Shown: positions 1 to 59,811 of the stretch, piece after piece | How positions within the stretch are numbered: the first letter of the stretch is position 1 | Layout: each line of letters begins with the position of its first letter | Virus record (IMG/VR): IMGVR_UViG_3300023199_000016 | Span: 1-59,811 of that record | Origin: a virus | Taxonomy: Duplodnaviria; Caudoviricetes | Direction: 5' to 3' (one strand) | Length of the DNA stretch: 59,811 nt | The notes under the pieces: model-generated | What the model was told of the DNA's origin: nothing | Database searches by the model: none | Seen by the model: only the letters and a program-made list of their open reading frames with translations | Translations under genes and position numbers: made by a program

Positions 1-13
1 GTATCGGTTTCGG

Positions 14-298
14 TCATGTCATGACTTCTTCGTACACGGCACCAATGTCATGCGGGTCCGGCAAGCCTGCACGTTCACCAAGGTCAACGAGTGCCGATGC
101 AAGCTCAAGTCTTGCTTGGTTCGCATCAATGTCGATGCCTTGACGTTCAAGTCGCCGCACGTCGCGAAGCAAACTTGACATCTCTTCAGAACCTCGTGGT
201 GATGACTGCATAAAGCGAGGAACCTCGTTGGCTCGCTTACGCTCTTGCAGCTCTTTGAAGTCCTTACGTCGTTTGCTATGAACGTTTCGTTGTGTCAT
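14..298 (-). CDS. hypothetical protein (94 aa)
   Basis: ATG at 298 overlaps the upstream stop (ATGA); no recognisable motif. Confidence 0.6.
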   Translation of the reverse strand: MTQRNVHSKRRKDFKELQERKRANEVPRFMQSSPRGSEEMSSLLRDVRRLERQGIDIDANQARLELASALVDLGERAGLPDPHDIGAVYEEVMT

Positions 299-657
299 CT
301 CTTTGGTCCAATTGTTATGATGTCCCAGGCTGCACGAATCACCAAGGCAAGAATCGCAAGACCACCACCCCACAAGATCTTGACGGCGCTTGATCTTGAC
401 TTCTCAAGGTCGCCTACACGATGAATCAAACCTTCGGGCTTATCCAGTGTACCGACCAGCTCGTCTTTGACTCGTTTCACTTTGGCATCCATGTAGTCCA
501 CTTTGGTAGATACAGCGTCCACTTTCTCGCTGATCTTTGTAAGTTGCTCGATGACGTAGTTAGTGGTCTCACCGTTCAAGCCGCCTCCCATCTCTTTGCT
601 TTCACTTGGTGGCGGTGCATCGCGCTTTACACCAGATGATTCGTCAGAGTCGGGCAT
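295..657 (-). CDS. coiled-coil protein with C-terminal TM helix (holin/XhlA-like membrane protein)
   Basis: Heptad-like region followed by ILWGGGLAILALVIRAAW; GAGG RBS. Confidence 0.55.
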   Translation of the reverse strand: MPDSDESSGVKRDAPPPSESKEMGGGLNGETTNYVIEQLTKISEKVDAVSTKVDYMDAKVKRVKDELVGTLDKPEGLIHRVGDLEKSRSSAVKILWGGGLAILALVIRAAWDIITIGPKR

Positions 658-669
658 GATACGCCTCGC

Positions 670-1272
670 TTACTTGACGCCCTCAAGCTGGTTCTCTCGT
701 ATCTCACCGATAAGCGTTGCGTACGCGGCACCCGCTGTGTCAAGGTGAAGGTACGGAACATAGCTTATGCGACCCATCTTGCCCGGCTGAATGACGCCCA
801 CGCCGATGCTCTTGATCGCTGAAAGCGTTTCACTGGCCACAATCGAATCGATGTTCTCGTTGTGACCACGAATCGTTCCGTCAGCAGTCGCATCCGTCAG
901 CGAAGCAACTTCGATTTCGGTCTCCGGACCGGCCACAAGCGCAACACTTACGATCTTGTGCAACGTATTATCGCCCGTGGAGCCTTCTTCAATGAAATGC
1001 GTCTGAGCATTCCAATACGCTTCATGATCACCATCAATCCGAAGCTTGTTGGAAGTCGTGTTCTTGTTGGTGATCGCATACGTTGTGCCATCAGCAAGCA
1101 AGACGCGAGCAATAGCAGTGCCGCCGTTTGGTCCCCACCCTTCGACGTAGTGAGCGATGAATCGGTCGTTTGAGCCGATCGAAACGACCGAACCTTCTTC
1201 ATCATACAACGTAAAGGGCAAGCACGGCGTTGCATCTGCTGTAACGATTGTTGAGTGTACTTGTTTCGACAT
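670..1272 (-). CDS. hypothetical, probably virion-associated beta-rich protein
   Basis: 200 aa ORF with AAGGA RBS; T/G/D-rich composition. Confidence 0.55.
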   Translation of the reverse strand: MSKQVHSTIVTADATPCLPFTLYDEEGSVVSIGSNDRFIAHYVEGWGPNGGTAIARVLLADGTTYAITNKNTTSNKLRIDGDHEAYWNAQTHFIEEGSTGDNTLHKIVSVALVAGPETEIEVASLTDATADGTIRGHNENIDSIVASETLSAIKSIGVGVIQPGKMGRISYVPYLHLDTAGAAYATLIGEIRENQLEGVK

Positions 1273-1287
1273 GATCGTGTCGTTCCT

Positions 1288-1656
1288 TTACGCTTGTCGT
1301 GCGCGGCCTGCTTCCGTCTGCCAAGCATCCATTGATTGTGGATGATTGAATGTATACGTTTGGGCCGTGAGATCAGAAGCACCGCCATCGACTGGAGTGA
1401 AGGAGACAAGAAACGCCAGCGAACCGGGGTGTGACGCACCCAGCACGGGAGTGATCGTGAACTTCCCGATGACTTGAACGTCCGCACCGACCGATTCATC
1501 CGCATCAGCAGAGAACTGTGCTTGAAGCGCACCCGTCGATCCAGTGAGATCGGCACCCAAAGACTCGCCTACTTCGGCGGCCTTGATTGTGAAGTTGATG
1601 TCAGTCGAGTTGACAGTGCTCGACTTGAGACGGTTATAAGCAAAGTCCTTAGGCAT
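1288..1656 (-). CDS. hypothetical, possibly virion protein
   Basis: 122 aa ORF with AAGGAGA RBS. Confidence 0.55.
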   Translation of the reverse strand: MPKDFAYNRLKSSTVNSTDINFTIKAAEVGESLGADLTGSTGALQAQFSADADESVGADVQVIGKFTITPVLGASHPGSLAFLVSFTPVDGGASDLTAQTYTFNHPQSMDAWQTEAGRARQA

Positions 1657-1739
1657 AACCGATCTCCTTTCGTTTGCTTCTCAATCGGTCAAAGCCCTGC
1701 CTACTGCGGTTACAGCAGACAGGGCGGAGGGGAGAAAGA

Positions 1740-1943
1740 TCAGGACCCGTTGCCACCCGCCGCCAGTCGCGCTTTCGCTGCGGCGATTGCATCATCGTAC
1801 GTGTCGTGCTGTTGATTGACGCGTGCAAGAACTTTCGCCTTCTCTTCGTCGGTGAAGCGCTCGTCTTCACTGATTGCGACGATGATCATGTCGGCGAACG
1901 TTTCTGCTGCGTTGAGCATTGCGAGCAATTGTGCAGGATTCAT
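1740..1943 (-). CDS. small helical hypothetical protein
   Basis: 67 aa, AAGGAGA RBS, amphipathic helices. Confidence 0.55.
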   Translation of the reverse strand: MNPAQLLAMLNAAETFADMIIVAISEDERFTDEEKAKVLARVNQQHDTYDDAIAAAKARLAAGGNGS

Positions 1944-1977
1944 TCGTGTTCTCCTTTGCTTTACGAATCAAGTGAAT

Positions 1978-2038
1978 CAAGAAACCCGAGCGGTCGAGCG
2001 TGTCGTAGGTGGTGGTGCGTGCGCAGCGACCGCCCGAG
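1978..2038 (-). terminator. intrinsic terminator-like hairpin
   Basis: CTCGGGCGGTCG...CGACCGCTCGGG followed by TTTCTT on the minus strand, intergenic. Confidence 0.45.
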
Positions 2039-2050
2039 TGAAGGAGAGCG

Positions 2051-2410
2051 TCATTCAAGCTGCACAGGTTCTTGGTCGATCGTTTCGTAGTAGAACTCTC
2101 GAAGTCGTTTGAGCGTATTCTTGAAGCCTTCCATCAAAGCATCGAATCGTTCGATGTCGCCCTCATCAAGATGCTTCTTGGCACTGGCCAACGTATCACG
2201 AGCAGCGAGAGCGTACGGCTCAGTGGCAACGAACGTCTCGTCATCGAGCACTCCTGACCGATTGGCAATCGTGAGCAACTCTTCAGCGCCGCCCAGGTTC
2301 GAGTTCGCCTGAATCCAACGGTTCTCCGCCTGCTTCGCCGCGCACGATGCAAGGAATGTGACAGCGAGCAGGCAACACACAGTCGTGAATACCCTTGTCA
2401 TTGTTACCAT
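2051..2410 (-). CDS. putative lipoprotein (spanin-like candidate)
   Basis: Hydrophobic N-terminus with lipobox LASC; adjacent to the holin-like gene. Confidence 0.55.
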   Translation of the reverse strand: MVTMTRVFTTVCCLLAVTFLASCAAKQAENRWIQANSNLGGAEELLTIANRSGVLDDETFVATEPYALAARDTLASAKKHLDEGDIERFDALMEGFKNTLKRLREFYYETIDQEPVQLE

Positions 2411-2421
2411 GAGGACTCCTT

Positions 2422-2649
2422 TCAAAGTCCGACGTCTTCGGACTTCTTATGCCCATCCTTTGCTACGACTCCAATGCCGAGCATCGCAAGGGCGATCTTG
2501 ACTTGATCCCAGTCGGGTACGGTCGCCTCATCATCGTCGAGTGCTGCTTGAATCTGTGGAAGCAGAAGCAAGAGTGCAGCGATGATGCCGAGCAACGTTG
2601 TTCGATACGAACGAACCGACGGTGCGAATGTCTCGATATACTTGATCAT
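2422..2649 (-). CDS. putative holin (2 hydrophobic segments)
   Basis: 75 aa from ATG overlapping the terminase stop; TTLLGIIAALLLLL and IALAMLGIGVVA segments with charged C-terminus. Confidence 0.55.
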   Translation of the reverse strand: MIKYIETFAPSVRSYRTTLLGIIAALLLLLPQIQAALDDDEATVPDWDQVKIALAMLGIGVVAKDGHKKSEDVGL

Positions 2650-4910
2650 TCGTTGTCCTCCTGAAAGTCTGCCATCGTCGCCGTATGTACTGCACCACCC
2701 GTGCGCACTTCGCGCATCGCGTATGCAATCGCCCACTTCATCACGCGATCATCGTGCGCACCCGGGTCCGCCTCGAACTTGCCGTTCTTCTGAAGTCGAA
2801 ACGTCTGCATCTCGTTCAGCCCATCACGATCGTGGAAGCGATGCGGGTTCTCTTCAACAAAGTCAGCCAATCGGTTGAGCATTGTCGGTCGTGTCTCGCT
2901 GTTCGTTGACCAACCTGCACGACCGTCTCTGAAGTGGAAGAGTTGACGTGTTCGCTTCCAGCCCAGCTCTTGCATTGCTTGAATAACGGCGTGCCCGTGG
3001 TTCTCTCGCTCAACTCCAACGAGCGCATTGTTATACATCTTCGCATACTGAACATTGAGCTTCGCTAAGTACTTCGGCTTGAAGACGCCGTGCACTGAGC
3101 AAACGGTTTCACCCGTCTCTTTGTCAAGAAAGCCCGTCCCATTTGGATCACACCCGGGTATGCCTTCTGACGTATCACATCCCGCCACGTACTTGCGACC
3201 GGACGCGGGCTTCTTCCAGATGAGAACGTAACCCGACCCACCACCTGCTTCACGAACGAGCTTCGGTTTCGGCTTGTCCTTAGGCAGCTCTCGTATGCGA
3301 TGCGCAATGATGTGCGGATTGAAGTAAGGCGTGCCTGCACTAAGGAAGCACGTTGCATCGTCCTCGGGATACTCCTGTGGGAACAGAATACGAAGACGTC
3401 GCTTCGCCGATCGACGCCACGCGAGTTGGTCGGGTGTCAAGTCGTGTTGTTCGACGAGTGCAGATTCCTCATCATCCAACGTATCAATGATCTGTGCAAT
3501 ACGATCCGGGTCGCCCTTCAGGTCAATGACGTTAGTCGGATCATCAAACCACCTCAAGAAGATCGGGTACCAATCGTTCTCTCGATTGCGTGCGCCGAAC
3601 CAAGTGGATGCAAACCAGTTCATTCCGTTGGGCGTGCTCTCAGCGATGAACTCACCGTGAGATGCTGCTTCAGTCAAACCGGACACGAGATCCTCTACAC
3701 GTTGCTGATCGTCATTGCACCATCGTGCAACTTCAGAGCCGTGCACGCGGTCAAGCGTCGAGCCTCGTGAAGGCGCATAGCCTCCCGCCGTTGCAATCGT
3801 AAAGATGCTATGCAGCTCTTGCGATTCGAGTGCACGCTGATTGCCGAGGCCTTTCAGTATTGGTGCTTGAGGGTCACGGCGATGAAACCGTTGTGCAATC
3901 TTGAAGATTGTAAGCGTGTCCTTATCCGTATGCGCGAGCGTCAGGCACTGCGCTTCCGGTTTCGTGGACCACAGCTTATACGATTCGCCCTGCTCAACGG
4001 TTGTGATCCCGACACGCCGACTCTTCAGCACGATGATCAATACACCGGGTTGACCGGCATCACGTGCACGCATATGCGCCAGTCGTTTGTGCGCACAGTA
4101 TCGCTGTTGCACGGGGTACAATTCAAACGGTACCACGTTGCCCTCGCGTGTACGCACGTATAAACGATCGCGCGCGTACGCGCGTAGGGATTGCGGTTTG
4201 ACGATACGCTTGGGCGGGTCGCTTGCATTGAAGCGATGCTCAAACTCTTCGTCTGTGCCGGTCCAGTCTGCACGCACTTCACGATGCTCGTTCTTGTACG
4301 TTCCGTTGAGCACGTGCTTCATACCGACACGATGCATCGACGCATTGAGATCGTTGATCCAATGCGACGTGTACTGCGGGATAGACACGACGTGCATCTG
4401 TCCGTGACGCCTACGAATGAGGCGCCGCAAGCGTTGCATATCACTGAGCTCTGCTTGTTCGGCATTGCACATGATGACATGATCAACCGCTTGCACTGGC
4501 AAAGACTGCACCCTCCCATATTCGGCAAAGTGCAGTTCACTTGATGTATGTAAGAATCGCAGATGCGTACGGGTCAAGGCGACCAACTCCTTGGGCGTCA
4601 CCTCGAGCCATATCTTCAACCAACGTCGCTGCACCGCTGTGTTGGGTGATGCCAATACAGCGAGACGATTCGACTGCTTGCTCAGTGCAACCATCTCGTG
4701 TGCAAGGAGCGACTTGTCTACGCCCGAGTCGAACCACTCGGGGTCGGACGTTAGACAAAGCACGGTGCTCTTATCGTCCTCGCGTGCTGCACGTCGTGCA
4801 GGAGGATCGTCAGGCAACGTGAATTGAAGTTGTACGTTCTTCGTCAACATCTGCGATGAATCGAATCGTTCAATCAATGGGAGCGGTGAATGCAGCACCC
4901 GCGGCGGCAA
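2646..4910 (-). CDS. terL: terminase large subunit with N-terminal extension (start may be ATG at 4850)
   Basis: LKSRRVGITT Walker A, HGSEVA Walker B, ESTPNG coupling motif, RNase H-like nuclease AGCDTSEG...VERENHG...HDDRVM. Confidence 0.9.
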   Translation of the reverse strand: MPPRVLHSPLPLIERFDSSQMLTKNVQLQFTLPDDPPARRAAREDDKSTVLCLTSDPEWFDSGVDKSLLAHEMVALSKQSNRLAVLASPNTAVQRRWLKIWLEVTPKELVALTRTHLRFLHTSSELHFAEYGRVQSLPVQAVDHVIMCNAEQAELSDMQRLRRLIRRRHGQMHVVSIPQYTSHWINDLNASMHRVGMKHVLNGTYKNEHREVRADWTGTDEEFEHRFNASDPPKRIVKPQSLRAYARDRLYVRTREGNVVPFELYPVQQRYCAHKRLAHMRARDAGQPGVLIIVLKSRRVGITTVEQGESYKLWSTKPEAQCLTLAHTDKDTLTIFKIAQRFHRRDPQAPILKGLGNQRALESQELHSIFTIATAGGYAPSRGSTLDRVHGSEVARWCNDDQQRVEDLVSGLTEAASHGEFIAESTPNGMNWFASTWFGARNRENDWYPIFLRWFDDPTNVIDLKGDPDRIAQIIDTLDDEESALVEQHDLTPDQLAWRRSAKRRLRILFPQEYPEDDATCFLSAGTPYFNPHIIAHRIRELPKDKPKPKLVREAGGGSGYVLIWKKPASGRKYVAGCDTSEGIPGCDPNGTGFLDKETGETVCSVHGVFKPKYLAKLNVQYAKMYNNALVGVERENHGHAVIQAMQELGWKRTRQLFHFRDGRAGWSTNSETRPTMLNRLADFVEENPHRFHDRDGLNEMQTFRLQKNGKFEADPGAHDDRVMKWAIAYAMREVRTGGAVHTATMADFQEDNE

Positions 4911-5175
4911 TACGCGCTTGTGCGTTCTGCATCAACCGTTCGTCTTCGTCACTTCCGGTTTGAGCGGCTTCACGATCGCTCCCGGCACTGGGCTTCGGTT
5001 GCCCGGCACTGTCGGCCTCGGCCTTACGTACTTCGGTTTCCCGTCGCGCTTGCTTGAGCTGTTCTTGTGTTCCGCTTGTGACTGGTTGCTCGAGCGGTTC
5101 GTTTGATGGGCGCTCTTTGGGCGGCCTCCAGTTTGCTCCGTTCCACGAGGATTGCCTTGTTCGTTTGTCGTGCAT
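4870..5175 (-). CDS. hypothetical hydrophilic protein
   Basis: ORF between 5318-5713 and terL; frame uncertain (an overlapping 4932-5222 ORF also exists). Confidence 0.4.
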   Translation of the reverse strand: MHDKRTRQSSWNGANWRPPKERPSNEPLEQPVTSGTQEQLKQARRETEVRKAEADSAGQPKPSAGSDREAAQTGSDEDERLMQNAQARIAAAGAAFTAPID

Positions 5176-5278
5176 GTCATGCTTACTCCTGTTCGTTTCG
5201 GTCGCCTAGGCGCCGGTTCCACAACCGATGCCTGAAGTATTTGCGTGCTTTGTGACGCTTGATTCGTTCAATCAGTCG

Positions 5279-5311
5279 CAACACAAACGCCCGCACTGCT
5301 TCAAGCGGGCG
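5279..5311 (-). terminator. intrinsic terminator-like hairpin
   Basis: CGCCCGC-loop-GCGGGCG followed by TTTGTGTTG, directly after the stop at 5318. Confidence 0.5.
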
Positions 5312-5317
5312 CACGAA

Positions 5318-5713
5318 TCAGACACCTTCATCAGCGGTGCCGACCCAGCCATTGACTTGAATGCGCACATCGCCAGTGCTGCCGTCGGCTACACCTTCAA
5401 GTGCTGTGTTCGTTGTCGTCTTGAGAGGCGGGTCGAATGTGAACTCATTCTGGCCTGGGCCCGCGGCCTGCTCCCACTTCCAGAACTGAACCGGCGTGCC
5501 GGCATCGTCTTGCAACGTGATGACGGGCGTTTCGGTCGCGTGCGAGTTGAATGACGTGATCTTACTGATGTAGAAACACTTACCCGCACCGGGCGCCGCA
5601 CGGATCGTTTGTGCCGTCGTGCTTGTGATGTCCGTTGCGTTGTAGTCGTGGAAAGGCACTGCGTCTGACGGCAGCCCTTCTCGTTTGGAATACTCAAGTC
5701 CTTTGTTACCCAT
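5318..5713 (-). CDS. hypothetical beta-sandwich-like protein (possible virion decoration)
   Basis: 131 aa with AGGAG RBS; T/G-rich. Confidence 0.6.
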   Translation of the reverse strand: MGNKGLEYSKREGLPSDAVPFHDYNATDITSTTAQTIRAAPGAGKCFYISKITSFNSHATETPVITLQDDAGTPVQFWKWEQAAGPGQNEFTFDPPLKTTTNTALEGVADGSTGDVRIQVNGWVGTADEGV

Positions 5714-5733
5714 CGTGAGTTGCTCCTATTCGT

Positions 5734-6540
5734 TCAAAGGTCGTCATAACCGACCCGAACGTCAACACGCACTAACGGATCGGCCTTCGGGTCCTCGGGT
5801 AGGCGAAGCTCATCACGAAACGCGGTCTCTATCTTCTTCGCCTTATCGAGATGCTCGTCGCCCAGCACGTCGTGCATGAGCTTACACATCTGTGTCACCA
5901 GCAAATCAATCTGCTTGACCGATATGAACTCTCGCGAATTGAGCGAAAGCTTATGCGCACGTTCAACGATTCGACTCACGTGCTCGATTGCTTCACGTGC
6001 GTTGGAAATCGCCAAGCATTTGGTTTCTTCATCGATCTTGACACTGGATTGCTCGACGCCTTCGGGTGGGTCGTCGAACGCGACGCTCGCGAGTGCGAGT
6101 GCTTGAGAGCAAAGTGTACGGGCGACGCCTACCTCTTCCAATAGATCGAGGCGCTCTTCGGCGTCTTCGCATGCCTCGAGGAAACGTTCTTTCAACGTCG
6201 GCCCAAGGAACTTGCTGTAGAAGCGACGTGCCATACGACTCCACTTCGTTTGACGTTCAAGCCTTCCCACTCCCTTTACGTTCGAGCGGGTGTGCCCTCC
6301 GTGCGCCAAGCAATAGTCGCTGCCTACAAGAGCCCAGGCTTTGCATTGCTCGCCTGTGTTACGCGACTTTCCTTTGCACCTTCGTGGATGATCCAACGGC
6401 GGGCGACCGACGCACCCACGGTGTTCACGGTGCTCATCGTAGTCGGCGAACTTGATCGGGTCATCGATGTGGTCAAGATATCGCTCACCCTTGTTTCTTC
6501 GTCCGCCTTTGCCCCACCTCCCTGGCTCACTCTTGCCCAT
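5734..6540 (-). CDS. putative terminase small subunit (HGG-motif zinc-binding N-terminus)
   Basis: RCKGKSRNTGEQCKAWALVGSDYCLAHGG motif followed by helical region; upstream of terL; GAGG RBS. Confidence 0.6.
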   Translation of the reverse strand: MGKSEPGRWGKGGRRNKGERYLDHIDDPIKFADYDEHREHRGCVGRPPLDHPRRCKGKSRNTGEQCKAWALVGSDYCLAHGGHTRSNVKGVGRLERQTKWSRMARRFYSKFLGPTLKERFLEACEDAEERLDLLEEVGVARTLCSQALALASVAFDDPPEGVEQSSVKIDEETKCLAISNAREAIEHVSRIVERAHKLSLNSREFISVKQIDLLVTQMCKLMHDVLGDEHLDKAKKIETAFRDELRLPEDPKADPLVRVDVRVGYDDL

Positions 6541-6574
6541 CAAGAAGACCTCTAACACCTCTAACGATATTTGC

Positions 6575-6614
6575 ACAAAGAAGCGGGTAGGTGCTTGCGT
6601 GGCGACCAACCCGC
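6575..6614 (-). terminator. terminator-like hairpin downstream of promoter
   Basis: GCGGGTTGGT...ACCTACCCGC followed by TTCTTTGT. Confidence 0.45.
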
Positions 6615-6663
6615 GACGTGCAGTGCTCGGATTCCAGTGAGAGGAGCTGTATCCTTCCGATAG

Positions 6664-6692
6664 ATTATAGAACCGAAAGTGTCTTCGGTCAA
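6664..6692 (-). promoter_or_regulatory. sigma70-type promoter for terminase/late genes
   Basis: TTGACC-17 bp-TATAAT; inverted repeat ACCGAA-N6-TTCGGT overlaps the -35 box and spacer. Confidence 0.7.
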
Positions 6693-6705
6693 TAGGGAGT
6701 GCACG

Positions 6706-7113
6706 TCATTTATTTGAGAGTGCAACTCTCCCTCGCACCTCAGAACACTTATGCATGTAACACGTTCGACAAATTGCAGGGCACTCGAGCCGCAAGTCGA
6801 GAAGAGCAGTGAGAAGCAGTATGCACTCTTGCGAATGATGCTCCACATTCAACTCTCGTTGTATCAACGAACGATCGAGAATGACCCACTGTCGAGAGCG
6901 TGGACGTGTCTCGCCACACAAAGGGCATCGCCGATCGGGCACTGCATCATCAAGAGCAAGCCTTCGGTTGTTTCGATACCGTTCACGATGATACGAACGA
7001 ACATCATCGGGATCATCCCAATCAGCGACACGATTCTCGTCTAGTCGTTCACGACGCTCAGCTTTCTTCTTAGCCTCGAGTGTCTGCTTCGCCTCTTTGA
7101 ATACGTTTCCCAA
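6706..7113 (-). CDS. hypothetical zinc-finger protein
   Basis: CPLCG...CRTC cysteine pairs; basic N-terminus. Confidence 0.55.
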   Translation of the reverse strand: MGNVFKEAKQTLEAKKKAERRERLDENRVADWDDPDDVRSYHRERYRNNRRLALDDAVPDRRCPLCGETRPRSRQWVILDRSLIQRELNVEHHSQECILLLTALLDLRLECPAICRTCYMHKCSEVRGRVALSNK

Positions 7114-7308
7114 ATCTGCTGCCCTCTTCCTATAAGTCGATGTGCGTCGTCAACCGACCCCAAACCAAACGCATTGCACGGCATACCAACGAACCGGAAT
7201 ACCGTATAGAATAACTAACTAACTAACTTTGCCCAAATCTGCATTTACACTACTGTATTCAACGTTTCTGAGGGTCTGATTTCAGTGCTGTGCCTGTGCA
7301 GATTGTTT

Positions 7309-7863
7309 CTACCCGGTCCAGTCTGCACATCCTCTTATAAGAAGAGGGCGGTCAATTTCGTGCATCAAGCGTCGAGTCGCGACCGATAAGCACCAGTATA
7401 TGCTCCTCGCATTCATCCGAAGATCGTATTTCCCAAGCGGAATGAGCGACGACTCTCCAACCATTCGTGGTTTCACTCGAGGCGCCGCGATTTCAACAGG
7501 CCAAACCGAATCACGCCATCTCTTCGGGCCGTCATCGCCGTACGTTTCATGAGCGAACCACATGATGAAGCCGGGCACATCGTTTCGGATGACATTCTTG
7601 AGGAACTTCATCTGCCCACCTGTCGCCGTACCATTCCAACGTTTGAGCTCAACCCAGCCCGTGAAGCCGTATGCTAGTGATCCAGCGTAGAGCCCAGCCT
7701 CATTGGCGCACATACGAGAGACGCACGCACTCCCGATGTTGACCGACAAGTCCACGACGACTTTTGAGTATTGTGTGCCGGATGAATTCCAAACGTAAGC
7801 ACCCACTCTTTCAAGAGCGTCGATCAACTTGCTTTGAAAGTCCGCTTCAAGCACGCCGCTCAT
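7309..7863 (-). CDS. VRR-NUC / Holliday junction resolvase-like PD-(D/E)xK nuclease
   Basis: EADFQSKLIDAL...VDL...WVELKRWNG...GQMKFL pattern. Confidence 0.65.
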   Translation of the reverse strand: MSGVLEADFQSKLIDALERVGAYVWNSSGTQYSKVVVDLSVNIGSACVSRMCANEAGLYAGSLAYGFTGWVELKRWNGTATGGQMKFLKNVIRNDVPGFIMWFAHETYGDDGPKRWRDSVWPVEIAAPRVKPRMVGESSLIPLGKYDLRMNARSIYWCLSVATRRLMHEIDRPLLIRGCADWTG

Positions 7864-8102
7864 TATTCACCTCCCTCGAAATACGTTTCGAAATACTTCG
7901 TGACTGCCTCACTCGCAACGCCGTTCGCCTCGAAGATCGCATTCGCCACGATCATCAAGAGCGTCCGGTTATTTGTTGCGAATGTACCGATCTCTTTACC
8001 CGCGATGTAGAAACGAAACACCATGCGCGTGTTCGCCCCGATCATCTTCGGGTTCTCGTTTGAATCGTCCGGCTTCATCTCGATGATAGGTGCATCAGTC
8101 AT
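7863..8102 (-). CDS. hypothetical protein
   Basis: 79 aa, translationally coupled to its neighbours. Confidence 0.55.
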   Translation of the reverse strand: MTDAPIIEMKPDDSNENPKMIGANTRMVFRFYIAGKEIGTFATNNRTLLMIVANAIFEANGVASEAVTKYFETYFEGGE

Positions 8103-8814
8103 GACGACTCATTCCTTCCTCGTCTTTGAATGGCAGCGGCGTCTCCGATTGGTCGCGTGCTTCTGCACTGACTTGCGACTCTAAGCGTAAGCATCGCGTG
8201 CATCGTGCATATTCCCGATTCATCTCCGACACGTATTCCATGTTGAGTGAGGTGCCGGGCACGCGAAGAAGCCGATTCTTGTACACCAGTTTGTGGCGAA
8301 CAATCGGGAACTCATGTCCGCACATCTCGCACTTGTGCTGCACCAACCAGTGCACTTGTTTACTCTGCTCAAGCGCGTACTGCCACTCACCGCGGGTGCT
8401 GTCTCCGATGTATCCGTTGACGTTCAGGATCATCACGTGATCAGCGAGGTCAATCTTGCGCTTGTGCAACTCGTCCAGTCGATCAGCGACATCCGATCCG
8501 ATCGCTTCCGCACCGTGATGATCTGCGTGCTTGCACACGCCGACACTCAATACGATGCAACCTTCGAGCGTCAACTGCCACCCGACTGAATGAAAGGTGT
8601 CCATGAATCGCGTGCTTCCGCACAGGCACCAAATCTCTGGGATGCCTCTGATTTGATGAGCCGCCTTTCGATACGCCTCCGCACAATCCGCGATGCAGTG
8701 ATAGCCCGATCCGTTCGCGGCGGTCTTACCCGCGTAGTCGAAACATCGTTGTGTGTGGCGGATGTCGAAGTCCATGAAACGACGAAGCAGACTCCTTGTG
8801 TAACTTGTATTCAT
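8095..8814 (-). CDS. nucleoside 2-deoxyribosyltransferase-like domain protein with C-terminal Zn ribbon
   Basis: LCGSTRF...LDELHKRKIDLADHVMILNVNGYIGDSTRGEWQYA; CEMC...CTRC. Confidence 0.6.
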   Translation of the reverse strand: MNTSYTRSLLRRFMDFDIRHTQRCFDYAGKTAANGSGYHCIADCAEAYRKAAHQIRGIPEIWCLCGSTRFMDTFHSVGWQLTLEGCIVLSVGVCKHADHHGAEAIGSDVADRLDELHKRKIDLADHVMILNVNGYIGDSTRGEWQYALEQSKQVHWLVQHKCEMCGHEFPIVRHKLVYKNRLLRVPGTSLNMEYVSEMNREYARCTRCLRLESQVSAEARDQSETPLPFKDEEGMSRHD

Positions 8815-9092
8815 GATTGCTTTCCTTTCGGTTTCTTGATCCAGCCCCGACCGTTGCACGTCACACAGTTTGTGCCAAGGCCTTCGCCTTCACAGTCGGG
8901 ACACTCTTCAGTAAGTCGGTTGAACGTCTCACGATCACGAAAGATCTCGACATCCTCCGGCGCGTCGATATGAAGCTTGAACGCATTTGGACGATTTGCT
9001 TGATCACCAATCATCACAGTGATCTCCGTGCCGTCAGGCAAGCAGAGATACGTCTTACGATGTTGGTACACCATCACGGTAAGCTTTGACAT
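8811..9092 (-). CDS. CsrA-like RNA-binding protein fused to a CxxCxGxG zinc ribbon
   Basis: EITVMIG...FKLHIDAPEDVEIFR resembles CsrA VRIGVNAPKEVSVHR; CPDCEGEG...CVTCNGRG. Confidence 0.55.
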   Translation of the reverse strand: MSKLTVMVYQHRKTYLCLPDGTEITVMIGDQANRPNAFKLHIDAPEDVEIFRDRETFNRLTEECPDCEGEGLGTNCVTCNGRGWIKKPKGKQS

Positions 9093-9172
9093 AACACTTT
9101 CCTTTCTAAGCCCAGCACGCAACGTCAGTCACGCACTGGGTGGAGATGAAGAAGATGCGTTGCTACTTGTCG

Positions 9173-9655
9173 CTACTCTTTGCGTTTGGGCAGCACTTCC
9201 TGCACACGAATCTCGAACACCGGCTCCGATCGGTTACGATCTTCTGACCAAGAGCTGCTTTGGTCGAATGACACGATATATCGCCGATCGTTCTGCACTA
9301 CGGTCCACGTCCGACCGAAGTAGCCCGACATGCGATCGTCATAGTACATATCCCTTACTTTGAGGACCGTACGTGCGCCTTCCAGCACGAGGCTGTCCAG
9401 CGGCGACCAATCTACCGTCTTCGACTGGCCGACCTCATCTGGGTCATTCTGGAGCTCGATTGACCGGCCCTCAGAGGTCGTCGTCACGGCCCCGGTTCGT
9501 TCGGTCGTTTCGGTCGCTTCGTCGATCGGTTGCATCACGAGACCGGACCGAATCAGTGACGTGCCCGTCGCATTGCACCCGACGTTCAACATTGCACCGA
9601 TCAATCCGACCAACACCAGCATCACAATACGTTTCACGTTGCGCCTTCCTTTCAT
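9173..9655 (-). CDS. putative lipoprotein
   Basis: KRIVMLVLVGLIGAMLNVGC signal/lipobox; start may be the GTG several codons downstream. Confidence 0.55.
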   Translation of the reverse strand: MKGRRNVKRIVMLVLVGLIGAMLNVGCNATGTSLIRSGLVMQPIDEATETTERTGAVTTTSEGRSIELQNDPDEVGQSKTVDWSPLDSLVLEGARTVLKVRDMYYDDRMSGYFGRTWTVVQNDRRYIVSFDQSSSWSEDRNRSEPVFEIRVQEVLPKRKE

Positions 9656-9677
9656 TGAGGTTCATTCAATCGAAACG

Positions 9678-9712
9678 AATAGAAACGACGAGCGAGGCCA
9701 GGAGCGCTCGCC
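9678..9712 (-). terminator. intrinsic terminator
   Basis: GGCGAGCG-loop-CGCTCGTC followed by GTTTCTATT, after the dehydrogenase gene. Confidence 0.5.
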
Positions 9713-9749
9713 CGCCGTGCAAGAAGAGGCCAGAGACGGCCCCGAAAGA

Positions 9750-11069
9750 TCAATCGGTTGGGAACAACAAAATGCACCGCACGTTCATGTCCCGCGGGTC
9801 AATGATGTTGTCATGAATCGTCTTGACGATGTCGCTCTCTTCACCCACTGGCATATTGTAGATGATCGAACCCACGTCCTTCGTGCAAGCAGCGGACAAG
9901 TCGCCGTAGGCCGACTGCTCGAGCATCTCGAACACTTCGCCATCACCCTTTGCAATTTGTTCGGGTTTGCGCTTCTCGAAGATCGGGTCCCAGATGGCGA
10001 CCTTTCGACTGGGTCGCAATCGGTTCCACAACTCAAGGCACAATGAGTCTCGAAGTTCGTCGCTTCCCGGTCGCATCGCTGCACCAACAATGAGGACCGT
10101 TTCGTTCGCTTCGCATTCGAGAGCCTTGCGAACGATTTGCTCGATGTGCTCTTCACGTGAATCCCAACACGCTGCGATCAAATCCATGTCCTTGGCGAGA
10201 CGTCGTGCTGCACGTGCGTCCTTCGGCAAACACGCACCAGAATACGGTGGGCCCGGGTTCATGTGCGAGTGCGTAAGCAAGCGACCAAACGAGCCTTCAT
10301 CCATCGCGGTCGAAACGCATTCGCTTGGCGACACTCCTTCCCAATTACACAGCTCCGATTTGAGCAGGCTGTCCTCGATCACCTTCGCCCATTCGTTGAC
10401 GAAGCAAATCTTCGCGGTCATGAAAGAGTTGTGAATCATCTTCGCCCACTCGGCGACGACCCACGGTACGATATGCCGAGGAACCTTGCCACGATCGTTC
10501 AACACGACCGAATCAATTGTGCCCGACACCTCGAGCGTGTCCTCAATCGTCGCAGCACGTTGATGTCCAATGATGATCTTCGCTGGCATCATGGTGTCTT
10601 CGACGCCGAAGCCTGCACGCAGGAATACCGGATGATAGAACACGCGGCGGCTCAACCGACCCGCGTATCGTTCGAGGTACCCCGGGAAGAGCGTTGACAA
10701 GATCACAACCGGACAGTCGGGAGTGCTTCCGTCAAGAGCACCAACTTGAGTAAGCACTCGTTCAAGCACGTCATAGTTTGCTTCACCCGCGGCGGTCACG
10801 GGCGTCTGCACGCCGATGAAGATGCAGTCAGGAGCAATCGGATCGTTTGGGTCCGGTTCGGTACGTGCTTCAAACCGATTCGCCGCAAGCAATTGTTGAA
10901 GCATTGCATCGCCCGTTCGTTCAACGTGCGGTACGTGTCCTTCGTTCATCTGCTTGACCTTATATCGGTCAATGTCGATGCCCGTCACGCGGTGATGATT
11001 GGCAAGGGCCATCGCGAATGCGGCACCCATGTTGCCAAGTCCATAGACATGAATGTTCTTGAGACTCAT
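9750..11069 (-). CDS. UDP-glucose/GDP-mannose 6-dehydrogenase family (AlgD-like)
   Basis: GLGNMG Rossmann motif, IGVQTP, STLFPG, PVFLRAG, AKMIHNSFMTAKICFVNE, catalytic YSGACLPKD, GSDELRDS. Confidence 0.85.
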   Translation of the reverse strand: MSLKNIHVYGLGNMGAAFAMALANHHRVTGIDIDRYKVKQMNEGHVPHVERTGDAMLQQLLAANRFEARTEPDPNDPIAPDCIFIGVQTPVTAAGEANYDVLERVLTQVGALDGSTPDCPVVILSTLFPGYLERYAGRLSRRVFYHPVFLRAGFGVEDTMMPAKIIIGHQRAATIEDTLEVSGTIDSVVLNDRGKVPRHIVPWVVAEWAKMIHNSFMTAKICFVNEWAKVIEDSLLKSELCNWEGVSPSECVSTAMDEGSFGRLLTHSHMNPGPPYSGACLPKDARAARRLAKDMDLIAACWDSREEHIEQIVRKALECEANETVLIVGAAMRPGSDELRDSLCLELWNRLRPSRKVAIWDPIFEKRKPEQIAKGDGEVFEMLEQSAYGDLSAACTKDVGSIIYNMPVGEESDIVKTIHDNIIDPRDMNVRCILLFPTD

Positions 11070-11080
11070 TGAACGTTCCT

Positions 11081-11278
11081 TTACCTGTCTTTGGTTTGGT
11101 TTCGTCGGTCGCCTCTTACAAGTAAGACGACCGTAAAGATGACGGCGGCGCCTGTCCCATACGTGACTGCATTCGTTCGCCAGAACCAATCAAGCACCGT
11201 GCCGTCACCGGGCGCTTTGTTCAAGCAATACCAAACGAGACCTAAGAGTCCCAGCATAACGATTGCAGCCAGTCGCAT
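11081..11278 (-). CDS. small membrane protein
   Basis: Two hydrophobic segments; AAGGAG RBS. Confidence 0.55.
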   Translation of the reverse strand: MRLAAIVMLGLLGLVWYCLNKAPGDGTVLDWFWRTNAVTYGTGAAVIFTVVLLVRGDRRNQTKDR

Positions 11279-11281
11279 GAT

Positions 11282-12448
11282 TCACTCCTTTCCGATAATG
11301 ATCTCTTCCCACCACGCACGCAACGCGTCGAGCTCTTGATACATCTCACGCTCAGCGTACTCCGGTAGGTCAATGTTATCGTGCAACCGTTCGATAATGC
11401 GCATGTGGAGCTTCATGAGGTCGCACTTGCCACGTATCACGTCGGCCATTTCTTTGAGGTCGCGCATGATTGCATTCGCATGTGAATACAATCGAACCTC
11501 TTGCTTGAAGTCAGCCTTCAAGTCGTGCGGGTTCCGTTCTTGATGTACGATTGGCGTTGCGTATGCAATCGGACCGTTCATCATCGCCCGCACAACGTAC
11601 GATCGAAGAATGTCCGTTTCACGATGCGTACAACGGCACGGCATGTACATCAACGGGAAAGCATCATGATGCCACAACGTGCTTTGCGAGTTGAACGGTG
11701 CAAATTGATGCGGGCCCAACAAGAGTGGCGTGTTGAAGTATCGCCTGAACTCAAAGCCAGGCGGCATCATCAATCGTTGAAACGCATCGAGGTCCGGTTC
11801 GCCGTAGTGCAAGAACTGGAATATCAACACTCGTGCTTCATGCTGCTCAACACGCTCGTATGGCGGGCTGCATTCGTACAGCGGAACATTATGCGGGAAA
11901 CCGCGAGGCCAGTACTCAAGGCCGTGCTTCGCTGATGTCGCCCAGTATGTATTGGAATAGGCGTTTACCCAGCCCCTGTAGTCAGGGATGATGCGTGCAG
12001 AGCTGAATACATCAGCGGGTTGGTCTTCAATCGAATCACTGGGCGGCGGCGTCCAATAGCCTGGGCGTGTGTAACTTGAGATATTCGGAGGCCAGAATGA
12101 ATCGAACATCGGCTCATTGTCATCATCCGTTTCAAGAATCCAGTCTGCACGCTGTTGCATCGCGTACAGGTATGCGAAGTTCTTGCGACCGTAGTGACCG
12201 ACAGGTACACGTTCGTGCAACCTCGGCCACCGATTCTTCTGCTCAGCAAGTGAAAGATACTGAACGATCTTTCTTCCGGCTTCCGCGTTGTAGTGGTCCA
12301 TGAACGCATACCACTCATCATCGGGCGTTCGTTCATCGCCCGCAACGACAAGAGCGTAGTCATCGTCCCGAAACATTCCGATCTTCGCCCACTTGTGCAT
12401 TGCTTTCGTGGGCGCATTGATTGTTGTGACGCATACGATCAGTAGCAT
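11282..12448 (-). CDS. STELLO/DUF288 (GT75/RGP-related) protein; glycosyltransferase or NDP-sugar mutase
   Basis: VTTINAPT, VAGDERTP, GRKNFAYLYA, ETDDDN, WPRGFP, PDLDA, PFNSQSTLW, TDILRSY, QERNPHDL..DF..E. Confidence 0.8.
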   Translation of the reverse strand: MLLIVCVTTINAPTKAMHKWAKIGMFRDDDYALVVAGDERTPDDEWYAFMDHYNAEAGRKIVQYLSLAEQKNRWPRLHERVPVGHYGRKNFAYLYAMQQRADWILETDDDNEPMFDSFWPPNISSYTRPGYWTPPPSDSIEDQPADVFSSARIIPDYRGWVNAYSNTYWATSAKHGLEYWPRGFPHNVPLYECSPPYERVEQHEARVLIFQFLHYGEPDLDAFQRLMMPPGFEFRRYFNTPLLLGPHQFAPFNSQSTLWHHDAFPLMYMPCRCTHRETDILRSYVVRAMMNGPIAYATPIVHQERNPHDLKADFKQEVRLYSHANAIMRDLKEMADVIRGKCDLMKLHMRIIERLHDNIDLPEYAEREMYQELDALRAWWEEIIIGKE

Positions 12449-13683
12449 TTGACGTATCCTCCGAACTTCTGAACCCACGATAACGTATCGGGGTTTATGC
12501 CGGCATCCAATTCATGGATGCATTCGTGTAACAACGATAGGTTGGGTTCTGTCTTAGCGAGCACCTCCTCAATGAGTGTCAAGTAGTTTGCATTGGCGTA
12601 TTGAATCGCACGTGCCATATCGTTCTCGCACGTCGGATCAATTCGACACGGATGATTGAGCGGTAGCACCCGTTCGCGTGCGTCATACGTATGAATGTGG
12701 TTGGTATTGAACCGACCAAAGAAGAGCGGAACGTTCTTCGCAAGCGCGTGCAGTCGCACCTTCGTTGTATTGAATCCTTTCTTCTGCGGAATGCATGGAC
12801 CGGCGATGCCAGAACCAAGATGCTTCATGACGTCCTTGAAGTCCTTCAACACGCCAAGGAATACGTCAGGATACTCAACCCACAACGCGTGCTTATCCCA
12901 GCCCTTGCCACATATGCGTGTGTTGTCCGCTTCACCGGATTGAAGCCAAGGCAATAGAATATCGTCCCACGTCTCTGCACGATCACCTTTCAAGCGAGGC
13001 TCGCCGATGTGCGTGTTGGCTGCGAGTGTCACCGTGTACTTCTTCAACGTATCGGGCGCCTCCAGTCGTTGCATCCCGTACGTCGCCCAGTATTCGCAAC
13101 CGGCATATACGGCACGAATCTTGAAGCTCTTGCCTTGAATCCGTTTGGGAAAGATGTCGTCTTCCTGCGAGAGTACAGCAATCGGTCGAATGTTCGGCCA
13201 TATCGTTGCCATCTCCGAATCACGAACATACACCTTGGGATCAGTAACGATCAAGATACGTTTCAAGTCGAGCTTGTGCATTGCATATAAGCCCGGTGCG
13301 TTGTACCGAACACAGAAGTCACGTGTGCTTGCGAACGTTGGATTGTCGGGCCACGACCATGTAGGCGTAGCACCAGACACATTGACACAGCAGCAGGCGT
13401 CGAATTCACGTGCCGCTTCGACCATAGGCGACCAACGTTCTTCAAGTTCTGCACCGCTGATCTCTGCATCAACGTCCGTCAAGTCGGGCACGAACAATTC
13501 AACATCGTCACGTAAGTATTCACCTCCGATCGTATGCCCAAGATAGGCGATGTCATATTGACCGGAATCGGCCAATGCATTGATGATGCCCATCGTATCG
13601 AACTCAGCATTGGCACTCAAGCCTTTGCCTTCCGGTCGAAACGGCGAGCCCGTTCTTGCGACAATGATTCGTGGTTTGGACAT
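12439..13683 (-). CDS. GT-B DNA glycosyltransferase related to T4 beta-glucosyltransferase / phage arabinosyltransferases
   Basis: Colinear with T4 BGT motifs: ILIVTDPK (YYLFTDIR), IAVLSQ (IKVISQ), VYAGCEYW (EYFPIEQY), NTTKVRLHALAKNVPLF...YD (ITLRVWETMASDAVML..FD). Confidence 0.6.
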   Translation of the reverse strand: MSKPRIIVARTGSPFRPEGKGLSANAEFDTMGIINALADSGQYDIAYLGHTIGGEYLRDDVELFVPDLTDVDAEISGAELEERWSPMVEAAREFDACCCVNVSGATPTWSWPDNPTFASTRDFCVRYNAPGLYAMHKLDLKRILIVTDPKVYVRDSEMATIWPNIRPIAVLSQEDDIFPKRIQGKSFKIRAVYAGCEYWATYGMQRLEAPDTLKKYTVTLAANTHIGEPRLKGDRAETWDDILLPWLQSGEADNTRICGKGWDKHALWVEYPDVFLGVLKDFKDVMKHLGSGIAGPCIPQKKGFNTTKVRLHALAKNVPLFFGRFNTNHIHTYDARERVLPLNHPCRIDPTCENDMARAIQYANANYLTLIEEVLAKTEPNLSLLHECIHELDAGINPDTLSWVQKFGGYVKCY

Positions 13684-13686
13684 GAC

Positions 13687-13869
13687 TCACCTTATCGTGC
13701 ATGAGATGATCGTGCCAAGAGCGCCCGCAAGCAGCACGATAATCGAAAGCCACACCGACACGGTCGCATAGTGCGTTTGACCGAAGCACCATGCGATGCC
13801 GGCAACCAGTAAGAACACCAGCATCATCAAGACGCTGGCAACAAAGGAGTGCCAATGATTCTCCTTCAC
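13687..13869 (-). CDS. small 2-TM membrane protein
   Basis: Hydrophobic 60 aa from GTG overlapping the upstream stop; GGAGG RBS. Confidence 0.55.
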   Translation of the reverse strand: MKENHWHSFVASVLMMLVFLLVAGIAWCFGQTHYATVSVWLSIIVLLAGALGTIISCTIR

Positions 13870-14414
13870 GACGTTACCTCCTGTCCGTTGTAGTCGAGTT
13901 CGAGAATGCCGCCGTGCTCCGACACGCAATGTTGAACCGCCTGTGCGAACGTGTCGAGAATCGAGTTGCCTTTCTCGTCCAACGGTTCAAACCGATGATG
14001 TTCCCACTTCTGAAGAATCCACGCAGCCGGCACGCCGTGCTGAAGCAGGTAAGAGAACTGCATTGCAATCATGTCGATCAATGCTTGCATGATGCTGCCC
14101 TCTTTACTGATTTTTATAAAGACCTCGCCCGGCTGTGCGTTCTCATAGAAGCCGACCGTCACGTAGCCTTCGTAAGAGCCATGCACGATCTTGTGCGTCT
14201 TGCTCGATCGTGTCGCTTCCAGTCGAATGCGTGGGTTGCCTCGAGGCTGCACGAGCGGTCGAATGGCGGGCGGATCGACGGGCGTCACCCAACGCATCAC
14301 GATCGCCCGGGCATGTTGCTCTGTCATCTCTTCAGTCGCGGGATTGTCCTTGCTCATTCCGATCAAGTCGCTCACAGCTTTGTCGATGTCAATCGTCGTT
14401 GTGTTCTTTGCCAT
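13866..14414 (-). CDS. stand-alone TSCPD domain (class II ribonucleotide reductase C-terminal-like)
   Basis: GYVTVGFYENAQPGEVFIKISKEGS...SYLLQHGVP...RFEP...SILD. Confidence 0.75.
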   Translation of the reverse strand: MAKNTTTIDIDKAVSDLIGMSKDNPATEEMTEQHARAIVMRWVTPVDPPAIRPLVQPRGNPRIRLEATRSSKTHKIVHGSYEGYVTVGFYENAQPGEVFIKISKEGSIMQALIDMIAMQFSYLLQHGVPAAWILQKWEHHRFEPLDEKGNSILDTFAQAVQHCVSEHGGILELDYNGQEVTS

Positions 14415-14871
14415 CTTGCTTTCCTTTGCTTGTTCGTTTGTCTAACAACTTCTGCATCTCATCATCGTGGTCGGTATACCGACACATAGGCACGTTGATG
14501 TTGGAACTCTCTAAGAACTTGATGTTCTGCTTATTGTCCTCCAGCATTGATGTGTAAGCAATAACTTCAACGTCCAAGCCTTCAACCAAGTCGATGAACA
14601 AACGGTATCGCTTGGCCCACGGCCTGAATCGTAACAGGTGGTGCGGAACACCAAAGCCCAGTCCACGTCCGGTTTCCCAAACGTCTGGGCTCTCGTGCAA
14701 GTTGAGCACGAAGTGAACGGGTTTCCTACGCCACAAAGAGATGTTGAATCGGTCGTCTTCCATCGAAATCATCTTCGGGTTTGGATCGATGCCCGTTGAT
14801 TCGACGATCACTCGACGAACGATCTCACGTGCGGTTTCGTAGGAAGCCCGGAATAGCAACATGTCAATCAC
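14389..14871 (-). CDS. hypothetical protein
   Basis: 160 aa, coupled to its neighbours. Confidence 0.55.
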   Translation of the reverse strand: MIDMLLFRASYETAREIVRRVIVESTGIDPNPKMISMEDDRFNISLWRRKPVHFVLNLHESPDVWETGRGLGFGVPHHLLRFRPWAKRYRLFIDLVEGLDVEVIAYTSMLEDNKQNIKFLESSNINVPMCRYTDHDDEMQKLLDKRTSKGKQDGKEHNDD

Positions 14872-16399
14872 CAGTCCCTTGTGCGTAGAACTTCAACGCA
14901 TCGAAGCCGTGACGTATCGAATACCGTGCGATGTTCTTACCACACAGTGCTGGGTTCCAATTGTGTCGATCTTGTTTCGACCACAATTCACTAAAGCCGT
15001 CAAGCGATGCGTATTCCGGTCCGCCTACAAGTTCGGCCACCTCTTGTAGGCGAACGGGCTTCCAGTCAGTTTGTAACTCCGAGTCGTACACGTTACGTTC
15101 AAACACAATCCCATCGCCGTTCATTGCACCATCACGATCACGAAACACCCCACGTTGTGCAACGAGCAGGTTCTTGATGATCTTCACATCACTGAACGTT
15201 TCGTGGATAAACATGATCGGCCAGTGCTCAGTGTCAGTCGCAACGATTGCATTGTGTACAGTGACAAGATCGTTCAAGCCAACCCAACCTTCTTGCTGGT
15301 GCCCGCCTTTACCGACGAAATGAATCCCTTCGCTGGCATAGAACAAGTTGCGTGCGACACGGCCTTCACGAACGTTACCAACCGATAAGCCCCACTCGCC
15401 GGCCTGTGACGGGTCCTCGATCTCGTCAGTATCAAAGAACACATTGCTGAAGACACGTCCAGTCACGCCGTCTTTCGTTGGCTTAGCGTCACCGAAGTAC
15501 ATGCCCCAATTGCATTGGGTTGCGTTTGCTTGAAAGACATTGAACGAAATGTCACCGCCGCACCTCGCTTGAAGTCCGGTTGAAGAACCGCGCATAAAGA
15601 TATTGCCTCGTGCAACCAGCCCAGTGCAATACGTTGTGATGTATCCGTTGTGGTTGAACTTCGTTCGGTCAGACTCTTCGTACCAACCGTTGTGATCGAA
15701 GCAGTTCTCTTCAAGCAATAGGCCGTCAACTTCGGTCACAAAGATGCCTTGTGCGTGCCCTCCTGTTGAGAAGTTACGATACACATAACATCGACGCACG
15801 GTGAGATTCGTAAAGCGTACCTCTCCTTCGTACTCGTGCCTGTACGGATCAACGACGATGTCACAATAGTCGAAGCGACATCCTTCGATTAAGAGATTCT
15901 CGCCCCACGATAAGCATCGCACTCCGTTGCCCTTCGATGTTTCGCTGATGAAGTGCAGATTGACAAGCGCGATGTTACTGGTGTTGTCCCCAGTGCTTGA
16001 CCAAATCTGCACGCCGTCATCATCGCCAATGTTGAAGATCGGTCGAGGGCCGTCACCATAACTGGTGAGAACGATCGGATGCTCGGGTAAACCCGACACG
16101 AGGTTGTATTGGTCGTTCTTGATTGCACCAAGCGGTTCATTCCAAACGTCGCCCGACTTGAATAGCACCCAGTCTCCAGCGTCATCACGAAGATCTAGCC
16201 TCGCCCGATCAAACGTCGCATACGGATTGTTGATTGAACCGTCATTTGAGTCGTTGCCTGTTGAAGAGCTGACGTAGATGAGTCGTGCGTCTTCGCTTGG
16301 CTTCAAATCGGTCCAACCATTGACGACTTCAAGTGCGTACACTGCTTGCACGGCAAGTGTAACCACAAGAAGTGCCGTCACCTTTCCAATTCGTTTCAT
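14864..16399 (-). CDS. secreted right-handed parallel beta-helix (pectin lyase-like) protein
   Basis: Signal peptide MKRIGKVTALLVVTLAVQAVYA; IYVSSSTGNDSNDG...VLFKSGDVW; repeated N-rich beta-helix rungs. Confidence 0.7.
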   Translation of the reverse strand: MKRIGKVTALLVVTLAVQAVYALEVVNGWTDLKPSEDARLIYVSSSTGNDSNDGSINNPYATFDRARLDLRDDAGDWVLFKSGDVWNEPLGAIKNDQYNLVSGLPEHPIVLTSYGDGPRPIFNIGDDDGVQIWSSTGDNTSNIALVNLHFISETSKGNGVRCLSWGENLLIEGCRFDYCDIVVDPYRHEYEGEVRFTNLTVRRCYVYRNFSTGGHAQGIFVTEVDGLLLEENCFDHNGWYEESDRTKFNHNGYITTYCTGLVARGNIFMRGSSTGLQARCGGDISFNVFQANATQCNWGMYFGDAKPTKDGVTGRVFSNVFFDTDEIEDPSQAGEWGLSVGNVREGRVARNLFYASEGIHFVGKGGHQQEGWVGLNDLVTVHNAIVATDTEHWPIMFIHETFSDVKIIKNLLVAQRGVFRDRDGAMNGDGIVFERNVYDSELQTDWKPVRLQEVAELVGGPEYASLDGFSELWSKQDRHNWNPALCGKNIARYSIRHGFDALKFYAQGTGD

Positions 16400-16446
16400 C
16401 TTGAATCCTTTCTTATTGCGTTCGTCCTGTGCGTTACGTCAATCAA

Positions 16447-17364
16447 TCAAACGCCGTTTACACGTCTCCTTTCAGCGTCGGTGAGTTGGTCAGTCGTGCA
16501 TTCTTTCGGTTCTTTCTCGTCGTCACGCCACCGACTGAAGCGAGGATGACGAAGTCGCCCGCCCGCACCGACGTATTGGTACTTCACTTCGCATACACGA
16601 CCAAGATCATCGTCTTCGTCAATCATATCACGCGTGTAGTCGTCCATCCCGCTGACGGATGCAATCTCAATTGCATCACCGTGGTCGTTGTATACGCCGA
16701 CAACGATTGCACCGGTATTGCCGAGGAACTTGCCCTCACCCGGCTTGAAGCCAAGCACAACACAGTCGATCGTTCGTGTAGGCTTCCACTTCCACCAGGT
16801 TCGCCAATTGTCGAACTTGAAGACTAAGCCCTCCGCTTTGTGTGCAAGCAACCACGACTCAATCGGATGCGGGTTCTGATTGAACTCGACAACGTGCTTG
16901 ATGTCGAATCGGTCGTGCTTGATTGTTGGTTGAATCAGGTTGATGGGGTTATCATCTGAAGTGCGTTCAAGTCCGCACTGTTCATACGCTTCCACAACGT
17001 CGTGCGCACGTAGGTCCTTATTCTTGAACATCGGCACAGCGAAGATCGTCCAACGAAGCTTATCCCATTGGTCGGGATCTTTCACGAACGTGATGACGTC
17101 CGACGCATCGTGATCGGGTACCCAAAGTTCGCCATCCAGTATTGTGCCCGGCTTCGCCCATTGGATCGCAGCTTGAACGTCCGGGTGTTCGTCAAGTCCG
17201 TACGATCGACACATCTCCAGGTGTGGCTCCAGTTTGCGTCCCCACAAACCAACGGAGCCGAGCGAATCGACTTCAAGCGTTGTGCGCCGTCCGTCGAACT
17301 TTGGTTGCATCCACATGAAGTGGTGCCCATCCCACTCCTTTGCTTTCGGTCGTTCGGTCAACAT
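16447..17364 (-). CDS. lig: ATP-dependent DNA ligase
   Basis: QPKFDGRR adenylation motif, LDGELW, EGLVFK, WKWKP, OB domain LRHPRF. Confidence 0.9.
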   Translation of the reverse strand: MLTERPKAKEWDGHHFMWMQPKFDGRRTTLEVDSLGSVGLWGRKLEPHLEMCRSYGLDEHPDVQAAIQWAKPGTILDGELWVPDHDASDVITFVKDPDQWDKLRWTIFAVPMFKNKDLRAHDVVEAYEQCGLERTSDDNPINLIQPTIKHDRFDIKHVVEFNQNPHPIESWLLAHKAEGLVFKFDNWRTWWKWKPTRTIDCVVLGFKPGEGKFLGNTGAIVVGVYNDHGDAIEIASVSGMDDYTRDMIDEDDDLGRVCEVKYQYVGAGGRLRHPRFSRWRDDEKEPKECTTDQLTDAERRRVNGV

Positions 17365-17370
17365 AATAGA

Positions 17371-18399
17371 CTACGCTCCTTTCACCATTGCATTGATCCA
17401 CTCAAACGTTTCTTCAAGCCCTTCACGAAGCGACCAAGCGGGCTCCCATCCAAGCTTATCACGAATCAATGCGTTGTGACTGTTTCTGCTCTGTACGCCT
17501 TGTGGTTTGGTCGTGTCATACGCTCGCACAAGGTTCGGCTTGCCCGCGATGTCTTGAATGATATCACACATTTCGTTGATCGTCACACACTCTTCAGAGC
17601 CGATGTTGACCGGACCGTGGAACGTTCTTGATCCCATCAAGCGAAGTACAGCATCGAGGCAGTCTTCAATGTACAAGAACGATCGACGTTGTTCACCGTC
17701 GCCCCAGACTTCAATCTCGCTCTTTCCGTTGACGCCCGCCTTTGCAATCTTACGGCACAATGCGGCGGGCGCCTTCTCTCGTCCTCCTTCATACGTTCCG
17801 AACGGACCAAAGATATTGTGGAAGCGTGCGATCTTGATCGTATAACCGAAGTCACGTGCGAACGCTTGACACAAACGTTCGCCCGTAAGCTTCTCCCAAC
17901 CGTAGTCGCTGTCAGGATCGGCGGGATACACAATGTCCTCAGGCAAAGAGACAACATCGTGGTGCGACTGAACTTCAGTGGGATACACGCAGGCCGACGA
18001 AGAGAACAACATCTTTGGTGCGAACTCCCAGTGGGCGGCTTGATAGCGCATCCAGTGTAAGACCGACAACGTGATGCTCAAGTTGTTGTGAAGGATCTCT
18101 GCATCGTGCCCTTGATCTTGAATGAATCCGATACCGCCCATGTCAGCAGCGAAGTGAAAGATGTGATCGTACGGACCGCGTTGCATCAATGCGTTGATCG
18201 TTTGATCTCGATTGCGAAGATCAACCGACAAGTACTTATCGCATATCTCTCGCGCATCAAACCAGTCAGGCTTGGGTTTGATGTCGATGACATCGACTTG
18301 ACTGAGTTGCTGCAAGGCGTGCAGCCGTCTTGCAAGATGTGAACCGATGAAACCCGCACCGCCTGTGATAAGAATCCTCTTCTTGCTTACCTTACTCAT
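17371..18399 (-). CDS. GDP-mannose 3',5'-epimerase (extended SDR)
   Basis: TGGAGFIGSH, AADMGGIGFIQ, SSACVYP (catalytic Cys), YGWEK, RFHNIFGPFGT, GGREKAPAA.CRK (catalytic Lys), WGDGEQ.RSF; near-colinear with plant GME. Confidence 0.88.
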   Translation of the reverse strand: MSKVSKKRILITGGAGFIGSHLARRLHALQQLSQVDVIDIKPKPDWFDAREICDKYLSVDLRNRDQTINALMQRGPYDHIFHFAADMGGIGFIQDQGHDAEILHNNLSITLSVLHWMRYQAAHWEFAPKMLFSSSACVYPTEVQSHHDVVSLPEDIVYPADPDSDYGWEKLTGERLCQAFARDFGYTIKIARFHNIFGPFGTYEGGREKAPAALCRKIAKAGVNGKSEIEVWGDGEQRRSFLYIEDCLDAVLRLMGSRTFHGPVNIGSEECVTINEMCDIIQDIAGKPNLVRAYDTTKPQGVQSRNSHNALIRDKLGWEPAWSLREGLEETFEWINAMVKGA

Positions 18400-18823
18400 T
18401 ATGAACTCCTCGGCCTAACGGCCAAATGTAGTCTTCAAAGAGCAGCACGTTCCAATTGAAATCTTCATAGTGCAAGCTCTTAGTACAGAGATTGCTTTGA
18501 TGCGCACGATGAAAAGCGCGGCAACCCAACCAGTCTGGCTTTGGAGACTCGGGCAAGAACCGCTGCCACCATAAGAAGCACTCGAGCATTGTATCTTCGT
18601 AACCACGAGCACGCCACTCATTGCATATCGCAATTGCATATCGGACCAACCATGACTCGTGTCCTTTCCACATGCGTGTACACTTGTGATTGGCATAACC
18701 GTAGCTTGGCACAAGGCAACCGAATAATACTTGCAAGCATTCGCTTCGTTGCTTGCCTAGTCGCCGTTGGTCTAAGCACCGTGCGCTTCGTTCAAAGCTT
18801 GGATACGGTAGAAACGTTTGCAC
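18392..18823 (-). CDS. pyrimidine dimer DNA glycosylase / endonuclease V-like (MSMEG_6728-type)
   Basis: MQTFLPY...LD..RLGKQR.E..Q...NH....MW.G...EW..RGY...P.WLG...H..HQSNL..K. Confidence 0.85.
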   Translation of the reverse strand: MQTFLPYPSFERSARCLDQRRLGKQRSECLQVLFGCLVPSYGYANHKCTRMWKGHESWLVRYAIAICNEWRARGYEDTMLECFLWWQRFLPESPKPDWLGCRAFHRAHQSNLCTKSLHYEDFNWNVLLFEDYIWPLGRGVHNE

Positions 18824-18837
18824 GTTACTTTCCTTTC

Positions 18838-18877
18838 AAGAAAAGAGCGACCGCCCAGTGGGATGAGCGGTCGCTCT
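18838..18877 (-). terminator. intrinsic terminator
   Basis: AGAGCGACCGC-loop-GCGGTCGCTCT followed by TTTCTT. Confidence 0.6.
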
Positions 18878-18891
18878 GCTGGTGGGAACGA

Positions 18892-18900
18892 TCAATTCAT
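18892..18900 (-). other. two-codon minigene ATG-AAT-TGA behind a perfect Shine-Dalgarno
   Basis: TAAGGAGGTG-TGCT-ATGAATTGA between a promoter and a terminator. Confidence 0.45.
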
Positions 18901-18949
18901 AGCACACCTCCTTACTTATGTATCATTGTGCAAATGCAAATGATCGTCT

Positions 18950-18977
18950 ATTATACGATCGGATAAACCCGTGTGAA
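18950..18977 (-). promoter_or_regulatory. sigma70-type promoter
   Basis: TTCACA-16 bp-TATAAT. Confidence 0.55.
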
Positions 18978-19010
18978 ATAGAAGGACCGGCCCGAACACC
19001 GGACCGGCCC
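18976..19010 (-). terminator. terminator of early operon
   Basis: GGGCCGGTCCGG-TGT-TCGGGCCGGTCC followed by TTCTATTT. Confidence 0.55.
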
Positions 19011-19032
19011 ACCATGAAGGAAAGTAGCTTAT

Positions 19033-19779
19033 TCAACCGGGCAACGACTGTTGTGACTGCCCGGGGTTTGTTCGTCTTAGTCGGTTTGACGTTCCAATGT
19101 CGACGTTCTGCCCATCCGTTGAACCACGTAGGTACGCACGACTGTCAACCGTTGACCGACGGGACTTCGTGCTACGCACATGCATGTTCTCGCTCATATA
19201 CCGTTCGATGATCGCGTCTTTCGCGAGGATGATCGCACCAGCCTGACTTGCTTGCTGCTTCGATGCGTCTTGCATACGTCGTGCTTTGTCGATCAATGCC
19301 GAGACGAATCCTTCGGCGTACGATCGATGCATGGTGCCAAACCCGTTTCCGTATCGCCATCGGGCCATCGTGCGAATTGTAACGAGCAGCTCTTCATAGA
19401 GCTCGCAAGCAATCGCAACGTCACGAGGTAAACCGATGAACACTATTGACTTTCTTGTCTTGCGGCGACCGTCACGCCACTCGGGCACCGTGCGAATCAC
19501 GAATCGAACATCGCATATATAACAGCTTACCCACGCGAGATTCTGCTGCCACGGCGTGATCACGCCCGCAGAGCGTGCGTCCTGTTGGATGACTTCAACG
19601 GTTTCGGCGGCATCGTCTTCGAGGACCACTTGGTCTTCAGCGATGCCAGCCTTGTCCATCAAGTCACGTGCCATTCGCAATGCGTTCTCGACTTCACCTT
19701 CGCTTGCACCGTCGTCTTGTGCAAGACGCATCAGCTTTCGTATTCGTTCGAGGATCTTATCTTGTGCAGCGGTTGACAT
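19033..19779 (-). CDS. DUF2786-domain protein
   Basis: ILERIRKLMRLA...EGEVENALRMARDLMDK N-terminal motif; GAAAGGAAAGTAGAATG RBS. Confidence 0.75.
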   Translation of the reverse strand: MSTAAQDKILERIRKLMRLAQDDGASEGEVENALRMARDLMDKAGIAEDQVVLEDDAAETVEVIQQDARSAGVITPWQQNLAWVSCYICDVRFVIRTVPEWRDGRRKTRKSIVFIGLPRDVAIACELYEELLVTIRTMARWRYGNGFGTMHRSYAEGFVSALIDKARRMQDASKQQASQAGAIILAKDAIIERYMSENMHVRSTKSRRSTVDSRAYLRGSTDGQNVDIGTSNRLRRTNPGQSQQSLPG

Positions 19780-19780
19780 T

Positions 19781-20173
19781 CTACTTTCCTTTCTCTTCGT
19801 CGTCGTTCTGAAGTTCGTCGAGCTTTCGTTGAAGATCAAGCACTTGGTTCGCAGCGCGTGTCAGTCGCTTGATGAGTGGGGAATTCGTCAACAAGCTTAG
19901 GCGTTCTTCGATCGTTTCGATATGCGCTTGAATGCGAGGTATCTTCCGCTCTGCCTCTGCTTGTTTCTGACGCATGTCCTCTTGCTTCCGACGAAGCTCG
20001 GCAATCTGACGTTCCCACGCTTTGATACGTTGGTCACCATGATCACGATTGGACACATGAGCGTTCAACGCTTGACGGTTATAATCGAGTGCTTCACGTA
20101 AGCTTTCGATCTCGGCCATCAATTCGCTTTGGGACTTTGGTATCTTGCGCTTAGTCCTTGCCTTCTTGGTCAT
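19781..20173 (-). CDS. coiled-coil hypothetical protein
   Basis: Heptad-rich 130 aa; conserved RBS. Confidence 0.7.
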   Translation of the reverse strand: MTKKARTKRKIPKSQSELMAEIESLREALDYNRQALNAHVSNRDHGDQRIKAWERQIAELRRKQEDMRQKQAEAERKIPRIQAHIETIEERLSLLTNSPLIKRLTRAANQVLDLQRKLDELQNDDEEKGK

Positions 20174-20199
20174 GCTACTTTCCTTTCATTCTTTCTACG

Positions 20200-20236
20200 A
20201 ATCAAACGACTGCACCGGCCTTTCGACCGGTGCAGT
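20200..20236 (-). terminator. GAAA-tetraloop hairpin, terminator-like
   Basis: ACTGCACCGGTC-GAAA-GGCCGGTGCAGT followed by CGTTTGATT. Confidence 0.5.
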
Positions 20237-20284
20237 GCGACTTCATACGAAGCGTTGGGTTTCGGTTGAAACGAACGAAGTGCT

Positions 20285-20812
20285 TCAGTCTTCGTTCTCT
20301 TCTTCCTCCTCGTCGCCTTCCATTTCGGCGAGGGCACCGAGGAGACCTTGTGCGGCATCTTCGTCGATGCCTTGCGCCTTGAGGACTGCGGCAACATCCA
20401 CGTCCTGCTTCTTGAGGCGACCGACCAACTCGAGCATGGTCTTCTGAACCTTCTTGAGTCGGTTCGCTGCCTGGCGGGTTTCCTTGTCGCCGAGGGTGCG
20501 TGCTTCTTCGGCTTTCGCTCTGAACTCTTCGGCTTTCGTTTCGTATTCAGCAGCCTTCATATCGAAGTACGTCGCCTCACTGGCGAAGTCCTTCTTCTTG
20601 AGAGGCTTGTGCTTCGACGAATCGAAGTCGTCCGGGATTTCCTTGAAGGGATAGACATCGGGATCGTCCGAGTCGACAAGCGGGTGTACCACTTTCTTCG
20701 GCTTGGCCGCCGACTCGTCCTTCGAGCCCGGGCGTGAACCGCCGGTATTCGTCTTGACGTTTGCCTTCTTACGAGCGGTTGCACTCTGACGATTTGCGGA
20801 TCGCTTAGCCAT
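20285..20812 (-). CDS. hypothetical protein with basic N-terminus and acidic C-terminus
   Basis: 175 aa; GAAAGGA RBS; strong codon bias. Confidence 0.7.
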   Translation of the reverse strand: MAKRSANRQSATARKKANVKTNTGGSRPGSKDESAAKPKKVVHPLVDSDDPDVYPFKEIPDDFDSSKHKPLKKKDFASEATYFDMKAAEYETKAEEFRAKAEEARTLGDKETRQAANRLKKVQKTMLELVGRLKKQDVDVAAVLKAQGIDEDAAQGLLGALAEMEGDEEEEENED

Positions 20813-20883
20813 TTCATTGTCCTTTCTTTGACTTGGCTTGGTGCCTCACATGAGGCGTGACCCAGAACGAACATACACGATGG

Positions 20884-21291
20884 TCAATTCTGCTTTGCGT
20901 TTCGACGCATTGCTTCATTGGCCATCACACGTTTGAGAGTTTGATCTTCGTGCTGTTGGGTAGCATACGCTTCGGGGAAGATCGCATCCTTCAACTTCTT
21001 TGGCATCGATTGCATATTCGTTGCTTTGAGGCCAGCAAGTTGAAGTTTGATCTTTGCGAGTTGGCACGCTGATTGGTACAACTCTTCTGCACAATCACAA
21101 CGGCGAGTACGAACACGCACGTCGAGTGCAATTGCTCGTGCAAGCTGGTGAGCAAGAAAGTTCCGAACGTAGATGGGCGAGCCCTCGATACCAACGTCGG
21201 GGTGCCCATCAACGAACACTTGAAGAGCGTACGTGTCAGATGACGTACAACACAACACGAATAAGAGATCGGTTTCCTGTTCGTCAGTCAT
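20884..21291 (-). CDS. hypothetical early protein
   Basis: Conserved RBS directly downstream of hammerhead 1. Confidence 0.65.
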   Translation of the reverse strand: MTDEQETDLLFVLCCTSSDTYALQVFVDGHPDVGIEGSPIYVRNFLAHQLARAIALDVRVRTRRCDCAEELYQSACQLAKIKLQLAGLKATNMQSMPKKLKDAIFPEAYATQQHEDQTLKRVMANEAMRRNAKQN

Positions 21292-21310
21292 TCTACTTTC
21301 CTTTCGCTTT

Positions 21311-21380
21311 GGGCAGTCTCATCAGACTGGCTTGCCCAAGGTCCAGTGACGTCCGATCAAATGATCGGGCGTTTCGACTT
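21311..21380 (-). ncRNA. type II hammerhead ribozyme, copy 1 (predicted cleavage 21348/21347)
   Basis: AGUC-GAAA-stem III (CGCCCGAUC/GAUCGGACG)-UC-stem I (ACUGG/CCAGU)-CUGAUGA-GACU; loop I GGGC pairs with 3' GCCC (pseudoknot). Confidence 0.9.
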
Positions 21381-21381
21381 G

Positions 21382-21642
21382 TCAGATATGATGCGTGAAG
21401 ATGCGACCGGGAATCTTATCCCACTCTTCAACGTCTTCAAGTTCGATTCCTGCATAGCCGTGTTCAATCGCAAAGCGTGCCACACGCACCGCTTCAGAAC
21501 GATCGGCCGCCGCAATGTCGATTTCATCGCCGGGCAAACCGTGTTCATCACGCGTGAATGCTGTCCAGCGTTTCAGATGATCACCGTTGTTGTGCTGATC
21601 GCCGTCGAAGACATCGGCAAACTTGTTCTCTTGCAGTCTCAT
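21382..21642 (-). CDS. hypothetical early protein (86 aa)
   Basis: ATG at 21642 with conserved RBS; flanked by ribozymes. Confidence 0.65.
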   Translation of the reverse strand: MRLQENKFADVFDGDQHNNGDHLKRWTAFTRDEHGLPGDEIDIAAADRSEAVRVARFAIEHGYAGIELEDVEEWDKIPGRIFTHHI

Positions 21643-21672
21643 TCTACTTTCCTTTCGTTTCGTTCGTTTCGC

Positions 21673-21745
21673 GGGCAGTCTCATCAGACTGGCTTGCCCA
21701 AGGTCCAGTGACGCCCGGTCGATTGATGACCGGACGTTTCGACTT
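21673..21745 (-). ncRNA. type II hammerhead ribozyme, copy 2 (predicted cleavage 21710/21709)
   Basis: Same core; stem III CGUCCGGUC/GACCGGGCG. Confidence 0.9.
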
Positions 21746-22256
21746 ACTCTTCAACGAAGTAGTCGGCGTAGTGTGCGATGCGATTGTTGTGATGCGTCTC
21801 TGCATCGGCCTTTTCTTGGCAGTAGTGCCCGTGGTGCAGGCCGCCGCATTCACGGTTCCACACGTGAGAGGTCCAACGAGCATTTGATGTCCAGCCTTCA
21901 CCGCGATCAATCAGAACCGAAACGCAACACCCGTTGGGTTCGGCAACGTGATCGAGGACGACTGCATCAGAACCGAATGCTCGTTGTGTATCCAACTCCA
22001 AGCGACTAAGTTCTTCGCCCGTCAACGGATTCTTAGAAGCAACGAAGCAAGTCGGACAATACATGTTGAGGCCGACTTCTTTGAACACATCAGCGTCACC
22101 CCATCGTCCACATCGTTCGCAGGCAACGAGATTCTCGTCTTCGATTGCATTCTCGACTGCATCACGCACTTCGTCGTGCGACCGTACGGTGGTTGTGTCC
22201 GGAATGTCCCATTCACAGATCATCGAGCCGTCATCTTCAGTCATGTAAACCTTCAT
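21744..22256 (-). CDS. hypothetical early protein with Zn finger (170 aa)
   Basis: ATG at 22256 with conserved RBS; CERCG...CPTC. Confidence 0.65.
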   Translation of the reverse strand: MKVYMTEDDGSMICEWDIPDTTTVRSHDEVRDAVENAIEDENLVACERCGRWGDADVFKEVGLNMYCPTCFVASKNPLTGEELSRLELDTQRAFGSDAVVLDHVAEPNGCCVSVLIDRGEGWTSNARWTSHVWNRECGGLHHGHYCQEKADAETHHNNRIAHYADYFVEE

Positions 22257-22289
22257 ACTACTTTCCTTTCGTTTCGTTCGTTTCGCTTC

Positions 22290-22356
22290 GGGCAGTCTCA
22301 TCAGACTGGCTTGCCCAAGGTCCAGTGACCGGAGCATTGTGCTCCGGTTTCGACTT
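22290..22356 (-). ncRNA. type II hammerhead ribozyme, copy 3 (predicted cleavage 22327/22326)
   Basis: Same core; stem III CCGGAGC/GCUCCGG. Confidence 0.9.
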
Positions 22357-22726
22357 AGTCGGTGTTGAGGTCGTCATCCCAATCAGCAACGCCGTCCTCA
22401 TCATAGTCGTCATTCTCTTCGTCGAATTCATCCCACTCGTCGATGTCGTCGTCGTCGAATTCATCCCACTCGTCGATGTCGTCGTCGTCTGCTTCGTTGT
22501 CGGGATTCGACAAGTCCTTCAAGAGATCGCCGAGGTCAGCGTATCCGTCAGCATACGCATCGTCGGTGAAGCCTTCGTCATAGACGTCTTGTGCAATCGA
22601 AACGACGTCCCACTTCCCGTCGGACACCAAATAGATTGCAGTGCAAAGCAATTCGGAAGTCGATCCATCAAAGATCGACACCTCGCCGTTGGCATGCACA
22701 TCAACGATCATTCGTGTTCGTGACAT
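22355..22726 (-). CDS. highly acidic early protein (DNA-mimic candidate)
   Basis: About 37% D/E, only four K/R; first gene after the control region. Confidence 0.65.
   Translation of the reverse strand: MSRTRMIVDVHANGEVSIFDGSTSELLCTAIYLVSDGKWDVVSIAQDVYDEGFTDDAYADGYADLGDLLKDLSNPDNEADDDDIDEWDEFDDDDIDEWDEFDEENDDYDEDGVADWDDDLNTD
22421..22486. repeat. 2 x 33-bp tandem repeat (DDDIDEWDEFD)
   Basis: gtcgaattcatcccactcgtcgatgtcgtcgtc repeated exactly twice. Confidence 0.9.
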
Positions 22727-22773
22727 TCTACTTTCCTTTCACTTTCATTGGTTTGACGTTCAAACGTAAACAC

Positions 22774-22813
22774 AAATAGAAAGACCGGCTCGCGATTGTT
22801 TCACGCAAGCCGG
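22774..22813 (-). terminator. terminator/attenuator in the early leader
   Basis: CCGGCTTGCG...CGCGAGCCGG followed by TCTTTCTATTT. Confidence 0.55.
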
Positions 22814-22990
22814 ACGATTGCGAAAGGAACGAAAGGATTTGTATTCGGCTTAGAACTTACTAACGGTTGGGCTCAGGATTCGGTCGCTTGTCGCAAGCTC
22901 CTCACTTGCCGTAGACTATTCCGCGTCACGAAACGCTTCAAACGAAACGCACCGTGCCGGTCCGTCACCGTGTTCACTTCTTCGCACTGT

Positions 22991-23003
22991 GTTGTCAAAG
23001 AGC
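22991..23003 (-). promoter_or_regulatory. boxA antitermination element
   Basis: GCTCTTTGACAAC matches the rrn/lambda boxA consensus GCTCTTTAACAA; lies in an untranslated leader upstream of a terminator. Confidence 0.6.
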
Positions 23004-23156
23004 CGGGCCAAGCTTTCCGTTTCGCACTGGGCGTCGAGCAACCAACCTCATCGGACTACGGACGTGCTTGCAACGTGTTGCTCTTCCGATCGTTTCACGG
23101 CAGTTTGAAATGACAGGAGCGGTGCGGCCGATCGGATTGCCTTGACCTGTCGTTCA

Positions 23157-23185
23157 ATCGTATCGGCCTGATCCGGTCCAGTCGA
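23157..23185 (-). promoter_or_regulatory. putative early promoter
   Basis: TCGACT-17 bp-TACGAT (4/6 matches in each box). Confidence 0.35.
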
Positions 23186-23217
23186 TCAATTGAACCGATA
23201 TTTGTGAAAGAAAGTAT

Positions 23218-23319
23218 CGTGCGTAACCCGTTACCGGACAACGACTTACGCACGGTCTTTCGGTTCATTTCCAAAGAATTCCCGTGCGTAACCCGTTGTC
23301 CAGAAACGACTTACGCACG
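23218..23319. repeat. two 37-bp imperfect palindromes CGTGCGTAACCCGTT-N7-AACGACTTACGCACG
   Basis: Copies at 23218-23254 and 23283-23319; identical arms, different 7-bp centres. Confidence 0.85.
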
Positions 23320-23508
23320 CCCGTAGAGGGCATTTGACGGGTCCCCGGTCCGCCGTACCCGATACTACCGGACCGGACCGGAAAGCGGGCCAGTCGTGAC
23401 GGACCGGACCCGGTTTGGGTCGTCCGCACCAGCCCGTATCGAATCGACGAACCGGGCGCCCTGATTGCACGATTCGGTTCGTAGTCGATCGACCGATCAC
23501 GCGACGAA

Positions 23509-25506
23509 TCAAGCCGCACGCGGGAGGTGGAACACAGCATCATCGGACGATGCTTCACGCCACGTTGACGTTGCATACCCGCCTTCCACAGTGATCGGCA
23601 CTCTAAACCGATTCTCTTCACCGTGCAATTCAAGTGTGTCACGAATGTATTGACGTACTTCATTGCTCTCTCCTACATCGCGTGAACAGGCGAATAAGAA
23701 TTCATCGTGCACGCACGCCGCGACACGAATGCCAAGATCACGAATCATCGAGTTATATCGCGGTGCGATCTGAACAAGCTTTGCTTTCATCACATCAGCA
23801 GCACAAGATTGAATGATCGAATTGAATGCGCGATAAGCAAACATTATTGGGAGATGGCGTCGGCGACCGTACGCATTCTTGACCCAACCTCGTCCTTCGG
23901 CCAAAGCCACAGCACGATCACTCGTCGCTTTGATTCCTGGGAACGTTCTGTGATAGGTGTTGTACACCTTGCGTGCTCGACGTTCGCACAGTGATTGGAA
24001 GCGACGCGCTTTCTGGCTTGGTCGAATCTTTCCTGCTGCAATCTCTTCATCGACGACGTGCGAAAGGTCCTTCACCAAAGCAGGCTCGCCCGCGAGCATC
24101 GTAAGAACCTTATGCCGACCGCCACCATAGGCGATTGCAAAGTTGACGTTCTTAGCGGGCTTACGTGGTATGCCACACAAGTCAGCGACGAATTGATGAA
24201 AGTCCGTATCGGGATTCTCTGCATACGCCCTGATCGCTTTCTCATCGCGTATGTAGTGACAGATAAGTCGAAACTCGATTTGTGAGTAGTCGAATCGCAA
24301 GAAGCATTCTGAATCAACCGGATGAACCAGCTCTTTCGCCTCGGGCGATAACTGCTGTGCATTCGGGTTCTTACTTGACATTCGACCGGTGCGCACAGAT
24401 TGGTTGTACGTGGGATGCAAGATACCGTCGATGTTGAGCTCTTGATACGGACGAACAAAGAAACCAAGCAGAGTGTTGAGCTTACGCCACGAAAGCAACT
24501 TATCGAAGAACTCATACATCGAATCGTCGGACATCACCTCGGGCAATCGTTGATATGCGGCGAGAGCGTCCTTGTTGAACGACGGGTTGAGCAACGAATC
24601 ATCGCCCTCTTCCTCTGCCTTCTCGATTGAACCCTTCGTGTATTCAACGGCGGGCAGCCCGAAGTGGTTCATGATCACATCAGCGATGCTATCTGGTGTA
24701 CCCGGCGAGAACATTCGACCGACATGATTGTGCATCCATTCTTCAAGTTGCACCATACGTTGCAGTGTGGTGATCTCTTTGGCGACGAGTTCGGTTTCAT
24801 CAACTCTTAGGCCTTCGTTCTCGATGTCGTACAATACAGGCGTAAGAAGTATCTCGTTGTCCCACACCTCCTTGACTTCGCTTGGCCTTCGCTTGCACAT
24901 GTACTTCCACAGAAGCCGGTTCATCTGAACGTCCATGCATGCATAACGCCCAAGCAAGTCCGGTGGCGTATCGCCAAAGTCTTTGGTCTTCGCAGCCTCG
25001 AGCCAAGCGTGTAAGAGTTGCTCTTCACGAAGGTCCATGTCGAGCCAGTCTTCGCTCAAGTCTTTCAGCCCGTAGCCCTTGCCACCATATCCTCGGTCGC
25101 TGTCGATCAACTTTGCGAGAGTCATTGTGTCAACAAGACGCCCACCAAACTCTGCACCTTCATTCGTACAGAAGTGCGCATCAAACTTGACGTTGTGATT
25201 CACCCAATCATTATTGGCACCGACGGTCTCTTTCAACCAGCGATGCACCTGTTCAATCGGTAAGCATCGATGTTCGTAGTCCCAGTGGCGTATCGGTATG
25301 TAGTACGCATCCGGGTTATCATCGTGCGTTACTGCGATGCCGGCAATCTCATCGCCGTGCCATGGCGATATTGCCTTGAGCTTAGGGTCGCCGCTCGTCG
25401 TTTCAACGTCGAGGTATAGCTCGCGTGCACCACGCAAGTCCGGTAGTGGGTCGCCCGGCTCGAGCATCTTACATCGTTGACCGCTTTGTACTCGTAAGTC
25501 GATCAT
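23509..25506 (-). CDS. polA: DNA polymerase family A with 3'-5' exonuclease
   Basis: LDVETT, HNVKFD, YACMD exo motifs; RTGRMSS, FDYSQIEFR, AKNVNFAIAYG, VHDE. Confidence 0.95.
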   Translation of the reverse strand: MIDLRVQSGQRCKMLEPGDPLPDLRGARELYLDVETTSGDPKLKAISPWHGDEIAGIAVTHDDNPDAYYIPIRHWDYEHRCLPIEQVHRWLKETVGANNDWVNHNVKFDAHFCTNEGAEFGGRLVDTMTLAKLIDSDRGYGGKGYGLKDLSEDWLDMDLREEQLLHAWLEAAKTKDFGDTPPDLLGRYACMDVQMNRLLWKYMCKRRPSEVKEVWDNEILLTPVLYDIENEGLRVDETELVAKEITTLQRMVQLEEWMHNHVGRMFSPGTPDSIADVIMNHFGLPAVEYTKGSIEKAEEEGDDSLLNPSFNKDALAAYQRLPEVMSDDSMYEFFDKLLSWRKLNTLLGFFVRPYQELNIDGILHPTYNQSVRTGRMSSKNPNAQQLSPEAKELVHPVDSECFLRFDYSQIEFRLICHYIRDEKAIRAYAENPDTDFHQFVADLCGIPRKPAKNVNFAIAYGGGRHKVLTMLAGEPALVKDLSHVVDEEIAAGKIRPSQKARRFQSLCERRARKVYNTYHRTFPGIKATSDRAVALAEGRGWVKNAYGRRRHLPIMFAYRAFNSIIQSCAADVMKAKLVQIAPRYNSMIRDLGIRVAACVHDEFLFACSRDVGESNEVRQYIRDTLELHGEENRFRVPITVEGGYATSTWREASSDDAVFHLPRAA

Positions 25507-25508
25507 GT

Positions 25509-26015
25509 TTACTTGCTTGCTTTGCTTTCGTTGATAAGACCACCGGGCTGGAAGACCAGCCCTTTCTTTGATTCATACGCTTCAACATACGATTCATCGC
25601 CGATCACAAGACGCCAATGTGTCACACCCGCAAGCTCAAGAATCTGCAAGCCCCGATCGTCACTGTAGAAGTTTGACCAATACACTAAGTCGATTGCACC
25701 GCTGTTGACGATTGCAGTGGCGCATCTCCAGCACGGTGCGGTCGTGCAGTATAATGTTGCGTCTTTGATCGCTTGTGAATCGAGCTTGTTGATTGCGTTC
25801 TGCTCAGCGTGTGCACAACCACAGTCTTGCTTGATACCGGAGCAGAACGAGTGAGGCAGCTTTCGTGCCGGTCCGTTGTATCCGATTGAATGCACGGCGC
25901 TGAAGTCCTTGGGAAATACGATTGCACCACATGCTAGTCGCTTACATACTGAAAGCGCGGCAAGCTCATGGGCGAATCGAGCCATCACGATAAGCTTACG
26001 CATTGATCGTTGCAC
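25509..26015 (-). CDS. dCMP deaminase
   Basis: IGYNG, HAEQNA, APCWRCA; GTG start after GAAAGGAAAG. Confidence 0.9.
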   Translation of the reverse strand: MQRSMRKLIVMARFAHELAALSVCKRLACGAIVFPKDFSAVHSIGYNGPARKLPHSFCSGIKQDCGCAHAEQNAINKLDSQAIKDATLYCTTAPCWRCATAIVNSGAIDLVYWSNFYSDDRGLQILELAGVTHWRLVIGDESYVEAYESKKGLVFQPGGLINESKASK

Positions 26016-26595
26016 GGTGCTTTCCTTTCGTATTGAAGACAAGTCCAGTGCGCTCTTGTTCATGTCTTCGATCAAGATACTGATCGACGATGTCATTGGC
26101 AAACTGGCTTGGCCACCGTTCACCATTGGAAACTATCGGGTAGTCGACCTTGCAAACACCGGAGTCACTAAGTCGAATGAACTCATTGTTCACTTGCACG
26201 ATCTCAGTAAAGCGATACATCTCTTTACTTTGATCGCACTTGGCCCATTGATCCGCGAGGAAACGATTATGATTATCCCCTCCTCGCTCAGCGATACAAA
26301 GCACGACGAATCCGCAGTGCAGAGTTGTCCAAGCGTCGAGAGTTTGTAAGCCCGCGGCGCTAAGCGTCTCTTGATTCTGAAGTGCTTGACCGTATGCCTG
26401 ACGACTCAAGTAGAACCGATCCCACACGACGTTCGGATTCATCAACGGAATGTAGTCGGTATACTTATCAAACGACTCGGGTAACTTACTAAGAGGCAAC
26501 GGTATGTGCGACTCGCCCAGCTCGTTCAATCGTTTGACGAGTGCACGAACAAGAGTCGTCTTGCCAACAAGATCGGTTCCTTCAACGATAATCAT
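25996..26595 (-). CDS. deoxynucleoside monophosphate (thymidylate-kinase-like) kinase
   Basis: IIVEGTDLVGKTT P-loop; WDRFYLS. Confidence 0.85.
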   Translation of the reverse strand: MIIVEGTDLVGKTTLVRALVKRLNELGESHIPLPLSKLPESFDKYTDYIPLMNPNVVWDRFYLSRQAYGQALQNQETLSAAGLQTLDAWTTLHCGFVVLCIAERGGDNHNRFLADQWAKCDQSKEMYRFTEIVQVNNEFIRLSDSGVCKVDYPIVSNGERWPSQFANDIVDQYLDRRHEQERTGLVFNTKGKHRATINA

Positions 26596-26598
26596 GAC

Positions 26599-27639
26599 TT
26601 AGTCCTTTGCAATCTGAATGTCGTGAGCCGCTTTCAATGCGGGTGAGAACGGATTGAACGGTTCATTAGGGAACCAACGCGTGCGTACGCATCGAACAAG
26701 ATCGGACATCAACGAACCGTGACCGCACATCGCATCGATCATATCATCGGATACACGATCTCGATTCTCTCGCATACGCTCCTCGAGCTCCATTGCATTG
26801 TTGATCGCTTGAGAGATCGGTCGCCCGTGCCACTTCCAGTCTGTGATCAGGTGATCTTGAGTGGCTGGGTCAAAGATGTCAAGGTCGTCAGGCTTGAGAT
26901 TCCGATCGTACAAGTGCATGCTTCCAACGTTGTGCGTATACGTTCCGGGCATACACTTGATCGCCTCGGCAATCAATCGTTGTAAGCAGGTGAAAGCAAA
27001 GACGTCATATGGGAACCCCAACCAAATATCGTTGCTTCGCATGTAGGTGATCGCATGAAGTCGGTCGTTGCGTCGAATGAACTGCACACCAAGGGTGCAA
27101 GGTATGTCGCCTTTCGACCCAGTGATTGAATGTAGTAAGTCACCCGCATTCCACATGGTGATCACGCACTGTCTTGTATTAGGTTGACGTTGAAGCAACG
27201 TGATTGCGGCGCTGATCTGCGTGTTGAGCGGCAGGTCCCCAACCATCTGACCGTATTCTCTGTCACGCAAGTACGAACCAAGCGTACGAAGAAACACAGG
27301 ATCATTCGTCCATCGCCAACCGTATGCACCGTGTGCCACACCGAACTCAGCGAAGCGATCGTATTGTGGCGCATATTGATGTATCATCTCGATGTCACGG
27401 TCGCCTCGACAATACCAAAGGAACTCCGCCGCAGCATAGGCGACGCTCAACTTGCGCTTTGGGTGTAAGACGAAGGTTTGGGTCAGGTCACGCAGTTTGA
27501 ATACATGCCCAATCAATTCGCGGCACCCACCGTCGCGACTCTTCAGTCGATTGCCGTTGTGTGCGAGGTCGTTGTAAAGAACTGGCCACGTGAGTGAGAT
27601 CGAATTGCTTACAAGATCATGCGGTGTTTGGGGTGACAT
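26599..27639 (-). CDS. thymidylate synthase-family dCMP hydroxymethylase/hydroxylase
   Basis: DIPC181, MRSND, GFPYD212 (Asp at the E. coli TS Asn177 position, as in T4 gp42), SMHLY. Confidence 0.8.
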   Translation of the reverse strand: MSPQTPHDLVSNSISLTWPVLYNDLAHNGNRLKSRDGGCRELIGHVFKLRDLTQTFVLHPKRKLSVAYAAAEFLWYCRGDRDIEMIHQYAPQYDRFAEFGVAHGAYGWRWTNDPVFLRTLGSYLRDREYGQMVGDLPLNTQISAAITLLQRQPNTRQCVITMWNAGDLLHSITGSKGDIPCTLGVQFIRRNDRLHAITYMRSNDIWLGFPYDVFAFTCLQRLIAEAIKCMPGTYTHNVGSMHLYDRNLKPDDLDIFDPATQDHLITDWKWHGRPISQAINNAMELEERMRENRDRVSDDMIDAMCGHGSLMSDLVRCVRTRWFPNEPFNPFSPALKAAHDIQIAKD

Positions 27640-28852
27640 GGTCTCTGTCTTTCTTTCGTGGAATACGCTGCGGTGCGTATTGCGTTATGTTGAATACTTT
27701 CTCATCAGGAGTTTCGTCAAACCACTGCCCTTGCCATTCTCCGTGCGTATCGGAGTAAGACGACTCAAAGTTCTCGCCGCCCCACTGATCATCAAGATAG
27801 AGCAAGGCCTGCTTCGCCAACCACTCGCCGGCACAAGGGCAAACGCCTTTGGCGATTTGACCGACAGGGTTCCAGCCTTTGGGCAAGACATCCTTATCCC
27901 AACCCATAAGTAATGCAAGTTCACGAACCGTCAACGGTCGATCAAGCTCGGGATGTAAGAAACGTCCGGCACTTCCGTGAATTGTTGGACAAGCACGATC
28001 CCACTCAACACGACGAATACAATGCGCACTGAACGGCATCTTAGATTGTGCGAGTGCAGAGATGTCCGCAAACCCGTCGGCACCTCGAGCCTCAAAGACG
28101 TCTGGTCGGTAGTTATGCAGGACGTTCAAGCATTCGCCCTGCCTCAACTCCGGCACCATCGCCCATTCATCCGTTGTCAAACGTTGGTATGAGTTCCCGT
28201 TGTACTTGCACTCCTTCGCACCAAGTGGCCGTTCATCAGAATGCTTTGGCTTTGATTGCTTGAATCGACCGATGATATCACGCACAGTCGCGTGCTCTGT
28301 GACAAGGTTGTCGGGTGGTTCAATGTTGAACGGTCGATCACGCTTGTAAGCGGCGAAGAAGTATCGCTTACGATGTTGTGCGTTACCAAACGTCGCAGCA
28401 TTGATGAACAGGTGCGCGATTGCATAACCGTTTGGCACGAATACGTTGTCACGCAAATAGTCAAGCAACGGTCGGCCCGTCGTGTAAGCTTGTTGAACCG
28501 ACTCCCAGATGCCAAGTTCAAACTGGCCTTTCACAGTGAACCAAGCGAAGTCATGAATGTCACACGTCGCCTTTGCCCAAGGACCGTGTCGGCCATCATC
28601 ATAGCCTCCGGTCAACGTAGAGAAGGCAGTACACCGCGGGTTGCCAAAGACAAACACAGCATTCTTGTAGAGTGATAGGGCTTCGTGCCAAGCTTCGCGA
28701 TTTGGTGTATTCACGAAGTCAATACCCATCCCTTCAACGGTATCTTTGCCAAGACCGTGAAGTTCAAACTGTGCGGGTACGTTGAACACTTTACGAACGC
28801 CTTGTGTAAAGCCACCCGCGAACACATGACAACCTACAGCGGTGTACGTCAT
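27617..28852 (-). CDS. C5-cytosine DNA methyltransferase-like protein with atypical motifs
   Basis: FAGGF (I), GNPRC (IV), WESV (VI), AQHRKRYF (VIII), RPLTVRELALLMG (IX), QIAKGV (X). Confidence 0.8.
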   Translation of the reverse strand: MTYTAVGCHVFAGGFTQGVRKVFNVPAQFELHGLGKDTVEGMGIDFVNTPNREAWHEALSLYKNAVFVFGNPRCTAFSTLTGGYDDGRHGPWAKATCDIHDFAWFTVKGQFELGIWESVQQAYTTGRPLLDYLRDNVFVPNGYAIAHLFINAATFGNAQHRKRYFFAAYKRDRPFNIEPPDNLVTEHATVRDIIGRFKQSKPKHSDERPLGAKECKYNGNSYQRLTTDEWAMVPELRQGECLNVLHNYRPDVFEARGADGFADISALAQSKMPFSAHCIRRVEWDRACPTIHGSAGRFLHPELDRPLTVRELALLMGWDKDVLPKGWNPVGQIAKGVCPCAGEWLAKQALLYLDDQWGGENFESSYSDTHGEWQGQWFDETPDEKVFNITQYAPQRIPRKKDRDHVTPNTA

Positions 28853-28855
28853 TGG

Positions 28856-29341
28856 TTACTCCTGAACGTTTCGACGATGCTCCTCAATGATACGAAGCAA
28901 GTCGGGCGGTTCGTATGTATTGCCCTTATGACGAAGACGCTCCGATCCATCAGCTTCTTTCGTCATGTTGCTTCGTTGAACCTCGAGGAAGCCAGCATCG
29001 AAAGGCAACCCAAAGGCGACAGCAGTGCCGACCAACACGTACACGGCGTCACAGAGTCCGTCAAGCGTCTGCACTTCGTTGCACTGTGACATCGCAACGA
29101 GAAGCTCACCGACCTCTTCGACGATAAGATGAGCGCGAATCAAACGCAAGTCATAGTCACCGGGACGATCCATGTCCGGATGAAGTGTACCATTCTCCCA
29201 CGCTTTCGATAGTTCGATAAGCATGATGCCAATGCGGTTCAACTCTGAACTCGCACCAAGTGTTTGACGTTCGAGTGGTTCGTTGATTGCGAACCCGTGC
29301 TTGCTGTGAAACTCTTTCAGCATTTGTTCATACGATCTCAT
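28856..29341 (-). CDS. MazG-like/PRA-PH all-alpha dNTP pyrophosphohydrolase
   Basis: EEVGEL...DGLCDAVYV...VQRSNMTK. Confidence 0.85.
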   Translation of the reverse strand: MRSYEQMLKEFHSKHGFAINEPLERQTLGASSELNRIGIMLIELSKAWENGTLHPDMDRPGDYDLRLIRAHLIVEEVGELLVAMSQCNEVQTLDGLCDAVYVLVGTAVAFGLPFDAGFLEVQRSNMTKEADGSERLRHKGNTYEPPDLLRIIEEHRRNVQE

Positions 29342-29357
29342 GATGCTTTCCTTTGCT

Positions 29358-30575
29358 TTATTGAATCACGTATCCCATTCCATCCGCAGCATCGACCATG
29401 CGGTCACGTAGATGCTGCGTCATATTGAACAACACTTCGTCCTCGCCCATCGCTGTGAAGAACTCATTCATGATGCAACGAATCTCTGCATCCGCATGAT
29501 CCGACATACGCATCTCAAAGATGTGATTCCACTGACGTAGACTTGCGCTGAAGATGAGTTGCGTTTCAAGTGCGTTACCGAGTAGACCGCGTGCTGCGCC
29601 GCGAGCTTGCTTACGCGCTTGTGCAACCGACGTCTTCTGATTTGTCTTGATCCATGCAGCAAGCAAATCGTGTTGTGCAATATAAGCAGCGATCGCCGCG
29701 CCTTGCGTTTCAAGGTAACGCGCGTAAGTTGCCTTCTTCAACTCTTCGGTCTCAGTCTTGTTCTTACCTTTCAATTCGTCCACGTACTTGAACCACAGAG
29801 GGTGCGGCCACCACGGTGTATTCGCTTCGTTACAGAAGCGTGTGCTTCGCTGGCTTATCGCCGTGAAGTCACCGTGACGAACAAGTTCGTGACTGAATCC
29901 TCGACTTCCTTTGAAGAATCCAGTCACCCACGTTGAGTCGGGCGTGATAGGTCCGCGTTGGTGCTTATCAAAGTACACCCCGACCAACCCGCCCACTCGC
30001 GTCTCAAGATCCTTGGGCAACGATAGATCAACGATCTTATTCGCACGAAGCTCGCGACGAAGGTTCTCGATGATCTGTGTTGCAAGATGCGCACTATACG
30101 GGTTGACGTCTTCGAGTCGAAGCAGTGACGACCACGAATCCCACTCGAGAACCGTGTGCATATTCATCGTGATGTTCACATGCGGAAGGTTGACCGATTC
30201 AAGCTCCTCCTCTTCATCGTACGTTGCGACCAATGGGAAAGAGTCGATCCAAACGCCCGGACGATTCAAGAATACGGTGGCGGTGTCAACGTTCCACGGG
30301 TACAACTTGAAGGTAAAGTTGCAATGTTCGTAGACCGATAGATGCCCGACGTCACGTACGTGTTGGTGCCACTCTTCGCTTGAGCGGCCAGAGCCGAACG
30401 AGTCGTAGCATACACGGCCCGCGACCTCCGCCAATTGATCGAGAGCGGTGCCTTGAAGTTGGTCGTCTTTCGGTTCGCCCATTGCTTCGGGCAGTCGCAC
30501 CTCACCGTCGGTTGTTGAATAAACAAGGTGGGCGCGTTCATCGTCAAGAGTTGCGAGTTGTATTCCAAAGGGCAT
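29358..30575 (-). CDS. thyX: FAD-dependent thymidylate synthase
   Basis: AGRVCY, GHLSVYEH, SRGFSHELVRH...SQRSTRF, ARGAARGLL, R...HADAEIR. Confidence 0.9.
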   Translation of the reverse strand: MPFGIQLATLDDERAHLVYSTTDGEVRLPEAMGEPKDDQLQGTALDQLAEVAGRVCYDSFGSGRSSEEWHQHVRDVGHLSVYEHCNFTFKLYPWNVDTATVFLNRPGVWIDSFPLVATYDEEEELESVNLPHVNITMNMHTVLEWDSWSSLLRLEDVNPYSAHLATQIIENLRRELRANKIVDLSLPKDLETRVGGLVGVYFDKHQRGPITPDSTWVTGFFKGSRGFSHELVRHGDFTAISQRSTRFCNEANTPWWPHPLWFKYVDELKGKNKTETEELKKATYARYLETQGAAIAAYIAQHDLLAAWIKTNQKTSVAQARKQARGAARGLLGNALETQLIFSASLRQWNHIFEMRMSDHADAEIRCIMNEFFTAMGEDEVLFNMTQHLRDRMVDAADGMGYVIQ

Positions 30576-30584
30576 GACGGGCTC

Positions 30585-30800
30585 CTATTCATCGTCATCA
30601 TCGAAGACATATTCATTGTGCACTAACGCTAGTGCAACTTCAAGTGCTGGAAAGTTCTTGACATGATCGCATTGCGTCACCAACCACGTCAGGTATTCGG
30701 GGTCATCTTCAGCGATGTTACCTAGGCGACGCCCGCGATACTTTCCGAAAGGCATGATCATCGCGATTGCAGAGTCTACGCTAAGCTCATCGGGGTGCAT
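30585..30800 (-). CDS. small MPFGKY-motif protein (DUF3820/ExoX C-terminal-like)
   Basis: IMPFGKYRG..L..I...DPEYLTWL; GGAG RBS before ATG at 30800. Confidence 0.7.
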   Translation of the reverse strand: MHPDELSVDSAIAMIMPFGKYRGRRLGNIAEDDPEYLTWLVTQCDHVKNFPALEVALALVHNEYVFDDDDE

Positions 30801-30801
30801 A

Positions 30802-33774
30802 TTAGAACTCCTCTTCCTCTTCATCAACAAAGTCCGGTCGGTCGGCCTTCGCCGCGTCGCCGGAATCACGCAACGTACGAAGCATGTCAATGAAGCCCGG
30901 TGTCTTTCGATACGTTCGGTCACAGCGTGTAAGCGCGTTCTTACGAACAAGCAATGATAGAAGCTTGGTTGCTCGCTCACGCGTCCACCCGCACCAATCG
31001 CATATGTCAGCAAATGCGATGTTGTCCGTTGCCAACATCTTCAAGACGAAGTCCGACGGGAAGGGCACATCAGTGAGAATACGATCGCGCACTCGTCGTG
31101 AATCATCTGGTGTCATACTGGTTGCGGCGAGCATTGCAGAAGAGAACTCTTTATATCCGCAAGCGTTATCAGAATACAACCTATCGAGAGTTTCTGCGAT
31201 GAACTCGACGTGACACCGTCGAATCACCAGCACGTTACGGTCGTCATCATCGTGACTGAACGTTCGCGCCGCTAAGCCCGCTGATAATCGTGCTAACTTG
31301 AATCGCATTGAGCCTCGATCAACGATCGGCATTGATTCACTGTACATTCCGCACAACCACACTGCTTTATCAAGGATCGCTTCTTCTGCTGCATTGGTGA
31401 ATCGTACTTGTGGCACGCCGCGGGTCCACGCCCAAAGAATGTTTCGTCTGCATAATTCCGATGTGTACTGATGCGGCACCTTTGGTCGCTTGCGCATCAA
31501 CTTGTTTATCTCGTTGACCGGCACTTGTCCCTCGGCGACGATAAGCACGGCATCAAATCGACGAATATCTTCAAGCGAGCCGATCAACTCTTTCACTGCC
31601 TCCACACCAAAGTTGTACGCAGCAAGCGGTCGATCACTGCGTGGATTGCTTACCATCACAAGCCGCGTTCGTGCATGTGATCGTCGCTTCTCGATCTTTG
31701 GTATTTCAGCGATGCCAGTCGATCGCATATCGGTCAACTTACCAAGCACCTCGGTGCTGGTCCCTTTGATCTCTTCAAGAATCACCAGTCTCTTGTCGTG
31801 CGTTGGGATCACGCCCCACGTAACGAACCACCGATTATTGCCTAACTGCTGTAAGCCACCAAGCAGGCCAGCAACCGTTGCATTCTTACATTCAATTCGT
31901 TCACCCAAACCGTAGTGACGCATCATACGAAGCGTGCTTTCAGATTTGCCCTGTGCAGTATCACCAACGATCAAGAGCTCGCCCCAACCTTTCTCCAACC
32001 TGCTGTCAAACTCGAACAAGAGTGGCGTGTGATAGATAACGTCAACCATCAAGTGCATATCACGACGATGAAAGATGCGTGTCACATTTGCTTCAAGATC
32101 TTCATACACTTGATTCAATCGTGCGTGCAACGATTCAACGGTCCACTCTTTCGGCTTGAAGATCGCGAGCTCATCAAGCTCATCCTCTTTCGGTTTGAAT
32201 TGGTTTAGGCTGTCTTCGGATAGTGCAAGATCGTTGGCGAGCAAGATTGCTTGCTGCGTCTTTGGATGCGGCCACGATCGACCAATCAACCGATAGGCGA
32301 CATTCGACTCCACCTCTTTCGATACAATGTATGCCGGTCGTGTAACGTGTTGGTCATCGCGTCGGCCTATTTCAAGTTGGGGCGTTAGTCTAACATCGTG
32401 TACGTTGTAGAACGTTCGCGGTGTGAACTCTACAACGTCGCACGGCGGCATGCACAACGCATCCAGTATCCACTTGCGATGTTTATCCGTTGACGTTTCA
32501 ACCATACCGATAAGTGCGGGCGATTGTGCAGAGATCGTTAGGTCAACAAATCCGTGTTCATCTGGTTTCTTGTGAAAGACTGGACATTCAATACAGAACT
32601 CTTTGTTTCGGGTGCACGAGCATCGCACATCCTTTGGCAACAAGTACGGCGCCGTATCAATCGCCGACACAACGGCGGTCAATCGTACACGCTTCCCGGT
32701 TCGTTCTGCATCGGCGGCTTGATGAAGATCGATGTCCTCCGGTTCGTTACGATCAAGTGGTTCCTTTACTTGAAGCGCAGGTGGTTCCCAAAGCGGCGCA
32801 CGCTTTATCAAACCGATAAGATCGGCGCTCGTCGCATCTTCACGGCCAAACCAATCATTCACATCGCCGTGTGGATACTTCGATTCATCAAGCGGCAATT
32901 CAGCCACTCGAACTTTCTTAGCGTATGCGCTTAGCATCGCCGCTACTCGATCAGTCGCTTTCTTACCTTCTGTATCAATGTCGAATAGGATGACAACGTC
33001 TTTGCCTTCAAGCAAGTGCGACAGTGATGGGTCCCAATTGCTCTCGCCGCCCGTTGCACTTACGGCGCCAATCTTCGACGGGTTCAAGTAGTGCTTACAC
33101 AGAACCGCTTTGAGTTCGCCGCCACAGATGACTATCGTATTGAATCGGTCAACTTGTTCTTCTTGATACAAGCGAAGCTTTCCGTAGCCCCGCGTGTTAC
33201 GCATCTTCTGATCACCAGGCGCACCGGGCATGTATCGACGAATGTTGACGATGAACCCGTCTTTGTCTTGCACGGGTATCGTGATGCGGCCTTTGTTTAT
33301 GCCAAGCTTTGCGTCACGAATCATCTCATCAGTTATGCCGCGCTTACGAAGTTCGCGAAGAGAAGGATTCGCTTCCCAGATTGCGTTGTGATATTGTTCG
33401 ACGAGCTTGGGGTTGAGAACTTTCTCTTGACGCAGACCGGCGTAACGCGAGCACAAGTCTTCATAGACCGCGACACGCGTTGTGTTCAATGCATTCGCTA
33501 AGAATGATAGGATGTCGCCACTGGCCTCGCACCCGGCGGTGTAACATCGCCACTGGTTCTTCTCAACGTTGATCGATGCGGAAGGGTTCTTATCGTCGTG
33601 ACACGGACAGGCCACACGAGCTTCATCCCCTTGAAGATCGTACTTCCAGCCTATGCGCTCCAACTCAGCAAGCGCGTTTATCTTTGTCAAGTCGATGTTC
33701 GCCACTACACGCCTCAACTTCAAGCACAAGAAAAGTTGCACGACCAATAAAGGCCGTGCAACCGTATCTCCCAC
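30802..33774 (-). CDS. DnaG-type primase (CHC2 Zn finger + TOPRIM) fused to an MCM-like AAA+ helicase
   Basis: CPCHDDKNPS...WRCYTAGC; FDID; CSC...CIECP; GDTAQGKS, TVAGLLGG, VILEE, IRRFD; true start may be slightly downstream. Confidence 0.85.
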   Translation of the reverse strand: MGDTVARPLLVVQLFLCLKLRRVVANIDLTKINALAELERIGWKYDLQGDEARVACPCHDDKNPSASINVEKNQWRCYTAGCEASGDILSFLANALNTTRVAVYEDLCSRYAGLRQEKVLNPKLVEQYHNAIWEANPSLRELRKRGITDEMIRDAKLGINKGRITIPVQDKDGFIVNIRRYMPGAPGDQKMRNTRGYGKLRLYQEEQVDRFNTIVICGGELKAVLCKHYLNPSKIGAVSATGGESNWDPSLSHLLEGKDVVILFDIDTEGKKATDRVAAMLSAYAKKVRVAELPLDESKYPHGDVNDWFGREDATSADLIGLIKRAPLWEPPALQVKEPLDRNEPEDIDLHQAADAERTGKRVRLTAVVSAIDTAPYLLPKDVRCSCTRNKEFCIECPVFHKKPDEHGFVDLTISAQSPALIGMVETSTDKHRKWILDALCMPPCDVVEFTPRTFYNVHDVRLTPQLEIGRRDDQHVTRPAYIVSKEVESNVAYRLIGRSWPHPKTQQAILLANDLALSEDSLNQFKPKEDELDELAIFKPKEWTVESLHARLNQVYEDLEANVTRIFHRRDMHLMVDVIYHTPLLFEFDSRLEKGWGELLIVGDTAQGKSESTLRMMRHYGLGERIECKNATVAGLLGGLQQLGNNRWFVTWGVIPTHDKRLVILEEIKGTSTEVLGKLTDMRSTGIAEIPKIEKRRSHARTRLVMVSNPRSDRPLAAYNFGVEAVKELIGSLEDIRRFDAVLIVAEGQVPVNEINKLMRKRPKVPHQYTSELCRRNILWAWTRGVPQVRFTNAAEEAILDKAVWLCGMYSESMPIVDRGSMRFKLARLSAGLAARTFSHDDDDRNVLVIRRCHVEFIAETLDRLYSDNACGYKEFSSAMLAATSMTPDDSRRVRDRILTDVPFPSDFVLKMLATDNIAFADICDWCGWTRERATKLLSLLVRKNALTRCDRTYRKTPGFIDMLRTLRDSGDAAKADRPDFVDEEEEEF

Positions 33775-33782
33775 CCGGATAC

Positions 33783-34649
33783 TTACATCTCGGTTTCTTC
33801 TTCGTCGCCGCCACTAAGGCCGTCCTCAGTCGCGGGAGTTGCCTCGAGGTCGGTTTCATCGAGGTCCTCGCTTGGCACGAGCTTGGATCGTTCGTGCAGG
33901 TCTTTCAATTCGAGATGCTGTTCCTTGAGGTATGCAAACTGTTCGGCATCCTGAACCCAGCCCGCAGACTGAAAGTCCAGTCCCCACCAGTCGCCGCCGT
34001 TACGCGGCGGACGAAGTCGAGGAGTGAACCGAATACGTTGCCCGTAGACGGGCGCCTTGCGTGAAGTGAGCAAGCCGCAAAGATTGCGACCGGTGATGTG
34101 CTCTGCACGAGCGAATCCAATGAGAACAATCTGCTCGTGCATCGGATGACCGGGCATATCAACAATGCAAACGAAGTTGAGAACCTCCGTATGCATGATC
34201 TTGAATTGCGGGTTGTCCGGGTCCTTCTCTTCGCGAAGCTCAGGGTTGCGAGCTTTCTGAACAATCGGATCCTTCTTGTCGGTCGTGCGATACCGGATCA
34301 TACCGGCAGCTTGATTCTTGATGTCGTTGCATGTCATCCATTCGGGGAAGAAGAACAGCGGGATCACCTCAAACGGCTCGCCCTCTTCGTCGTTGTCATC
34401 GCTTGGAAGCGAAAGCACCTCTTGCGTTGAAGCAACGATGCACGTGCCAACGTCGAAGCGTTCCTTGAGAACACGTTGTGAAGAGTCCTGCACGATCTTC
34501 AGTCGAGGAACAACACGGTACTCTTCCATGACCTCCGTGCCGGTCTCCTCTTCTTGTGCGATGAACTCTGGCATCGTCTCTTCTTCAGGACGAGTGGCGA
34601 GCGCCTTGGCGTCATCACCATTGCGCTTGGTTGTCTTTTTCTTCGCCAT
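33783..34649 (-). CDS. putative single-stranded DNA-binding protein
   Basis: VPRLKIVQ.SS motif, acidic C-terminal tail, position between helicases. Confidence 0.55.
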   Translation of the reverse strand: MAKKKTTKRNGDDAKALATRPEEETMPEFIAQEEETGTEVMEEYRVVPRLKIVQDSSQRVLKERFDVGTCIVASTQEVLSLPSDDNDEEGEPFEVIPLFFFPEWMTCNDIKNQAAGMIRYRTTDKKDPIVQKARNPELREEKDPDNPQFKIMHTEVLNFVCIVDMPGHPMHEQIVLIGFARAEHITGRNLCGLLTSRKAPVYGQRIRFTPRLRPPRNGGDWWGLDFQSAGWVQDAEQFAYLKEQHLELKDLHERSKLVPSEDLDETDLEATPATEDGLSGGDEEETEM

Positions 34650-34660
34650 GTCTTTGTTCC

Positions 34661-34694
34661 TTGAAGTATTGAAGTGTTGAAGTGTTGAAGTATT
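34661..34694. repeat. 4 x 8-bp tandem repeat TTGAAGT(A/G)
   Basis: ttgaagta ttgaagtg ttgaagtg ttgaagta tt, abutting the RBS of the SSB-like gene. Confidence 0.85.
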
Positions 34695-34701
34695 GGTACT
34701 T

Positions 34702-35295
34702 TCAGAGATTTGCTTTCGGATTCTTTCTCAAAGTCAACTTATAGATGGGGTAGGTCTTTGACGGATCGATGCCAGGTATGTTGACCGTACCATCACGCAT
34801 CATCGCAGTCACGAATGAAACGAGCGTAGGCCAGTGTGGCATGAACGCCTTGTGCTGCACCATGCTGCTGGGCAAACCAAGAGCGACGCATAAGTCCATG
34901 AACTCTTGCGTGTCGCGCTTTGGCATGTTCACACCATACTTCACATCAATTGATCCGGTCGCAAATCGACCACGCACCTTGTCGGTTGCTTTGGACTCGT
35001 CCTCGAGCCCTTCTTGCGACACGCGTAAGCATGTCACATTCGTGATCATATCAAGTAGACGGTTCGTCTCCTTTCGTATGTCGTCATGAAGCTTACTCAA
35101 TTCACGCAAGACGTAAGCAAGATCAACGGTGTCAACGTTGCTTATGCTTCCAGTTTGGACCGCCTTACGGAACTCCACCAAACGTTTGTATGTCCGTTGA
35201 TGCAACTCCTCACAGTGGTGCAACATCGTAACGGCGGTGTCAACCCTTTCATCAGGGTGTGCTTTATCAGACTGCTTTTCTTTCTTCTTCGCCAT
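34702..35295 (-). CDS. conserved phage replication-module hypothetical protein
   Basis: 197 aa; HWPTL..FV...PGI motif; AGGAG RBS. Confidence 0.65.
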   Translation of the reverse strand: MAKKKEKQSDKAHPDERVDTAVTMLHHCEELHQRTYKRLVEFRKAVQTGSISNVDTVDLAYVLRELSKLHDDIRKETNRLLDMITNVTCLRVSQEGLEDESKATDKVRGRFATGSIDVKYGVNMPKRDTQEFMDLCVALGLPSSMVQHKAFMPHWPTLVSFVTAMMRDGTVNIPGIDPSKTYPIYKLTLRKNPKANL

Positions 35296-35659
35296 GAGCG
35301 GCTCCTGTCATAAGATCGTCTACACTAAGTGATCGTTCTTCGTAGTCGCCAGAGACAGCGTTGAATGCAAGCAAGCGTATCGTTCCGTATCGTTGGAAAG
35401 CGACCGCCACGGCGATGCTCACCGCCATCATCTGACCCGTCAAGCAAATGTAGTCTTTCTTGGGGTCATACCGATAACTCTCGAGAGTGCGAATCGTCAA
35501 CGGTGCAAACTCATGAACCAAGAAGGGCACAACTTTGTTATCCATGAGAGTCACAATGTCGCCAAAGTCCGCAGCACCAGACACATCAAGATTCGGCTTA
35601 GGCGACTGTATGAAGAACACCCGCGGAGTGGGGTCAACAAGTTCGTGTTCGGTCGTCAT
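35267..35659 (-). CDS. small alpha/beta protein, paralog of 37833-38165
   Basis: LDV..AADFG...DYICLTG...RLLAFN....YEER. Confidence 0.65.
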   Translation of the reverse strand: MTTEHELVDPTPRVFFIQSPKPNLDVSGAADFGDIVTLMDNKVVPFLVHEFAPLTIRTLESYRYDPKKDYICLTGQMMAVSIAVAVAFQRYGTIRLLAFNAVSGDYEERSLSVDDLMTGAAHGEEERKAV

Positions 35660-37693
35660 TCAAACGTCTCCTTTCTCAGGAGCGGTTTCGAGGATACGCT
35701 TCATGACATCGCGAATGTCCGCGAACTCCATGGCGTCGATCTTCTTCTGTGTCACGCGTGCTCGAATCTCTTCATCAATTGTACCCGGCACAACGTAGTC
35801 TCGATAGGTGACGTGCACGCGTGTTCCGATACGATGTGATCGCTTCTCGCTTTGTGAACGATTGCCAAGCGACCAATTCTGTGAGAAGTAACCAACGAGT
35901 GTCACGTTGGTGCCGGTGTCTTCAGGCTTACCATCTGAGCCGGGTGGGTACCCAATCAAGTTCAAACCAGTGCCACCCGCCGCTGCATTAGCAATGAACA
36001 CCTTTACACTTGGGTCGTGGTTGAAGTCGTAGACTGCTTTCTCTCGGTCCGCTTCAGATGTTGAACCGTAGAACGCACGACACTCGACGCCCGCTTCAGT
36101 AAGCGCCTTGATCGTTGCCTTGATGTCGGGAATCCAACACGCCCATATGATCATCTTATCGTTGGGCTTCAATGACTTGGCGTCTTCAACGATCGCATCG
36201 AGTTTCGGATTGCCTCCGGGTATCTGCTGTGCTTCACCGCGAATTGGATTGCCTTCATCGTCAACGTCATCCCACTTGATATGACCTGACGTGATCTGCG
36301 CTAGTCGCAGCAACTTCGTAAGAATGTGCTCGACCGTTGACTCTTTCATCTGTCCGCCTACGCTGATCTCAGCTTGAAGCTTCTTCTGCATGTCAGTGTA
36401 GAGCTTATGCTGCGTCGGCGTCATTGAGATTTCACGAATGTCGTACACCTGTTCGGGGAGATCAAGGTTGGCTTCATTCGTATCAATGACAAACGCAAGT
36501 CGTGCGAGACGCTCCTGAAGAAGTGGAACGTTACGATAGCCGATGAGTTTCTGAAAGCCCCGCTGTGTTGATTCAAACCGACCGTGAAACCCGCGAAAGT
36601 TCTTCCACGAATTGAAACCGGACAGGCCCTCACCTAAGAACTCAAACTGCGGGAAGATGTCGAGCAACGTGTTCAACACTGGCGTGCCAGTCAAACACAT
36701 ACGCTTCTTCGCGCATTCACGTAACTCCATCATCTTCTTGAATCGTTTGGTTTGGGTTGACTTGATGTAGTGCGATTCATCCAGCACCACGAGGTCCCAG
36801 TCACAAAGACGAATTGCTTTCCACGTTCGCTCGACCGCTTCATACGAAGCAACGATGACGGTGTACTTGAAGCCGTCTTCTTGATCCATTGCTTCAACGA
36901 GAAGCTTCGTTCGTTTCAACTCACCGCCACGAAGCACTGTCACACGACCGGATTCGACCGCAAACTTCTCAAACTCGTAGGCCCAGTTCATACGAACGTT
37001 CTTGGGCGCCACGACCAACACACGCATCATGCGTTGCTCTTCGCGATGAATCTTGGCGGCTTCGTAACACACGCGTGCAATGACGACTGGCGTCTTGCCC
37101 GTGCCTTGCTCCATGAACAGAGCAAAGCCTTCCTGTTCGATTGCGCTCGCGAATGCAGTGAGTTGGTATGGTGACAACGGATATTCGTGGTGCTGCACGA
37201 AGTCGTCGGGAATGGGCGGGAGTTGCTTCTTCAGTTTGAATAACGCTCGATGATGCGCACCTTTGGTTGCCTCGAGGAATCGAAGCAAGTTGAGCTGATG
37301 GATCATCTTTGCATCCGGTTCCCAATACACTTGATCGACCGGCCACATCGCATTGATGATAATCGAAGTGAAGTCAGTCGCCGCGAGAACCCAACGACCG
37401 TAGCCCAACTCTTTCCGCTCGGGCACGCGTCGAAACCAGTTATTCATTGCGTTGTGTGAACCGCTGATGCGTCGAGGCGCTTCACCCTCGGGCAAACCCC
37501 AAGTAGTTTCGGCGAATGCTTGGCACTCAAATGATCGACCGTCTTGCGTCATCTTGACATGCAAGCGATCGTTCGTATTCATATGAAGTTCAGTGAGAAG
37601 CTTCTTGGTGCCTTCGCTTAGCGGTTCAACCAATGTGCGTGAAGCACCACGTGCAAGCTCTTGAAGCGCTTGCTCAGGAGAGTTACTTTCCAT
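35660..37693 (-). CDS. SNF2-family DEAH helicase
   Basis: EQGTGKT, VLDESH, LTGTP, GGTGLNL, QSEKRSHRIG. Confidence 0.92.
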   Translation of the reverse strand: MESNSPEQALQELARGASRTLVEPLSEGTKKLLTELHMNTNDRLHVKMTQDGRSFECQAFAETTWGLPEGEAPRRISGSHNAMNNWFRRVPERKELGYGRWVLAATDFTSIIINAMWPVDQVYWEPDAKMIHQLNLLRFLEATKGAHHRALFKLKKQLPPIPDDFVQHHEYPLSPYQLTAFASAIEQEGFALFMEQGTGKTPVVIARVCYEAAKIHREEQRMMRVLVVAPKNVRMNWAYEFEKFAVESGRVTVLRGGELKRTKLLVEAMDQEDGFKYTVIVASYEAVERTWKAIRLCDWDLVVLDESHYIKSTQTKRFKKMMELRECAKKRMCLTGTPVLNTLLDIFPQFEFLGEGLSGFNSWKNFRGFHGRFESTQRGFQKLIGYRNVPLLQERLARLAFVIDTNEANLDLPEQVYDIREISMTPTQHKLYTDMQKKLQAEISVGGQMKESTVEHILTKLLRLAQITSGHIKWDDVDDEGNPIRGEAQQIPGGNPKLDAIVEDAKSLKPNDKMIIWACWIPDIKATIKALTEAGVECRAFYGSTSEADREKAVYDFNHDPSVKVFIANAAAGGTGLNLIGYPPGSDGKPEDTGTNVTLVGYFSQNWSLGNRSQSEKRSHRIGTRVHVTYRDYVVPGTIDEEIRARVTQKKIDAMEFADIRDVMKRILETAPEKGDV

Positions 37694-37732
37694 GACGTTT
37701 CCTTTCACAATACTTTCGTTTCGATACTTTCA

Positions 37733-37767
37733 ACGAACAAACGCCAACGCTTGTTAGGCGTCGGCGC
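37733..37767 (-). terminator. terminator-like hairpin downstream of promoter
   Basis: GCGCCGACGC-CTAACAA-GCGTTGGCGT followed by TTGTTCGTT. Confidence 0.5.
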
Positions 37768-37789
37768 TTCTCGTCCCAGGTCACGTTGG

Positions 37790-37818
37790 ATTATAGACTT
37801 CCCAACGTTTGTAGTCAA
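37790..37818 (-). promoter_or_regulatory. sigma70-type promoter for the replication module
   Basis: TTGACT-17 bp-TATAAT. Confidence 0.75.
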
Positions 37819-37832
37819 TAGTTAGGCACAAG

Positions 37833-38165
37833 TTATTTGCGTGCAGGAGGAAGCGCAATGCGAGGCACGTACTCCTTCTTCAGTCGATCGTAAACCAAGA
37901 GACGCATCGAGTCGAAGTGCCGTACCCATGCAGCAGTAAACACGGTAAGCATCGTGCGTGGACCGACCACTAAGAGATAATCATCGTCCGTTGCGACCGG
38001 AAGCACGTCCTCTTCAATGATTGTGACTTGCTTGCGTATATCGTACGGACCGACTGTCTTTGGAAAGATTGGGCACACCTTTCCAAACTGGTTTGCTGCT
38101 TGCACGTCAAGCGGACGCCGCGTGCGATGATCAATAGGTATTCTTGTAGCCCAGACTACAGGCAT
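37833..38165 (-). CDS. small alpha/beta protein, paralog of 35267-35659
   Basis: LDVQAANQFG...DDYLLVVGP...RLLVYD....YVPR. Confidence 0.65.
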   Translation of the reverse strand: MPVVWATRIPIDHRTRRPLDVQAANQFGKVCPIFPKTVGPYDIRKQVTIIEEDVLPVATDDDYLLVVGPRTMLTVFTAAWVRHFDSMRLLVYDRLKKEYVPRIALPPARK

Positions 38166-38181
38166 CTTAGCCTCGTCTTTC

Positions 38182-38469
38182 TTACACGTTCAAGGTGTCA
38201 ACGTAAAGAGTCCACTCGAACTCTCGGTTCCGCTTCTCCGGTCCATCTACTTCAGTGCGATGCCATCGTTCCCGCCCGCGTGATTCAAACTCAAGCAACG
38301 TAAACCCATCTCCTCGAGGGCCTTCATAAACGTCTACACGACGATCACGACCGTCGAGTGGCGGATCAAAGTCTCGCTTGATGTCGTCATCGGTCATCTG
38401 CTGACGACGTTCGCCACGATTCTTTCGATCATCTTGATGCTGCTTGAGTCGGTTGAATAGTTCACTCAT
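38182..38469 (-). CDS. hypothetical protein (tail-fibre-associated)
   Basis: 95 aa, ATGA-coupled to the LamG protein. Confidence 0.6.
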   Translation of the reverse strand: MSELFNRLKQHQDDRKNRGERRQQMTDDDIKRDFDPPLDGRDRRVDVYEGPRGDGFTLLEFESRGRERWHRTEVDGPEKRNREFEWTLYVDTLNV

Positions 38470-40118
38470 CGCGTCTTCTCGTATGCGAGTCCATTGCCGC
38501 CATTGTAAAGCACGTCACGTGCGTTCTGCGAGAGCGTGCTACGAAAGACCGCCACCTCGTCGATCAATCCATCAAAGTGGCCGGAGCCTGTACCGAATGC
38601 GCCAAGCATAAAGGCTGCGGTGTTATCAAAGCACCCGCCCGAATACGACTTCCCATTCTCAGTGCCGTTGTTCACTTGAATCGAGATCGTGTTGTTGACC
38701 GAGTCATGTTCAACGACGATGAAGTACCACGTGCCGGTTGATGGGGAACCCAACGCATTTGCTGCTTGTGTTGTTTCGGCGGACCCGTCACTACTTATTT
38801 GAAAGACGAACCGATCAAGTCCGCTGGAGTACCCAATCAAGTAAGCTTTCTGATTGCCACTCACTACCCACTTGCCAACCATGATCATGTCGCTTGCTTT
38901 GGACTCAAGCTTGACCCAACAGCAAATCGAGAAGTCTTCGTTACCAAACGATAAGCTCGCATTGTCCGCGATACTCAGGTACTCATTATTCGACTTCTCA
39001 AAGTCAGCGCAGTTCCCAACCTTTCCGGCTCCCTGTCCCACTGTGTTATTGTCGGTCAGGTCGTTCGAGCCGTGCGCGTCAACACGAGTGCCGCTTGCCT
39101 CTTCAAGCGACCACCATGCTTCCATATTTGTGCGAAGATCAACGAGAGGATCAGTGTTGTCTTTGTATCGAAGCCAATCGGTCCCATCACTAATAAGCAG
39201 TACTTCGTCAGCGAGGTAGTCGCCCCACGCACCAGATGAAACTCCCTCAGCATCGGTAACGACGCACATGCAGTACTTCCACTTCTCTGGGTTCGCAGCG
39301 TACGACCCGTTGAAGAATTGAACTTGCGTGAACATCGGTAAAGGGAATGGATCAGTGAAGTAACTTTCCCACGCAGCGAACTTATCATCAAGTTGTTGAC
39401 CCCACGTCCCTCCGGAGAACATAACTGGAGTGATGCTTGTCAATTGAGATGACGGTGTCGGTCGCGTGCCGGTTCCCGCGGGTGTACCTTCAACGTCTTC
39501 AGCAGACCCGTCGATTGAAAGCCAGCGGGTACCGTTTGACAGTCTGACACGTTCGCTGTACGTCCCCGCCCCAGACACCGGCTCAGGGTCCAGAACGTAC
39601 GCTAGACATCCTTCCCAATCCGCCGCGGGCGGTAGGGCGTCTCCGTCGGCGAACGATGGTAGACGCCACGGACGGGTCATTGAGAAACCGACCAATTGGA
39701 AGCAGCCCGTTATAACGGTTTCCCAATCGACGTTGCCCGCCGTAACGATTGCGCCCGATCCTTGATCGGGAAACTCAATCGGTTTGGTTTCGACACGTGA
39801 GACGCCCGACGCTTGTATGGCATTGTCCGAATCATCTAAGCGAATCCACGCTGTCTCTGTGCCAAGAAAGAACTTATCGCCAATGTGATTCGTTGTGCCA
39901 CTGGGATTGTCAACAAAGCAGAAGCACCCTTCCCACCTCGCCGAATCGGGCATGCGTGTAACAAAGTCCGTGTACCATTTGAATGGCACGGGCTTGACCA
40001 TTGCATCGAGCATCAGCTCAAGGTTGTGATTGATAAGCTCGTGTGCTTCAGCCGCACCATCGTGAATGTCGGCCATGTTCAAATCATTACGAGCATCGCT
40101 TGCTAGTGCTCTTGCCAT
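38466..40118 (-). CDS. tail/receptor-binding protein with three internal repeats and a C-terminal LamG/concanavalin-like domain
   Basis: AWWSLEE...FSICCWVK...WYFIVV...FDGLIDEVAVF...LYNGG. Confidence 0.8.
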   Translation of the reverse strand: MARALASDARNDLNMADIHDGAAEAHELINHNLELMLDAMVKPVPFKWYTDFVTRMPDSARWEGCFCFVDNPSGTTNHIGDKFFLGTETAWIRLDDSDNAIQASGVSRVETKPIEFPDQGSGAIVTAGNVDWETVITGCFQLVGFSMTRPWRLPSFADGDALPPAADWEGCLAYVLDPEPVSGAGTYSERVRLSNGTRWLSIDGSAEDVEGTPAGTGTRPTPSSQLTSITPVMFSGGTWGQQLDDKFAAWESYFTDPFPLPMFTQVQFFNGSYAANPEKWKYCMCVVTDAEGVSSGAWGDYLADEVLLISDGTDWLRYKDNTDPLVDLRTNMEAWWSLEEASGTRVDAHGSNDLTDNNTVGQGAGKVGNCADFEKSNNEYLSIADNASLSFGNEDFSICCWVKLESKASDMIMVGKWVVSGNQKAYLIGYSSGLDRFVFQISSDGSAETTQAANALGSPSTGTWYFIVVEHDSVNNTISIQVNNGTENGKSYSGGCFDNTAAFMLGAFGTGSGHFDGLIDEVAVFRSTLSQNARDVLYNGGNGLAYEKTR

Positions 40119-40765
40119 CGGAAGTACCTTTCACTCTCGCCCCAAGGATGCAACGTGTCGTGCAAGTCCGATTCACTCTCCGGCTCACGGTCGCCCGTAA
40201 AGTTCGATCCCCATCGAATGTCAACGACCGGCTGCTTTGATTCGACGTGCTCAACGTTCAACGTATCTTCACTCGTCAGCTCGCATAGGCGAAGCTTTCG
40301 TCGAATTGACTCGATGAGCTTCTTGCGTACACCAGGCAAGATCGCGTCTCGATGTCCAGCCATACAACTCAATGCGCGTCGGTACTTACTCTTGAAATAA
40401 CCTCGACGACTAAGCAGCCACCGATTCATGTTGTACACAACGCTATTCGGACAAGCATCGAGCTGTCGCTTACATAATGCGAAGTGCTCGCCCGGATACA
40501 GAACGTCGTGCTCAACCGTGAAGATCGTATCAAATACTGCGTGCTCAATGCCCATGATCATTTGACCGAATAACGATTCATAACATCGAACGTGCTTCGG
40601 CCAGATGATGTTGTCGGACCGATCTTCAGCAAATGGCGTCCACGTCACAGTTACGATCTGTGCGCTTGGTACGTTGCGCATCACTGCACGATGCAATTGC
40701 CCAAAGCAAATCTCTTCAAGTTCAGCGGGCATTGAACGATCCGAATAGTACACGATACTTATCAT
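40103..40765 (-). CDS. GT-A fold glycosyltransferase-like protein in the tail module
   Basis: SIVYYSD...IFTVEHDVLYP (DxD-like), VVDIRWGSN. Confidence 0.55.
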   Translation of the reverse strand: MISIVYYSDRSMPAELEEICFGQLHRAVMRNVPSAQIVTVTWTPFAEDRSDNIIWPKHVRCYESLFGQMIMGIEHAVFDTIFTVEHDVLYPGEHFALCKRQLDACPNSVVYNMNRWLLSRRGYFKSKYRRALSCMAGHRDAILPGVRKKLIESIRRKLRLCELTSEDTLNVEHVESKQPVVDIRWGSNFTGDREPESESDLHDTLHPWGESERYFRWQEH

Positions 40766-43299
40766 GTGACTTTCTCAATCTGTATCTCAAAGGGTAAGCT
40801 CTCTTCGGTTGAAACGACTGACCGACCACGGATGACGAATGACGCGGGTTCACTCGACGAGAAAGCAGCTTGCAACGTTGCATTGCTTATCGTAACGGTT
40901 CGAGCATCGGCGGATGCTGTAACATCACTTCCTTTCTGAGAACCCGGAGGATCTTCATACATACGGAATACAAACGTCCCCTCACTACCGGGAGCATCGT
41001 CCGACCACGCATCATCATAACCTTGTTCACCAGCCGCCTTACCCGAACCACTTGCATTTCGATAATCCCAATCAAGTACGATGTCGTCGCCCGACCGATA
41101 CTTATTGATACGATCAAGCGTTCTTCCGTTATCGTGAACGGTTGAACCTGCACCATCGTCGCCCGTTGCTTCAAGATTGTCAATCGGTCGAGGTCGATCT
41201 TTACGCTCAGTGATGTCAAGTTGCGAGGCAGTCACATCAGCGATGTCGATCGTATCGGGTACAACCTTCCAATGCGAAGTGAATTCGTCAACAAGCAACG
41301 TATGTGTGAAGCGCGTCATGTCCGGTTGATTGAACAAAAACACATACGAACCTTCGTTGTGATACTCAGGAAGTGTATCGTAGAAGCCTCGAAGCATTCC
41401 ACGAATCTGCCATTGGTTGTTTCCTAGCGCTTGCACATATCGGAACAGAATAAGCTCACCGTTGATCACAGCAACACGATGACCGGACAACCACAGAGTC
41501 TCACTGATCGTGCCCGCATAATTCAACGTGTCATCTTGATCAGCGGGTGCTTGAAACTTCGGTCCGTATTCAACGTACCCACCGCTATCTCGCGGGAAGT
41601 CTTCAAGCAACGAACCGCCGCCGCACGGCACTGCTTGTGAACCAAGCGACACGTATGACGTAGGTGGATCATCGTCACCAAGGTTGACCTCTCCGCCTAT
41701 CGTTGCATCGTTGGCTCGAATGCGCGGCACAATAACCTCGACCTGGCTGCCCAACGTTATATCGGGTGGAAGTTCAACAGGCCAGAATGCAACATCTGCT
41801 GCGGGCTCTTCCTCATCAGGCGGAGGAGCCGGAGGATCGGGCAAGTAGTCGACTTCGTCAAGCGAGTAAAGATCAAGCGTCGCCTTCAACGTTGAAGAGC
41901 CGCTCATAGGATACGTTCGTTCGGCGAGCCGATATTGTACTCCTCCGTATGTAAAGAGTTGACCGGGGAACAAGTACTTCGCATCACGAAGAACCTTCAA
42001 CGATATTGTGCGCACGGGTATCGTGTCAGCGATGTAAAGCCTTCGGCCTACAACGTCAGCAGGATACTTACTTGTGACAAGGAATAGCTTTCGACGCTTG
42101 GGCTTCGGACGATTGCCATCACGTAGGCCAGACTCTGAGTCGATTTGCACCTCACCCCTTCTGAACTTCCACTCAATATCGTCGAATTCATACGTCACGC
42201 GGTCCGCTCGTCGAAGATCAACGCTTTTCTCTTCGCGTGGCGCTGCACCTGCCACAACGTCATCGGTCAAATCAGGAACACCGACCGTTGTCTTGCGAAC
42301 AGGAATGAGCACAACACGATCACCAACTTGTGTCAGAACGTAACCCATCTCTTGCAAGAATTGTGCAGTCAGTTGGGTCGCTGATATACCGTCCTTGGCG
42401 AAGATGTTGAAATGTAAGCCTTCGTTATAAAGTCGAAGACCGGCATTCTCGAAAGAGTCAACATCCAATCGTGCAGCGTCGATGTCAAGCCCGTGCGGAT
42501 ACGGACGACGTAGCAAAGACCAGAGTGCGTGCGCTGGATTGACACCTTCGTGCAACGGATCACCACCTGCTCCTGCACTTGCGAACCACCACGGTGAACC
42601 AGTAAGCCGCCACGCTGCGGGTATCGGTATGGTGATGTCATAGTCAACAATCGGCCACACGGGTGATGTTGACATTCGCTTACCGTCTGAAGACGGTTCG
42701 CCCCACACAACATAGAACATGTGCGGCCATCGACTCGATATACCTAGGCGTTCACTATCACCAAGGAATGTGTTGATCGCTTGGTTCTGCTCACCCCAAT
42801 AGATGGTGAACGAGCCTTCCTTCTTGTTGAGCGTTATGGTGTCGCCCGTCGAAACGCCGCCACCATAATTGATGTTCTGAATTGCATCAGCAGCATCAGC
42901 GATTGTTCGACCATCACGATAGATGTTGTTGATGTACGAGCCCGGACCAACTGCAAGAACGTGCCAGCCCTTCTCATAATAGATATACTTCTTTGACGAA
43001 CCGCCACCACCTCCGCCTTTGCCTCCACCACCTCCGCCTTCGGACTTCGTCTTTCTTTCGCCCGCCCAAGCAAAGACCGGACCGATCCGTCTTCGACCTA
43101 TAACGATCGGGACGTACGACTCACCCTTCAATGAAAGCGTAGTCGGCTTGTTATCCTTGATCGGTTGGTTCTCATCCGTCTTTGGTGCGAAGATACGACT
43201 CGCCAACAACGCACCGCCCGCGATGGCAAGCAAGATGAGTTCGGTGCCGCCCGCTTGATACACTTCTGGTTGTATGACGTCAGGTTGTATCATGCCCAC
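40762..43299 (-). CDS. tail tip / host specificity protein (Phage-tail_3 / GTA-like)
   Basis: VPIVIGRRRIG, NPAHALW.LL, LFPGQ, INGELI.F...RG..DT...H..G. Confidence 0.8.
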   Translation of the reverse strand: MGMIQPDVIQPEVYQAGGTELILLAIAGGALLASRIFAPKTDENQPIKDNKPTTLSLKGESYVPIVIGRRRIGPVFAWAGERKTKSEGGGGGGKGGGGGGSSKKYIYYEKGWHVLAVGPGSYINNIYRDGRTIADAADAIQNINYGGGVSTGDTITLNKKEGSFTIYWGEQNQAINTFLGDSERLGISSRWPHMFYVVWGEPSSDGKRMSTSPVWPIVDYDITIPIPAAWRLTGSPWWFASAGAGGDPLHEGVNPAHALWSLLRRPYPHGLDIDAARLDVDSFENAGLRLYNEGLHFNIFAKDGISATQLTAQFLQEMGYVLTQVGDRVVLIPVRKTTVGVPDLTDDVVAGAAPREEKSVDLRRADRVTYEFDDIEWKFRRGEVQIDSESGLRDGNRPKPKRRKLFLVTSKYPADVVGRRLYIADTIPVRTISLKVLRDAKYLFPGQLFTYGGVQYRLAERTYPMSGSSTLKATLDLYSLDEVDYLPDPPAPPPDEEEPAADVAFWPVELPPDITLGSQVEVIVPRIRANDATIGGEVNLGDDDPPTSYVSLGSQAVPCGGGSLLEDFPRDSGGYVEYGPKFQAPADQDDTLNYAGTISETLWLSGHRVAVINGELILFRYVQALGNNQWQIRGMLRGFYDTLPEYHNEGSYVFLFNQPDMTRFTHTLLVDEFTSHWKVVPDTIDIADVTASQLDITERKDRPRPIDNLEATGDDGAGSTVHDNGRTLDRINKYRSGDDIVLDWDYRNASGSGKAAGEQGYDDAWSDDAPGSEGTFVFRMYEDPPGSQKGSDVTASADARTVTISNATLQAAFSSSEPASFVIRGRSVVSTEESLPFEIQIEKVT

Positions 43300-43757
43300 G
43301 ACTCCTTGTCATTCGGTCGCCACATTCGCATCAAGTTCCAATGATGCGAGAAGTGAGTAGGCGTTACGCCCGACTCTTGTATCGCGTGCCACGGCTTATT
43401 GTTCGGGCCTATGATAAACACGTGACCTTCATTCTCTCGGTTGCCCCACGCAGCGACTACGATGTCTCCCGATTCGAGGTGATCAAGAAAGGGCGGCTTG
43501 AACTCAGTATTGGGAAAGCGTCTGGCAATAAGCAGACCGATACGCATCACTGCCTTTGCGGAGTGCGCCGATGTGTCGGGTGGCAGCAATGGCAGAGGCT
43601 TGAGCTTCCAACCGTAAAGCTCTTGCAGGACTGCATCGACGAACCTCACGCAATCGACGCCGACGCCTTTGAGACACTGCCCATCTATGTACCGCGTTGG
43701 TGGCACTCGCCATGATCGTAAGATCCTTTCTAATTGTTCATCCCAAGGATTCATCAA
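43290..43757 (-). CDS. NlpC/P60 tail-associated peptidase
   Basis: KGVGVDCVRFV, GDIV, GHVFI, WHA. Confidence 0.85.
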   Translation of the reverse strand: MMNPWDEQLERILRSWRVPPTRYIDGQCLKGVGVDCVRFVDAVLQELYGWKLKPLPLLPPDTSAHSAKAVMRIGLLIARRFPNTEFKPPFLDHLESGDIVVAAWGNRENEGHVFIIGPNNKPWHAIQESGVTPTHFSHHWNLMRMWRPNDKESWA

Positions 43758-44650
43758 TCACCTTCTTCGTATTGCGGATGATGCGATGGCATCCGTATAC
43801 CAACACCAAGGAAGTGCTCTACGTTGTTACGCTCCGTGCACGCACTACTTGTCTTGATACAACCAGCCACGACCGTTACAGTTTGCCCCGCCCACGATGC
43901 CGGTGGTGCTTCATCGAGTATCAACGTTTCATCCGCTGATCCGCCAAGATCATCACCTGTATAGTCTCGCACGTCTATTTCGGTGTCATCCGGTCCGACC
44001 AATACGCCACGAAAGAAAAGCTTTGAATTGAACTCCAGACCCGTGCCCTTCAAATCTGCATTCGGCGTCAAGCCTGCCACGCGAACGGTTGATCCTTGAA
44101 CGATCGTAAGCGAACCAGTTTGAATCATACCACTTCGCGATGCTAATGAGTATTGACAATTGTCATCGCCGAAACGCCATGAGCATTCTTCATTGCACTG
44201 CACACCCAGAGGAATTGCAGTGATGTCTTCACCGCCACCGATGTCTGACTTGATCCCACGTACGGTTATCTTGACGGTGCCGGGCACTTCTTCTGGTGCT
44301 TCAACGATATGCGCAAATCGACCGTAGAATAAGGTGCGTCGAGAGGATGCATCACCGAACTTATATTGCTCGATCGTTATGGTGATGGGTGGATACGGTC
44401 GATCAATCGCATCATCGAATGGCGTCTTAGCTTCCATTGTTACGATTGCCGGCACATCACGAGAGCCGCCGTGTTGCGATTGAAGGTCGACCTCCATGCT
44501 TGGCACGCCGGTGAATGTGTCTGCACCAACCGTCAACGTAGGTTCATCCCACGACGCATACCGAACAGTCGTAGGTGACGTGGTCCCGTACGTTGCAGTA
44601 AGCAGCCATATCGTTTGATTGGCGGGATCGGTATCAATCGGATTGCTCAT
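43754..44650 (-). CDS. DUF2163 / BR0599-type tail hub protein
   Basis: CNEECSWRFGDDNC and AGCIKTSSAC..RNN..HFLG cysteine motifs. Confidence 0.8.
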   Translation of the reverse strand: MSNPIDTDPANQTIWLLTATYGTTSPTTVRYASWDEPTLTVGADTFTGVPSMEVDLQSQHGGSRDVPAIVTMEAKTPFDDAIDRPYPPITITIEQYKFGDASSRRTLFYGRFAHIVEAPEEVPGTVKITVRGIKSDIGGGEDITAIPLGVQCNEECSWRFGDDNCQYSLASRSGMIQTGSLTIVQGSTVRVAGLTPNADLKGTGLEFNSKLFFRGVLVGPDDTEIDVRDYTGDDLGGSADETLILDEAPPASWAGQTVTVVAGCIKTSSACTERNNVEHFLGVGIRMPSHHPQYEEGD

Positions 44651-45656
44651 CGCTTTGCTCCGCTAGCTTTCGCTCTCGCGCTTCACGTTCTTTCGCACGT
44701 TTCTCGCGCTGCATACGATCGAGCACCGTTCTTTGTTGGTCGGGTGTTGGAATACGATAACCCGTAAGCGCCTCAACCTCTCGATCGGAATACATCCGGT
44801 TTCGTTGCACCTCTTCGCGAAATGCCATGATGTTCTCACGCTCTCGATTGAATCGTTTCACTGCACGTTCATCAGCGATGATCGTCAAGAACGGCTCGAA
44901 CGACTCTTCAAACACCCCGTCTTCAAAGACAGTCGCGCATAAGACCATCATGTTGAATGCTGGTTGCCACGTGTTCAAGAATGATCCGGTCAGCCCTCGA
45001 CCAAATCGATGAGCCACCACAAGCTTATTGATTCGTCGCACTTCAAATCCGTATGACCAAGCACGCAACGAAAGGTCCTCTTCTGATCGACCCCACCCGT
45101 AGTAGTTTGGGTTGATGCCGTTGAGAGCGCTCCACACTGTGCGAGGAATAATGTAGCACGCACCCAATACCAACGGACAACGATCAACGATATGCGAGTG
45201 ACCGCGAGTAAGCCAACGTCGATCGGGCCCAATCTTGTTACGTGCAAACTCAGCACCACACCCAACGAACTTTCCTGGTGCGTAGTCATACCCTTGACAG
45301 CACGTGCAGAAGATTGCAGTCGGGTAGTCAAGATGCGCGTCAATCACCGCGTTGAGCCAGCCGTACGGCATACGCATATGCGAGTCAAGAATGACAATCA
45401 AGTCGCCCGTCGATTCTTTGACTGCTAAGCGACGCGCACCCGCAATGCCAAGCTGCGAATCGGGACGTATGATCTTTACGTCGGGAAACGAATCAAGCCG
45501 ACCCTGCACAGGTTCGTCAGAACAATCGTCGAGCACAATGATCTCGTGTGGCTTTGGATCGGCGTCCCAACAATCGGCGACTGTACCGATAAGATTCGAC
45601 TCTTCATTCTTTGCAGTGATGATAACACTAACATGCACTTGTTCAAACTCACTCAT
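44634..45656 (-). CDS. GT2/GT27-like glycosyltransferase resembling polypeptide GalNAc-transferases
   Basis: VSVIITAKNE, IIVLDDCS, GIAGAR, ILDSHM (DxH), GWGRSEEDLSLRAW, VAHRF. Confidence 0.8.
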   Translation of the reverse strand: MSEFEQVHVSVIITAKNEESNLIGTVADCWDADPKPHEIIVLDDCSDEPVQGRLDSFPDVKIIRPDSQLGIAGARRLAVKESTGDLIVILDSHMRMPYGWLNAVIDAHLDYPTAIFCTCCQGYDYAPGKFVGCGAEFARNKIGPDRRWLTRGHSHIVDRCPLVLGACYIIPRTVWSALNGINPNYYGWGRSEEDLSLRAWSYGFEVRRINKLVVAHRFGRGLTGSFLNTWQPAFNMMVLCATVFEDGVFEESFEPFLTIIADERAVKRFNRERENIMAFREEVQRNRMYSDREVEALTGYRIPTPDQQRTVLDRMQREKRAKEREARERKLAEQSDEQSD

Positions 45657-45657
45657 A

Positions 45658-47232
45658 CTATAGACCTTCCATTCCTTCTCCACCTATACCCTCTTCACCG
45701 TATTGTGAATAATCTACGGGACTGCCCACGCATACGGTTCCCTTTGTGAAACCTCCGGTCGTTGTTCCAGCGGTTGTTGTGCCAGGTGCGGTCGTCGTGC
45801 CGGGTGCAGTTGTTGTAGCAGGTGTTGTGAATGATGTGTAACCCGTTCCACCGGGCGTCGAGATCGTACTCGAAACCGACTTCTCTTCAAGAACTTCGAT
45901 AACTGGAAGCCGACATTCAAAGTATTCATCAGTAAGCCATAGCATCTCTAGCTCGTCAGTGTCATAACGAACCTTGTGCGCCCACGTCACCTGCGTAGGA
46001 TCTTTCGTCGAAAGATCACTAATCGGTTGACCGGCATCCCAAGAGATTGTCAATTGACCGCCACCACTATCGACGACCGACGTAACCTCTCGAACGTACG
46101 GTGCAGTGTCCGACTGCCGAAACCAAATCGAGATGTACGTGCGTAAGAGGTTGACGCTTTCAGGTATGATGTCTGCATCAACAACGATGCTTGTGGTTGA
46201 AGGTGCCGAAACGAATTGCATATCGCTTGACGGGTTCGAGATATGAAACGGATAAAGCTTGCCCGCACGTGAATGAAAGAACCGTCGAAGCAGTATTCCT
46301 ACTTCACGATCGAGTGAACGAAACGTCTGCACACCAAAGAATCGAGGCCGAGCGTCGGTCGCCCAGAAGTACCGATCTGTACGAAGCGTCTTCGTTCTGC
46401 CTTTCGACCGAATGTAACCGAGCTTGATGTCTTCCCAATCAGAACGAAGATGAAAGATCGGATTGACATCACCACTGTTATTGTACTCACTAAAGCCAGT
46501 AGGCGTAGTGTCAGCGGTCTCAAGCGCGGGTATCGTTACACCAACCGGATTCGTGCATTCTTCAAACGTCAACTCTGCTGTAGCGATCTCATCCGTCAAG
46601 ACATCGTAAGACGTATCGAACAGCGGCAGACCCTCGACGATTGGGAAGCACTTATCGCCAGACTGCTCACCCGTTACGTTGGGAGTTGTGTTGAACCCAT
46701 AGAAGATACCACCGTGCGTGACAATACTATCGATGACGAAGTATTGAAACACATTCGCCAAAGCCTTGCCCCAACGTGCGAGCATGATTCGTTGACCGAC
46801 TTCAAACTGTCTAGTGTTGAAGCGCTCTTCAGTCATGTATCCTGGAATGCCAGTCTTAGGGTCACGCTCGCCAAGGTACACTTCGGGTGGAGATGGTGGC
46901 GGAGAAGAGGGAGCATCTAAGACTGTCAATTGATCGGGCCAAACCGGCACGGGCGTACGTGCGTAACCATATCGTGATACTTGACTTGAGAACCGACCAA
47001 TGTCGGTATCTTCGAGCGGCATATTGGTGTATCGAATAACACGACGAGGACGACTTACTCGACCACGACGTTCTTCGGCGACCGACTGTGCTGAAGAAAT
47101 GATCGTGTCGAAACGATCCGACAGCGTAACGCCCTGCTTCCAGTCTGCACGAAAGACTGATTCAGGCGTCCACAATTGATCGACGCTCGGAGTGCTTGAT
47201 GCTGCGACCAAAGTCGAAGGGTTGATGGTCAT
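45658..47232 (-). CDS. distal tail-type protein with a mucin-like Thr/Pro C-terminal repeat
   Basis: Follows the tape measure gene; FFHSRAGKLYPF motif; TTPATTTAPGTTTAPGTTTAGTTTGG. Confidence 0.7.
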   Translation of the reverse strand: MTINPSTLVAASSTPSVDQLWTPESVFRADWKQGVTLSDRFDTIISSAQSVAEERRGRVSRPRRVIRYTNMPLEDTDIGRFSSQVSRYGYARTPVPVWPDQLTVLDAPSSPPPSPPEVYLGERDPKTGIPGYMTEERFNTRQFEVGQRIMLARWGKALANVFQYFVIDSIVTHGGIFYGFNTTPNVTGEQSGDKCFPIVEGLPLFDTSYDVLTDEIATAELTFEECTNPVGVTIPALETADTTPTGFSEYNNSGDVNPIFHLRSDWEDIKLGYIRSKGRTKTLRTDRYFWATDARPRFFGVQTFRSLDREVGILLRRFFHSRAGKLYPFHISNPSSDMQFVSAPSTTSIVVDADIIPESVNLLRTYISIWFRQSDTAPYVREVTSVVDSGGGQLTISWDAGQPISDLSTKDPTQVTWAHKVRYDTDELEMLWLTDEYFECRLPVIEVLEEKSVSSTISTPGGTGYTSFTTPATTTAPGTTTAPGTTTAGTTTGGFTKGTVCVGSPVDYSQYGEEGIGGEGMEGL

Positions 47233-50200
47233 GATGAGGCCGCTCCAATCGCACTCCTGAACGTGTCTGCATTGTCACGCAAGAATTGAGTAAAGGCGGA
47301 CCGACCACCACGCAAGAATTCACCAACCGAATCGTCACTCGCGTGTACCACTGCAAGAGCGGGCGACGCTTGTGTTCGACCTGCTTGAACCGATCCGCCC
47401 GATTGGAAGTTGCTCTTCGGTCGCATGTGCCGAAGATCAGCGGCGAAAGACCGTAACGAATCGACTGGGATAAGCATTCGGTTGATTGCTTCCATGAAAC
47501 CAACACCATACCGATTGACCGCCTCTTCACGCACAACGTATTCGCCGGGTGTAAGCCCAGCGTGAATGACGTCTTTGTGTACACGCGGCCCGGGCACTGG
47601 TCCAGTAAAGCCGCCCTCTGCAAACTTACGAACCGGACCGCCGGTATTGAAGCCAGGGATCGGTATGCCCGCGGCTTGGATTGCTTTCAAGATCAGCATC
47701 TTGATGATCAGCTCTGCGATCATCTGCAATGTTTGACGCGCGAAGTCCGCAAAGGCTTGCTTCATTGACTTCGTTCCGTCAATCACTGCACTTATCGCCG
47801 ACGAAAGGTTGTTCCCAATGGTCAAGCCAATCTCTTGAAGAAGATCGCCCATCGTACGAAGATTGCCAAGTCCTTGTGCGAGGCCGGCACCGAACCGTTC
47901 GCCCAGCGATAAATCCTCTACTTTCTTCCTTGACGTTTCAAGTCCAGCGTTCAACCGACGCGCTGCTTCGATGCGTTCCTGAATCATTCCCATCAACTCA
48001 GGGTGAGCCTCTTGCATCGCTTGCAATTCAAGAATGATTGCTTCAATTCGTTGACGTGCAAGTCGCAAAGCCTCTTCATCGAGTTGATTTGCTTGAACAC
48101 GATTGATGTTGCCGGACTCCAACGCATCGGCGTGCAAGTTCAACGCATCAGTGAACTCTTGATTGATGTCCTTGAGCTGGCCTTCCACAACCGTGAGCTG
48201 TTGATCGACAATCAAGCGATCACGTTCCGCTTGTTGAACCCGGAGCAGTGTGGGCTCAATTGCTCGATACGCTTCGCCCAATTGACGTTGAAGCGCTACA
48301 CGTTCGCGTGTCTGCTGAATCGACAAAGCTTGAAGCTCTGCGTTCGGGTCACCAGTCGCACGAAGCAATCGAACGTTCAAGTCCTGCACAATCGTTTGAA
48401 GTTGCTTATACGCTTCTATGCCTTGCGTGCCAATGTCAATCAGCGAAGTCTTGACTCGATTCAATGCCTCCGCAAGATCGAGCATACGTTGCTTCGTTGC
48501 TTCCTGATCTTCAGCGTCGGGCGATTCTTCTTCAACCAATTGGAGAGCGTTGACGAGTTCATCAACTTGTCTTCGCATCTCCTTGATCGCCAAGCCCAAC
48601 TCGTTGGTAGGATCATCGAGATCGGTCAATTGAGATGCTTGCTCAGCGATGGCGTCGTTTGCTGCACGAAGAGATTCTTCAAAGTCACGTTGACGTTCTG
48701 CACGTACAGCAGCGACCGCGCCTTCAAGTTGCTTGACTCGGTTGAGCTTGTCCTCAGCACCACGTGCAAGCTCAGCGGCCTCTTCTTCTAATTCGCGTGC
48801 ACGTTGACGAAGAGCACGTTGTCTTGCTTCAAAGAGTCGTTCCGTATCATCGTCACTGATGATCGTAGCACCAGCACGTTGCGCTTCATTCTGCTCCGCC
48901 TCTTGTAACAATTGACGAGACTCTCGTTTCAATTCACGCACGCGGTTCCACAAATCATCTAGGCTTTCGCGTGCATCATCGAATTGTCCCGCCACAGACT
49001 TATCAACGCCGGGCAAAGCACTAGCGAAGATGTCTTGAAGCATGTCACCGATTTGCGGACTGATCGCTTGAAACGCTACACGAACTCCTTCGATCAACGC
49101 AACACCAATGAATGAGCCCAGCTCTTTGATGAATGTGATGATAACATCAAAGATCGAGCTGAACGCTTCGCGGAATTGGGCACGTGACGGACCTTGCACT
49201 CCACGAAGAAGAACGTCAGTCGCAGATACCGTATGATCAGCGAAGCTCTTTGAGAGTTCGGTCAACGTTGGGAGAACTTGATTCGCAAGCTCAACCACAA
49301 GATCGGCGAGTGCCAATCGCAACCGACGAACTTGGAAGAGGAACGAGTTGGAAAGCAACTCAAATGCGCGTTGTGTCGCACCCGCTCGCGTTTCCATTCG
49401 TTGAAGGTTTGCAACCAACGAATCAAAGCCGGAACCCGCAAGCACCTGTACTGCAAGCCCGCCCTCAACCGAGCTGAATAGATCGCTAATCGCTTTGTTC
49501 GTTTGGTCGGCGCGGCGTCGAATCAAGTCCATCGCTTCGGAAAGATCGCCACCGTTCTCAATGAACTCTCTGAACCCAACACCAGCGATAGCACGAAACT
49601 CTTTGTTGGCGGTCGTGCCTGCCTTTCCTAATTCGATAAGCGCCGCTCGCAAGTTGGTAGCAGCAACACGGGTGGGCGTGCCGGCTGCGGTCAACGTCGC
49701 AAGTGCGGCACCTACTTGCTCTATGCCGACGTTTGCAGCGGCGGCGGCTGGTGCGACTTGAAAGATCGAGCTGGCGAGTTCGCCAATCGTAGTCTTACCA
49801 CCTTCAACCGTCTTGAAGAGAACGTCCGAAACGTCCTGTGCATCTTCTGCACCTCGGTTGTAGGCGTTGAGAATTGATGTCAACAAGTCGACCGATTCAG
49901 ATACGGTCGTCACGCCACCAACGGCAAGTTGGTTAGCAGTGCGTAGAAAGTCTAAGAGTCGCCGTGGAGCAACACCCGCTGATATGGCGTCATAGGCTGC
50001 CTTGAACTCATCTTGAAATGCTTGCCCACCTTGGACCGCAGCCCTTCGTATATCTTGAGATAAACGGTTGAGTGTATCACGCGATACATCGCCAAGCAAT
50101 GTACCGATCTCCAATACCTTCTCTTCAACCTCGCCCGCAGCACGAAGAATACGTTGAACCGTTACACCAGCGATGACCGTTACAATCACGCCGTGCAATG

Positions 50201-50348
50201 AGAACATTGAACGTACAAGACCAGTGATAACACGTGTAACTGAGAAAGCAGCCGCGCGCACTGCCTTGAATGCGCCAACCAGCCCTCTCATCGGACCGGA
50301 CAAGCGGTCGCGCATAATCGCGAGGATTTCAACTTTCTCAGTCGGCAT
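47229..50348 (-). CDS. tail tape measure protein (TP901-type)
   Basis: AYDAISAG, LTSILNAY, SDVLFKTV..GKTTIGELA; long helical region; C-terminal FAEGG...LTPGEYVV. Confidence 0.92.
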   Translation of the reverse strand: MPTEKVEILAIMRDRLSGPMRGLVGAFKAVRAAAFSVTRVITGLVRSMFSLHGVIVTVIAGVTVQRILRAAGEVEEKVLEIGTLLGDVSRDTLNRLSQDIRRAAVQGGQAFQDEFKAAYDAISAGVAPRRLLDFLRTANQLAVGGVTTVSESVDLLTSILNAYNRGAEDAQDVSDVLFKTVEGGKTTIGELASSIFQVAPAAAAANVGIEQVGAALATLTAAGTPTRVAATNLRAALIELGKAGTTANKEFRAIAGVGFREFIENGGDLSEAMDLIRRRADQTNKAISDLFSSVEGGLAVQVLAGSGFDSLVANLQRMETRAGATQRAFELLSNSFLFQVRRLRLALADLVVELANQVLPTLTELSKSFADHTVSATDVLLRGVQGPSRAQFREAFSSIFDVIITFIKELGSFIGVALIEGVRVAFQAISPQIGDMLQDIFASALPGVDKSVAGQFDDARESLDDLWNRVRELKRESRQLLQEAEQNEAQRAGATIISDDDTERLFEARQRALRQRARELEEEAAELARGAEDKLNRVKQLEGAVAAVRAERQRDFEESLRAANDAIAEQASQLTDLDDPTNELGLAIKEMRRQVDELVNALQLVEEESPDAEDQEATKQRMLDLAEALNRVKTSLIDIGTQGIEAYKQLQTIVQDLNVRLLRATGDPNAELQALSIQQTRERVALQRQLGEAYRAIEPTLLRVQQAERDRLIVDQQLTVVEGQLKDINQEFTDALNLHADALESGNINRVQANQLDEEALRLARQRIEAIILELQAMQEAHPELMGMIQERIEAARRLNAGLETSRKKVEDLSLGERFGAGLAQGLGNLRTMGDLLQEIGLTIGNNLSSAISAVIDGTKSMKQAFADFARQTLQMIAELIIKMLILKAIQAAGIPIPGFNTGGPVRKFAEGGFTGPVPGPRVHKDVIHAGLTPGEYVVREEAVNRYGVGFMEAINRMLIPVDSLRSFAADLRHMRPKSNFQSGGSVQAGRTQASPALAVVHASDDSVGEFLRGGRSAFTQFLRDNADTFRSAIGAASS

Positions 50349-50637
50349 TCATCTGTTCCCGTCGTGCTTTCTCAAACATCGCACTGCCATCCTTAGAGAA
50401 GACAGTCGCGATGGCCATACGAAACATATCAGCTTCAGCGAACATCAGAAGCTTACGCCTACGACCTATCGCTTTCGCGAAGAGGAACGCTTGCGGGAGC
50501 GTGTACTTCTTGATTGACTCGAAGGAGTGCCCTCCTTCAATAAGGAGTTGGATAGCGTCTGCCAAAGATGCATATCCTTCCCTGTGATTCTCTTCACCAT
50601 CACCTCGAGAGCGTCGATCCACGGCTTGACTTTTGGG
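50338..50637 (-). CDS. tail assembly chaperone, -1 frameshift extension (gpT-like)
   Basis: -1 frame ORF overlapping the chaperone; slippery C CCA AAA at 50631-50637. Confidence 0.65.
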   Translation of the reverse strand, partial: PKSQAVDRRSRGDGEENHREGYASLADAIQLLIEGGHSFESIKKYTLPQAFLFAKAIGRRRKLLMFAEADMFRMAIATVFSKDGSAMFEKARREQMNAD

Positions 50638-51041
50638 ACTGAACCGAATGACTCCATGATCCAGCATTCGGCGATTGGAGGAAGTGCCCACTGTGGCAGC
50701 TCAGAAACACTCACGCCATCAACGCAATCTTCTAGGAGATCAAGAAGGTCATCGATGGCAAGCATTGCAATCGCAGCCACAGCGTTCTGAATCTTCTTCT
50801 TACCCTCGGGCGAAGTATCGTTGAAGTCCGGTACATCGCCAATCACAGATAGCACTGAAGGGAGGCGACGCTCCATTGCGTGAATGAATCGACGTAAGTG
50901 CTCAACACGCAACGGATAAACGATCGCCTCCACATCAGTGCCTTCAATCGGTACGGGTGTACCGGGAAAGAGTATGTCCAATTCGTTAGAGATGCGCTCT
51001 GCATCTTTCTCTTCACGAACGTTGTTAGGCGTAGTCTCCAT
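50466..51041 (-). CDS. tail assembly chaperone (gpG-like)
   Basis: Between tail tube and tape measure genes; AAAGGAG RBS. Confidence 0.75.
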   Translation of the reverse strand: METTPNNVREEKDAERISNELDILFPGTPVPIEGTDVEAIVYPLRVEHLRRFIHAMERRLPSVLSVIGDVPDFNDTSPEGKKKIQNAVAAIAMLAIDDLLDLLEDCVDGVSVSELPQWALPPIAECWIMESFGSVPKVKPWIDALEVMVKRITGKDMHLWQTLSNSLLKEGTPSSQSRSTRSRKRSSSRKR

Positions 51042-51081
51042 GACTGCTCCTTTGTGTACAGGTTGAACGAATCACGCTGCT

Positions 51082-51900
51082 TTACGAAAGGCTGGGCAAG
51101 TCGCCAACCCACGTAAGCAGTCGACCCGCGGGCGACGTGGTATCGGTCGTGTCGGCCAGAACCTTGAGCCGAAGAGTCCAGTTTGAGAACTCGCTGTTCT
51201 GAAAGCTGGAGCCCGATGGCGAAAGAGCGACGCGCATCTCACGCATCGTTTGTTCTTCGTTGTCTTCACGACCCCAGAAGAGATACGCTGTTCCCTCAAC
51301 TGTACCACGGTGTGTCTGCGGATACACAAGCCGACGTTCAGCGGTGATCGCACGACGTGTAAAGTCGATTTCGATGTTTGCAGCGGAAGCAAACGAACCG
51401 CCCGCAATCATTCGGATGATACCACGTTCGAGCGACACCGTTTCCCAGTCGGTTCCTTCAGTGTACGTTGGTGTCCCGCCCGAACCCGTTACTGCATCAA
51501 CCGAGGCGAGACCGACCTCAGCATCCACACCATTGTCCGACGTTGGGATCTTGACCAAACGACCGGGGTGTGCGTACACAACACGAGTCGTAACGGGTGT
51601 CGCTGATTGCGTGTAATCGCTCGGTTCATCTGCAGAGAAGAGCAACGCAAGGTTGTCTTGATTGAGGTTCGAGCAGGTGATTTCATACATCTCTTCCAGA
51701 GAGATCATCTCCTCAGCCACAACGACATTGCTGCCGCCGTCAGAGTCGACGAGCTGCGCAGTTTGCGTTTCGGTTGTCGGTCCAACCGGCTCAATGACAC
51801 CAAGATCGATGAGCGGCTGATCGACGCTGTTGATGGGATCTCGCTGGAAGTAGAGTCGTGCCCCTGTCAACCAGAATTGTTGATGTCCTACGTTAGGCAT
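51082..51900 (-). CDS. major tail (tube) protein
   Basis: Position; GARLYF...DLG...NL.QDNLALLF; insertion domain YTEGTDWETVSLERGII. Confidence 0.8.
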   Translation of the reverse strand: MPNVGHQQFWLTGARLYFQRDPINSVDQPLIDLGVIEPVGPTTETQTAQLVDSDGGSNVVVAEEMISLEEMYEITCSNLNQDNLALLFSADEPSDYTQSATPVTTRVVYAHPGRLVKIPTSDNGVDAEVGLASVDAVTGSGGTPTYTEGTDWETVSLERGIIRMIAGGSFASAANIEIDFTRRAITAERRLVYPQTHRGTVEGTAYLFWGREDNEEQTMREMRVALSPSGSSFQNSEFSNWTLRLKVLADTTDTTSPAGRLLTWVGDLPSLS

Positions 51901-51911
51901 CGGCTATACTC

Positions 51912-52340
51912 CTAGTACTTGACTTCCAAATTGACAAGCAAGCCCATAGGGGCATGCTCTGTAGCGGGGAATGCCGCTTCGACTATGTTGATGATTTCGA
52001 CTGACAAGAAGACATTGTCTCCCTGTGAATCCGTTACGGTTCGCATGTCTTTGATCAATGCGGCCGCGTCATCGTGCAAGCAATCTAAGACATCATCGTT
52101 GACTCCTTCCTCACTAGCAAGTTCGCTGCTGAATAAATCGACCGTGATGACTGCTTCCACGGTGCCTTGGTTTCGATTGATTCGAGTGTCAGGTACAAAG
52201 ATCGATGCAGCGAACTTGTGCGCATTGAAGTCAAAGCTCGTCCAGTCGATCGCACCTCGATACACGAGCGAGTAACGGCCTTGTGTCAGCTCTTGCACCA
52301 GCCGCTTCAACGTCTTCATGGCGGTCTTACGATACCCCAC
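51912..52340 (-). CDS. tail terminator-like protein
   Basis: Size and position upstream of the tail tube gene; ends LEVKY. Confidence 0.55.
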   Translation of the reverse strand: MGYRKTAMKTLKRLVQELTQGRYSLVYRGAIDWTSFDFNAHKFAASIFVPDTRINRNQGTVEAVITVDLFSSELASEEGVNDDVLDCLHDDAAALIKDMRTVTDSQGDNVFLSVEIINIVEAAFPATEHAPMGLLVNLEVKY

Positions 52341-52986
52341 TGAATACTCCCGTCACTGTTCGTGTGATTGCTTTTGAGATGCGAGGTATTGAATCTTCCA
52401 TGCCTTTGCGTAGGTAGTGCTTGGGTTCAATATCAACACTTCGCATCAGTATGTACACTGCGTTGATTTGACGTAGGTCCTCATATGCTTCAAGATCTCG
52501 TTCACGTACAAGCAAGCCAACCACTTTGCCTTTGTGAATCGGAATGTACGCAAGACGTTCAGGAAACGACCGGGGACCACGGTAACGAGGCAAGCCCGCA
52601 GGTGTCAACGCTCCACCTTCTTGTGTAGGCACTGCCAACGACTTCGCCTTCTTTGGTCGAATCGTTGGATAGGTGCCACCTTTCCCAACCGTACCATGTT
52701 CTTGCACGCCCGCGTATGCAAGTGCCGGTCCACGAAAGATACCTACTCTTACTGCGGGCTGTCGATCGACCATCGCAGCGGTTCCCACAATGCTTTGCGA
52801 TAGCGCTCCTGACCGTGTGCGCATCAACTTCTTTGAGTAGAATACCGCTCTTGCTTCAGCGAACTTCGATTCTTTCTGAAACGCATCTTGTAACTCGCGC
52901 ATCAGAACACGACGATCACCAAAGCGCTCAATCCGATCAAAGAGCTGCTTGGTTCGTTTCGACATTCTGATCGAGAGCTGTGTCAT
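52327..52986 (-). CDS. neck/tail completion protein (HK97 gp10-like)
   Basis: RSGAL..SI, YAGVQEHG, IRPKKAKSLAVP, P..YL. Confidence 0.7.
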   Translation of the reverse strand: MTQLSIRMSKRTKQLFDRIERFGDRRVLMRELQDAFQKESKFAEARAVFYSKKLMRTRSGALSQSIVGTAAMVDRQPAVRVGIFRGPALAYAGVQEHGTVGKGGTYPTIRPKKAKSLAVPTQEGGALTPAGLPRYRGPRSFPERLAYIPIHKGKVVGLLVRERDLEAYEDLRQINAVYILMRSVDIEPKHYLRKGMEDSIPRISKAITRTVTGVFSGVS

Positions 52987-53561
52987 GCGGTTCGTGCCAA
53001 TCGTCGGTATCTCTTGATCACTGATTTGAATGCTGGGTGCAACTCATCGGTCATGTACGAAGACGTCCCGCCTTGCGGTACGCTTTGCGACTTCTGTGCA
53101 ATACGTTGCGGGCTATTGCGAACAAGCGAGTATTGCATCTGCTGAATCACTGCTTCTACAACGTCGCCCGGGAATTGACCCTCATCATGCCCGCCCGTTA
53201 TCGTTGCTTTGACAAACGTAGGCCAGTACCCGCCGTCAATTCGCTCAATGCGTCCACGTTCTGCATATACCCGATAATCATCAGTGTCGAACGTGTCTGC
53301 ATCATCTTCGTCTTCACCAAGATACCACGTCACCAACGTGATCTCTTCAATAGGGTACAGCGGTGACCACAGATTCGTTGCACGATCTCCATGATCACGC
53401 CATACGTGTTCGTAGTCTGAACGTCGAAGCCACAATCGCCCCGTGCGAGCTTCAAGCGTTTCAATCGTCCGGTCCATCAAGCGAATAAGACGAGGGTCCG
53501 ATATGGTACCCGCGCTTGCAAGTTCTTCACGAAGCTGTGCGACCGGAATCATACGTGTCAT
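52983..53561 (-). CDS. head-tail connector (gp6/gp15-like)
   Basis: E..TGR, DYRV..ERGRI, TGG...P.DV..A...YRR. Confidence 0.75.
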   Translation of the reverse strand: MTRMIPVAQLREELASAGTISDPRLIRLMDRTIETLEARTGRLWLRRSDYEHVWRDHGDRATNLWSPLYPIEEITLVTWYLGEDEDDADTFDTDDYRVYAERGRIERIDGGYWPTFVKATITGGHDEGQFPGDVVEAVIQQMQYSLVRNSPQRIAQKSQSVPQGGTSSYMTDELHPAFKSVIKRYRRLARTA

Positions 53562-53884
53562 AGCGTCAAGCTCCTTATGAGTTCGACATGAAAGATCTCA
53601 GTCGCAAAGTTCTTACTGTCCTTAGTGAACCGAAGCTCGCCGATGTATACGCCCGGTGCAAGATCGGATGTATCCGACGCATCAAGCGAGACGGTCGCAA
53701 CGTTTGAAGCAAACGAAATACCCGACGTCTTATGAATCAAGTTCTCACCAGCTTCTTCGGATCGAAGTACAAACACACCAGCACTCGCACCCGATAGATC
53801 AACCGATGAATCATCTTGATCATAAAGCTCGACATCAAAGCCAGCGGTCGAGCCTATCTGATATGTCAACCGTTGGAAGGACAT
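53558..53884 (-). CDS. small Ig-like virion protein (BppU N-terminal-like)
   Basis: VDLSGA...L.ASDT..L.PG.Y..E. Confidence 0.55.
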   Translation of the reverse strand: MSFQRLTYQIGSTAGFDVELYDQDDSSVDLSGASAGVFVLRSEEAGENLIHKTSGISFASNVATVSLDASDTSDLAPGVYIGELRFTKDSKNFATEIFHVELIRSLTL

Positions 53885-53917
53885 GGCTTCTCCATTGGCT
53901 TCAAGTGTGTCCGAACC

Positions 53918-54148
53918 TTAGGTCGAAGTAGAACCTTTGCTCGCACGGCTGGCTTTGCGGAAGGCGTCGAATTGGTCGTCGAGGAGGCTTCGCTCCGGGG
54001 TTGGCGGATCGTATGATCTCCCATCTTCGTCCTCCAATGCAAAGAGAGTCGAGAACTTTCGTCCGGTTCGTTTGTCTATGAACACATAGTCGCCTTGCTT
54101 TCGTTGAACTTCAACATATGGCGGAATATGTTCAGGCAGCGTACTCAT
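53918..54148 (-). CDS. hypothetical protein
   Basis: 76 aa from ATG at 54148. Confidence 0.45.
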   Translation of the reverse strand: MSTLPEHIPPYVEVQRKQGDYVFIDKRTGRKFSTLFALEDEDGRSYDPPTPERSLLDDQFDAFRKASRASKGSTST

Positions 54149-54206
54149 AAGCAGTGCCTTGGCCTTTCGACCAAGGCGCTGTGTAAAGGTTGAAGGTTGA
54201 CGAAAC

Positions 54207-54689
54207 TTACAGGGCGCCGACACCGGAGCCGTGCATCTTGTAGTACAAGTCATCAGTCGTGACGGACGGGAACGACCGCAGATGACTGATTATGTACGTG
54301 ATGCCCAAGCCGATTGACGTACCCGTGAGCGTTTCAATCGACAAACGGAAATGCTTGTACGGAAGTCGCGTGACATCGACCGATCCGATGACCACGGTAT
54401 TCGCAACGAGCATCGACGCTTGAGTGAACTGAAGATCATTCGAGTCAACGTCCTGAACGTCCGCCCAGGTGGGTGAACCACTCAAGTCGTCATTCGTACC
54501 CTGAAGCTTGATCTTCAACGCTGACATTGAACTCACCGCACCGATCTGCGCAACGAACGTCAGGATGCGCCCGTGCTTAGCGGGATGCTCAATGTTTGAA
54601 CCGTCGGCCGTGGAGTTGTAGACCTGAAGGTTGAGTGCAACCCCGGTCTTGATTCCCTCGGCGAACGGTTTGGATGCGTGACCCAACAT
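54207..54689 (-). CDS. putative capsid decoration/cement protein
   Basis: Directly after the major capsid gene; KLQG.ND....WADV...YKHFRL pattern; AAAGGAG RBS. Confidence 0.6.
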   Translation of the reverse strand: MLGHASKPFAEGIKTGVALNLQVYNSTADGSNIEHPAKHGRILTFVAQIGAVSSMSALKIKLQGTNDDLSGSPTWADVQDVDSNDLQFTQASMLVANTVVIGSVDVTRLPYKHFRLSIETLTGTSIGLGITYIISHLRSFPSVTTDDLYYKMHGSGVGAL

Positions 54690-54769
54690 GTGTTACTCCT
54701 TTACTTTCAAGTAGGTGTCACAACACAATACGAAACGAACAAGGCGAAGCAAACGGTCAAGCCGCTCGC

Positions 54770-56170
54770 TTAGTCGCGCATGCGTGCGTCCGCCGCGTAC
54801 ACGAGGGCTCGCTCTTCACGCGTGCCAACGTCGGCATACATGCGAAGCTTGACGTTGATGATGTCCTTCTTGAAGTCAGGACCTTTGCCTTCGTCATCAA
54901 CGATCTCGACGCCCGACCATCGACCAAGCAGCACCTGACTAAGATCACCACCGAACACGTCACCAAACTTCGCAAGCGAATTGATGGTCGCGTTGGAAGT
55001 GATCTGAGTCGAACCACCGAAGTCGCCAATGAGATCGCGAAGTCGTTGCTTGGAGATCATCGGCGCACCAAGCAAGTAGGACATCCGATCGGTTTGACCG
55101 GAGAACTGTGCGATCTTCAATTGACGAAGTCGACGCCACAGACGATGATGCGAGATCCACGACCACGGCTCAGTGTCAAGATCAAGATCTTCAACGACGC
55201 CCATCATGTTCATGAAGTCATCAAAGTCCATCTCACCGCCAACGGGTGAACCCGGAGCCGAAGCACCCGGACCGCCCTCACCGGTTTCGACGTAGTAGTG
55301 GTTGATGCCTGGCTTGTTATCGCCACTTGACGGGAACGTCTCCGCTCCGTGTCGTAGCATGTTCACAAGACCAAGCGGCATCGCATCAGTGCCCGTGCCA
55401 TACGGGATCGTCCAGTCGAGTTTCTTGGCGAGAGCCTTGACTGCATCGCCCCGCATCATCGTATCGAATGCAGGTGTTGCGAATCGTCGCATCTCGTCAG
55501 TGATCGACATCATCACGCCGAGTTTCTTCGGCGAAAGCGTTTCCAAACCGGTGCGAAGTTTGGACTCGATGTAGTCCTCTTCTTCGTCGATCCAGTATGC
55601 AACCGCTCCGCCGTAGGAACGAGGAATCTTGACCGGCATCCCGAAGAGCCCGTCCAGAACCGTCACCCGTGTGGTGCCTTCTGCACCATCAAGCGCCGCC
55701 CACACTGAAGAAGTGTAGATAGCAGGGATCAAGTCATCGAGCGCCTGATCAGGAATGAACGTGCCAGAGGACGAATCAACGCCGACGACATGGCCCGCGG
55801 CTTTCGACTCGGCCGCCTTGCGTGATTCTTCAATCACTTCCTTCTCGTATGGGGCGTACTCATCCCACTTACGAGTGATGTGACCGAGGCACGCACGCAG
55901 CAAGCTGAATTTCTTGCCGACGTCTTCGATGCCCGGGAACCACATGGCGTCTTTGGTCGTTCGGATGCGCTTGCGCACTTCCTCGAAGCCAGCCTTGAGC
56001 CGGTCGAATTCTTCAAGAGCCTTCTTGATGTCGAGCGACTCGAGGCCGTCGACTTTCGTTGAGATCTCTTTGAGTTTCTCCGTGAGAGTGGTGATGCCGG
56101 CGCTCAACGTTTCAACATTCTTGAGCAGTTGTGCGGCAGCAGTCTGTTCCGGAGTCTTTGAACCTGGCAT
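54770..56170 (-). CDS. major capsid protein (HK97 fold)
   Basis: N-terminal coiled-coil delta domain, GTFIP, AYWIDE, LSPKKLG, YGTG...PLG, FGGDLS. Confidence 0.93.
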   Translation of the reverse strand: MPGSKTPEQTAAAQLLKNVETLSAGITTLTEKLKEISTKVDGLESLDIKKALEEFDRLKAGFEEVRKRIRTTKDAMWFPGIEDVGKKFSLLRACLGHITRKWDEYAPYEKEVIEESRKAAESKAAGHVVGVDSSSGTFIPDQALDDLIPAIYTSSVWAALDGAEGTTRVTVLDGLFGMPVKIPRSYGGAVAYWIDEEEDYIESKLRTGLETLSPKKLGVMMSITDEMRRFATPAFDTMMRGDAVKALAKKLDWTIPYGTGTDAMPLGLVNMLRHGAETFPSSGDNKPGINHYYVETGEGGPGASAPGSPVGGEMDFDDFMNMMGVVEDLDLDTEPWSWISHHRLWRRLRQLKIAQFSGQTDRMSYLLGAPMISKQRLRDLIGDFGGSTQITSNATINSLAKFGDVFGGDLSQVLLGRWSGVEIVDDEGKGPDFKKDIINVKLRMYADVGTREERALVYAADARMRD

Positions 56171-56239
56171 AGTATAGATGCTCCTTTACTTGAATGAGTA
56201 TGCCAATGGTTAGTGGTTGACCTACGTCACTAAGAACGG

Positions 56240-57505
56240 TCAAACACTTTCGATTGCCGCACAGGCTTTCGAGGATGCGTTGAGCGCTGAAGAGATTGCG
56301 TCTCCTGTGTCGCCCTTCGCGTCATCATCATCCGGATCGGTATCATCCGGATCACCGGCGGGTTCATCACTTGATTCGGACACGCTTTCCTTGATGGCGT
56401 CAAGAGTCGCACCCAGGTTGGTCACAGACTCTTGCACTGCTGACATCTCGTCGCTGAGCGACGAAACCGCATCACCGAGCTCGGCGATCTTATCATCAAG
56501 TTTGTCTAACGCCTCCTTGACTTCCTTATCCATTTCGTCTGTCTCCTGCTTGGGTCGCGATCTTACGACCTCGTCGTGGATAGCGTCTAAGAGCAATGGA
56601 ACGTCCAGCTCTTTATGTTTCGGTAGTGATGCACAATGACCCAACGCTTTCCAGAATGTCAAGAGCCGTGCATCAGCCTCGGCCCACTGAGATGAATCTC
56701 CTTTCTCTTTCTTGATTCCACGTCGAGTCATTTCGCGAAGAACCTGTACATCGGCGGGATGCAGCTCTCCAGCTTGAGCCGCCTTTCGCAATGATCGACT
56801 AATTCGAGCACCCGGGTTCGCCGGGATAGTCACTGAAGAAACTTCAAGCAACTTGTTCTTACGAAGGATCGCACCGTATTCGGGCAATCCAATTTCTTCT
56901 CGCTCTTCGGGGTCCGTTATACGAACCACCTCACCCGGTCGAAAGCCAACCGACACCGATGGCATAATCCCGTGTTTCATCAGTCGAAAGATCGACATTG
57001 ACCAAGACCACTCTTCCAATCTTGGAAAGAGCAGGAGTTGGTGAAGTGACTTGCCTGTGTATCCATCGATGTCGGCCGTGTTTCGTCGCATCACTTTGGA
57101 ACGAATTGCATTCCCGACCGGAGGCATTCTCCAGTCGTGCTGAAACAACACAACCGCATTCAAAGCGTATTCGTCCAAGTCCCACGTTTGTTCGACGATG
57201 TCACCGTGTCGATCCACACGCTCATCAGATGACCAAACTGGAATGACATTCGGTTGCCCTTCGGTTGAGTAGACCTCCTCATCCCACTCAAGTCCGATTG
57301 CTTCAGCAAGTCGTTGCGCTTCTTCCAAGGTGATCGGCTTTGTTGGATCAGCGGCACGCACCATTGGTCGTTCAACGTAAAGCGTACCATCCTCTTCGCG
57401 TTCGTGAACAAGGCCGTCCTCTTCACGCATTTCAAGGTACTCTTCGACCGTAAGCGACTCGACGCTTTCCATCTTACGAAGAGCAAGGCTCAGTATCTTT
57501 GCCAT
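56240..57505 (-). CDS. HK97-type prohead protease with scaffold-like C-terminus
   Basis: DRHGDIV, VLFQHD, SVSVGF, LLEVSSVTIPANP. Confidence 0.9.
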   Translation of the reverse strand: MAKILSLALRKMESVESLTVEEYLEMREEDGLVHEREEDGTLYVERPMVRAADPTKPITLEEAQRLAEAIGLEWDEEVYSTEGQPNVIPVWSSDERVDRHGDIVEQTWDLDEYALNAVVLFQHDWRMPPVGNAIRSKVMRRNTADIDGYTGKSLHQLLLFPRLEEWSWSMSIFRLMKHGIMPSVSVGFRPGEVVRITDPEEREEIGLPEYGAILRKNKLLEVSSVTIPANPGARISRSLRKAAQAGELHPADVQVLREMTRRGIKKEKGDSSQWAEADARLLTFWKALGHCASLPKHKELDVPLLLDAIHDEVVRSRPKQETDEMDKEVKEALDKLDDKIAELGDAVSSLSDEMSAVQESVTNLGATLDAIKESVSESSDEPAGDPDDTDPDDDDAKGDTGDAISSALNASSKACAAIESV

Positions 57506-57519
57506 CGTTCTTTCCTATC

Positions 57520-59811
57520 TTAGTCTGCTGCAACACGCAAGCATCGACAATTGATCGTTTGATTGGGTGGTGCGGAAGGATCACCTGGATAGTGAAGCAC
57601 TCCTGATTGACCAACGAGTGACATGTAGTTGAAGCCCGCTTCAACTTTCTTTGTTCGTCCGAACTTGACGTGATCACTACGAACGTGTTCATCGCCCGCC
57701 GTGATCCAGATGTACTTCTCTACACCGCTCGCCTCGAGCATCAACTCTCGTGCGCCGTTCAAGAATCGTGTTGATTCGGTTCGTGCAATCTGCAATGTCT
57801 TCGCGGGTGAAGCGACTGCACCATACACATCGCGTATTCGTTTGCGAAGCTGTGCGACCGTTTCACCATTCGTGATTCCTTCAGTGAGCGACACTTCGAG
57901 ATTCTTTCGCAACGTACGCGGTGCATGATCGCCGATTCGTTTCTTCGCCTCTTCAAGATAACCTCGAAGCAACGGGTCATCAAGCTCAAAGACCAGCACA
58001 CCGCCCATCTCTGATTCAACGTAGTCATACGTTGAAAGAAGCGATTGTTCGTAGACCGGACCGTACTCTCCACGTATGCGTGACTGCATATCGACTACAT
58101 CTTGAAGCACTGCATCAACACTGGGCAGTTCTTTGACGTCTTTGTAAGCTCGGCTGTCTCGCACCGCTTGATTGAATAGTTGGGTTGTGATACGTCGCTC
58201 TTGGCTTGTCCACTTCGTCCAACGTTCTTTCATCAATCGTTCAGTGGGTGTATGCAGCCCACGTTGGTACGCACGCCACAGTCGGGCTCGTCTTCGACGT
58301 TCGCGGGCCGACTGCTTCGCACGTATCGTTCGATTGGCCTTGTCATCGTCACCCGATGTATCGTCATCGTCTGGGTCCGTCTCGGGCTCGTCATCGGGTT
58401 CGTCCGGTTCGTCTACTGGATTGGTCGCGTCCGTAGCGGGGATCAATAGAGGAGGAACCAGAGACACGTCATCGCCATCGTATTCGGGAACGTCCAACCC
58501 AACGACTTCCAACGAGAGACGGGGTGGTACGTGCAACGCTTGGCTTGACATGTCGCTTGCAATCTTCACCTTACTTTCAAGTCCAGCACGTAACGCCTCA
58601 ACGCCCGACACATCGAACATCGCCGTGATGTTGTCCGGTTCGTTCCAAAGCAACGTGCCATCAAGCACGTCCTCAATCAATCGAATGTTGGCGAATACGG
58701 TGTTATCCCAGAGATCTTTCTTCTGCACCAAAGCAGTCGCATAATTCTGCTGCTTCTCGCCAAGAGCACCGGGCGGTACACCTTCTGCTGCAAGCACCTC
58801 TTCTTTCGTAAGCTGTCGAGCTTTGATGAACTCCATGTCCTTCGGCTTCAGCATTGTTGGGACCCATTCCCAACCTCCGGTCAACGTCGTGACTCGCCCA
58901 ACGTTCTGAGTGCCGCCGTGACGTTGAAGCCACTCTTTCTCCATCTCCCGAACTTCGTCCGACTCAATGTCTTCCTTGTGAACAAGAACGCCTCCGGGTT
59001 CAGCGCCTTGCACAAGCACCGATCGGTTATGCTCGGCGGTTAGCATGTCAATGCTTATGCCCATCGCCACAGCGGAGATTGGTGACAATCCACGAAGCGG
59101 GTTCACTGGGTTGTAGTACTTGAATTGAATAAGCTCATCCGGTTCAAGTATCTTCTGCCCTTGCTGCCCGATGCCTGACTTCTGATTGATCGAGACACGC
59201 CACCCGCGAAACATTCCGCCCTGCACCAGTTCCTCGACACAAGTTGGTGCAAGGATATGCAACGAGTCGATGCTTGATGTATTGAAGTACGATGCAGGGT
59301 TCCCGCTTACGTCGAGCGGAAGCCAGAACGCTTCACCGTGTGTTTGCAGCCACAAGATCGTTGCAGCGACTAACGCACGACCGGACATCATCTCGTTTGG
59401 TCGCAGAAGCAGCGGTGTCATCGGGTGGTCATCATATGGTTCAATGCCCTTGACGCGAAGACCGTACTTTCGTTGCTCCTGTTGCAAGTACATCGATATG
59501 CATCGCCGATTCGACCCGAAGTTCGTCGCCTTACGATGTCCCAGTCGTTTGGCCATTGCTTCACGTTGTCTTGAGCGGTCCTCCGTTTCTGCAAAGATTC
59601 GTAGCGGCGCTTGATGCGTTGCCTTTGCAACCAGTTGTGCTGCGGCGTACACCCATACATGATTCGACAAAGGATCACGCGACCGCACTTGTGGCGGTGA
59701 TGTGACACGTGCCAACGATTGCAGGTAAGAACTGTACGCCTTCACCGCTACACGAAGATGCCCGTTGTCCGAAATGCCCCGACGAATCGGCTTGTCATCC
59801 GGACCGTAGAG
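57520..59811 (-). CDS. HK97-family portal fused to a Mu gpF/SPP1 gp7-like head morphogenesis domain (5' end runs off the window)
   Basis: WVYAA, HP...LL.RPN, RGLSPI, GVPP..LG; acidic linker; IARTE, WITAGDEHVR, YPGDP...INCRC; frame stays open to 59811 (LYGPDDKPI...). Confidence 0.9.
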   Translation of the reverse strand, partial: LYGPDDKPIRRGISDNGHLRVAVKAYSSYLQSLARVTSPPQVRSRDPLSNHVWVYAAAQLVAKATHQAPLRIFAETEDRSRQREAMAKRLGHRKATNFGSNRRCISMYLQQEQRKYGLRVKGIEPYDDHPMTPLLLRPNEMMSGRALVAATILWLQTHGEAFWLPLDVSGNPASYFNTSSIDSLHILAPTCVEELVQGGMFRGWRVSINQKSGIGQQGQKILEPDELIQFKYYNPVNPLRGLSPISAVAMGISIDMLTAEHNRSVLVQGAEPGGVLVHKEDIESDEVREMEKEWLQRHGGTQNVGRVTTLTGGWEWVPTMLKPKDMEFIKARQLTKEEVLAAEGVPPGALGEKQQNYATALVQKKDLWDNTVFANIRLIEDVLDGTLLWNEPDNITAMFDVSGVEALRAGLESKVKIASDMSSQALHVPPRLSLEVVGLDVPEYDGDDVSLVPPLLIPATDATNPVDEPDEPDDEPETDPDDDDTSGDDDKANRTIRAKQSARERRRRARLWRAYQRGLHTPTERLMKERWTKWTSQERRITTQLFNQAVRDSRAYKDVKELPSVDAVLQDVVDMQSRIRGEYGPVYEQSLLSTYDYVESEMGGVLVFELDDPLLRGYLEEAKKRIGDHAPRTLRKNLEVSLTEGITNGETVAQLRKRIRDVYGAVASPAKTLQIARTESTRFLNGARELMLEASGVEKYIWITAGDEHVRSDHVKFGRTKKVEAGFNYMSLVGQSGVLHYPGDPSAPPNQTINCRCLRVAAD

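What the first reader, a model, noticed from the sequence alone, without database searches (positions are those of the whole stretch)
9750..27639. Candidate new DNA hypermodification pathway: cytosine glycosylated with a phage-made GDP-L-sugar/uronate
Seen in sequence, all encoded by the phage: a dCMP-type TS homolog (26599-27639), a dNMP kinase, a MazG-like pyrophosphatase, its own PolA, a T4-BGT-like glycosyltransferase (12439-13683) and three sugar-nucleotide enzymes. These are GDP-mannose 3',5'-epimerase (17371-18399), a GT75/STELLO-like protein (11282-12448) and an AlgD-like 6-dehydrogenase (9750-11069). The GT, GT75 and dehydrogenase genes are nearly contiguous. Established: T4-type phages make 5hmdCMP (or 5-hydroxy-dCMP) and glycosylate it with glucose or arabinose; GME converts GDP-D-mannose to GDP-L-galactose/L-gulose; AlgD-type enzymes oxidise C6 to uronate. 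Inference: the DNA may carry L-galactosyl, L-gulosyl or uronosyl (negatively charged), possibly furanose, hydroxy(methyl)cytosine. I am not aware of such a base being described.
Basis: partly seen in the sequence, partly recalled or inferred. Interest (0 to 1): 0.88.

Follow-up and report, generated by a model that had tools for sequence, protein, structure and literature searches.

The report
Phage sugar cassette for hydroxymethylcytosine DNA
A complete 60-kb phage genome encodes the enzymes needed to make hydroxymethylcytosine, a glycosyltransferase shaped like the phage T4 DNA glucosyltransferase, and its own enzymes for an unusual L-sugar, so it probably decorates its DNA with a sugar not yet seen on DNA.

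Summary
The window is a whole phage genome (IMG/VR record, CheckV 100%).

- **TS homolog (26599-27639).** It carries the published T4 gp42 signature: Cys146, L143D, D169 kept, N177D. That predicts 5-hydroxymethyl-dCMP, not 5-hydroxy-dCMP.
- **GT (12439-13683).** It has no sequence match to any known family. Its model (pLDDT 91) aligns best with T4 beta-glucosyltransferase (Z 22-23, next hit 19.4).
- **Next gene.** It overlaps the GT by 10 nt and is a GT75/STELLO-type protein. Its only characterised relative is MtdL, a GDP-L-galactopyranose mutase.
- **Epimerase (17371-18399).** This is a true GDP-mannose 3,5-epimerase.
- **Recurrence.** Six other phage contigs carry a GT-B gene directly upstream of a GT75-like gene and an epimerase. 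All six encode a gp42-type TS homolog.

Best reading (about 0.5): 5hmC DNA is glycosylated with a furanose L-sugar made from host GDP-mannose, possibly oxidised to a uronate.

Caveats:
- The GT75-like protein lacks two residues that matter in MtdL.
- The substrate of the dehydrogenase is open.
- A GT2 gene sits in the tail module.
- Cyanophages carry the same sugar genes outside any DNA-modification context.
- Hexuronate-modified 5hmC is already reported in a preprint.

Verdict: a new variant of a known kind.

The parts
26599..27639 (-). Thymidylate-synthase homolog, predicted dCMP hydroxymethylase (5hmdCMP synthase)
   Evidence: PF00303 E 3e-27. Best solved relative is MilA, a CMP 5-hydroxymethylase, E 1e-26. 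Aligned with E. coli ThyA and T4 gp42 it shows C146, L143D, D169 kept and N177D.
25996..26595 (-). P-loop NMP-kinase-like protein, inferred kinase for the modified dCMP
   Evidence: Weak thymidylate-kinase hits only and no PDB hit. It sits next to the TS homolog here. L001 carries a 45% identical copy and L003 a 30% identical copy.
25509..26126 (-). dCMP deaminase (the true start probably lies near 26003)
   Evidence: PF00383 E 3e-13; phrog_174 E 8e-25.
27617..28852 (-). C5-cytosine-methylase-fold protein of a divergent phage clade; role unexplained
   Evidence: PF00145 E 2e-11, partial match. Alignment A6 shows motifs FAGGFT, GNPRC (GNPPC in the six relatives), ESV, RxRYF and TVRE. Homologs lie beside the sugar cassette in 6 of 66 viral loci.
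28856..29341 (-). MazG-like all-alpha NTP pyrophosphatase, inferred dCTP/dUTP clearing enzyme
   Evidence: PF01503 E 1.5e-9; phrog_671 E 4.5e-21; weak match to DR2231.
29358..30575 (-). ThyX flavin-dependent thymidylate synthase. It supplies dTMP and so frees the ThyA homolog for another role.
   Evidence: PF02511 E 1.3e-26; TIGR02170 E 7e-22, below cut-off.
23509..25506 (-). Family A DNA polymerase with 3'-5' exonuclease
   Evidence: PF00476 E 5.5e-43 and PF01612 E 5.8e-10.
17371..18399 (-). GDP-mannose 3,5-epimerase
   Evidence: E 7e-78 to 8sg0 and 4e-76 to 2c59; GDP-fucose synthase scores only E 6e-30. The Ser/Tyr/Lys triad, the Cys-Lys acid/base pair and both Arg residues named in review PMC8787198 are present in the alignment.
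12439..13683 (-). GT-B fold glycosyltransferase, closest in structure to T4 beta-glucosyltransferase; predicted DNA (5hmC) glycosyltransferase
   Evidence: Model pLDDT 91.4. VIA-align gives T4 BGT Z 22.2-23.1 over the whole BGT chain; next is BshA at 19.4. BFVD rank 2 is a 'DNA beta-glucosyltransferase', E 4.6e-15. Atlas feature hits to T4-Gluco-transf clusters score 0.94.
11282..12448 (-). GT75/STELLO-type protein, predicted GDP-L-sugar pyranose-furanose mutase
   Evidence: E 3e-15 to MtdL. The family profile scores E 2e-49 to MtdL, and only MtdL entries match. Its start overlaps the GT stop by 10 nt.
9750..11069 (-). Nucleotide-sugar 6-dehydrogenase; substrate not assignable
   Evidence: PF03721 E 2.8e-21 and PF00984 E 1.1e-9. 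TIGR03026 E 5.9e-48, below cut-off. AlgD E 7.7e-20 against UGDH E 1e-18, with the catalytic Cys kept in GACLPKD.
13866..14414 (-). Small TSCPD-domain protein just upstream of the GT; role unknown
   Evidence: PF12637 E 1.1e-8. A TSCPD protein also lies upstream of the GT homolog in L001.
44634..45683 (-). GT2-family glycosyltransferase in the tail module. It is not part of the cassette but is a possible alternative user of the sugars.
   Evidence: PF00535 E 6.5e-22 and PF02709 E 1.5e-6.

Best explanation
The phage builds glycosylated 5-hydroxymethylcytosine DNA in two stages.

Stage 1, before replication (T4 logic):
- The ThyA homolog converts dCMP to 5hm-dCMP.
- The adjacent P-loop kinase, with host NDP kinase, raises it to the triphosphate.
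- The MazG-like pyrophosphatase lowers the competing dCTP.
- dCMP deaminase and ThyX keep dTMP supplied.
- The phage PolA incorporates 5hmdC.

Stage 2, after replication:
- The BGT-fold GT-B enzyme transfers a sugar to the hydroxymethyl group.
- The phage makes the donor from host GDP-D-mannose. GME produces GDP-L-galactose (and some GDP-L-gulose).
- The GT75-type protein, translationally coupled to the GT, contracts the ring to GDP-L-galactofuranose, as MtdL does.
- The 6-dehydrogenase may oxidise C6 of the donor or of its precursor, giving a uronate.

Shown here: gene content, diagnostic residues, fold, gene order and recurrence in other phages.
Inferred: every enzymatic activity, the acceptor, the identity of the sugar and the position of the dehydrogenase in the pathway.
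For: 1. The TS homolog has the gp42-type signature. C146, D143, D169 and D177 are identical in state to T4 gp42 and differ from E. coli ThyA, which has L143 and N177. The meaning of these positions comes from PMC13326640, sections 24 and 28.
2. A separate ThyX is present, so the ThyA homolog is not needed for dTMP.
3. No Tet/JBP dioxygenase is encoded, so a post-replicative route to 5hmC is unlikely.
4. The GT model is confident (pLDDT 91.4, pTM 0.90). Its best structural match is T4 BGT: Z 22.2-23.1, 302-314 residues aligned, rmsd 3.3-3.7. The next match is 19.4, and T4 AGT scores about 18.
5. All Atlas feature-search and top structure hits without a bacterial GT4 label are viral.
6. GME membership is strong.
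7. The GT75-like protein keeps these MtdL residues: the DDD motif, Arg159, Asp195, Ser228-Gln229, Arg257 and Asp260.
8. GT and GT75-like genes overlap by 10 nt.
9. Recurrence: 66 viral loci hold a GT75-like gene. In 6 of them (L128, L136, L144, L146, L148, L151) a homologous ~440-aa protein lies directly upstream. Its low-confidence model is GT-B, with BGT tied at the top. An SDR epimerase lies directly downstream; in L148 and L151 it is a GME at 41-44% identity.
10. All 6 of these records encode a TS homolog with D143/D169/D177.
11. L001 has a 28% identical GT and keeps the order TS homolog, kinase, PolA, ligase, TSCPD, GT.
12. There is precedent for phage-made sugar donors for DNA: UDP-arabinose in RB69 and DLP3, and a proposed UDP-galactofuranose in RL38JI.
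Against: - No chemical data exist for this phage.
- The GT has no significant sequence similarity to BGT (hhalign probability 1.5%; no PF09198 hit). GT-B is a common fold with many acceptors.
- In the GT75-like protein and its whole family, MtdL D87 is replaced by Tyr and the Mn-binding H287 by Gln. S86 and N42 also differ. D87N/S abolished MtdL activity.
- Its nearest relatives are uncharacterised bacterial STELLO/DUF288 proteins.
- None of 80 bacterial loci has a true GME next door. The best SDR is 28.7% identical, and 18 of 80 loci have any SDR hit.
- GME homologs (42-46% identity) occur in 90 cyanomyophage records. GT75-like genes occur in 6 phage records. Phage Sf-CH8 holds both inside a heptose and glycosyltransferase island with no evident link to DNA.
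- A GT2 gene sits among the tail genes.
- A C5-methylase-fold gene is hard to explain if all C is replaced before replication.
- The dehydrogenase substrate is unknown.
- GME lies 3.7 kb from the GT, separated by ligase and a beta-helix gene.
Confidence: 0.5

Rival explanations
1. The DNA is glycosylated on 5hmC, but the GT75/STELLO-like protein is a second (GT-A type) glycosyltransferase rather than a mutase. The phage would then make a disaccharide. The BGT-like enzyme adds the first sugar. The GT75-like enzyme adds a second one from GDP-L-galactose, or from the uronate made by the dehydrogenase.
For: GT75 members also have glycosyl-transfer (self-glycosylating) activity, and MtdL has a GT-A fold. 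The window's protein lacks MtdL D87 and H287. Its nearest relatives are annotated STELLO glycosyltransferases of unknown activity. Sequential GTs giving di- and trisaccharides on 5hmC are known in phages. Two sugar-nucleotide enzymes and two GT-like proteins would match one to one.
Against: No GT75/STELLO protein has been shown to glycosylate anything but itself. The residues MtdL uses for the arginine-adduct mutase chemistry are invariant in the family: R159, D195, D260, R257 and S228-Q229. In the six other phages the cassette holds only one sugar-nucleotide enzyme, which fits a linear route of epimerase, mutase, then GT.
Confidence: 0.15
2. The sugar-nucleotide genes (GME, GT75-like, dehydrogenase) serve a glycan that is not on DNA. 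That could be glycosylation of virion or tail proteins by the GT2 in the tail module, or remodelling of the host surface. The DNA, if modified at all, would carry plain 5hmC or a host-derived sugar such as glucose.
For: A GT2 gene lies among the tail genes. GME occurs in 90 cyanomyophage records and GT75-like genes in 6 phage records, within sugar islands not known to act on DNA. L139, labelled a giant-virus contig, has GME next to a GT75-like gene with no TS homolog in its 9 kb. L001 has the GT homolog but no sugar genes in the 18 kb seen.
Against: The GT75-like gene overlaps the BGT-fold GT gene and lies 32 kb from the GT2. The cassette sits inside the replication and nucleotide-metabolism module. 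The pairing of a GT-B gene with a GT75-like gene and an epimerase recurs in 6 other phages, always with a gp42-type TS homolog and within their replication modules.
Confidence: 0.2
3. There is no hypermodification. The TS homolog makes a different product (for example 5-methyl-dCMP, or it hydroxymethylates CMP for a small molecule, as MilA does). The GT-B protein would then act on a non-DNA acceptor.
For: The best solved relative is MilA, which belongs to an antibiotic pathway. Residue signatures are correlative. GT-B enzymes act on many small molecules, and BshA, PimA and OtsA score Z 18-19.
Against: L143D argues against a methyl product. The gene sits among kinase, deaminase, MazG, ThyX and PolA genes in a lytic-type phage genome. 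The structural match to BGT stands about 3.5 Z units above other GT-B enzymes.
Confidence: 0.1

Closest known systems
T4-type glucosyl-5hmC system (gp42 dCMP hydroxymethylase, gp1 dNMP kinase, gp56 dCTPase, beta- and alpha-glucosyltransferases)
   Same: Both have a TS homolog with the same active-site signature, a neighbouring kinase, an all-alpha NTP pyrophosphatase and a dCMP deaminase. The transferase's predicted fold is closest to BGT. In T4 itself, b-gt lies directly next to gene 42.
   Different: The GT has no detectable sequence similarity to BGT. T4 uses host UDP-glucose and encodes no sugar-nucleotide enzymes. This phage is a 60-kb PolA phage with Pam3-like genes, not a Straboviridae member. 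It also carries ThyX and a C5-methylase-fold gene.
Arabinosyl-5-hydroxycytosine systems of RB69, DLP3 and HY126 (PMC13326640)
   Same: In both, a phage-encoded donor-sugar pathway is clustered with DNA glycosyltransferases and a TS homolog. In both, the sugar is delivered as a furanose.
   Different: Those TS homologs carry D169N and make 5hodCMP; this one keeps D169. Their donor is UDP-arabinofuranose, built from ribulose-5-phosphate by an isomerase, a kinase/uridylyltransferase and a phosphatase. None of those enzymes was found here.
A201A and hygromycin A sugar pathways (GDP-mannose 3,5-epimerase plus GT75 mutase MtdL or Hyg20)
   Same: Both pair a GME with a GT75-type protein. The only characterised bacterial GT75 enzymes make GDP-L-galactofuranose or GDP-L-fucofuranose. 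The DDD motif, R159, D195, S228-Q229, R257 and D260 are conserved.
   Different: The acceptor there is a nucleoside antibiotic, not DNA. The window's protein belongs to the STELLO/DUF288 branch and has Tyr for D87 and Gln for H287. That the A201A pathway's own epimerase is a GME is my recollection; I did not check it in a paper.
Phage MT / 5mYOX (TET) / GT gene clusters (Pyle et al. preprint 10.1101/2023.12.21.572611; Burke et al., PMC8256090, seen in a search listing only)
   Same: Both have a C5-methylase-fold gene near a DNA-GT candidate and a partner sugar epimerase. Those clusters yield hexose, HexNAc, heptose, Kdo and hexuronic acid on 5hmC, and one of their GTs shares the T4 beta-GT architecture.
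   Different: This genome has no Tet/JBP dioxygenase, so 5hmC would come from the nucleotide pool. That preprint does not contain the words GDP, mutase or furanose.

Membership tests
dCMP hydroxymethylase (T4 gp42 type, thymidylate synthase superfamily) | Thymidylate synthase fold or family | tested here: met
   PF00303 E 3.2e-27, 95.8 bits against a 24.3 cut-off.
dCMP hydroxymethylase (T4 gp42 type, thymidylate synthase superfamily) | Catalytic Cys146 and Asp in place of Asn177 (cytosine substrate) | tested here: met
   Alignments A2 and A5 and a motif scan give DIPCT ... MRSNDIWLGFPYD. The rule comes from PMC13326640, section 24.
dCMP hydroxymethylase (T4 gp42 type, thymidylate synthase superfamily) | Acidic residue in place of Leu143 (hydroxymethyl rather than methyl product) | tested here: met
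   Asp lies three residues before the catalytic Cys, as in T4 gp42 and MilA.
dCMP hydroxymethylase (T4 gp42 type, thymidylate synthase superfamily) | Formation of 5hm-dCMP from dCMP and methylene-THF | not testable with these tools
   This needs an enzyme assay or in vivo LC-MS.
5-hydroxy-dCMP synthase (RB69 gp48 type) | Asn in place of Asp169 | tested here: not met
   Asp169 is retained; it is an invariant column in A2 and A5. The rule comes from PMC13326640, section 28.
T4 beta-glucosyltransferase family (PF09198) | Sequence membership | tested here: not met
   No Pfam hit at E 0.01. hhalign of A1 against T4 BGT gives probability 1.5%.
T4 beta-glucosyltransferase family (PF09198) | GT-B two-Rossmann fold closest to BGT | tested here: met
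   VIA-align Z 22.2-23.1 to 1nzd, 1j39, 1qkj and 1c3j over chain residues 1-351; the next entry scores 19.4.
T4 beta-glucosyltransferase family (PF09198) | Catalytic base equivalent to BGT Asp100 | tested here: inconclusive
   An invariant T147-D148-P149-K150 follows strand 141-146. No residue-level superposition was available. That Asp100 is the BGT base is my recollection.
T4 beta-glucosyltransferase family (PF09198) | Transfer of a sugar to 5hmC in duplex DNA | not testable with these tools
   This needs a biochemical assay.
GDP-mannose 3,5-epimerase (GM35E) | Closer to GM35E than to GDP-fucose synthase or GalE | tested here: met
   E 7e-78 to 4e-76 for GM35E entries, against 6e-30 for GDP-L-fucose synthase and 1.4e-22 for a UDP-glucose 4-epimerase.
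GDP-mannose 3,5-epimerase (GM35E) | Ser/Tyr/Lys triad, Cys-Lys acid/base pair (Lys, not His) and acidifying Arg (not Lys) | tested here: met
   The alignment shows SSSAC, YgweK, GGREKAPAA and gvqsRN matching the GM35E chain. Residue roles come from PMC8787198. I mapped the motifs by eye.
GT75 NDP-pyranose mutase (MtdL, Hyg20, plant RGP/UAM) | Homology to a characterised GT75 mutase | tested here: met
   E 3.2e-15 to MtdL. The profile of 38 family members scores E 2.1e-49 over MtdL residues 7-323.
GT75 NDP-pyranose mutase (MtdL, Hyg20, plant RGP/UAM) | DDD motif, nucleophilic Arg159, Asp195, Asp260, Arg257 and Ser228-Gln229 | tested here: met
   These are invariant columns D108-D110, R182, D219/D221, S254-Q255, R276 and D279 in A3. 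They align to the MtdL residues. Their roles come from PMC9937993.
GT75 NDP-pyranose mutase (MtdL, Hyg20, plant RGP/UAM) | Mn-binding His287 and sugar-binding Asp87 | tested here: not met
   H287 aligns to an invariant Gln and D87 to an invariant Tyr in the family profile.
GT75 NDP-pyranose mutase (MtdL, Hyg20, plant RGP/UAM) | Pfam RGP (PF03214) or STELLO (PF03385) match | tested here: not met
   The window protein has no Pfam hit at E 0.01. Most of its relatives carry PF03385. The L151 homolog hits PF03214 at E 9e-7.
NDP-sugar 6-dehydrogenase (UDP-glucose/GDP-mannose dehydrogenase family) | N-terminal NAD domain, central domain and catalytic Cys | tested here: met
   PF03721 scores 76.4 bits and PF00984 38.7 bits, both above cut-off. 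Cys in GACLPKD aligns to AlgD GGSCLPKD.
NDP-sugar 6-dehydrogenase (UDP-glucose/GDP-mannose dehydrogenase family) | Assignment to GDP-mannose (AlgD) rather than a UDP-sugar | tested here: inconclusive
   AlgD E 7.7e-20 against UGDH E 9.6e-19. All NCBIfam equivalogs are far below cut-off. Relatives at 33-36% identity are named both ways by annotation pipelines.
Phage MT / 5mYOX / GT hypermodification cluster | TET/JBP-type 5-methylpyrimidine dioxygenase | tested here: not met
   PF12851 gives no match at E 0.1 in the whole 59,811-base genome.

The most novel reading that the evidence does not exclude
This phage, and a set of at least six others, use a three-gene cassette: a nucleotide-sugar epimerase, a GT75 pyranose-furanose mutase and a BGT-fold DNA glycosyltransferase. 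The cassette hangs furanose sugars on 5-hydroxymethylcytosine. In this phage the sugar would be L-galactofuranose or its 6-uronate, made from GDP-mannose. That would be the first L-sugar on DNA, the first GDP-sugar-dependent DNA glycosyltransferase, and the first GT75 or STELLO-branch enzyme with a role in nucleic-acid modification. It would also give the large uncharacterised bacterial STELLO/DUF288 family a testable activity.
Probability: 0.25. Interest if true: 0.85.

Novelty: new variant of a known kind. Interest (0 to 1): 0.66.

Why it matters
Glycosylated cytosines protect phage DNA from restriction enzymes and from some CRISPR systems. Each new sugar changes which host defences work and which laboratory enzymes can cut or read the DNA.

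If the prediction holds, the known DNA sugars would gain an L-configured furanose, possibly acidic, made from GDP-mannose. The known set so far is glucose, gentiobiose, arabinose, galactose, HexNAc, heptose, Kdo and HexA.

The finding also provides:
- a recurrent, searchable gene cassette for mining viromes;
- a first functional handle on STELLO/DUF288 proteins;
- a new DNA glycosyltransferase family with no sequence similarity to known ones.

Tried and rejected
**Searches that found nothing**
- Megablast of the whole region against deposited phages: no match.
- tblastn of the GT against deposited phages: no match. The same for the tail GT2.
- GT profile scan of GTDB genome contigs: none of 31 pattern matches was a relative.
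- The viral and metagenome scans found one relative each, L001 and L002. They gave identical tblastn numbers, so I took them to be the same element.

**Sequence and fold tests of the GT**
- Sequence-level tests of GT against BGT failed.
- Foldseek alone ranked OtsA and BshA-type GT-B enzymes first. BGT was not among its listed top 50. The BGT ranking rests on VIA-align.

**The second GT-B family (A4)**
- The A4 model was poor (pLDDT 58.9). Its GT-B and BGT match (Z 14.0-14.9, a tie with BshA) is only suggestive.
- hhalign of A1 against A4 was not significant (probability 7%, E 0.005). That the two GT families are homologous is my reading of shared motifs, not a result.

**Ideas tested and rejected or left unsupported**
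- Bacterial context gave no support for a GME-DUF288 link.
- I considered a UDP-arabinofuranose route (UGDH, decarboxylase, 4-epimerase, GT75 mutase). I rejected it for this phage because the only SDR is a clear GME. It remains possible for L146-type phages, whose SDR is MoeE5/GalE-like.
- I considered 5-hydroxycytosine and rejected it, because D169 is kept.
- I considered an MT plus TET route and rejected it, because no Tet_JBP is encoded.
- I considered phage-made GDP-mannose; no NTP_transferase is encoded.
- The kinase could not be tied to any solved kinase.
- There are no tRNA genes.

**Not used or not available**
- The look-up of encoding contigs was stated as closed and I did not call it. 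So the contigs of 14 of the 15 GT relatives, and of P0018 and P0159, could not be inspected.
Supplementary Fig. S11 of PMC13326640 (the RL38JI galactofuranose pathway) may bear on the precedent, and I did not see it.
- I did not use complex prediction, the search of protein representatives, the look-up of sequencing runs or read laying.

Full report
**What the window is**

The 59,811-base window is a complete virus record (IMG/VR, CheckV 100%, linear). Nearly all genes lie on the minus strand.

Read in the direction of transcription, the order is:
- Structural genes: portal, protease, capsid, tape measure and tail genes.
- Replication and nucleotide-metabolism module: SNF2 helicase, primase, ThyX, MazG-like pyrophosphatase, C5-methylase-fold protein, ThyA homolog, P-loop kinase, dCMP deaminase, PolA, several small ORFs, a DUF2786 protein, a DenV-like glycosylase, GME, ATP-dependent ligase, a beta-helix protein, a TSCPD protein, the GT, the GT75-like protein and the dehydrogenase.
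- Unannotated ORFs and the large terminase.

No deposited phage resembles the region at the DNA level.

**The cytosine base**

The ThyA homolog (26599-27639) is a clear thymidylate-synthase family member. Its best solved relative is the CMP hydroxymethylase MilA (E 1e-26).

A 2026 paper, of which I read sections 24, 27, 28 and 29 (PMC13326640), gives residue diagnostics in E. coli ThyA numbering:
- N177D marks a cytosine substrate.
- L143D/E marks a product other than methyl.
- D169N marks the flavin-dependent 5-hydroxy-dCMP synthases.

I aligned the window's protein with E. coli ThyA and T4 gp42. It has C146, D143, D169 and D177, the same states as gp42. The prediction is therefore 5-hydroxymethyl-dCMP, not 5-hydroxy-dCMP.

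Several other facts fit T4-type pre-replicative replacement:
- A separate ThyX and a dCMP deaminase cover dTMP supply.
- The neighbouring P-loop protein is only weakly kinase-like. It is conserved beside the TS homolog in two related phages.
- A MazG-like pyrophosphatase lies two genes upstream.
- The genome has no Tet/JBP dioxygenase.

**The transferase**

The 414-aa protein at 12439-13683 has no Pfam, PHROG, NCBIfam or PDB sequence match. It has 15 relatives among 5.8 billion clusters, at 32-44% identity.

An AlphaFold model built on those relatives is confident (pLDDT 91.4, pTM 0.90).
- Foldseek finds generic GT-B enzymes.
- VIA-align on Foldseek's best 1000 chains puts four T4 beta-glucosyltransferase entries first. 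They score Z 22.2-23.1, with 302-314 residues aligned over the whole BGT chain. BshA follows at 19.4 and T4 alpha-glucosyltransferase at about 18.
- In the viral model library, the second hit is annotated as a DNA beta-glucosyltransferase.
- The Atlas places the protein among virus-only clusters. T4-Gluco-transf clusters score 0.94 by features.
- Profile comparison with BGT is not significant.

This is a fold-level relative of BGT, not a family member.

**The sugar enzymes**

*GME (17371-18399).* It matches solved GDP-mannose 3,5-epimerases at E 7e-78, against 6e-30 for GDP-fucose synthase. It keeps the residues that a review names as distinguishing GM35E (PMC8787198, passages read).

*GT75-like protein (11282-12448).* Its start overlaps the GT stop codon by 10 nt.
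- It matches only MtdL in the PDB (E 3e-15).
- MtdL is the GT75 GDP-L-galactopyranose mutase of the A201A pathway (PMC9937993, passages read).
- Its nearest relatives are bacterial STELLO/DUF288 proteins: 3483 hits, with 30-37% identity among the 119 non-self proteins listed.
- A profile of 38 of these proteins matches MtdL at E 2e-49 over almost its full length.
- The DDD motif, Arg159, Asp195, Ser228-Gln229, Arg257 and Asp260 are conserved.
- Asp87 is Tyr and the Mn-binding His287 is Gln throughout the family.
- Mutase activity is therefore plausible but not secure.

*Dehydrogenase (9750-11069).* It is a nucleotide-sugar 6-dehydrogenase with its catalytic Cys. It cannot be assigned to GDP-mannose or to UDP-glucose.

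The phage encodes no sugar-1-phosphate nucleotidyltransferase. GDP-mannose would have to come from the host.

**Recurrence elsewhere**

*Bacteria.* In 80 bacterial loci with DUF288 genes, no true GME lies within 10 kb. 18 of 80 loci have an SDR hit, and the best is 28.7% identical.

*Viruses.* Among 66 viral loci with a GT75-like gene:
- Three have a GME (41-44% identity) directly adjacent: L139, L148 and L151.
- Six share a module: L128, L136, L144, L146, L148 and L151.
- In that module a ~440-aa protein lies directly upstream of the GT75-like gene. An SDR epimerase lies directly downstream in five of the six; in L136 the only SDR hit lies about 7 kb away on the other strand. An NTP pyrophosphatase and a C5-methylase-fold protein follow. 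All of this sits inside a PolA, SNF2 and recombination module.
- The ~440-aa proteins are 39-61% identical to each other.
- Their model is poor (pLDDT 59), but it aligns full-length to GT-B enzymes, with BGT tied at the top (Z 14.0-14.9).
- All six records encode a TS homolog with D143/D169/D177.
- In L146 the SDR is a MoeE5/GalE-like 4-epimerase rather than a GME. The cassette therefore seems to accept different epimerases.

*L001.* This phage has a 28% identical member of the window's own GT family. It keeps the order TS homolog, kinase, PolA, ligase, TSCPD, GT, with no sugar genes in the 18 kb seen.

**Against a DNA role**

- GME homologs are common in T4-like cyanophages (90 records).
- GT75-like genes occur in 6 phage records.
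- In phage Sf-CH8 both lie in a heptose and glycosyltransferase island.
- The window also has a GT2 glycosyltransferase among its tail genes. This gives a rival destination for the sugars.
- The C5-methylase-fold protein belongs to a distinct clade, with motifs FAGGFT, GNPPC, ESV and RxRYF. It travels with the cassette, and it is unexplained if cytosine is fully replaced before replication.

**Compared with what is known**

The logic is that of T4 glucosyl-5hmC and of the arabinosyl-5hoC phages, which also make their own donor sugar.

A preprint on MT/TET/GT clusters already reports hexuronic acid, Kdo, heptose and HexNAc on 5hmC, and epimerase-dependent GTs (abstract and passages read). It contains no mention of GDP, mutase or furanose.

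The 2026 paper proposes UDP-galactofuranose, made by a phage mutase, for Rhizobium phage RL38JI. I could not see its supplement.

My searches found no report of an L-sugar, a GDP-sugar donor or a GT75 enzyme in DNA modification. This covers the open-access library only.

**Verdict**

| Reading | Probability |
|---|---|
| 5hmC DNA glycosylated with a GME- and GT75-derived L-sugar, probably L-galactofuranose, perhaps as a uronate | about 0.5 |
| GT75-like protein is a second glycosyltransferase | 0.15 |
| Sugars go to a non-DNA glycan | 0.2 |
| No hypermodification | 0.1 |

This is a new variant of a known kind, with a concrete and cheap reconstitution test.

Noticed in passing
window 44634-45683 (-): A GT2-family glycosyltransferase (PF00535 E 6.5e-22, plus Glyco_transf_7C) lies between the tape-measure and distal tail genes. 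It may glycosylate virion proteins. It has no relative among deposited phages.
   Followed up: partly
window 27617-28852 (-); L151:13182-14423, L148:12706-13941, L146:12226-13431, L144:12291-13568, L128:12564-13775, L136:4681-6294: A distinct clade of C5-cytosine-methylase-fold proteins has motifs FAGGFT, GNPPC (GNPRC in the window), ESV and RxRYF. It travels with the GT-B, GT75-like and epimerase cassette in phages that should already replace C through a gp42-type enzyme. Its substrate and cofactor are unexplained.
   Followed up: partly
window 14864-16399 (-): A 511-aa right-handed beta-helix protein (pectate-lyase/NosD-like by Atlas, all relatives bacterial) is inserted between the ligase and the TSCPD/GT genes of the replication module. 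This is an odd place for a depolymerase-like protein.
   Followed up: partly
window 29358-30575 (-): The ThyX is 405 aa long. The Thy1 domain is matched mainly in residues 223-375, so about 200 N-terminal residues have no assigned family.
   Followed up: no
window 13866-14414 (-); L001:8272-8850: A small stand-alone TSCPD-domain protein lies just upstream of the GT, both here and in the distant relative L001.
   Followed up: no
window 295-9655: Ten ORFs of 103-754 aa were scanned and none has a Pfam hit. In PHROGs only the large terminase (2646-4910), and phrog_3678 for 5734-6609, were recognised.
   Followed up: no
L154 (Synechococcus phage Sf-CH8, PV340853.1 126176-137761): A T4-like cyanophage carries a GME homolog and a GT75-like gene in one island, together with heptose-pathway genes, cytidylyltransferases and several glycosyltransferases. 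The target of that island is not stated in the annotation.
   Followed up: partly
proteins P0018 and P0159: The closest relative of the GT75-like protein (36% identity) and a 33% identical relative of the dehydrogenase both list a longest contig of 59,577 nt, 6 contigs and the same sources. This suggests a second phage-sized element carries the pair. The contig could not be fetched.
   Followed up: no
L139 (IMG/VR giant-virus-labelled contig, 8,967 nt): 6095-7042 and 7858-8799: A GME (41% identity) lies next to a GT75-like gene, with no TS homolog in the contig fragment. The epimerase and GT75 pairing therefore also exists outside the DNA-modification context.
   Followed up: no
L003 (MW202657.1, Manatee Spring phage) 19932-22123: This related phage shares the primase, SNF2 and PolA module. 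It has a 'pyrimidine hmase' with the same D143/D169/D177 signature. That gene is followed by an unrelated 415-aa hypothetical protein that may be a different DNA-modifying enzyme.
   Followed up: no

What the first reader, a model, noticed from the sequence alone, without database searches (positions are those of the whole stretch)
21311..22356. Three pseudoknotted type II hammerhead ribozymes punctuate the early operon, one between each stop codon and the next RBS
Seen in sequence: a ~40-nt identical block recurs three times on the transcribed strand. It folds as AGUC/GACU stem II, GAAA, stem III, GUC cleavage triplet, ACUGG/CCAGU stem I and the invariant CUGAUGA core, and loop I GGGC can pair with the 3' GCCC as a pseudoknot. 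Stem III differs in sequence in each copy but always pairs (CGCCCGAUC/GAUCGGACG, CGUCCGGUC/GACCGGGCG, CCGGAGC/GCUCCGG), which is covariation evidence. Each ribozyme starts at or overlaps a stop codon and ends shortly before an identical GAAAGGAAAGUAG RBS. Established: CUGAUGA/GAAA/GUC is the hammerhead catalytic core. Inference: self-cleavage cuts the early polycistronic RNA into monocistronic units without host RNase, functionally like RNase III processing of T7 early mRNA. The 86-aa and 170-aa genes would be excised with 5'-OH and 2',3'-cyclic-phosphate ends, so they could be stabilised or even circularised (ribozyme reversal or RtcB). The identical blocks may also act as recombination points for swapping early gene cassettes.
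Basis: partly seen in the sequence, partly recalled or inferred. Interest (0 to 1): 0.9.

Follow-up and report, generated by a model that had tools for sequence, protein, structure and literature searches.

The report
Three hammerhead ribozymes between phage genes
Three copies of a well-known self-cutting RNA, the type II hammerhead ribozyme, sit between small genes of an uncultured phage; the reading is right, but this arrangement was described in prophages in 2011, so it is a new example and not a new kind of thing.

Summary
On the - strand, which carries 61 of 70 greedy ORF calls, three elements at 22287-22357, 21670-21746 and 21308-21381 have the full type II hammerhead layout. That layout is an open stem II, GAAA, a stem III hairpin, GUC, a stem I hairpin, CUGAUGA and a loop I/3'-tail pseudoknot. 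They share an identical 40-nt block. Each begins at or 2 nt after a stop codon and ends 19-33 nt before the next start.

Rfam Hammerhead_II is the best match for all three, but below its gathering score (28.3, 23.9 and 27.9 bits against 37). A covariance model built without the window rows scores them 45.7-48.6 bits, with the next hit at 14.1. Stems I and III and the pseudoknot covary across viral homologues.

Phages with a related PolA carry up to 7 such ribozymes, each flanking one small ORF.

Perreault et al. 2011 (PMC3088659) already described type II hammerheads, the pseudoknot, and clustered ribozymes flanking single prophage genes. They also proposed mRNA processing and raised the idea of circular RNA.

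Cleavage, the "early operon" label, circularisation and a recombination role are untested here. Verdict: a new member of a known kind, of modest interest.

The parts
22287..22357 (-). Type II hammerhead, upstream copy (HH3). Predicted cleavage between 22327 and 22326. Stem III has 8 bp and is unrelated in sequence to the other two copies.
   Evidence: 70.4 bits, R1; 48.6 bits, R2 built without window rows; Rfam RF02276, 27.9 bits, GA 37.
21670..21746 (-). Type II hammerhead, middle copy (HH2). Predicted cleavage between 21710 and 21709. Stem III has 9 bp including one G.U pair.
   Evidence: 65.2 bits; 45.7 bits; Rfam, 23.9 bits.
21308..21381 (-). Type II hammerhead, downstream copy (HH1). Predicted cleavage between 21348 and 21347. 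Stem III has 9 positions with one C.A mismatch.
   Evidence: 68.1 bits; 47.9 bits; Rfam, 28.3 bits, E 0.0031.
22355..22726 (-). 123-aa very acidic ORF, the first gene of the cluster. Its TAA overlaps stem II of HH3 by 1 nt. It matches no family.
21744..22256 (-). 170-aa Cys/His-rich ORF flanked by HH3 and HH2. It matches no family above threshold.
21382..21642 (-). 86-aa ORF flanked by HH2 and HH1. It matches no family.
20884..21291 (-). 135-aa ORF downstream of HH1. It matches no family.
22257..22286 (-). Purine-rich unstructured leader with a Shine-Dalgarno block between HH3 and the start at 22256. It is near-identical to the leader after HH2.
   Evidence: D1, 97% over 34 nt.
21643..21669 (-). 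Leader with a Shine-Dalgarno block between HH2 and the start at 21642.
   Evidence: D1.
21292..21307 (-). Shorter leader with the same Shine-Dalgarno block between HH1 and the start at 21291.
   Evidence: D1.
20209..20236 (-). Terminator-like hairpin (12 bp, then a T-rich tail) after the 175-aa ORF at 20285-20812. It is the likely 3' end of the transcription unit.
22727..23508 (-). ~780-nt stretch without a convincing ORF between PolA (23509-25506) and the cluster. It is the presumed promoter or regulatory region, but nothing was identified.
   Evidence: 0 sigma-70-like sites.

Best explanation
The three elements are genuine type II hammerhead ribozymes. They are transcribed as part of a multi-gene - strand RNA in an uncultured ~60-kb tailed phage with a tape-measure protein.

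Each ribozyme folds as the RNA is made. Stem II closes over the stop codon of the upstream gene, and the loop I/3'-tail pseudoknot holds stems I and II parallel. The RNA then cuts itself after the C of GUC. Three cuts turn one transcript into four pieces, and the 170-aa and 86-aa genes become single-gene mRNAs.

Because the topology is type II, both products are capped by a hairpin. Every upstream product keeps its stop codon and ends in the stem III hairpin with a 2',3'-cyclic phosphate. Every downstream product begins with a 5'-OH on the stem I hairpin, followed by an open purine-rich leader and a Shine-Dalgarno block.

The likely result is that decay and translation of neighbouring small accessory genes are uncoupled, much as synthetic ribozyme insulators do.

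Shown here: sequence anatomy, family resemblance, covariation, position relative to ORFs, and conservation of the arrangement in related phages. Inferred: cleavage itself, co-transcription of the genes, and the effect on stability or expression.
For: 1. Core and helices. CUGAUGA, GAAA and GUC are all present. The pairs next to the core are G10.1-C11.1, A15.1-U16.1 and A1.1-U2.1.

2. Rfam. RF02276 is the best family for each copy over the whole model, 1-66 of 66.

3. Independent model. R2 was built from 13 viral hammerheads without the window rows. It gives 48.6, 47.9 and 45.7 bits, with the next best hit at 14.1.

4. Covariation across unrelated contigs. The alignment holds 16 sequences: 3 from the window and 13 from unrelated IMG/VR contigs.
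- 93.8% of 306 cells pair, against 72.4% in shuffles.
- 14 of 20 pairs have changes on both sides, reached by 0 of 500 shuffles.
- Slid controls pair at 25-39%.
- In the pseudoknot helix, 5 of 5 pairs change on both sides.

5. Covariation within the PolA-related group. In 28 hits (the 3 window copies plus 25 hits in PolA-related loci) aligned to model R1, 94.4% of cells pair and the covariation score is 0.829 against 0.183 in shuffles, reached by 0 of 500. That alignment was fitted to the model.

6. Synteny. Model R1 gave 29 hits in 9 of the 19 loci whose PolA is 33-48% identical. All are on the PolA strand and downstream of it. None occurs in the 61 loci at 25-30% identity.

7. Confinement to one region. 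Whole records hold 7 hits within 2.65 kb of a 68.8-kb genome, and 6 within 2.3 kb of another.

8. Rfam on relatives. Six hammerheads in these relatives pass Rfam's gathering score, at 41.2-60.8 bits.

9. Same grammar elsewhere. In L033, six successive intervals each hold one ORF of 67-145 aa. Each ORF's stop lies 0-4 nt inside the next ribozyme, and the start lies 14-33 nt after the previous one. Of 23 distinct viral pattern hits, 21 have an ORF ending within 15 nt upstream and 22 have an ORF starting within 70 nt downstream.

10. Core variation. In relatives the core varies at N7, the position that is free to vary (that N7 is free is recalled).

11. Literature.
- Triple prophage hammerhead arrays cleaved in vitro, and one cleaved in E. 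coli (PMC3088659, passages).
- Three type II hammerheads near phage-like genes cleave in vivo in Desulfovibrio vulgaris (PMC8782182, abstract and passages).
- RiboJ raises protein 2-10-fold and transcript about 2-fold in E. coli (PMC6206723, abstract).
Against: - No copy reaches Rfam's gathering score of 37 bits (one search gave 0 hits).
- The whole-record search with RF02276 returned no match at E <= 10.
- Stem I has only 5 bp and stem II only 4 bp.
- The minimum-free-energy fold of each copy is a nested alternative at -28.6 to -33.1 kcal/mol, with a CAGUC/GACUG hairpin stacked on the GGGCA/UGCCC helix. The pseudoknot-free hammerhead fold is -18.3 to -24.4. A naive pseudoknot duplex of about -10 only makes the two folds roughly equal, so part of the RNA could misfold.
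- HH1 has a C.A mismatch in stem III.
- No promoter was found, so co-transcription is assumed from gene order.
- Predicted openness of the Shine-Dalgarno and start region is the same with 0, 150 or 300 nt of upstream RNA (0.57-0.74). Cleavage is therefore not predicted to unmask the ribosome-binding site.
- The direction of the effect depends on the host. In Bacillus, glmS ribozyme cleavage lowers expression through cellular RNases (PMC6765202, passage).
- Models R1 and R2 rest on sequences fetched with a pattern copied from the window's own core, so core identity is partly built in.
- 4 of 18 consensus hammerheads tested by Perreault et al. were inactive in vitro.
Confidence: 0.85

Rival explanations
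1. The ribozymes are real but act as conditional, mainly negative, controls and not as constitutive processors. An inactive alternative fold competes with the active fold. Ribosomes terminating on the stop codon that overlaps stem II would also hold the ribozyme open. Cleavage would then be tuned by translation or by conditions, and the 5'-OH product might be a target for decay instead of a stabilised mRNA.
For: - The nested alternative fold is about as stable as hammerhead plus pseudoknot.
- The stop codons overlap or abut stem II in the window and in relatives, with the stop 0-4 nt inside the next ribozyme.
- Perreault et al. raise regulated cleavage for phage hammerheads (PMC3088659 discussion).
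- glmS cleavage lowers expression through cellular RNases (PMC6765202).
Against: - No ligand-binding or extra domain is present.
- Loop I and stem III are small.
- The alternative fold comes from a nearest-neighbour model that cannot score pseudoknots.
- Tested prophage arrays cleaved efficiently during transcription.
Confidence: 0.2
2. The identical 40-nt block plus leader is chiefly a DNA-level or RNA-level cassette junction. Homologous recombination between copies would add, delete or swap ribozyme-delimited genes. Alternatively, the excised RNAs would be ligated into circles by hammerhead reversal or by RtcB. Either is conceivable because any 5' half can pair with any 3' half through the shared stem II.
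For: - The block is 100% identical over 40 nt in three copies, while stem III differs.
- The 40-mer was not found elsewhere in IMG/VR. That scan may leave out the window's own record and near relatives.
- A 307-nt contig in run X2 joins 21310 to 22290 across the repeat, removing 979 nt, which is exactly the two flanked genes.
- The genes between ribozymes are unrelated among genomes. BLASTP found 5 pairs among 28 proteins, none involving the window.
Against: - The X2 contig has depth 2.5. It crosses a 40-nt exact repeat in contigs from a word-based assembler, so it may be chimeric. X2 also holds a contig from inside the 'deleted' part (21788-21949).
- Copies in L033 and L040 are not identical to each other, so a common crossover block is not a property of the group.
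- Circular or spliced products were not detected in the 2011 study.
- No RNA data exist here.
Confidence: 0.08
3. These are repeated intergenic hairpin elements, acting as terminators, attenuators or protein-binding sites, that resemble a hammerhead by chance and do not cleave.
For: - Scores fall below Rfam's gathering score.
- Hammerhead-like consensus matches do arise by chance in large databases, and some consensus candidates are inactive (PMC3088659).
Against: - All invariant core bases are present in three copies.
- Three helices and the pseudoknot covary in register.
- No run of T follows the hairpins.
- Related phages carry Rfam-passing hammerheads at the same kind of site.
- The chance expectation for the motif is 0.14 against 3 exact matches.
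Confidence: 0.04

Closest known systems
Type II hammerhead ribozyme with a loop I/3'-tail pseudoknot (Rfam RF02276; Perreault et al. 2011, PMC3088659)
   Same: Same permuted topology, same invariant core, and a pseudoknot of at least 4 bp that starts directly after stem II. The context is a phage, as described there.
   Different: Stem I is shorter (5 bp against 9 in the Rfam model) and stem II is longer (4 bp). The copies therefore score 23.9-28.3 bits, under the 37-bit gathering score, and automated annotation misses them.
Clustered hammerheads flanking single genes in prophages: the triple arrays of Agrobacterium tumefaciens (around ardA), Azorhizobium caulinodans and Clostridium scindens (PMC3088659)
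   Same: Three ribozymes lie within about 1 kb and flank individual small genes of varying identity on one transcript. Processing to single-gene mRNAs was proposed there, and circular RNA was considered. The first gene here is a very acidic protein; that it recalls an anti-restriction DNA mimic such as ArdA is a resemblance by composition only.
   Different: This is an uncultured, apparently non-integrated ~60-kb phage. The three copies share an identical 40-nt 3' half. Related phages reach 6-7 ribozymes in 2.3-2.65 kb. I could not see that paper's figures or supplements, so I cannot say whether arrays of that size were shown there.
Three type II hammerheads of Desulfovibrio vulgaris near phage-like genes (cyPhyRNA-seq, PMC8782182)
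   Same: Type II copies sit beside hypothetical and phage-like genes, two of them a few hundred nt apart. The 3' fragment of 39 nt matches the size of the 3' part here. Cleavage was shown in vivo and in vitro.
   Different: Those are chromosomal, and no stop-ribozyme-RBS grammar was reported in the passages I read.
RiboJ and other synthetic ribozyme insulators placed before a ribosome-binding site (PMC6206723, abstract)
   Same: A self-cleaving ribozyme lies directly upstream of the ribosome-binding site. It removes upstream RNA and leaves a 5' hairpin. This is the same working principle as proposed here.
   Different: RiboJ is engineered and derived from a satellite RNA ribozyme (recalled). 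It is not a family member, and the parallel is functional only.
RNase III processing of phage T7 early polycistronic mRNA (recalled, not checked in a call)
   Same: It cuts between cistrons and leaves hairpins at the new ends.
   Different: It needs a host enzyme acting on double-stranded RNA and gives different end chemistry.

Membership tests
Hammerhead ribozyme, type II (RF02276) | Invariant core: CUGAUGA, GAAA and a UH cleavage triplet | tested here: met
   All three copies carry CUGAUGA, GAAA and GUC.
Hammerhead ribozyme, type II (RF02276) | Three helices around the core, with stems I and III closed by loops and stem II open (the type II permutation) | tested here: met
   Stem II has 4 bp and is open. 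Stem III hairpins have 8-9 positions. The stem I hairpin has 5 bp. The layout aligns over the whole Rfam model.
Hammerhead ribozyme, type II (RF02276) | No mispair directly next to the core (10.1-11.1, 1.1-2.1, 15.1-16.1), the rejection rule of Perreault et al. | tested here: met
   G-C, A-U and A-U in all three copies. The rule is quoted from PMC3088659 methods.
Hammerhead ribozyme, type II (RF02276) | Pseudoknot of 4 or more bp between loop I and the bases just after stem II. It occurs in the majority of type II members and is not obligatory. | tested here: met
   GGGC(A) pairs with (U)GCCC in all three copies. The same register covaries in 13 other viral copies, with 5 of 5 pairs changed on both sides.
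Hammerhead ribozyme, type II (RF02276) | Score at or above Rfam's gathering threshold (37 bits) | tested here: not met
   28.3, 23.9 and 27.9 bits, with 0 hits in gathering mode. This threshold is a curation cut-off, not a structural feature. The shortfall comes from four model stem I pairs that are absent here.
Hammerhead ribozyme, type II (RF02276) | Helices supported by compensatory changes among homologues | tested here: met
   Between the window copies themselves there is one compensatory pair, plus one wholly different stem III.
Hammerhead ribozyme, type II (RF02276) | Mg2+-dependent self-cleavage after H17, giving 2',3'-cyclic phosphate and 5'-OH ends | not testable with these tools
   No RNA run was listed. 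A bench assay is needed.
Clustered prophage or phage hammerheads that process polycistronic mRNA (Perreault 2011) | Several ribozymes on the coding strand flanking single genes or short gene blocks | tested here: met
   One ORF lies between each pair of ribozymes here and in relatives.
Clustered prophage or phage hammerheads that process polycistronic mRNA (Perreault 2011) | The genes are co-transcribed on one RNA | tested here: inconclusive
   The genes share a strand, gaps are short, and the only terminator-like hairpin lies after the fifth gene. No promoter was found and there are no RNA data.

The most novel reading that the evidence does not exclude
In a group of uncultured PolA-encoding tailed phages, 'stop codon, type II hammerhead, standard leader with Shine-Dalgarno, start codon' is a portable junction. 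It defines ribozyme-delimited single-gene cassettes in the variable accessory region downstream of PolA.

The junction would work at two levels. As RNA, it insulates each newly acquired gene from its neighbours. As DNA, the homogenised ribozyme halves are the crossover points through which cassettes are gained, lost and duplicated without a dedicated recombinase. The possible 979-nt deletion joint in run X2 would be one such event.
Probability: 0.1. Interest if true: 0.6.

Novelty: new member of a known kind. Interest (0 to 1): 0.3.

Why it matters
What bacterial and phage hammerheads are for is still open. A 2019 review says more work is needed to define their purpose (PMC6765202).

This window adds a clean example, and the follow-up adds three points:
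- The strict stop-ribozyme-RBS-start grammar is widespread in viral contigs.
- A group of related phages carries arrays of up to seven ribozymes, each around one small, non-conserved ORF.
- Most of these copies fall below Rfam's gathering score. Only 5 of 25 model hits in seven related loci pass, and none of the three here, so routine annotation under-counts them.

The type II permutation leaves a hairpin on both new RNA ends. That gives a simple reason why this permutation suits cuts between cistrons. These points sharpen a testable hypothesis but do not change what is known.

Tried and rejected
- Rfam in gathering mode over the whole window gave 0 hits. The genome search with RF02276 on the phage's own record gave 0 matches at E <= 10. 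The copies appear only in E-value mode on short stretches.
- The exact 40-nt block gave 0 hits in viral contigs. The phage's own record may be excluded from that scan.
- A type I/III-style pattern (CUGAUGA, gap, GAAA) found only the same three loci plus one chance match.
- PHROGs and Pfam returned nothing at the thresholds I used for the acidic 123-aa, the 86-aa and the 135-aa proteins, and only a 17-bit PHROG match of unknown function for the 170-aa protein.
- The promoter scan found 0 sigma-70-like sites in 19800-23700. The host is unknown, so this says little.
- Expression: no RNA holder was listed, so nothing can be said on transcription or cleavage in vivo.
- Read laying on two DNA runs gave contigs only. 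Parts without cover in X2 are not evidence. The 979-nt joint is kept as a hint only.
- The idea that cleavage unmasks the ribosome-binding site is rejected. Predicted unpaired probability of positions -14 to +3 is 0.57-0.74 with or without upstream RNA.
- The per-sequence pseudoknot test with shuffled tails is too weak to use. 23 of 28 hits have a helix of at least 4 bp and 17 of 28 have at least 5 bp, but shuffled tails average 2.2-5.4 bp. The register-fixed covariation test is the one relied on.
- No cultured relative was found. The best GenBank phage match to PolA is an uncultured Caudoviricetes record at 39.9% identity, carrying one model hit far from its PolA. Four further PolA relatives, one of them complete, have no hit, so the trait is patchy.
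- Rows dropped before a count. Alignment A2 used 13 of the 24 distinct pattern hits. The 11 left out (L002, L003, L005, L007, L010, L011, L012, L014, L015, L016, L020) have a 3-5-nt loop I and no pseudoknot. L009, L019 and L026 were duplicates.
- Literature. Searches found no paper that settles the function of phage hammerhead arrays. The supplements and figures of PMC3088659 (Figures 3 and S1-S3, Dataset S1) could not be seen and may show larger arrays or closer relatives.
Full report
**What the window is**

The window is a whole IMG/VR virus record of 59,811 bp that CheckV rates 100% complete. A greedy ORF call puts 61 of 70 ORFs on the - strand.

PHROGs and Pfam give the following gene order, read along the - strand:
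- portal (57520-59745)
- major head protein
- tape-measure protein (47229-50348)
- tail proteins
- helicase (35660-37708)
- primase (30802-33774)
- methyltransferase
- dCMP deaminase (25509-26126)
- family A DNA polymerase (23509-25506)
- terminase large subunit (2646-4910), much further on

The finding lies just downstream of PolA, after about 780 nt without a convincing ORF. It sits in a run of small genes that match no family.

**The observation**

Reading the - strand shows three elements with the same order of parts:
- AGUC
- GAAA
- a hairpin
- GUC
- the ACUGG...CCAGU hairpin
- CUGAUGA
- GACU
- GCCC

The 15-nt core and tail motif occurs exactly three times, all on the - strand. Shuffles give 0.14 matches allowing up to two mismatches. 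A 40-nt block is identical in all three: 21311-21350, 21673-21712 and 22290-22329. In a DNA run that may be the source sample, this block is a separate contig at about three times the flanking depth.

There is one correction: stem III of the copy at 21308-21381 has a C.A mismatch.

**Is it a hammerhead?**

Rfam's gathering-mode scan found nothing, and a whole-record search with RF02276 also found nothing. In E-value mode, Hammerhead_II is the best family for each copy and aligns over the full model. The scores are 28.3, 23.9 and 27.9 bits against a cut-off of 37. The alignments show why: four of the model's nine stem I pairs have no counterpart in the 5-bp stem I here.

To get evidence that does not lean on that model, I scanned IMG/VR with a loose pattern made of the three core motifs and found 27 contigs. 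In all of them the unconstrained stretches form stems III and I. Where loop I is long, it pairs with the bases just after stem II.

I aligned the three window copies with 13 of the 24 distinct hits, namely those with a long loop I. The other 11 have a 3-5-nt loop and no pseudoknot. On this alignment:
- 93.8% of cells pair, against 72.4% in shuffles and 25-39% when partners are slid.
- 14 of 20 pairs change on both sides.
- All five pseudoknot pairs covary in the register used by the window copies.

A covariance model built from the 13 foreign sequences alone scores the window copies at 45.7-48.6 bits, with nothing else above 14.1 bits. The caveat is that the foreign sequences were fetched with the window's own core motifs, so core identity is partly built in. 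The helices were not constrained by the pattern.

**Relatives**

PolA relatives in IMG/VR are distant, at 48% identity at best. Even so, 9 of the 19 closest loci carry 29 model hits. All lie on the PolA strand and downstream of it. None occurs in the 61 loci at 25-30% identity.

Whole-record searches show the hits are confined to one short region:
- seven in 2.65 kb of a complete 68.8-kb genome
- six in 2.3 kb at the end of an 87%-complete one
- four, one and two in three others

Six hammerheads in these relatives pass Rfam's own threshold at 41.2-60.8 bits. This ties the group to the curated family without using my models. By the same count, only 5 of the 25 model hits in those seven loci pass.

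Covariation within this group is strong: 94.4% of cells pair, with a score of 0.829 against 0.183 in shuffles. That alignment was fitted to the model.

The trait is patchy. Four other PolA relatives, one of them complete, have none. The nearest GenBank record has one hit elsewhere in its genome.

**Grammar**

In the window and in relatives each ribozyme begins 0-4 nt inside, or directly after, the stop codon of a small ORF. The next start codon lies 14-42 nt beyond the ribozyme in nearly all cases. In L033, six successive intervals each hold exactly one ORF of 67-145 aa.

Among 23 distinct unrelated viral hits, 21 have an ORF ending within 15 nt upstream and 22 have one starting within 70 nt downstream.

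The flanked proteins are not conserved. BLASTP found only 5 similar pairs among 28 proteins, none involving the window.

**How it most likely works**

By hammerhead chemistry, which is established, each element cuts after C17 and leaves a 2',3'-cyclic phosphate and a 5'-OH. The type II permutation has a consequence worth stating:
- The upstream product keeps its stop codon and ends in the stem III hairpin.
- The downstream product starts with the stem I hairpin, followed by an open purine-rich leader and the Shine-Dalgarno block.

Both new ends are therefore hairpin-capped, which types I and III cannot offer. I infer that the ribozymes uncouple the fates of neighbouring accessory genes on one transcript, in the way synthetic insulators such as RiboJ do. 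RiboJ raises protein 2-10-fold in E. coli (PMC6206723, abstract).

Whether the effect is stabilising depends on the host's RNases. glmS cleavage lowers expression in Bacillus (PMC6765202).

Two in-silico checks argue for caution. A nested alternative fold is about as stable as hammerhead plus pseudoknot. Cleavage is not predicted to change how open the ribosome-binding site is.

**What is already known**

Perreault et al. 2011 (PMC3088659; abstract and passages read; figures and supplements not seen) reported all of the following:
- the first natural type II hammerheads
- the loop I/3'-tail pseudoknot
- the proposal that long phage RNAs are processed to operon-length or single-gene-length mRNAs
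- the idea of spliced or circular products, which they could not detect
- cleavage of three triple arrays in vitro and of one in E. coli, the latter flanking ardA

Type II hammerheads near phage-like genes cleave in vivo in Desulfovibrio vulgaris (PMC8782182). Three literature searches found nothing that settles the function.

**Untested extras**

- 'Early operon' is not shown. No promoter was found and no RNA run was listed.
- The recombination idea has one hint. A 307-nt, depth-2.5 contig in run X2 joins 21310 to 22290 across the repeat and deletes exactly the two flanked genes. A 40-nt exact repeat at low depth in word-based contigs can produce such a join by error, and X2 also holds a contig from inside the deleted part.
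- The within-genome identity of the 40-nt block points to duplication or gene conversion in this genome. Stem III varies between copies, and the 40-mer has no match elsewhere in IMG/VR. This is not a general property of the group, since copies in L033 and L040 differ from one another.

**Verdict**

The family assignment is well supported, at about 0.85 to 0.9 for genuine self-cleaving type II hammerheads. The functional reading is the standard one and remains an inference. This is a new member of a known kind.

The modest added value is threefold:
- arrays of up to seven ribozymes in PolA-related phages
- the strict stop-ribozyme-RBS grammar
- the fact that Rfam's threshold misses most of these copies

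Interest is 0.3.

Noticed in passing
window 22727-23508: About 780 nt without a convincing ORF lie between PolA and the ribozyme cluster. The stretch holds two copies of a 37-nt imperfect palindrome (23218-23254 and 23283-23319, 84% alike, with the loop roughly inverted between copies) and short CCGGTCCGG-type direct repeats near 23380-23445. It could be an operator or promoter region, or a replication origin.
   Followed up: no
window 22416-22481: A 33-bp tandem duplication (97% identical) inside the acidic 123-aa gene lengthens its Asp/Glu-rich tract.
   Followed up: no
window 20173-22756: The same purine-rich leader and Shine-Dalgarno block precedes five or six successive genes (starts at 22726, 22256, 21642, 21291, a weaker one at 20812, and 20173). 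Only three of these junctions carry a hammerhead.
   Followed up: partly
window 21310/22290 (run X2): A 307-nt contig at depth 2.5 joins the two outer ribozyme copies across the 40-nt repeat and skips 979 nt. It is either a natural deletion variant lacking the 170-aa and 86-aa genes or an assembly artefact.
   Followed up: partly
window 21305-21382, 21667-21748, 22284-22359 (- strand): The minimum-free-energy fold is a nested alternative that keeps the GGGCA/UGCCC helix but pairs CAGUC with GACUG. This would destroy stems I and II. It is roughly isoenergetic with hammerhead plus pseudoknot.
   Followed up: partly
L036 9621-9688; L033 9092-9160, 9618-9714; L030, L037, L028: Core variants occur in relatives. 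One copy has C at core position 4 (CCGAUGA) and still scores 53.1 bits in Rfam. Several others vary only at position 7, as CUGAGGA, CUGAAGA or CUGACGA.
   Followed up: no
L040 9098-9163 and 9908-9973: Two ribozyme junctions in one genome share the 3' half, the leader and the first codons (both ORFs start alike), while the two proteins did not match each other in BLASTP. This suggests gene conversion across junctions.
   Followed up: no
L033 12745-12816: A tRNA gene lies about 1.8 kb downstream of the seven-ribozyme array in a related phage.
   Followed up: no

What the first reader, a model, noticed from the sequence alone, without database searches (positions are those of the whole stretch)
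27617..28852. C5-MTase homolog with a natural Asn->Lys in motif X: candidate DNA carboxymethyltransferase
Seen in sequence: motif X reads QIAKGV where C5-MTases have Q(F/I/A)GN(S/A)V, placing Lys335 (codon 27848-27850) at the conserved Asn. Motif IV is PRC instead of PPC, motif VI is ESV instead of ENV, and motif I is FAGGF instead of FxGxGG. Established: the engineered motif-X Asn->Lys mutants M.MpeI N374K and Dcm N436K use carboxy-SAM to make 5-carboxymethylcytosine. Inference: this enzyme may naturally transfer a carboxymethyl or other anionic group, with Arg73 next to the catalytic Cys74 possibly helping. It overlaps the dCMP-modifying gene, so the phage may carry two cytosine chemistries. 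No CmoA-like Cx-SAM synthase was recognised in the window, so the host would have to supply the cofactor.
Basis: partly seen in the sequence, partly recalled or inferred. Interest (0 to 1): 0.8.

Follow-up and report, generated by a model that had tools for sequence, protein, structure and literature searches.

The report
Lysine-type cytosine methylase look-alike, hmC phage
This phage gene encodes a DNA cytosine-methylase look-alike with a rebuilt cofactor pocket, and its viral relatives always occur in genomes that also carry a gene likely to make hydroxymethyl-cytosine nucleotides, so it probably helps build a still unknown modified DNA base.

Summary
ORF 27617-28852(-) is a 411-aa C5-methyltransferase-fold protein with NPRC, ESV and QIAKGV, and K335 aligns to M.HhaI Asn304.

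Natural DNA carboxymethyltransferases were published in 2025 (CmoX, with Arg at this site). This protein fails CmoX's sequence filter (SPPC plus Arg).

- No CmoA was found in the window's complete genome or in 50 of 50 related viral records. The same search found CmoA in 5 of 5 CmoX-type records.
- No CmoY-type ligase was found in any of these 51 genomes.
- A thymidylate-synthase-fold gene was found in 50 of 50 related records. Where the phmmer-detected neighbours could be read, they carry the dCMP-type Asp (79 of 83 loci).
- In the window that gene overlaps the methylase look-alike, and its best solved relative is MilA CMP hydroxymethylase.
- The usual order is MazG, look-alike, TS homolog, kinase.
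- The catalytic Cys, Glu and RxR residues are kept in at least 233 of 237 relatives. The basic motif-X residue is K or R in 210 of 237.

Best reading (0.4): an enzyme of an undescribed cytosine hypermodification that acts on hydroxymethylcytosine DNA. Carboxymethyl transfer with host Cx-SAM remains possible (0.25).

Earlier follow-ups of this scan noted similar lysine- or arginine-type look-alikes on other genomes.

The parts
27617..28852 (-). C5-methyltransferase-fold gene, 411 aa (P0001), lysine-type look-alike
   Evidence: ORF. PF00145 E 2e-11. AF2 model pLDDT 90.3. Foldseek top hits are C5-MTases: M.HaeIII TMt 0.72; CmoX 8yf3 at rank 22, 14% identity.
28808..28828 (-). Motif I, residues 9-15 HVFAGGF, non-canonical (canonical FxGxGG)
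   Evidence: H9 in 185 and F11 in 217 of 237 relatives. The register is ambiguous.
28631..28642 (-). Motif IV, residues 71-74 NPRC: catalytic Cys74 preceded by Arg73 instead of Pro
   Evidence: Invariant in 30 of 30. Among 237 relatives: C74 233; position 73 is R 174, P 57.
28496..28504 (-). Motif VI, residues 117-119 ESV (canonical ENV)
   Evidence: E117 235 and S118 235 of 237. SpCmoX has ENV.
28364..28378 (-). Motif VIII, residues 159-163 QHRKR (QxRxR)
   Evidence: Q159 233, R161 235, R163 235 of 237.
27848..27850 (-). Codon of Lys335, at the motif-X Asn position (M.HhaI N304, SpCmoX R350)
26599..27639 (-). Thymidylate-synthase-fold gene, predicted dCMP 5-hydroxymethylase; overlaps the look-alike by 23 nt
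   Evidence: PF00303 E 3e-27. Best PDB match is MilA CMP 5-hydroxymethylase 5b6d at E 1.3e-26, against 1.7e-18 for the best TS. C181, D204 and D212 are invariant in 21 of 21.
28856..29341 (-). MazG/PRA-PH-type nucleotide pyrophosphohydrolase, directly upstream (3-nt gap)
   Evidence: PF01503 E 1.5e-9. phrog_671. Found in 22 of 27 related loci.
25996..26595 (-). Small P-loop kinase, directly downstream of the TS-fold gene
   Evidence: Thymidylate_kin P-loop only. Family profile's best PDB hit is SPbeta YorR 2axp at E 3e-13. Found in 22 of 27 loci.
25509..26126 (-). dCMP deaminase (start uncertain; the ORF overlaps the kinase ORF)
   Evidence: PF00383 E 3.3e-13. Found in 8 of 27 loci.

Best explanation
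The gene encodes a catalytically competent enzyme of the DNA cytosine-C5 methyltransferase fold. It belongs to a large clade found so far only in viral records, and the gene is a fixed part of a phage cytosine-replacement cassette: MazG-type pyrophosphatase, this gene, MilA-like dCMP hydroxymethylase, small kinase. My inferred mechanism is as follows. The TS-fold enzyme, kinase and MazG fill the dNTP pool with 5-hydroxymethyl-dCTP, and the phage polymerase builds hmC-DNA. This enzyme then flips a cytosine-type base out of the new DNA and attacks C6 with Cys74, helped by Glu117 and Arg161/Arg163, as all C5-methyltransferases do. The pocket that normally faces the methyl group is rebuilt: Arg73 for Pro, Thr75 for Gln, Ser118 for Asn, Lys335 for Asn, and an altered motif I. 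This pocket is roomier and positively charged, so it would hold a larger, probably anionic group at C5. I think the most likely substrate is 5-hydroxymethylcytosine itself, with exchange or alkylation of its hydroxymethyl group, giving an undescribed hypermodified cytosine. Plain cytosine carboxymethylated with CmoA-made carboxy-SAM seems less likely. Shown here: the fold, the motif states, the clade-wide conservation, the gene linkage and the absence of CmoA and CmoY. Inferred: hmC in the DNA, the substrate, the cofactor and the product.
For: - Fold and catalytic residues. AF2 model pLDDT 90.3 and C5-MTase top hits. C74 is kept in 233, E117 in 235, and R161 and R163 in 235 of 237 relatives.
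- Pocket changes are clade-wide. S118 is present in 235 of 237. Position 335 is K 179, R 31, Q 14, N 7. Position 73 is R 174, P 57.
- Linkage in the close family, 27 viral loci. TS-fold neighbour in 26, polymerase 26, primase-helicase 25, kinase 22, MazG 22. The look-alike is printed immediately upstream of the TS gene in 23 of 27. In L016, where my ORF filter lost it, the TS gene also lies directly downstream.
- Whole records. PF00303 is found in 50 of 50 records that carry a clade member, and in 24 of 24 of those at least 90% complete.
- TS type. Of 83 TS neighbours found by phmmer in 103 non-duplicate sources, 79 read Asp/Asp at the D169 and N177 equivalents, 4 could not be read by the pattern, and none read Asn. 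The best solved relative is MilA CMP 5-hydroxymethylase. Asp at 177 marks dCMP specificity and D169N marks 5-hydroxy-dCMP synthases (passages of PMC8670742; section 28 of PMC13326640).
- No Cx-SAM system. CmoA HMM gives 0 in the window's own genome (CheckV 100% complete) and 0 of 50 related records, against 5 of 5 CmoX-type records. SpCmoA and SpCmoY by phmmer give 0 of 103 sources, against 63 and 59 of 80 CmoX-type loci. Asn_synthase gives 0 in own and 0 of 50.
- Chemical precedent. Ordinary C5-MTases (M.SssI, M.HhaI) can couple aliphatic thiols to 5hmC and add a hydroxymethyl group to C (passages of PMC7176277).
- Viral records only, as far as searched. No relative in one genome each of 185,579 prokaryote species, by a pattern-seeded scan. 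The nearest ESM Atlas clusters are 98-100% viral.
Against: - No measurement shows that this phage's DNA contains hmC or any further modification.
- No natural enzyme of this fold is known to work on 5hmC.
- Asn-to-Lys is exactly the engineered switch to carboxy-SAM, and the natural CmoX has Arg there.
- The family shares with CmoX an H..W.K insertion after motif IV (hhalign probability 95.7).
- The motif-II Glu that binds the cofactor ribose is kept (E30 in 226 of 237). This argues for a SAM-like cofactor rather than none.
- The N-to-K mutants still methylate with SAM, so plain methyl transfer is not excluded.
- The window also holds sugar-nucleotide and glycosyltransferase genes. These could use the same hydroxyl.
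- The linkage counts include many near-identical loci, so independent lineages are fewer than the raw numbers.
- No background frequency of TS-fold genes in comparable phages was computed, apart from 0 of 80 short CmoX-type loci.
- The host is unknown and may supply Cx-SAM.
Confidence: 0.4

Rival explanations
1. A natural Lys-type DNA cytosine-C5 carboxymethyltransferase. It would bind carboxy-SAM made by the host's CmoA, with Lys335 (and perhaps Arg73) holding the carboxylate. It would place carboxymethyl on cytosines that escaped replacement, or on all cytosines if the TS-fold enzyme does not replace them.
For: K335 aligns to M.HhaI N304. N-to-K mutants of M.MpeI and M.MedI gain carboxymethyl transfer. 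SpCmoX uses Arg350 at this site, and E. coli CmoA alone sufficed to supply it in vivo. The family shares an insertion after motif IV with SpCmoX. E30 and the catalytic residues are kept.
Against: CmoA is absent from the window's genome and from 50 of 50 related records, against 5 of 5 CmoX-type records and 4257 CmoA for 5615 CmoX in the paper. No CmoY-type ligase was found. SPPC and ENV are replaced by NPRC and ESV, and motif I is altered. The absolute linkage to a dCMP-hydroxymethylase-type gene is unexplained by this reading, and that gene would remove the substrate.
Confidence: 0.25
2. An ordinary SAM-dependent 5-methylcytosine DNA methyltransferase with drifted motifs. It would methylate a short motif in residual cytosine-containing phage or host DNA.
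For: PF00145 and NCBIfam dcm superfamily matches. The catalytic Cys, Glu and RxR are intact. M.MedI N377K and M.MpeI N374K still methylate with SAM. Public sources name homologs 'site-specific DNA-cytosine methylase'.
Against: Four residues around the methyl pocket that are near-universal in the family (P, Q, N, N) are replaced clade-wide and then conserved. That is selection for something else, not drift. Scores are far below family cut-offs (35 bits against 100.65 for TIGR00675). The fixed gene position inside the hmC cassette is not expected of a restriction-evasion methylase.
Confidence: 0.15
3. A transferase of another SAM-derived or adenosyl-linked group onto cytosine C5 or onto the hmC hydroxyl. 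Examples would be 3-amino-3-carboxypropyl from SAM itself, or O-alkylation analogous to CmoB on 5-hydroxyuridine. Lys335 and Arg73 would bind the group's carboxylate.
For: The ribose-binding Glu is kept while motif I is rebuilt, which could re-orient SAM. The pocket is cationic. No extra cofactor synthase would be needed, which fits the absence of CmoA. That methyltransferase folds have evolved acp transfer, and that CmoB O-alkylates ho5U with Cx-SAM, is recalled knowledge and comes from no call here.
Against: There is no precedent in the C5-MTase fold. O-alkylation would not need Cys74, yet it is kept in 233 of 237. Nothing in the sequence distinguishes this from the other readings.
Confidence: 0.12

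Closest known systems
CmoX of Synechococcus phage S-B43 (PDB 8YF3; Yang et al., Nat Commun 2025, PMC12783734), a Cx-SAM-dependent DNA cytosine C5-carboxymethyltransferase
   Same: Phage-encoded C5-MTase fold. A basic residue sits at the motif-X Asn (R350 against K335). Both have an H..W.K-type insertion after motif IV (hhalign probability 95.7). The catalytic Cys is present.
   Different: SpCmoX has a canonical FAGGGG motif I, SPPC and ENV; this protein has HVFAGGF, NPRC and ESV. CmoX sits beside CmoA and CmoY (63 and 59 of 80 loci). This family has neither and sits beside a TS-fold gene, which was found in 0 of 80 CmoX-type loci. Structural identity is 14%.
Engineered carboxymethyltransferases M.MpeI N374K and M.MedI N377K
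   Same: The same single position carries Lys. In the mutants it is proposed to salt-bridge the Cx-SAM carboxylate (passages of PMC12015181).
   Different: Those are otherwise canonical CpG methylases that still methylate with SAM. Here Lys comes with three further pocket changes and an altered motif I, all conserved clade-wide.
Canonical bacterial and eukaryotic C5-MTases (M.HhaI, M.HaeIII, DNMT1)
   Same: Fold, catalytic Cys, motif-VI Glu, QxRxR and motif IX.
   Different: Pro-Cys becomes Arg-Cys, ENV becomes ESV, GN becomes AK, and FxGxGG is altered. Found only in viral records.
T4-type cytosine replacement (dCMP hydroxymethylase gp42, dNMP kinase gp1, dCTPase gp56, dCMP deaminase); named from recalled knowledge
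   Same: The neighbours are a TS-fold enzyme with Asp at the N177 position, a small kinase, a MazG-type pyrophosphatase and a dCMP deaminase.
   Different: T4 has no C5-MTase-fold member in the pathway; its post-replicative step is glucosylation.
Methyltransferase-directed derivatisation of 5hmC (M.SssI and M.HhaI side reactions, Klimasauskas laboratory)
   Same: It shows that the Cys-C6 mechanism of this fold can exchange the hydroxyl of 5hmC for a nucleophile (passages of PMC7176277).
   Different: That is a laboratory side reaction of ordinary methylases without cofactor. No natural enzyme dedicated to it is known.

Membership tests
DNA cytosine-C5 methyltransferase superfamily (PF00145) | Overall fold and significant profile match | tested here: met
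   PF00145 E 2e-11, 44.3 bits against a cut-off of 22. AF2 model with Foldseek E 1e-13 to 1e-16 to C5-MTases.
DNA cytosine-C5 methyltransferase superfamily (PF00145) | Catalytic Cys of motif IV, Glu of motif VI, QxRxR of motif VIII | tested here: met
   C74, E117, Q159/R161/R163 are invariant in 30 of 30 and kept in 233-235 of 237.
DNA cytosine-C5 methyltransferase superfamily (PF00145) | Pro-Cys dipeptide, ENV, and Gly-Asn of motif X around the methyl pocket | tested here: not met
   Arg-Cys, ESV and Ala-Lys.
DNA cytosine-C5 methyltransferase superfamily (PF00145) | Motif I FxGxGG and motif II Glu (SAM binding) | tested here: inconclusive
   E30 is kept (226 of 237). Motif I reads HVFAGGF, and two alignments disagree on its register. 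No coordinates were available.
DNA cytosine-C5 methyltransferase superfamily (PF00145) | Transfers methyl from SAM to C5 of cytosine in DNA | not testable with these tools
   Needs an enzyme assay.
CmoX carboxymethyltransferases (Yang et al. 2025) | SPPC motif plus Arg at SpCmoX position 350 (the authors' own filter) | tested here: not met
   NPRC and Lys335. The filter is quoted. The Lys is basic, like Arg.
CmoX carboxymethyltransferases (Yang et al. 2025) | [quoted passage not shown] | tested here: not met
   TIGR00740: 0 in own genome and 0 of 50 related records. Positive control 5 of 5.
CmoX carboxymethyltransferases (Yang et al. 2025) | AMP-forming amide ligase CmoY nearby (frequent, not universal) | tested here: not met
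   PF00733: 0 in own and 0 of 50. SpCmoY by phmmer: 0 of 103, against 59 of 80 control loci.
CmoX carboxymethyltransferases (Yang et al. 2025) | Uses Cx-SAM to make 5-carboxymethylcytosine | not testable with these tools
   Needs expression in cmoA+ and cmoA- cells, or an in vitro assay.
Phage methyltransferase plus TET/5mYOX hypermodification systems | TET/JBP dioxygenase encoded with the methyltransferase | tested here: inconclusive
   PF12851: 0 in own genome. No control genome scored over the cut-off, so the sensitivity of this search is unknown.

The most novel reading that the evidence does not exclude
This clade is a natural family of enzymes that turns the Cys-C6 chemistry of DNA methyltransferases onto 5-hydroxymethylcytosine already in DNA. 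The hydroxyl might first be activated, and the adjacent small kinase is a candidate for that. The enzyme would expel the hydroxyl, or its activated form, through an exocyclic-methylene intermediate and install another group, with Arg73 and Lys335 holding the leaving or entering anion. That would be a cytosine counterpart of the thymidine hypermodification route, built from a different fold, and it would yield one or more unknown DNA bases.
Probability: 0.3. Interest if true: 0.9.

Novelty: new variant of a known kind. Interest (0 to 1): 0.6.

Why it matters
Phage DNA hypermodifications decide which restriction, CRISPR and glycosylase defences a phage escapes. They have also repeatedly given tools for epigenome sequencing; the engineered Lys mutants are already used that way.

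This is a large clade of methylase-fold enzymes seen only in viral records. Relatives number 761 cluster representatives at E up to 0.001. The catalytic core is intact, the cofactor pocket is rebuilt, and the linkage to dCMP-hydroxymethylase-type genes is absolute in the sample examined.

Whichever reading is right, the product is likely a cytosine derivative that has not been described in these phages. Candidates are a Cx-SAM enzyme that relies on the host, an hmC-processing enzyme, or another alkyl transfer.

The question is directly testable with four genes and nucleoside LC-MS.

Tried and rejected
- **Close phage relatives by DNA.** blastn of 25500-31000 against 50,697 phage records gave no match. 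tblastn of the protein gave only 18 records at less than 35% identity, none cultured and close.
- **Residue-level view of 8YF3.** Searching the C-terminal 101 residues alone against PDB gave only chance-level hits.
- **Neighbour look-up.** I used the search for related loci instead.
- **Physical complex of the look-alike with the TS-fold protein.** The complex-prediction job gave no verdict. It says nothing either way.
- **Host inference.** There is no tRNA gene. The SDR epimerase has only 32-49% identical relatives spread over many phyla. The host stays unknown.
- **Prophage or cellular relatives.** None were found by the pattern-seeded genome scan. That scan sees only sequences carrying the two seed motifs.
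- **The 414-aa protein 12439-13683.** Another note calls it BGT-like. It had no Pfam, PHROG or PDB sequence match and homologs in only 2 of the loci held. I did not fold it.
- **Amide-ligase coupling.** Earlier notes reported this on other genomes. It was not seen in my 50 records.
- **Literature.** Searches found the CmoX paper but nothing on a Lys/NPRC/ESV family or on a C5-MTase tied to dCMP hydroxymethylase. Subscription papers and supplements were not visible. The CmoX paper's sequence network (its Fig. 8 and supplements) may contain neighbours that I could not see.
Full report
**The object**

All long ORFs near the finding lie on the minus strand. ORF 27617-28852 encodes 411 aa. It starts 3 nt after the stop of a MazG-type gene (28856-29341). 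It overlaps by 23 nt the start of a thymidylate-synthase-fold gene (26599-27639). Further downstream are a small P-loop kinase, a dCMP deaminase and a family-A DNA polymerase. Upstream are ThyX and a primase-helicase.

The window is a whole viral record of 59,811 bases, rated 100% complete by CheckV.

**Checking the observation**

A script found FAGGF at residues 11-15, NPRC at 71-74, ESV at 117-119, QHRKR at 159-163 and QIAKGV at 332-337. Lys335 is therefore codon 27848-27850, as stated. Pfam PF00145 matches at E 2e-11.

A profile of 30 homologs was searched against PDB sequences. It aligns the family's motif X to QFGNSVV of M.HhaI, and counting the printed alignment places the Lys on Asn304. 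It also aligns to QIGNSVSP of 3g7u and QVGNAVPP of DNMT1.

An AlphaFold2 model built on the 30-sequence alignment has mean pLDDT 90.3. Its best Foldseek matches are C5-methyltransferases:
- MET1 and DNMT1
- M.HaeIII, with TM 0.72 by target length
- 3g7u
- the carboxymethyltransferase 8yf3 at rank 22, with 14% identity

I could not make a residue-level structural superposition. No coordinates are returned, and the pdb_via library was absent.

**The Lys is a family trait**

- The word-indexed search gave 307 proteins at E up to 0.001. The 119 listed besides the query are 43-52% identical.
- The exhaustive search of cluster representatives gave 761 at E up to 0.001 and 73 at E up to 1e-30.
- I aligned 30 of the 120 listed, chosen mostly for long contigs. 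N71 P72 R73 C74, E117 S118 V119, Q159 R161 R163 and Q332 K335 are invariant in them.
- I then aligned 237 of the 265 proteins held. The 28 outside 300-520 aa were dropped. Counts are in the table below.

| Position | Counts among 237 relatives |
|---|---|
| C74 | 233 |
| E117 | 235 |
| S118 | 235 |
| R161 and R163 | 235 each |
| E30 | 226 |
| H9 | 185 |
| F11 | 217 |
| Position 73 | R 174, P 57 |
| Position 335 | K 179, R 31, Q 14, N 7 |

A wider clade therefore shares the odd motif I and ESV. Inside it, NPRC with Lys is the core family (161 sequences), and NPPC with Arg, Lys or Gln forms the outer branches.

The register of motif I is uncertain. HMMER aligns G13-G14 with the last two glycines of FxGxGG. 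A forced hhalign to CmoX aligns FAGG to FAGG with a two-residue gap (low confidence).

**What is known**

The literature search found Yang et al. (Nat Commun 2025, PMC12783734). I read its Results and Discussion and searched its Methods.
- CmoX of Synechococcus phage S-B43 is a natural DNA cytosine C5-carboxymethyltransferase.
- Arg350 replaces M.HhaI Asn304 and contacts the carboxymethyl group of Cx-SAM.
- A phage CmoA makes the cofactor, and a ligase, CmoY, adds glycine.
- The authors collected 5,615 CmoX candidates by requiring SPPC and Arg350. They found 4,257 CmoA genes on those contigs.

Passages of PMC12015181 confirm that M.MpeI N374K and M.MedI N377K gain carboxymethyl transfer and still methylate with SAM. 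The Wang and Kohli paper was not held, so Dcm N436K is unchecked.

**Comparison with CmoX**

I fetched SpCmoX from MN018232.1. It has FAGGGG, SPPC, ENV and RVGRMVPP. Our family aligns to it with hhalign probability 95.7 over residues 66-324, and both share an H..W.K-type insertion after motif IV. Our family differs at SPPC, at ENV and at motif I.

**Genomic context**

*Close family.* A scan of IMG/VR with the family alignment gave 27 loci. blastp of the window's proteins against their ORFs gave the counts below.

| Neighbour | Loci with it (of 27) |
|---|---|
| TS-fold gene | 26 |
| DNA polymerase | 26 |
| Primase-helicase | 25 |
| Kinase | 22 |
| MazG | 22 |
| dCMP deaminase | 8 |
| ThyX | 1 |

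The printed gene order is helicase, three small genes, primase-helicase, MazG, look-alike, TS, kinase, (deaminase), polymerase. The look-alike lies directly before TS in 23 of 27 loci. Exceptions:
- One extra ORF lies between them in L001.
- An HNH gene lies between them in L023.
- In L016 my ORF filter hid the TS gene; the HMM search places it right after the look-alike.
- L027 is a distant member with TS 4.2 kb away.

*Outer clade.* A second scan with an alignment of 38 NPPC-type proteins kept the best 80 of 115 relatives found; five of the 80 loci duplicate contigs from the first scan.

*All sources.* Results over 103 non-duplicate sources:
- phmmer found a TS-fold neighbour in 83.
- Of these, 79 read Asp/Asp at the D169 and N177 equivalents, 4 were unreadable by my pattern, and none read Asn.
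- SpCmoA and SpCmoY were found in 0 of 103.

*Whole-record HMM searches.*
- PF00303 was found in 50 of 50 records, and in 24 of 24 that are at least 90% complete.
- CmoA (TIGR00740) was found in 0 of 50.
- Asn_synthase was found in 0 of 50.

*Controls.*
- The CmoA search finds the gene in 5 of 5 CmoX-type records at E about 1e-34.
- My phmmer pipeline finds SpCmoA in 63, SpCmoY in 59 and TS in 0 of 80 CmoX-type loci. These loci are 86-97% identical to SpCmoX and have a median length of 6.9 kb, so they are a narrow control.

*Caveats.* Many loci are near-identical. 50 of the 102 non-duplicate loci were covered by the whole-record searches. No general background for TS-fold genes was computed.

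**The neighbour**

The TS-fold protein's best solved relative is MilA, a CMP 5-hydroxymethylase (E 1.3e-26, against 1.7e-18 for the best thymidylate synthase). In 21 family members the catalytic Cys181, Asp204 (= D169) and Asp212 (= N177) are invariant.

Two papers bear on these positions:
- Passages of PMC8670742 state that Asp at 177 marks cytosine substrates. They also say that TS, PRA-PH pyrophosphatase and dCMP deaminase domains co-occur on contigs with modified cytosine.
- Section 28 of PMC13326640 gives D169N as the mark of 5-hydroxy-dCMP synthases. That change is absent here.

The kinase family's best solved relative is the uncharacterised SPbeta YorR.

The cassette thus looks like a T4-type cytosine replacement set making hydroxymethyl-dCTP. 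This is an inference; nothing measures the DNA.

**Reading**

The catalytic core argues for an active enzyme that attacks C6 of a cytosine-type base. The positions that face the methyl group in ordinary methylases are all changed and then conserved, giving a roomier, cationic pocket: Pro to Arg73, Gln to Thr75, Asn to Ser118 and Asn to Lys335. That Gln82 and Asn304 of M.HhaI are the residues enlarged in engineered methylases for bulky cofactors is recalled knowledge and comes from no call here.

The absolute tie to the hydroxymethylase gene and the lack of CmoA and CmoY make a CmoX-type role on plain cytosine less likely. A role in processing hydroxymethylcytosine seems more likely. The fold has laboratory precedent for that chemistry (passages of PMC7176277).

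Against this:
- Lys is the known Cx-SAM switch.
- The ribose-binding Glu is kept.
- The host could supply Cx-SAM.
- The mutants still methylate with SAM.

My odds:

| Reading | Odds |
|---|---|
| hmC processing | 0.40 |
| Host-fed carboxymethyl transfer | 0.25 |
| Plain methylation | 0.15 |
| Another alkyl group | 0.12 |
| Something else, or inactive | rest |

**Novelty**

Five literature searches found no description of this family. The clade has been seen only in viral records so far.

Earlier follow-ups of this scan noted similar lysine- or arginine-type look-alikes on other genomes and reached a similar reading. Those notes are not independent evidence, and I repeated the tests here. Their lead of an adjacent amide ligase was not seen in my sample.

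I rate the finding a new variant of a known kind: the C5-methyltransferase/CmoX kind. Interest is 0.6.

Noticed in passing
window 9750-11189 (-), 17371-18399 (-), and one unlocated ORF among the 36 scanned: Sugar-nucleotide genes are present. There is a UDP-glucose dehydrogenase (PF03721/PF00984; phrog_9148) and an NAD-dependent nucleotide-sugar epimerase/dehydratase (PF01370 E 2.7e-43; phrog_540). One ORF has GT2 and Glyco_transf_7C matches (one search does not say which ORF). They may serve DNA or virion glycosylation.
   Followed up: partly
window 29358-30575 (-): A ThyX (PF02511, E 1.3e-26) with a long N-terminal extension coexists with the Asp-type TS-fold gene. A ThyX homolog is seen in only 1 of 27 close loci.
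   Followed up: no
L031:16940-18049 (MW202657.1), protein P0266: This spring-water siphovirus has a TS-fold gene 40% identical to the window's, in the same replication module. It lacks the look-alike beside TS. After its polymerase it carries a still more divergent C5-MTase-like protein (NPPC, ETG instead of ESV/ENV, and SKGV with Lys), next to an FkbM-family methyltransferase.
   Followed up: partly
L009:8205-9203; L004:7061-7630; L024:14474-15910; L025:549-1802: Accessory genes inside or beside the cassette vary between relatives. Examples are a radical-SAM/SPASM protein between primase and MazG, a NUDIX hydrolase where MazG usually sits, a sugar nucleotidyltransferase and a GT2 glycosyltransferase. 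This suggests different final modifications on a common core.
   Followed up: no
L023 11221-11775; also L016, L017, L021, L024: HNH endonuclease genes (PF13392) are inserted at different points of the cassette. In L023 one lies between the look-alike and the TS gene.
   Followed up: no
window 33783-34649 and 35267-35659 region; L024:5046-5861; L015:3443-3799: Small conserved genes between the helicase and the primase match Pam3 gp34-like and gp32-like families (PF23977, PF23992). This links the replication module to that of cyanophage Pam3.
   Followed up: no
L112 (Actinomycetia phage DSL-LC01, OQ999401.1) 5809-7053: The best cultured-phage relative of the look-alike (25% identity, E 5e-9) sits among a MazG-like gene, a small class I SAM methyltransferase, two glycosyltransferases and a UDP-galactopyranose mutase.
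   Followed up: no
window 18392-18823 (-) and 13866-14414 (-): There is a pyrimidine-dimer DNA glycosylase (PF03013, E 1.2e-22) and a TSCPD-domain protein (PF12637).
   Followed up: no
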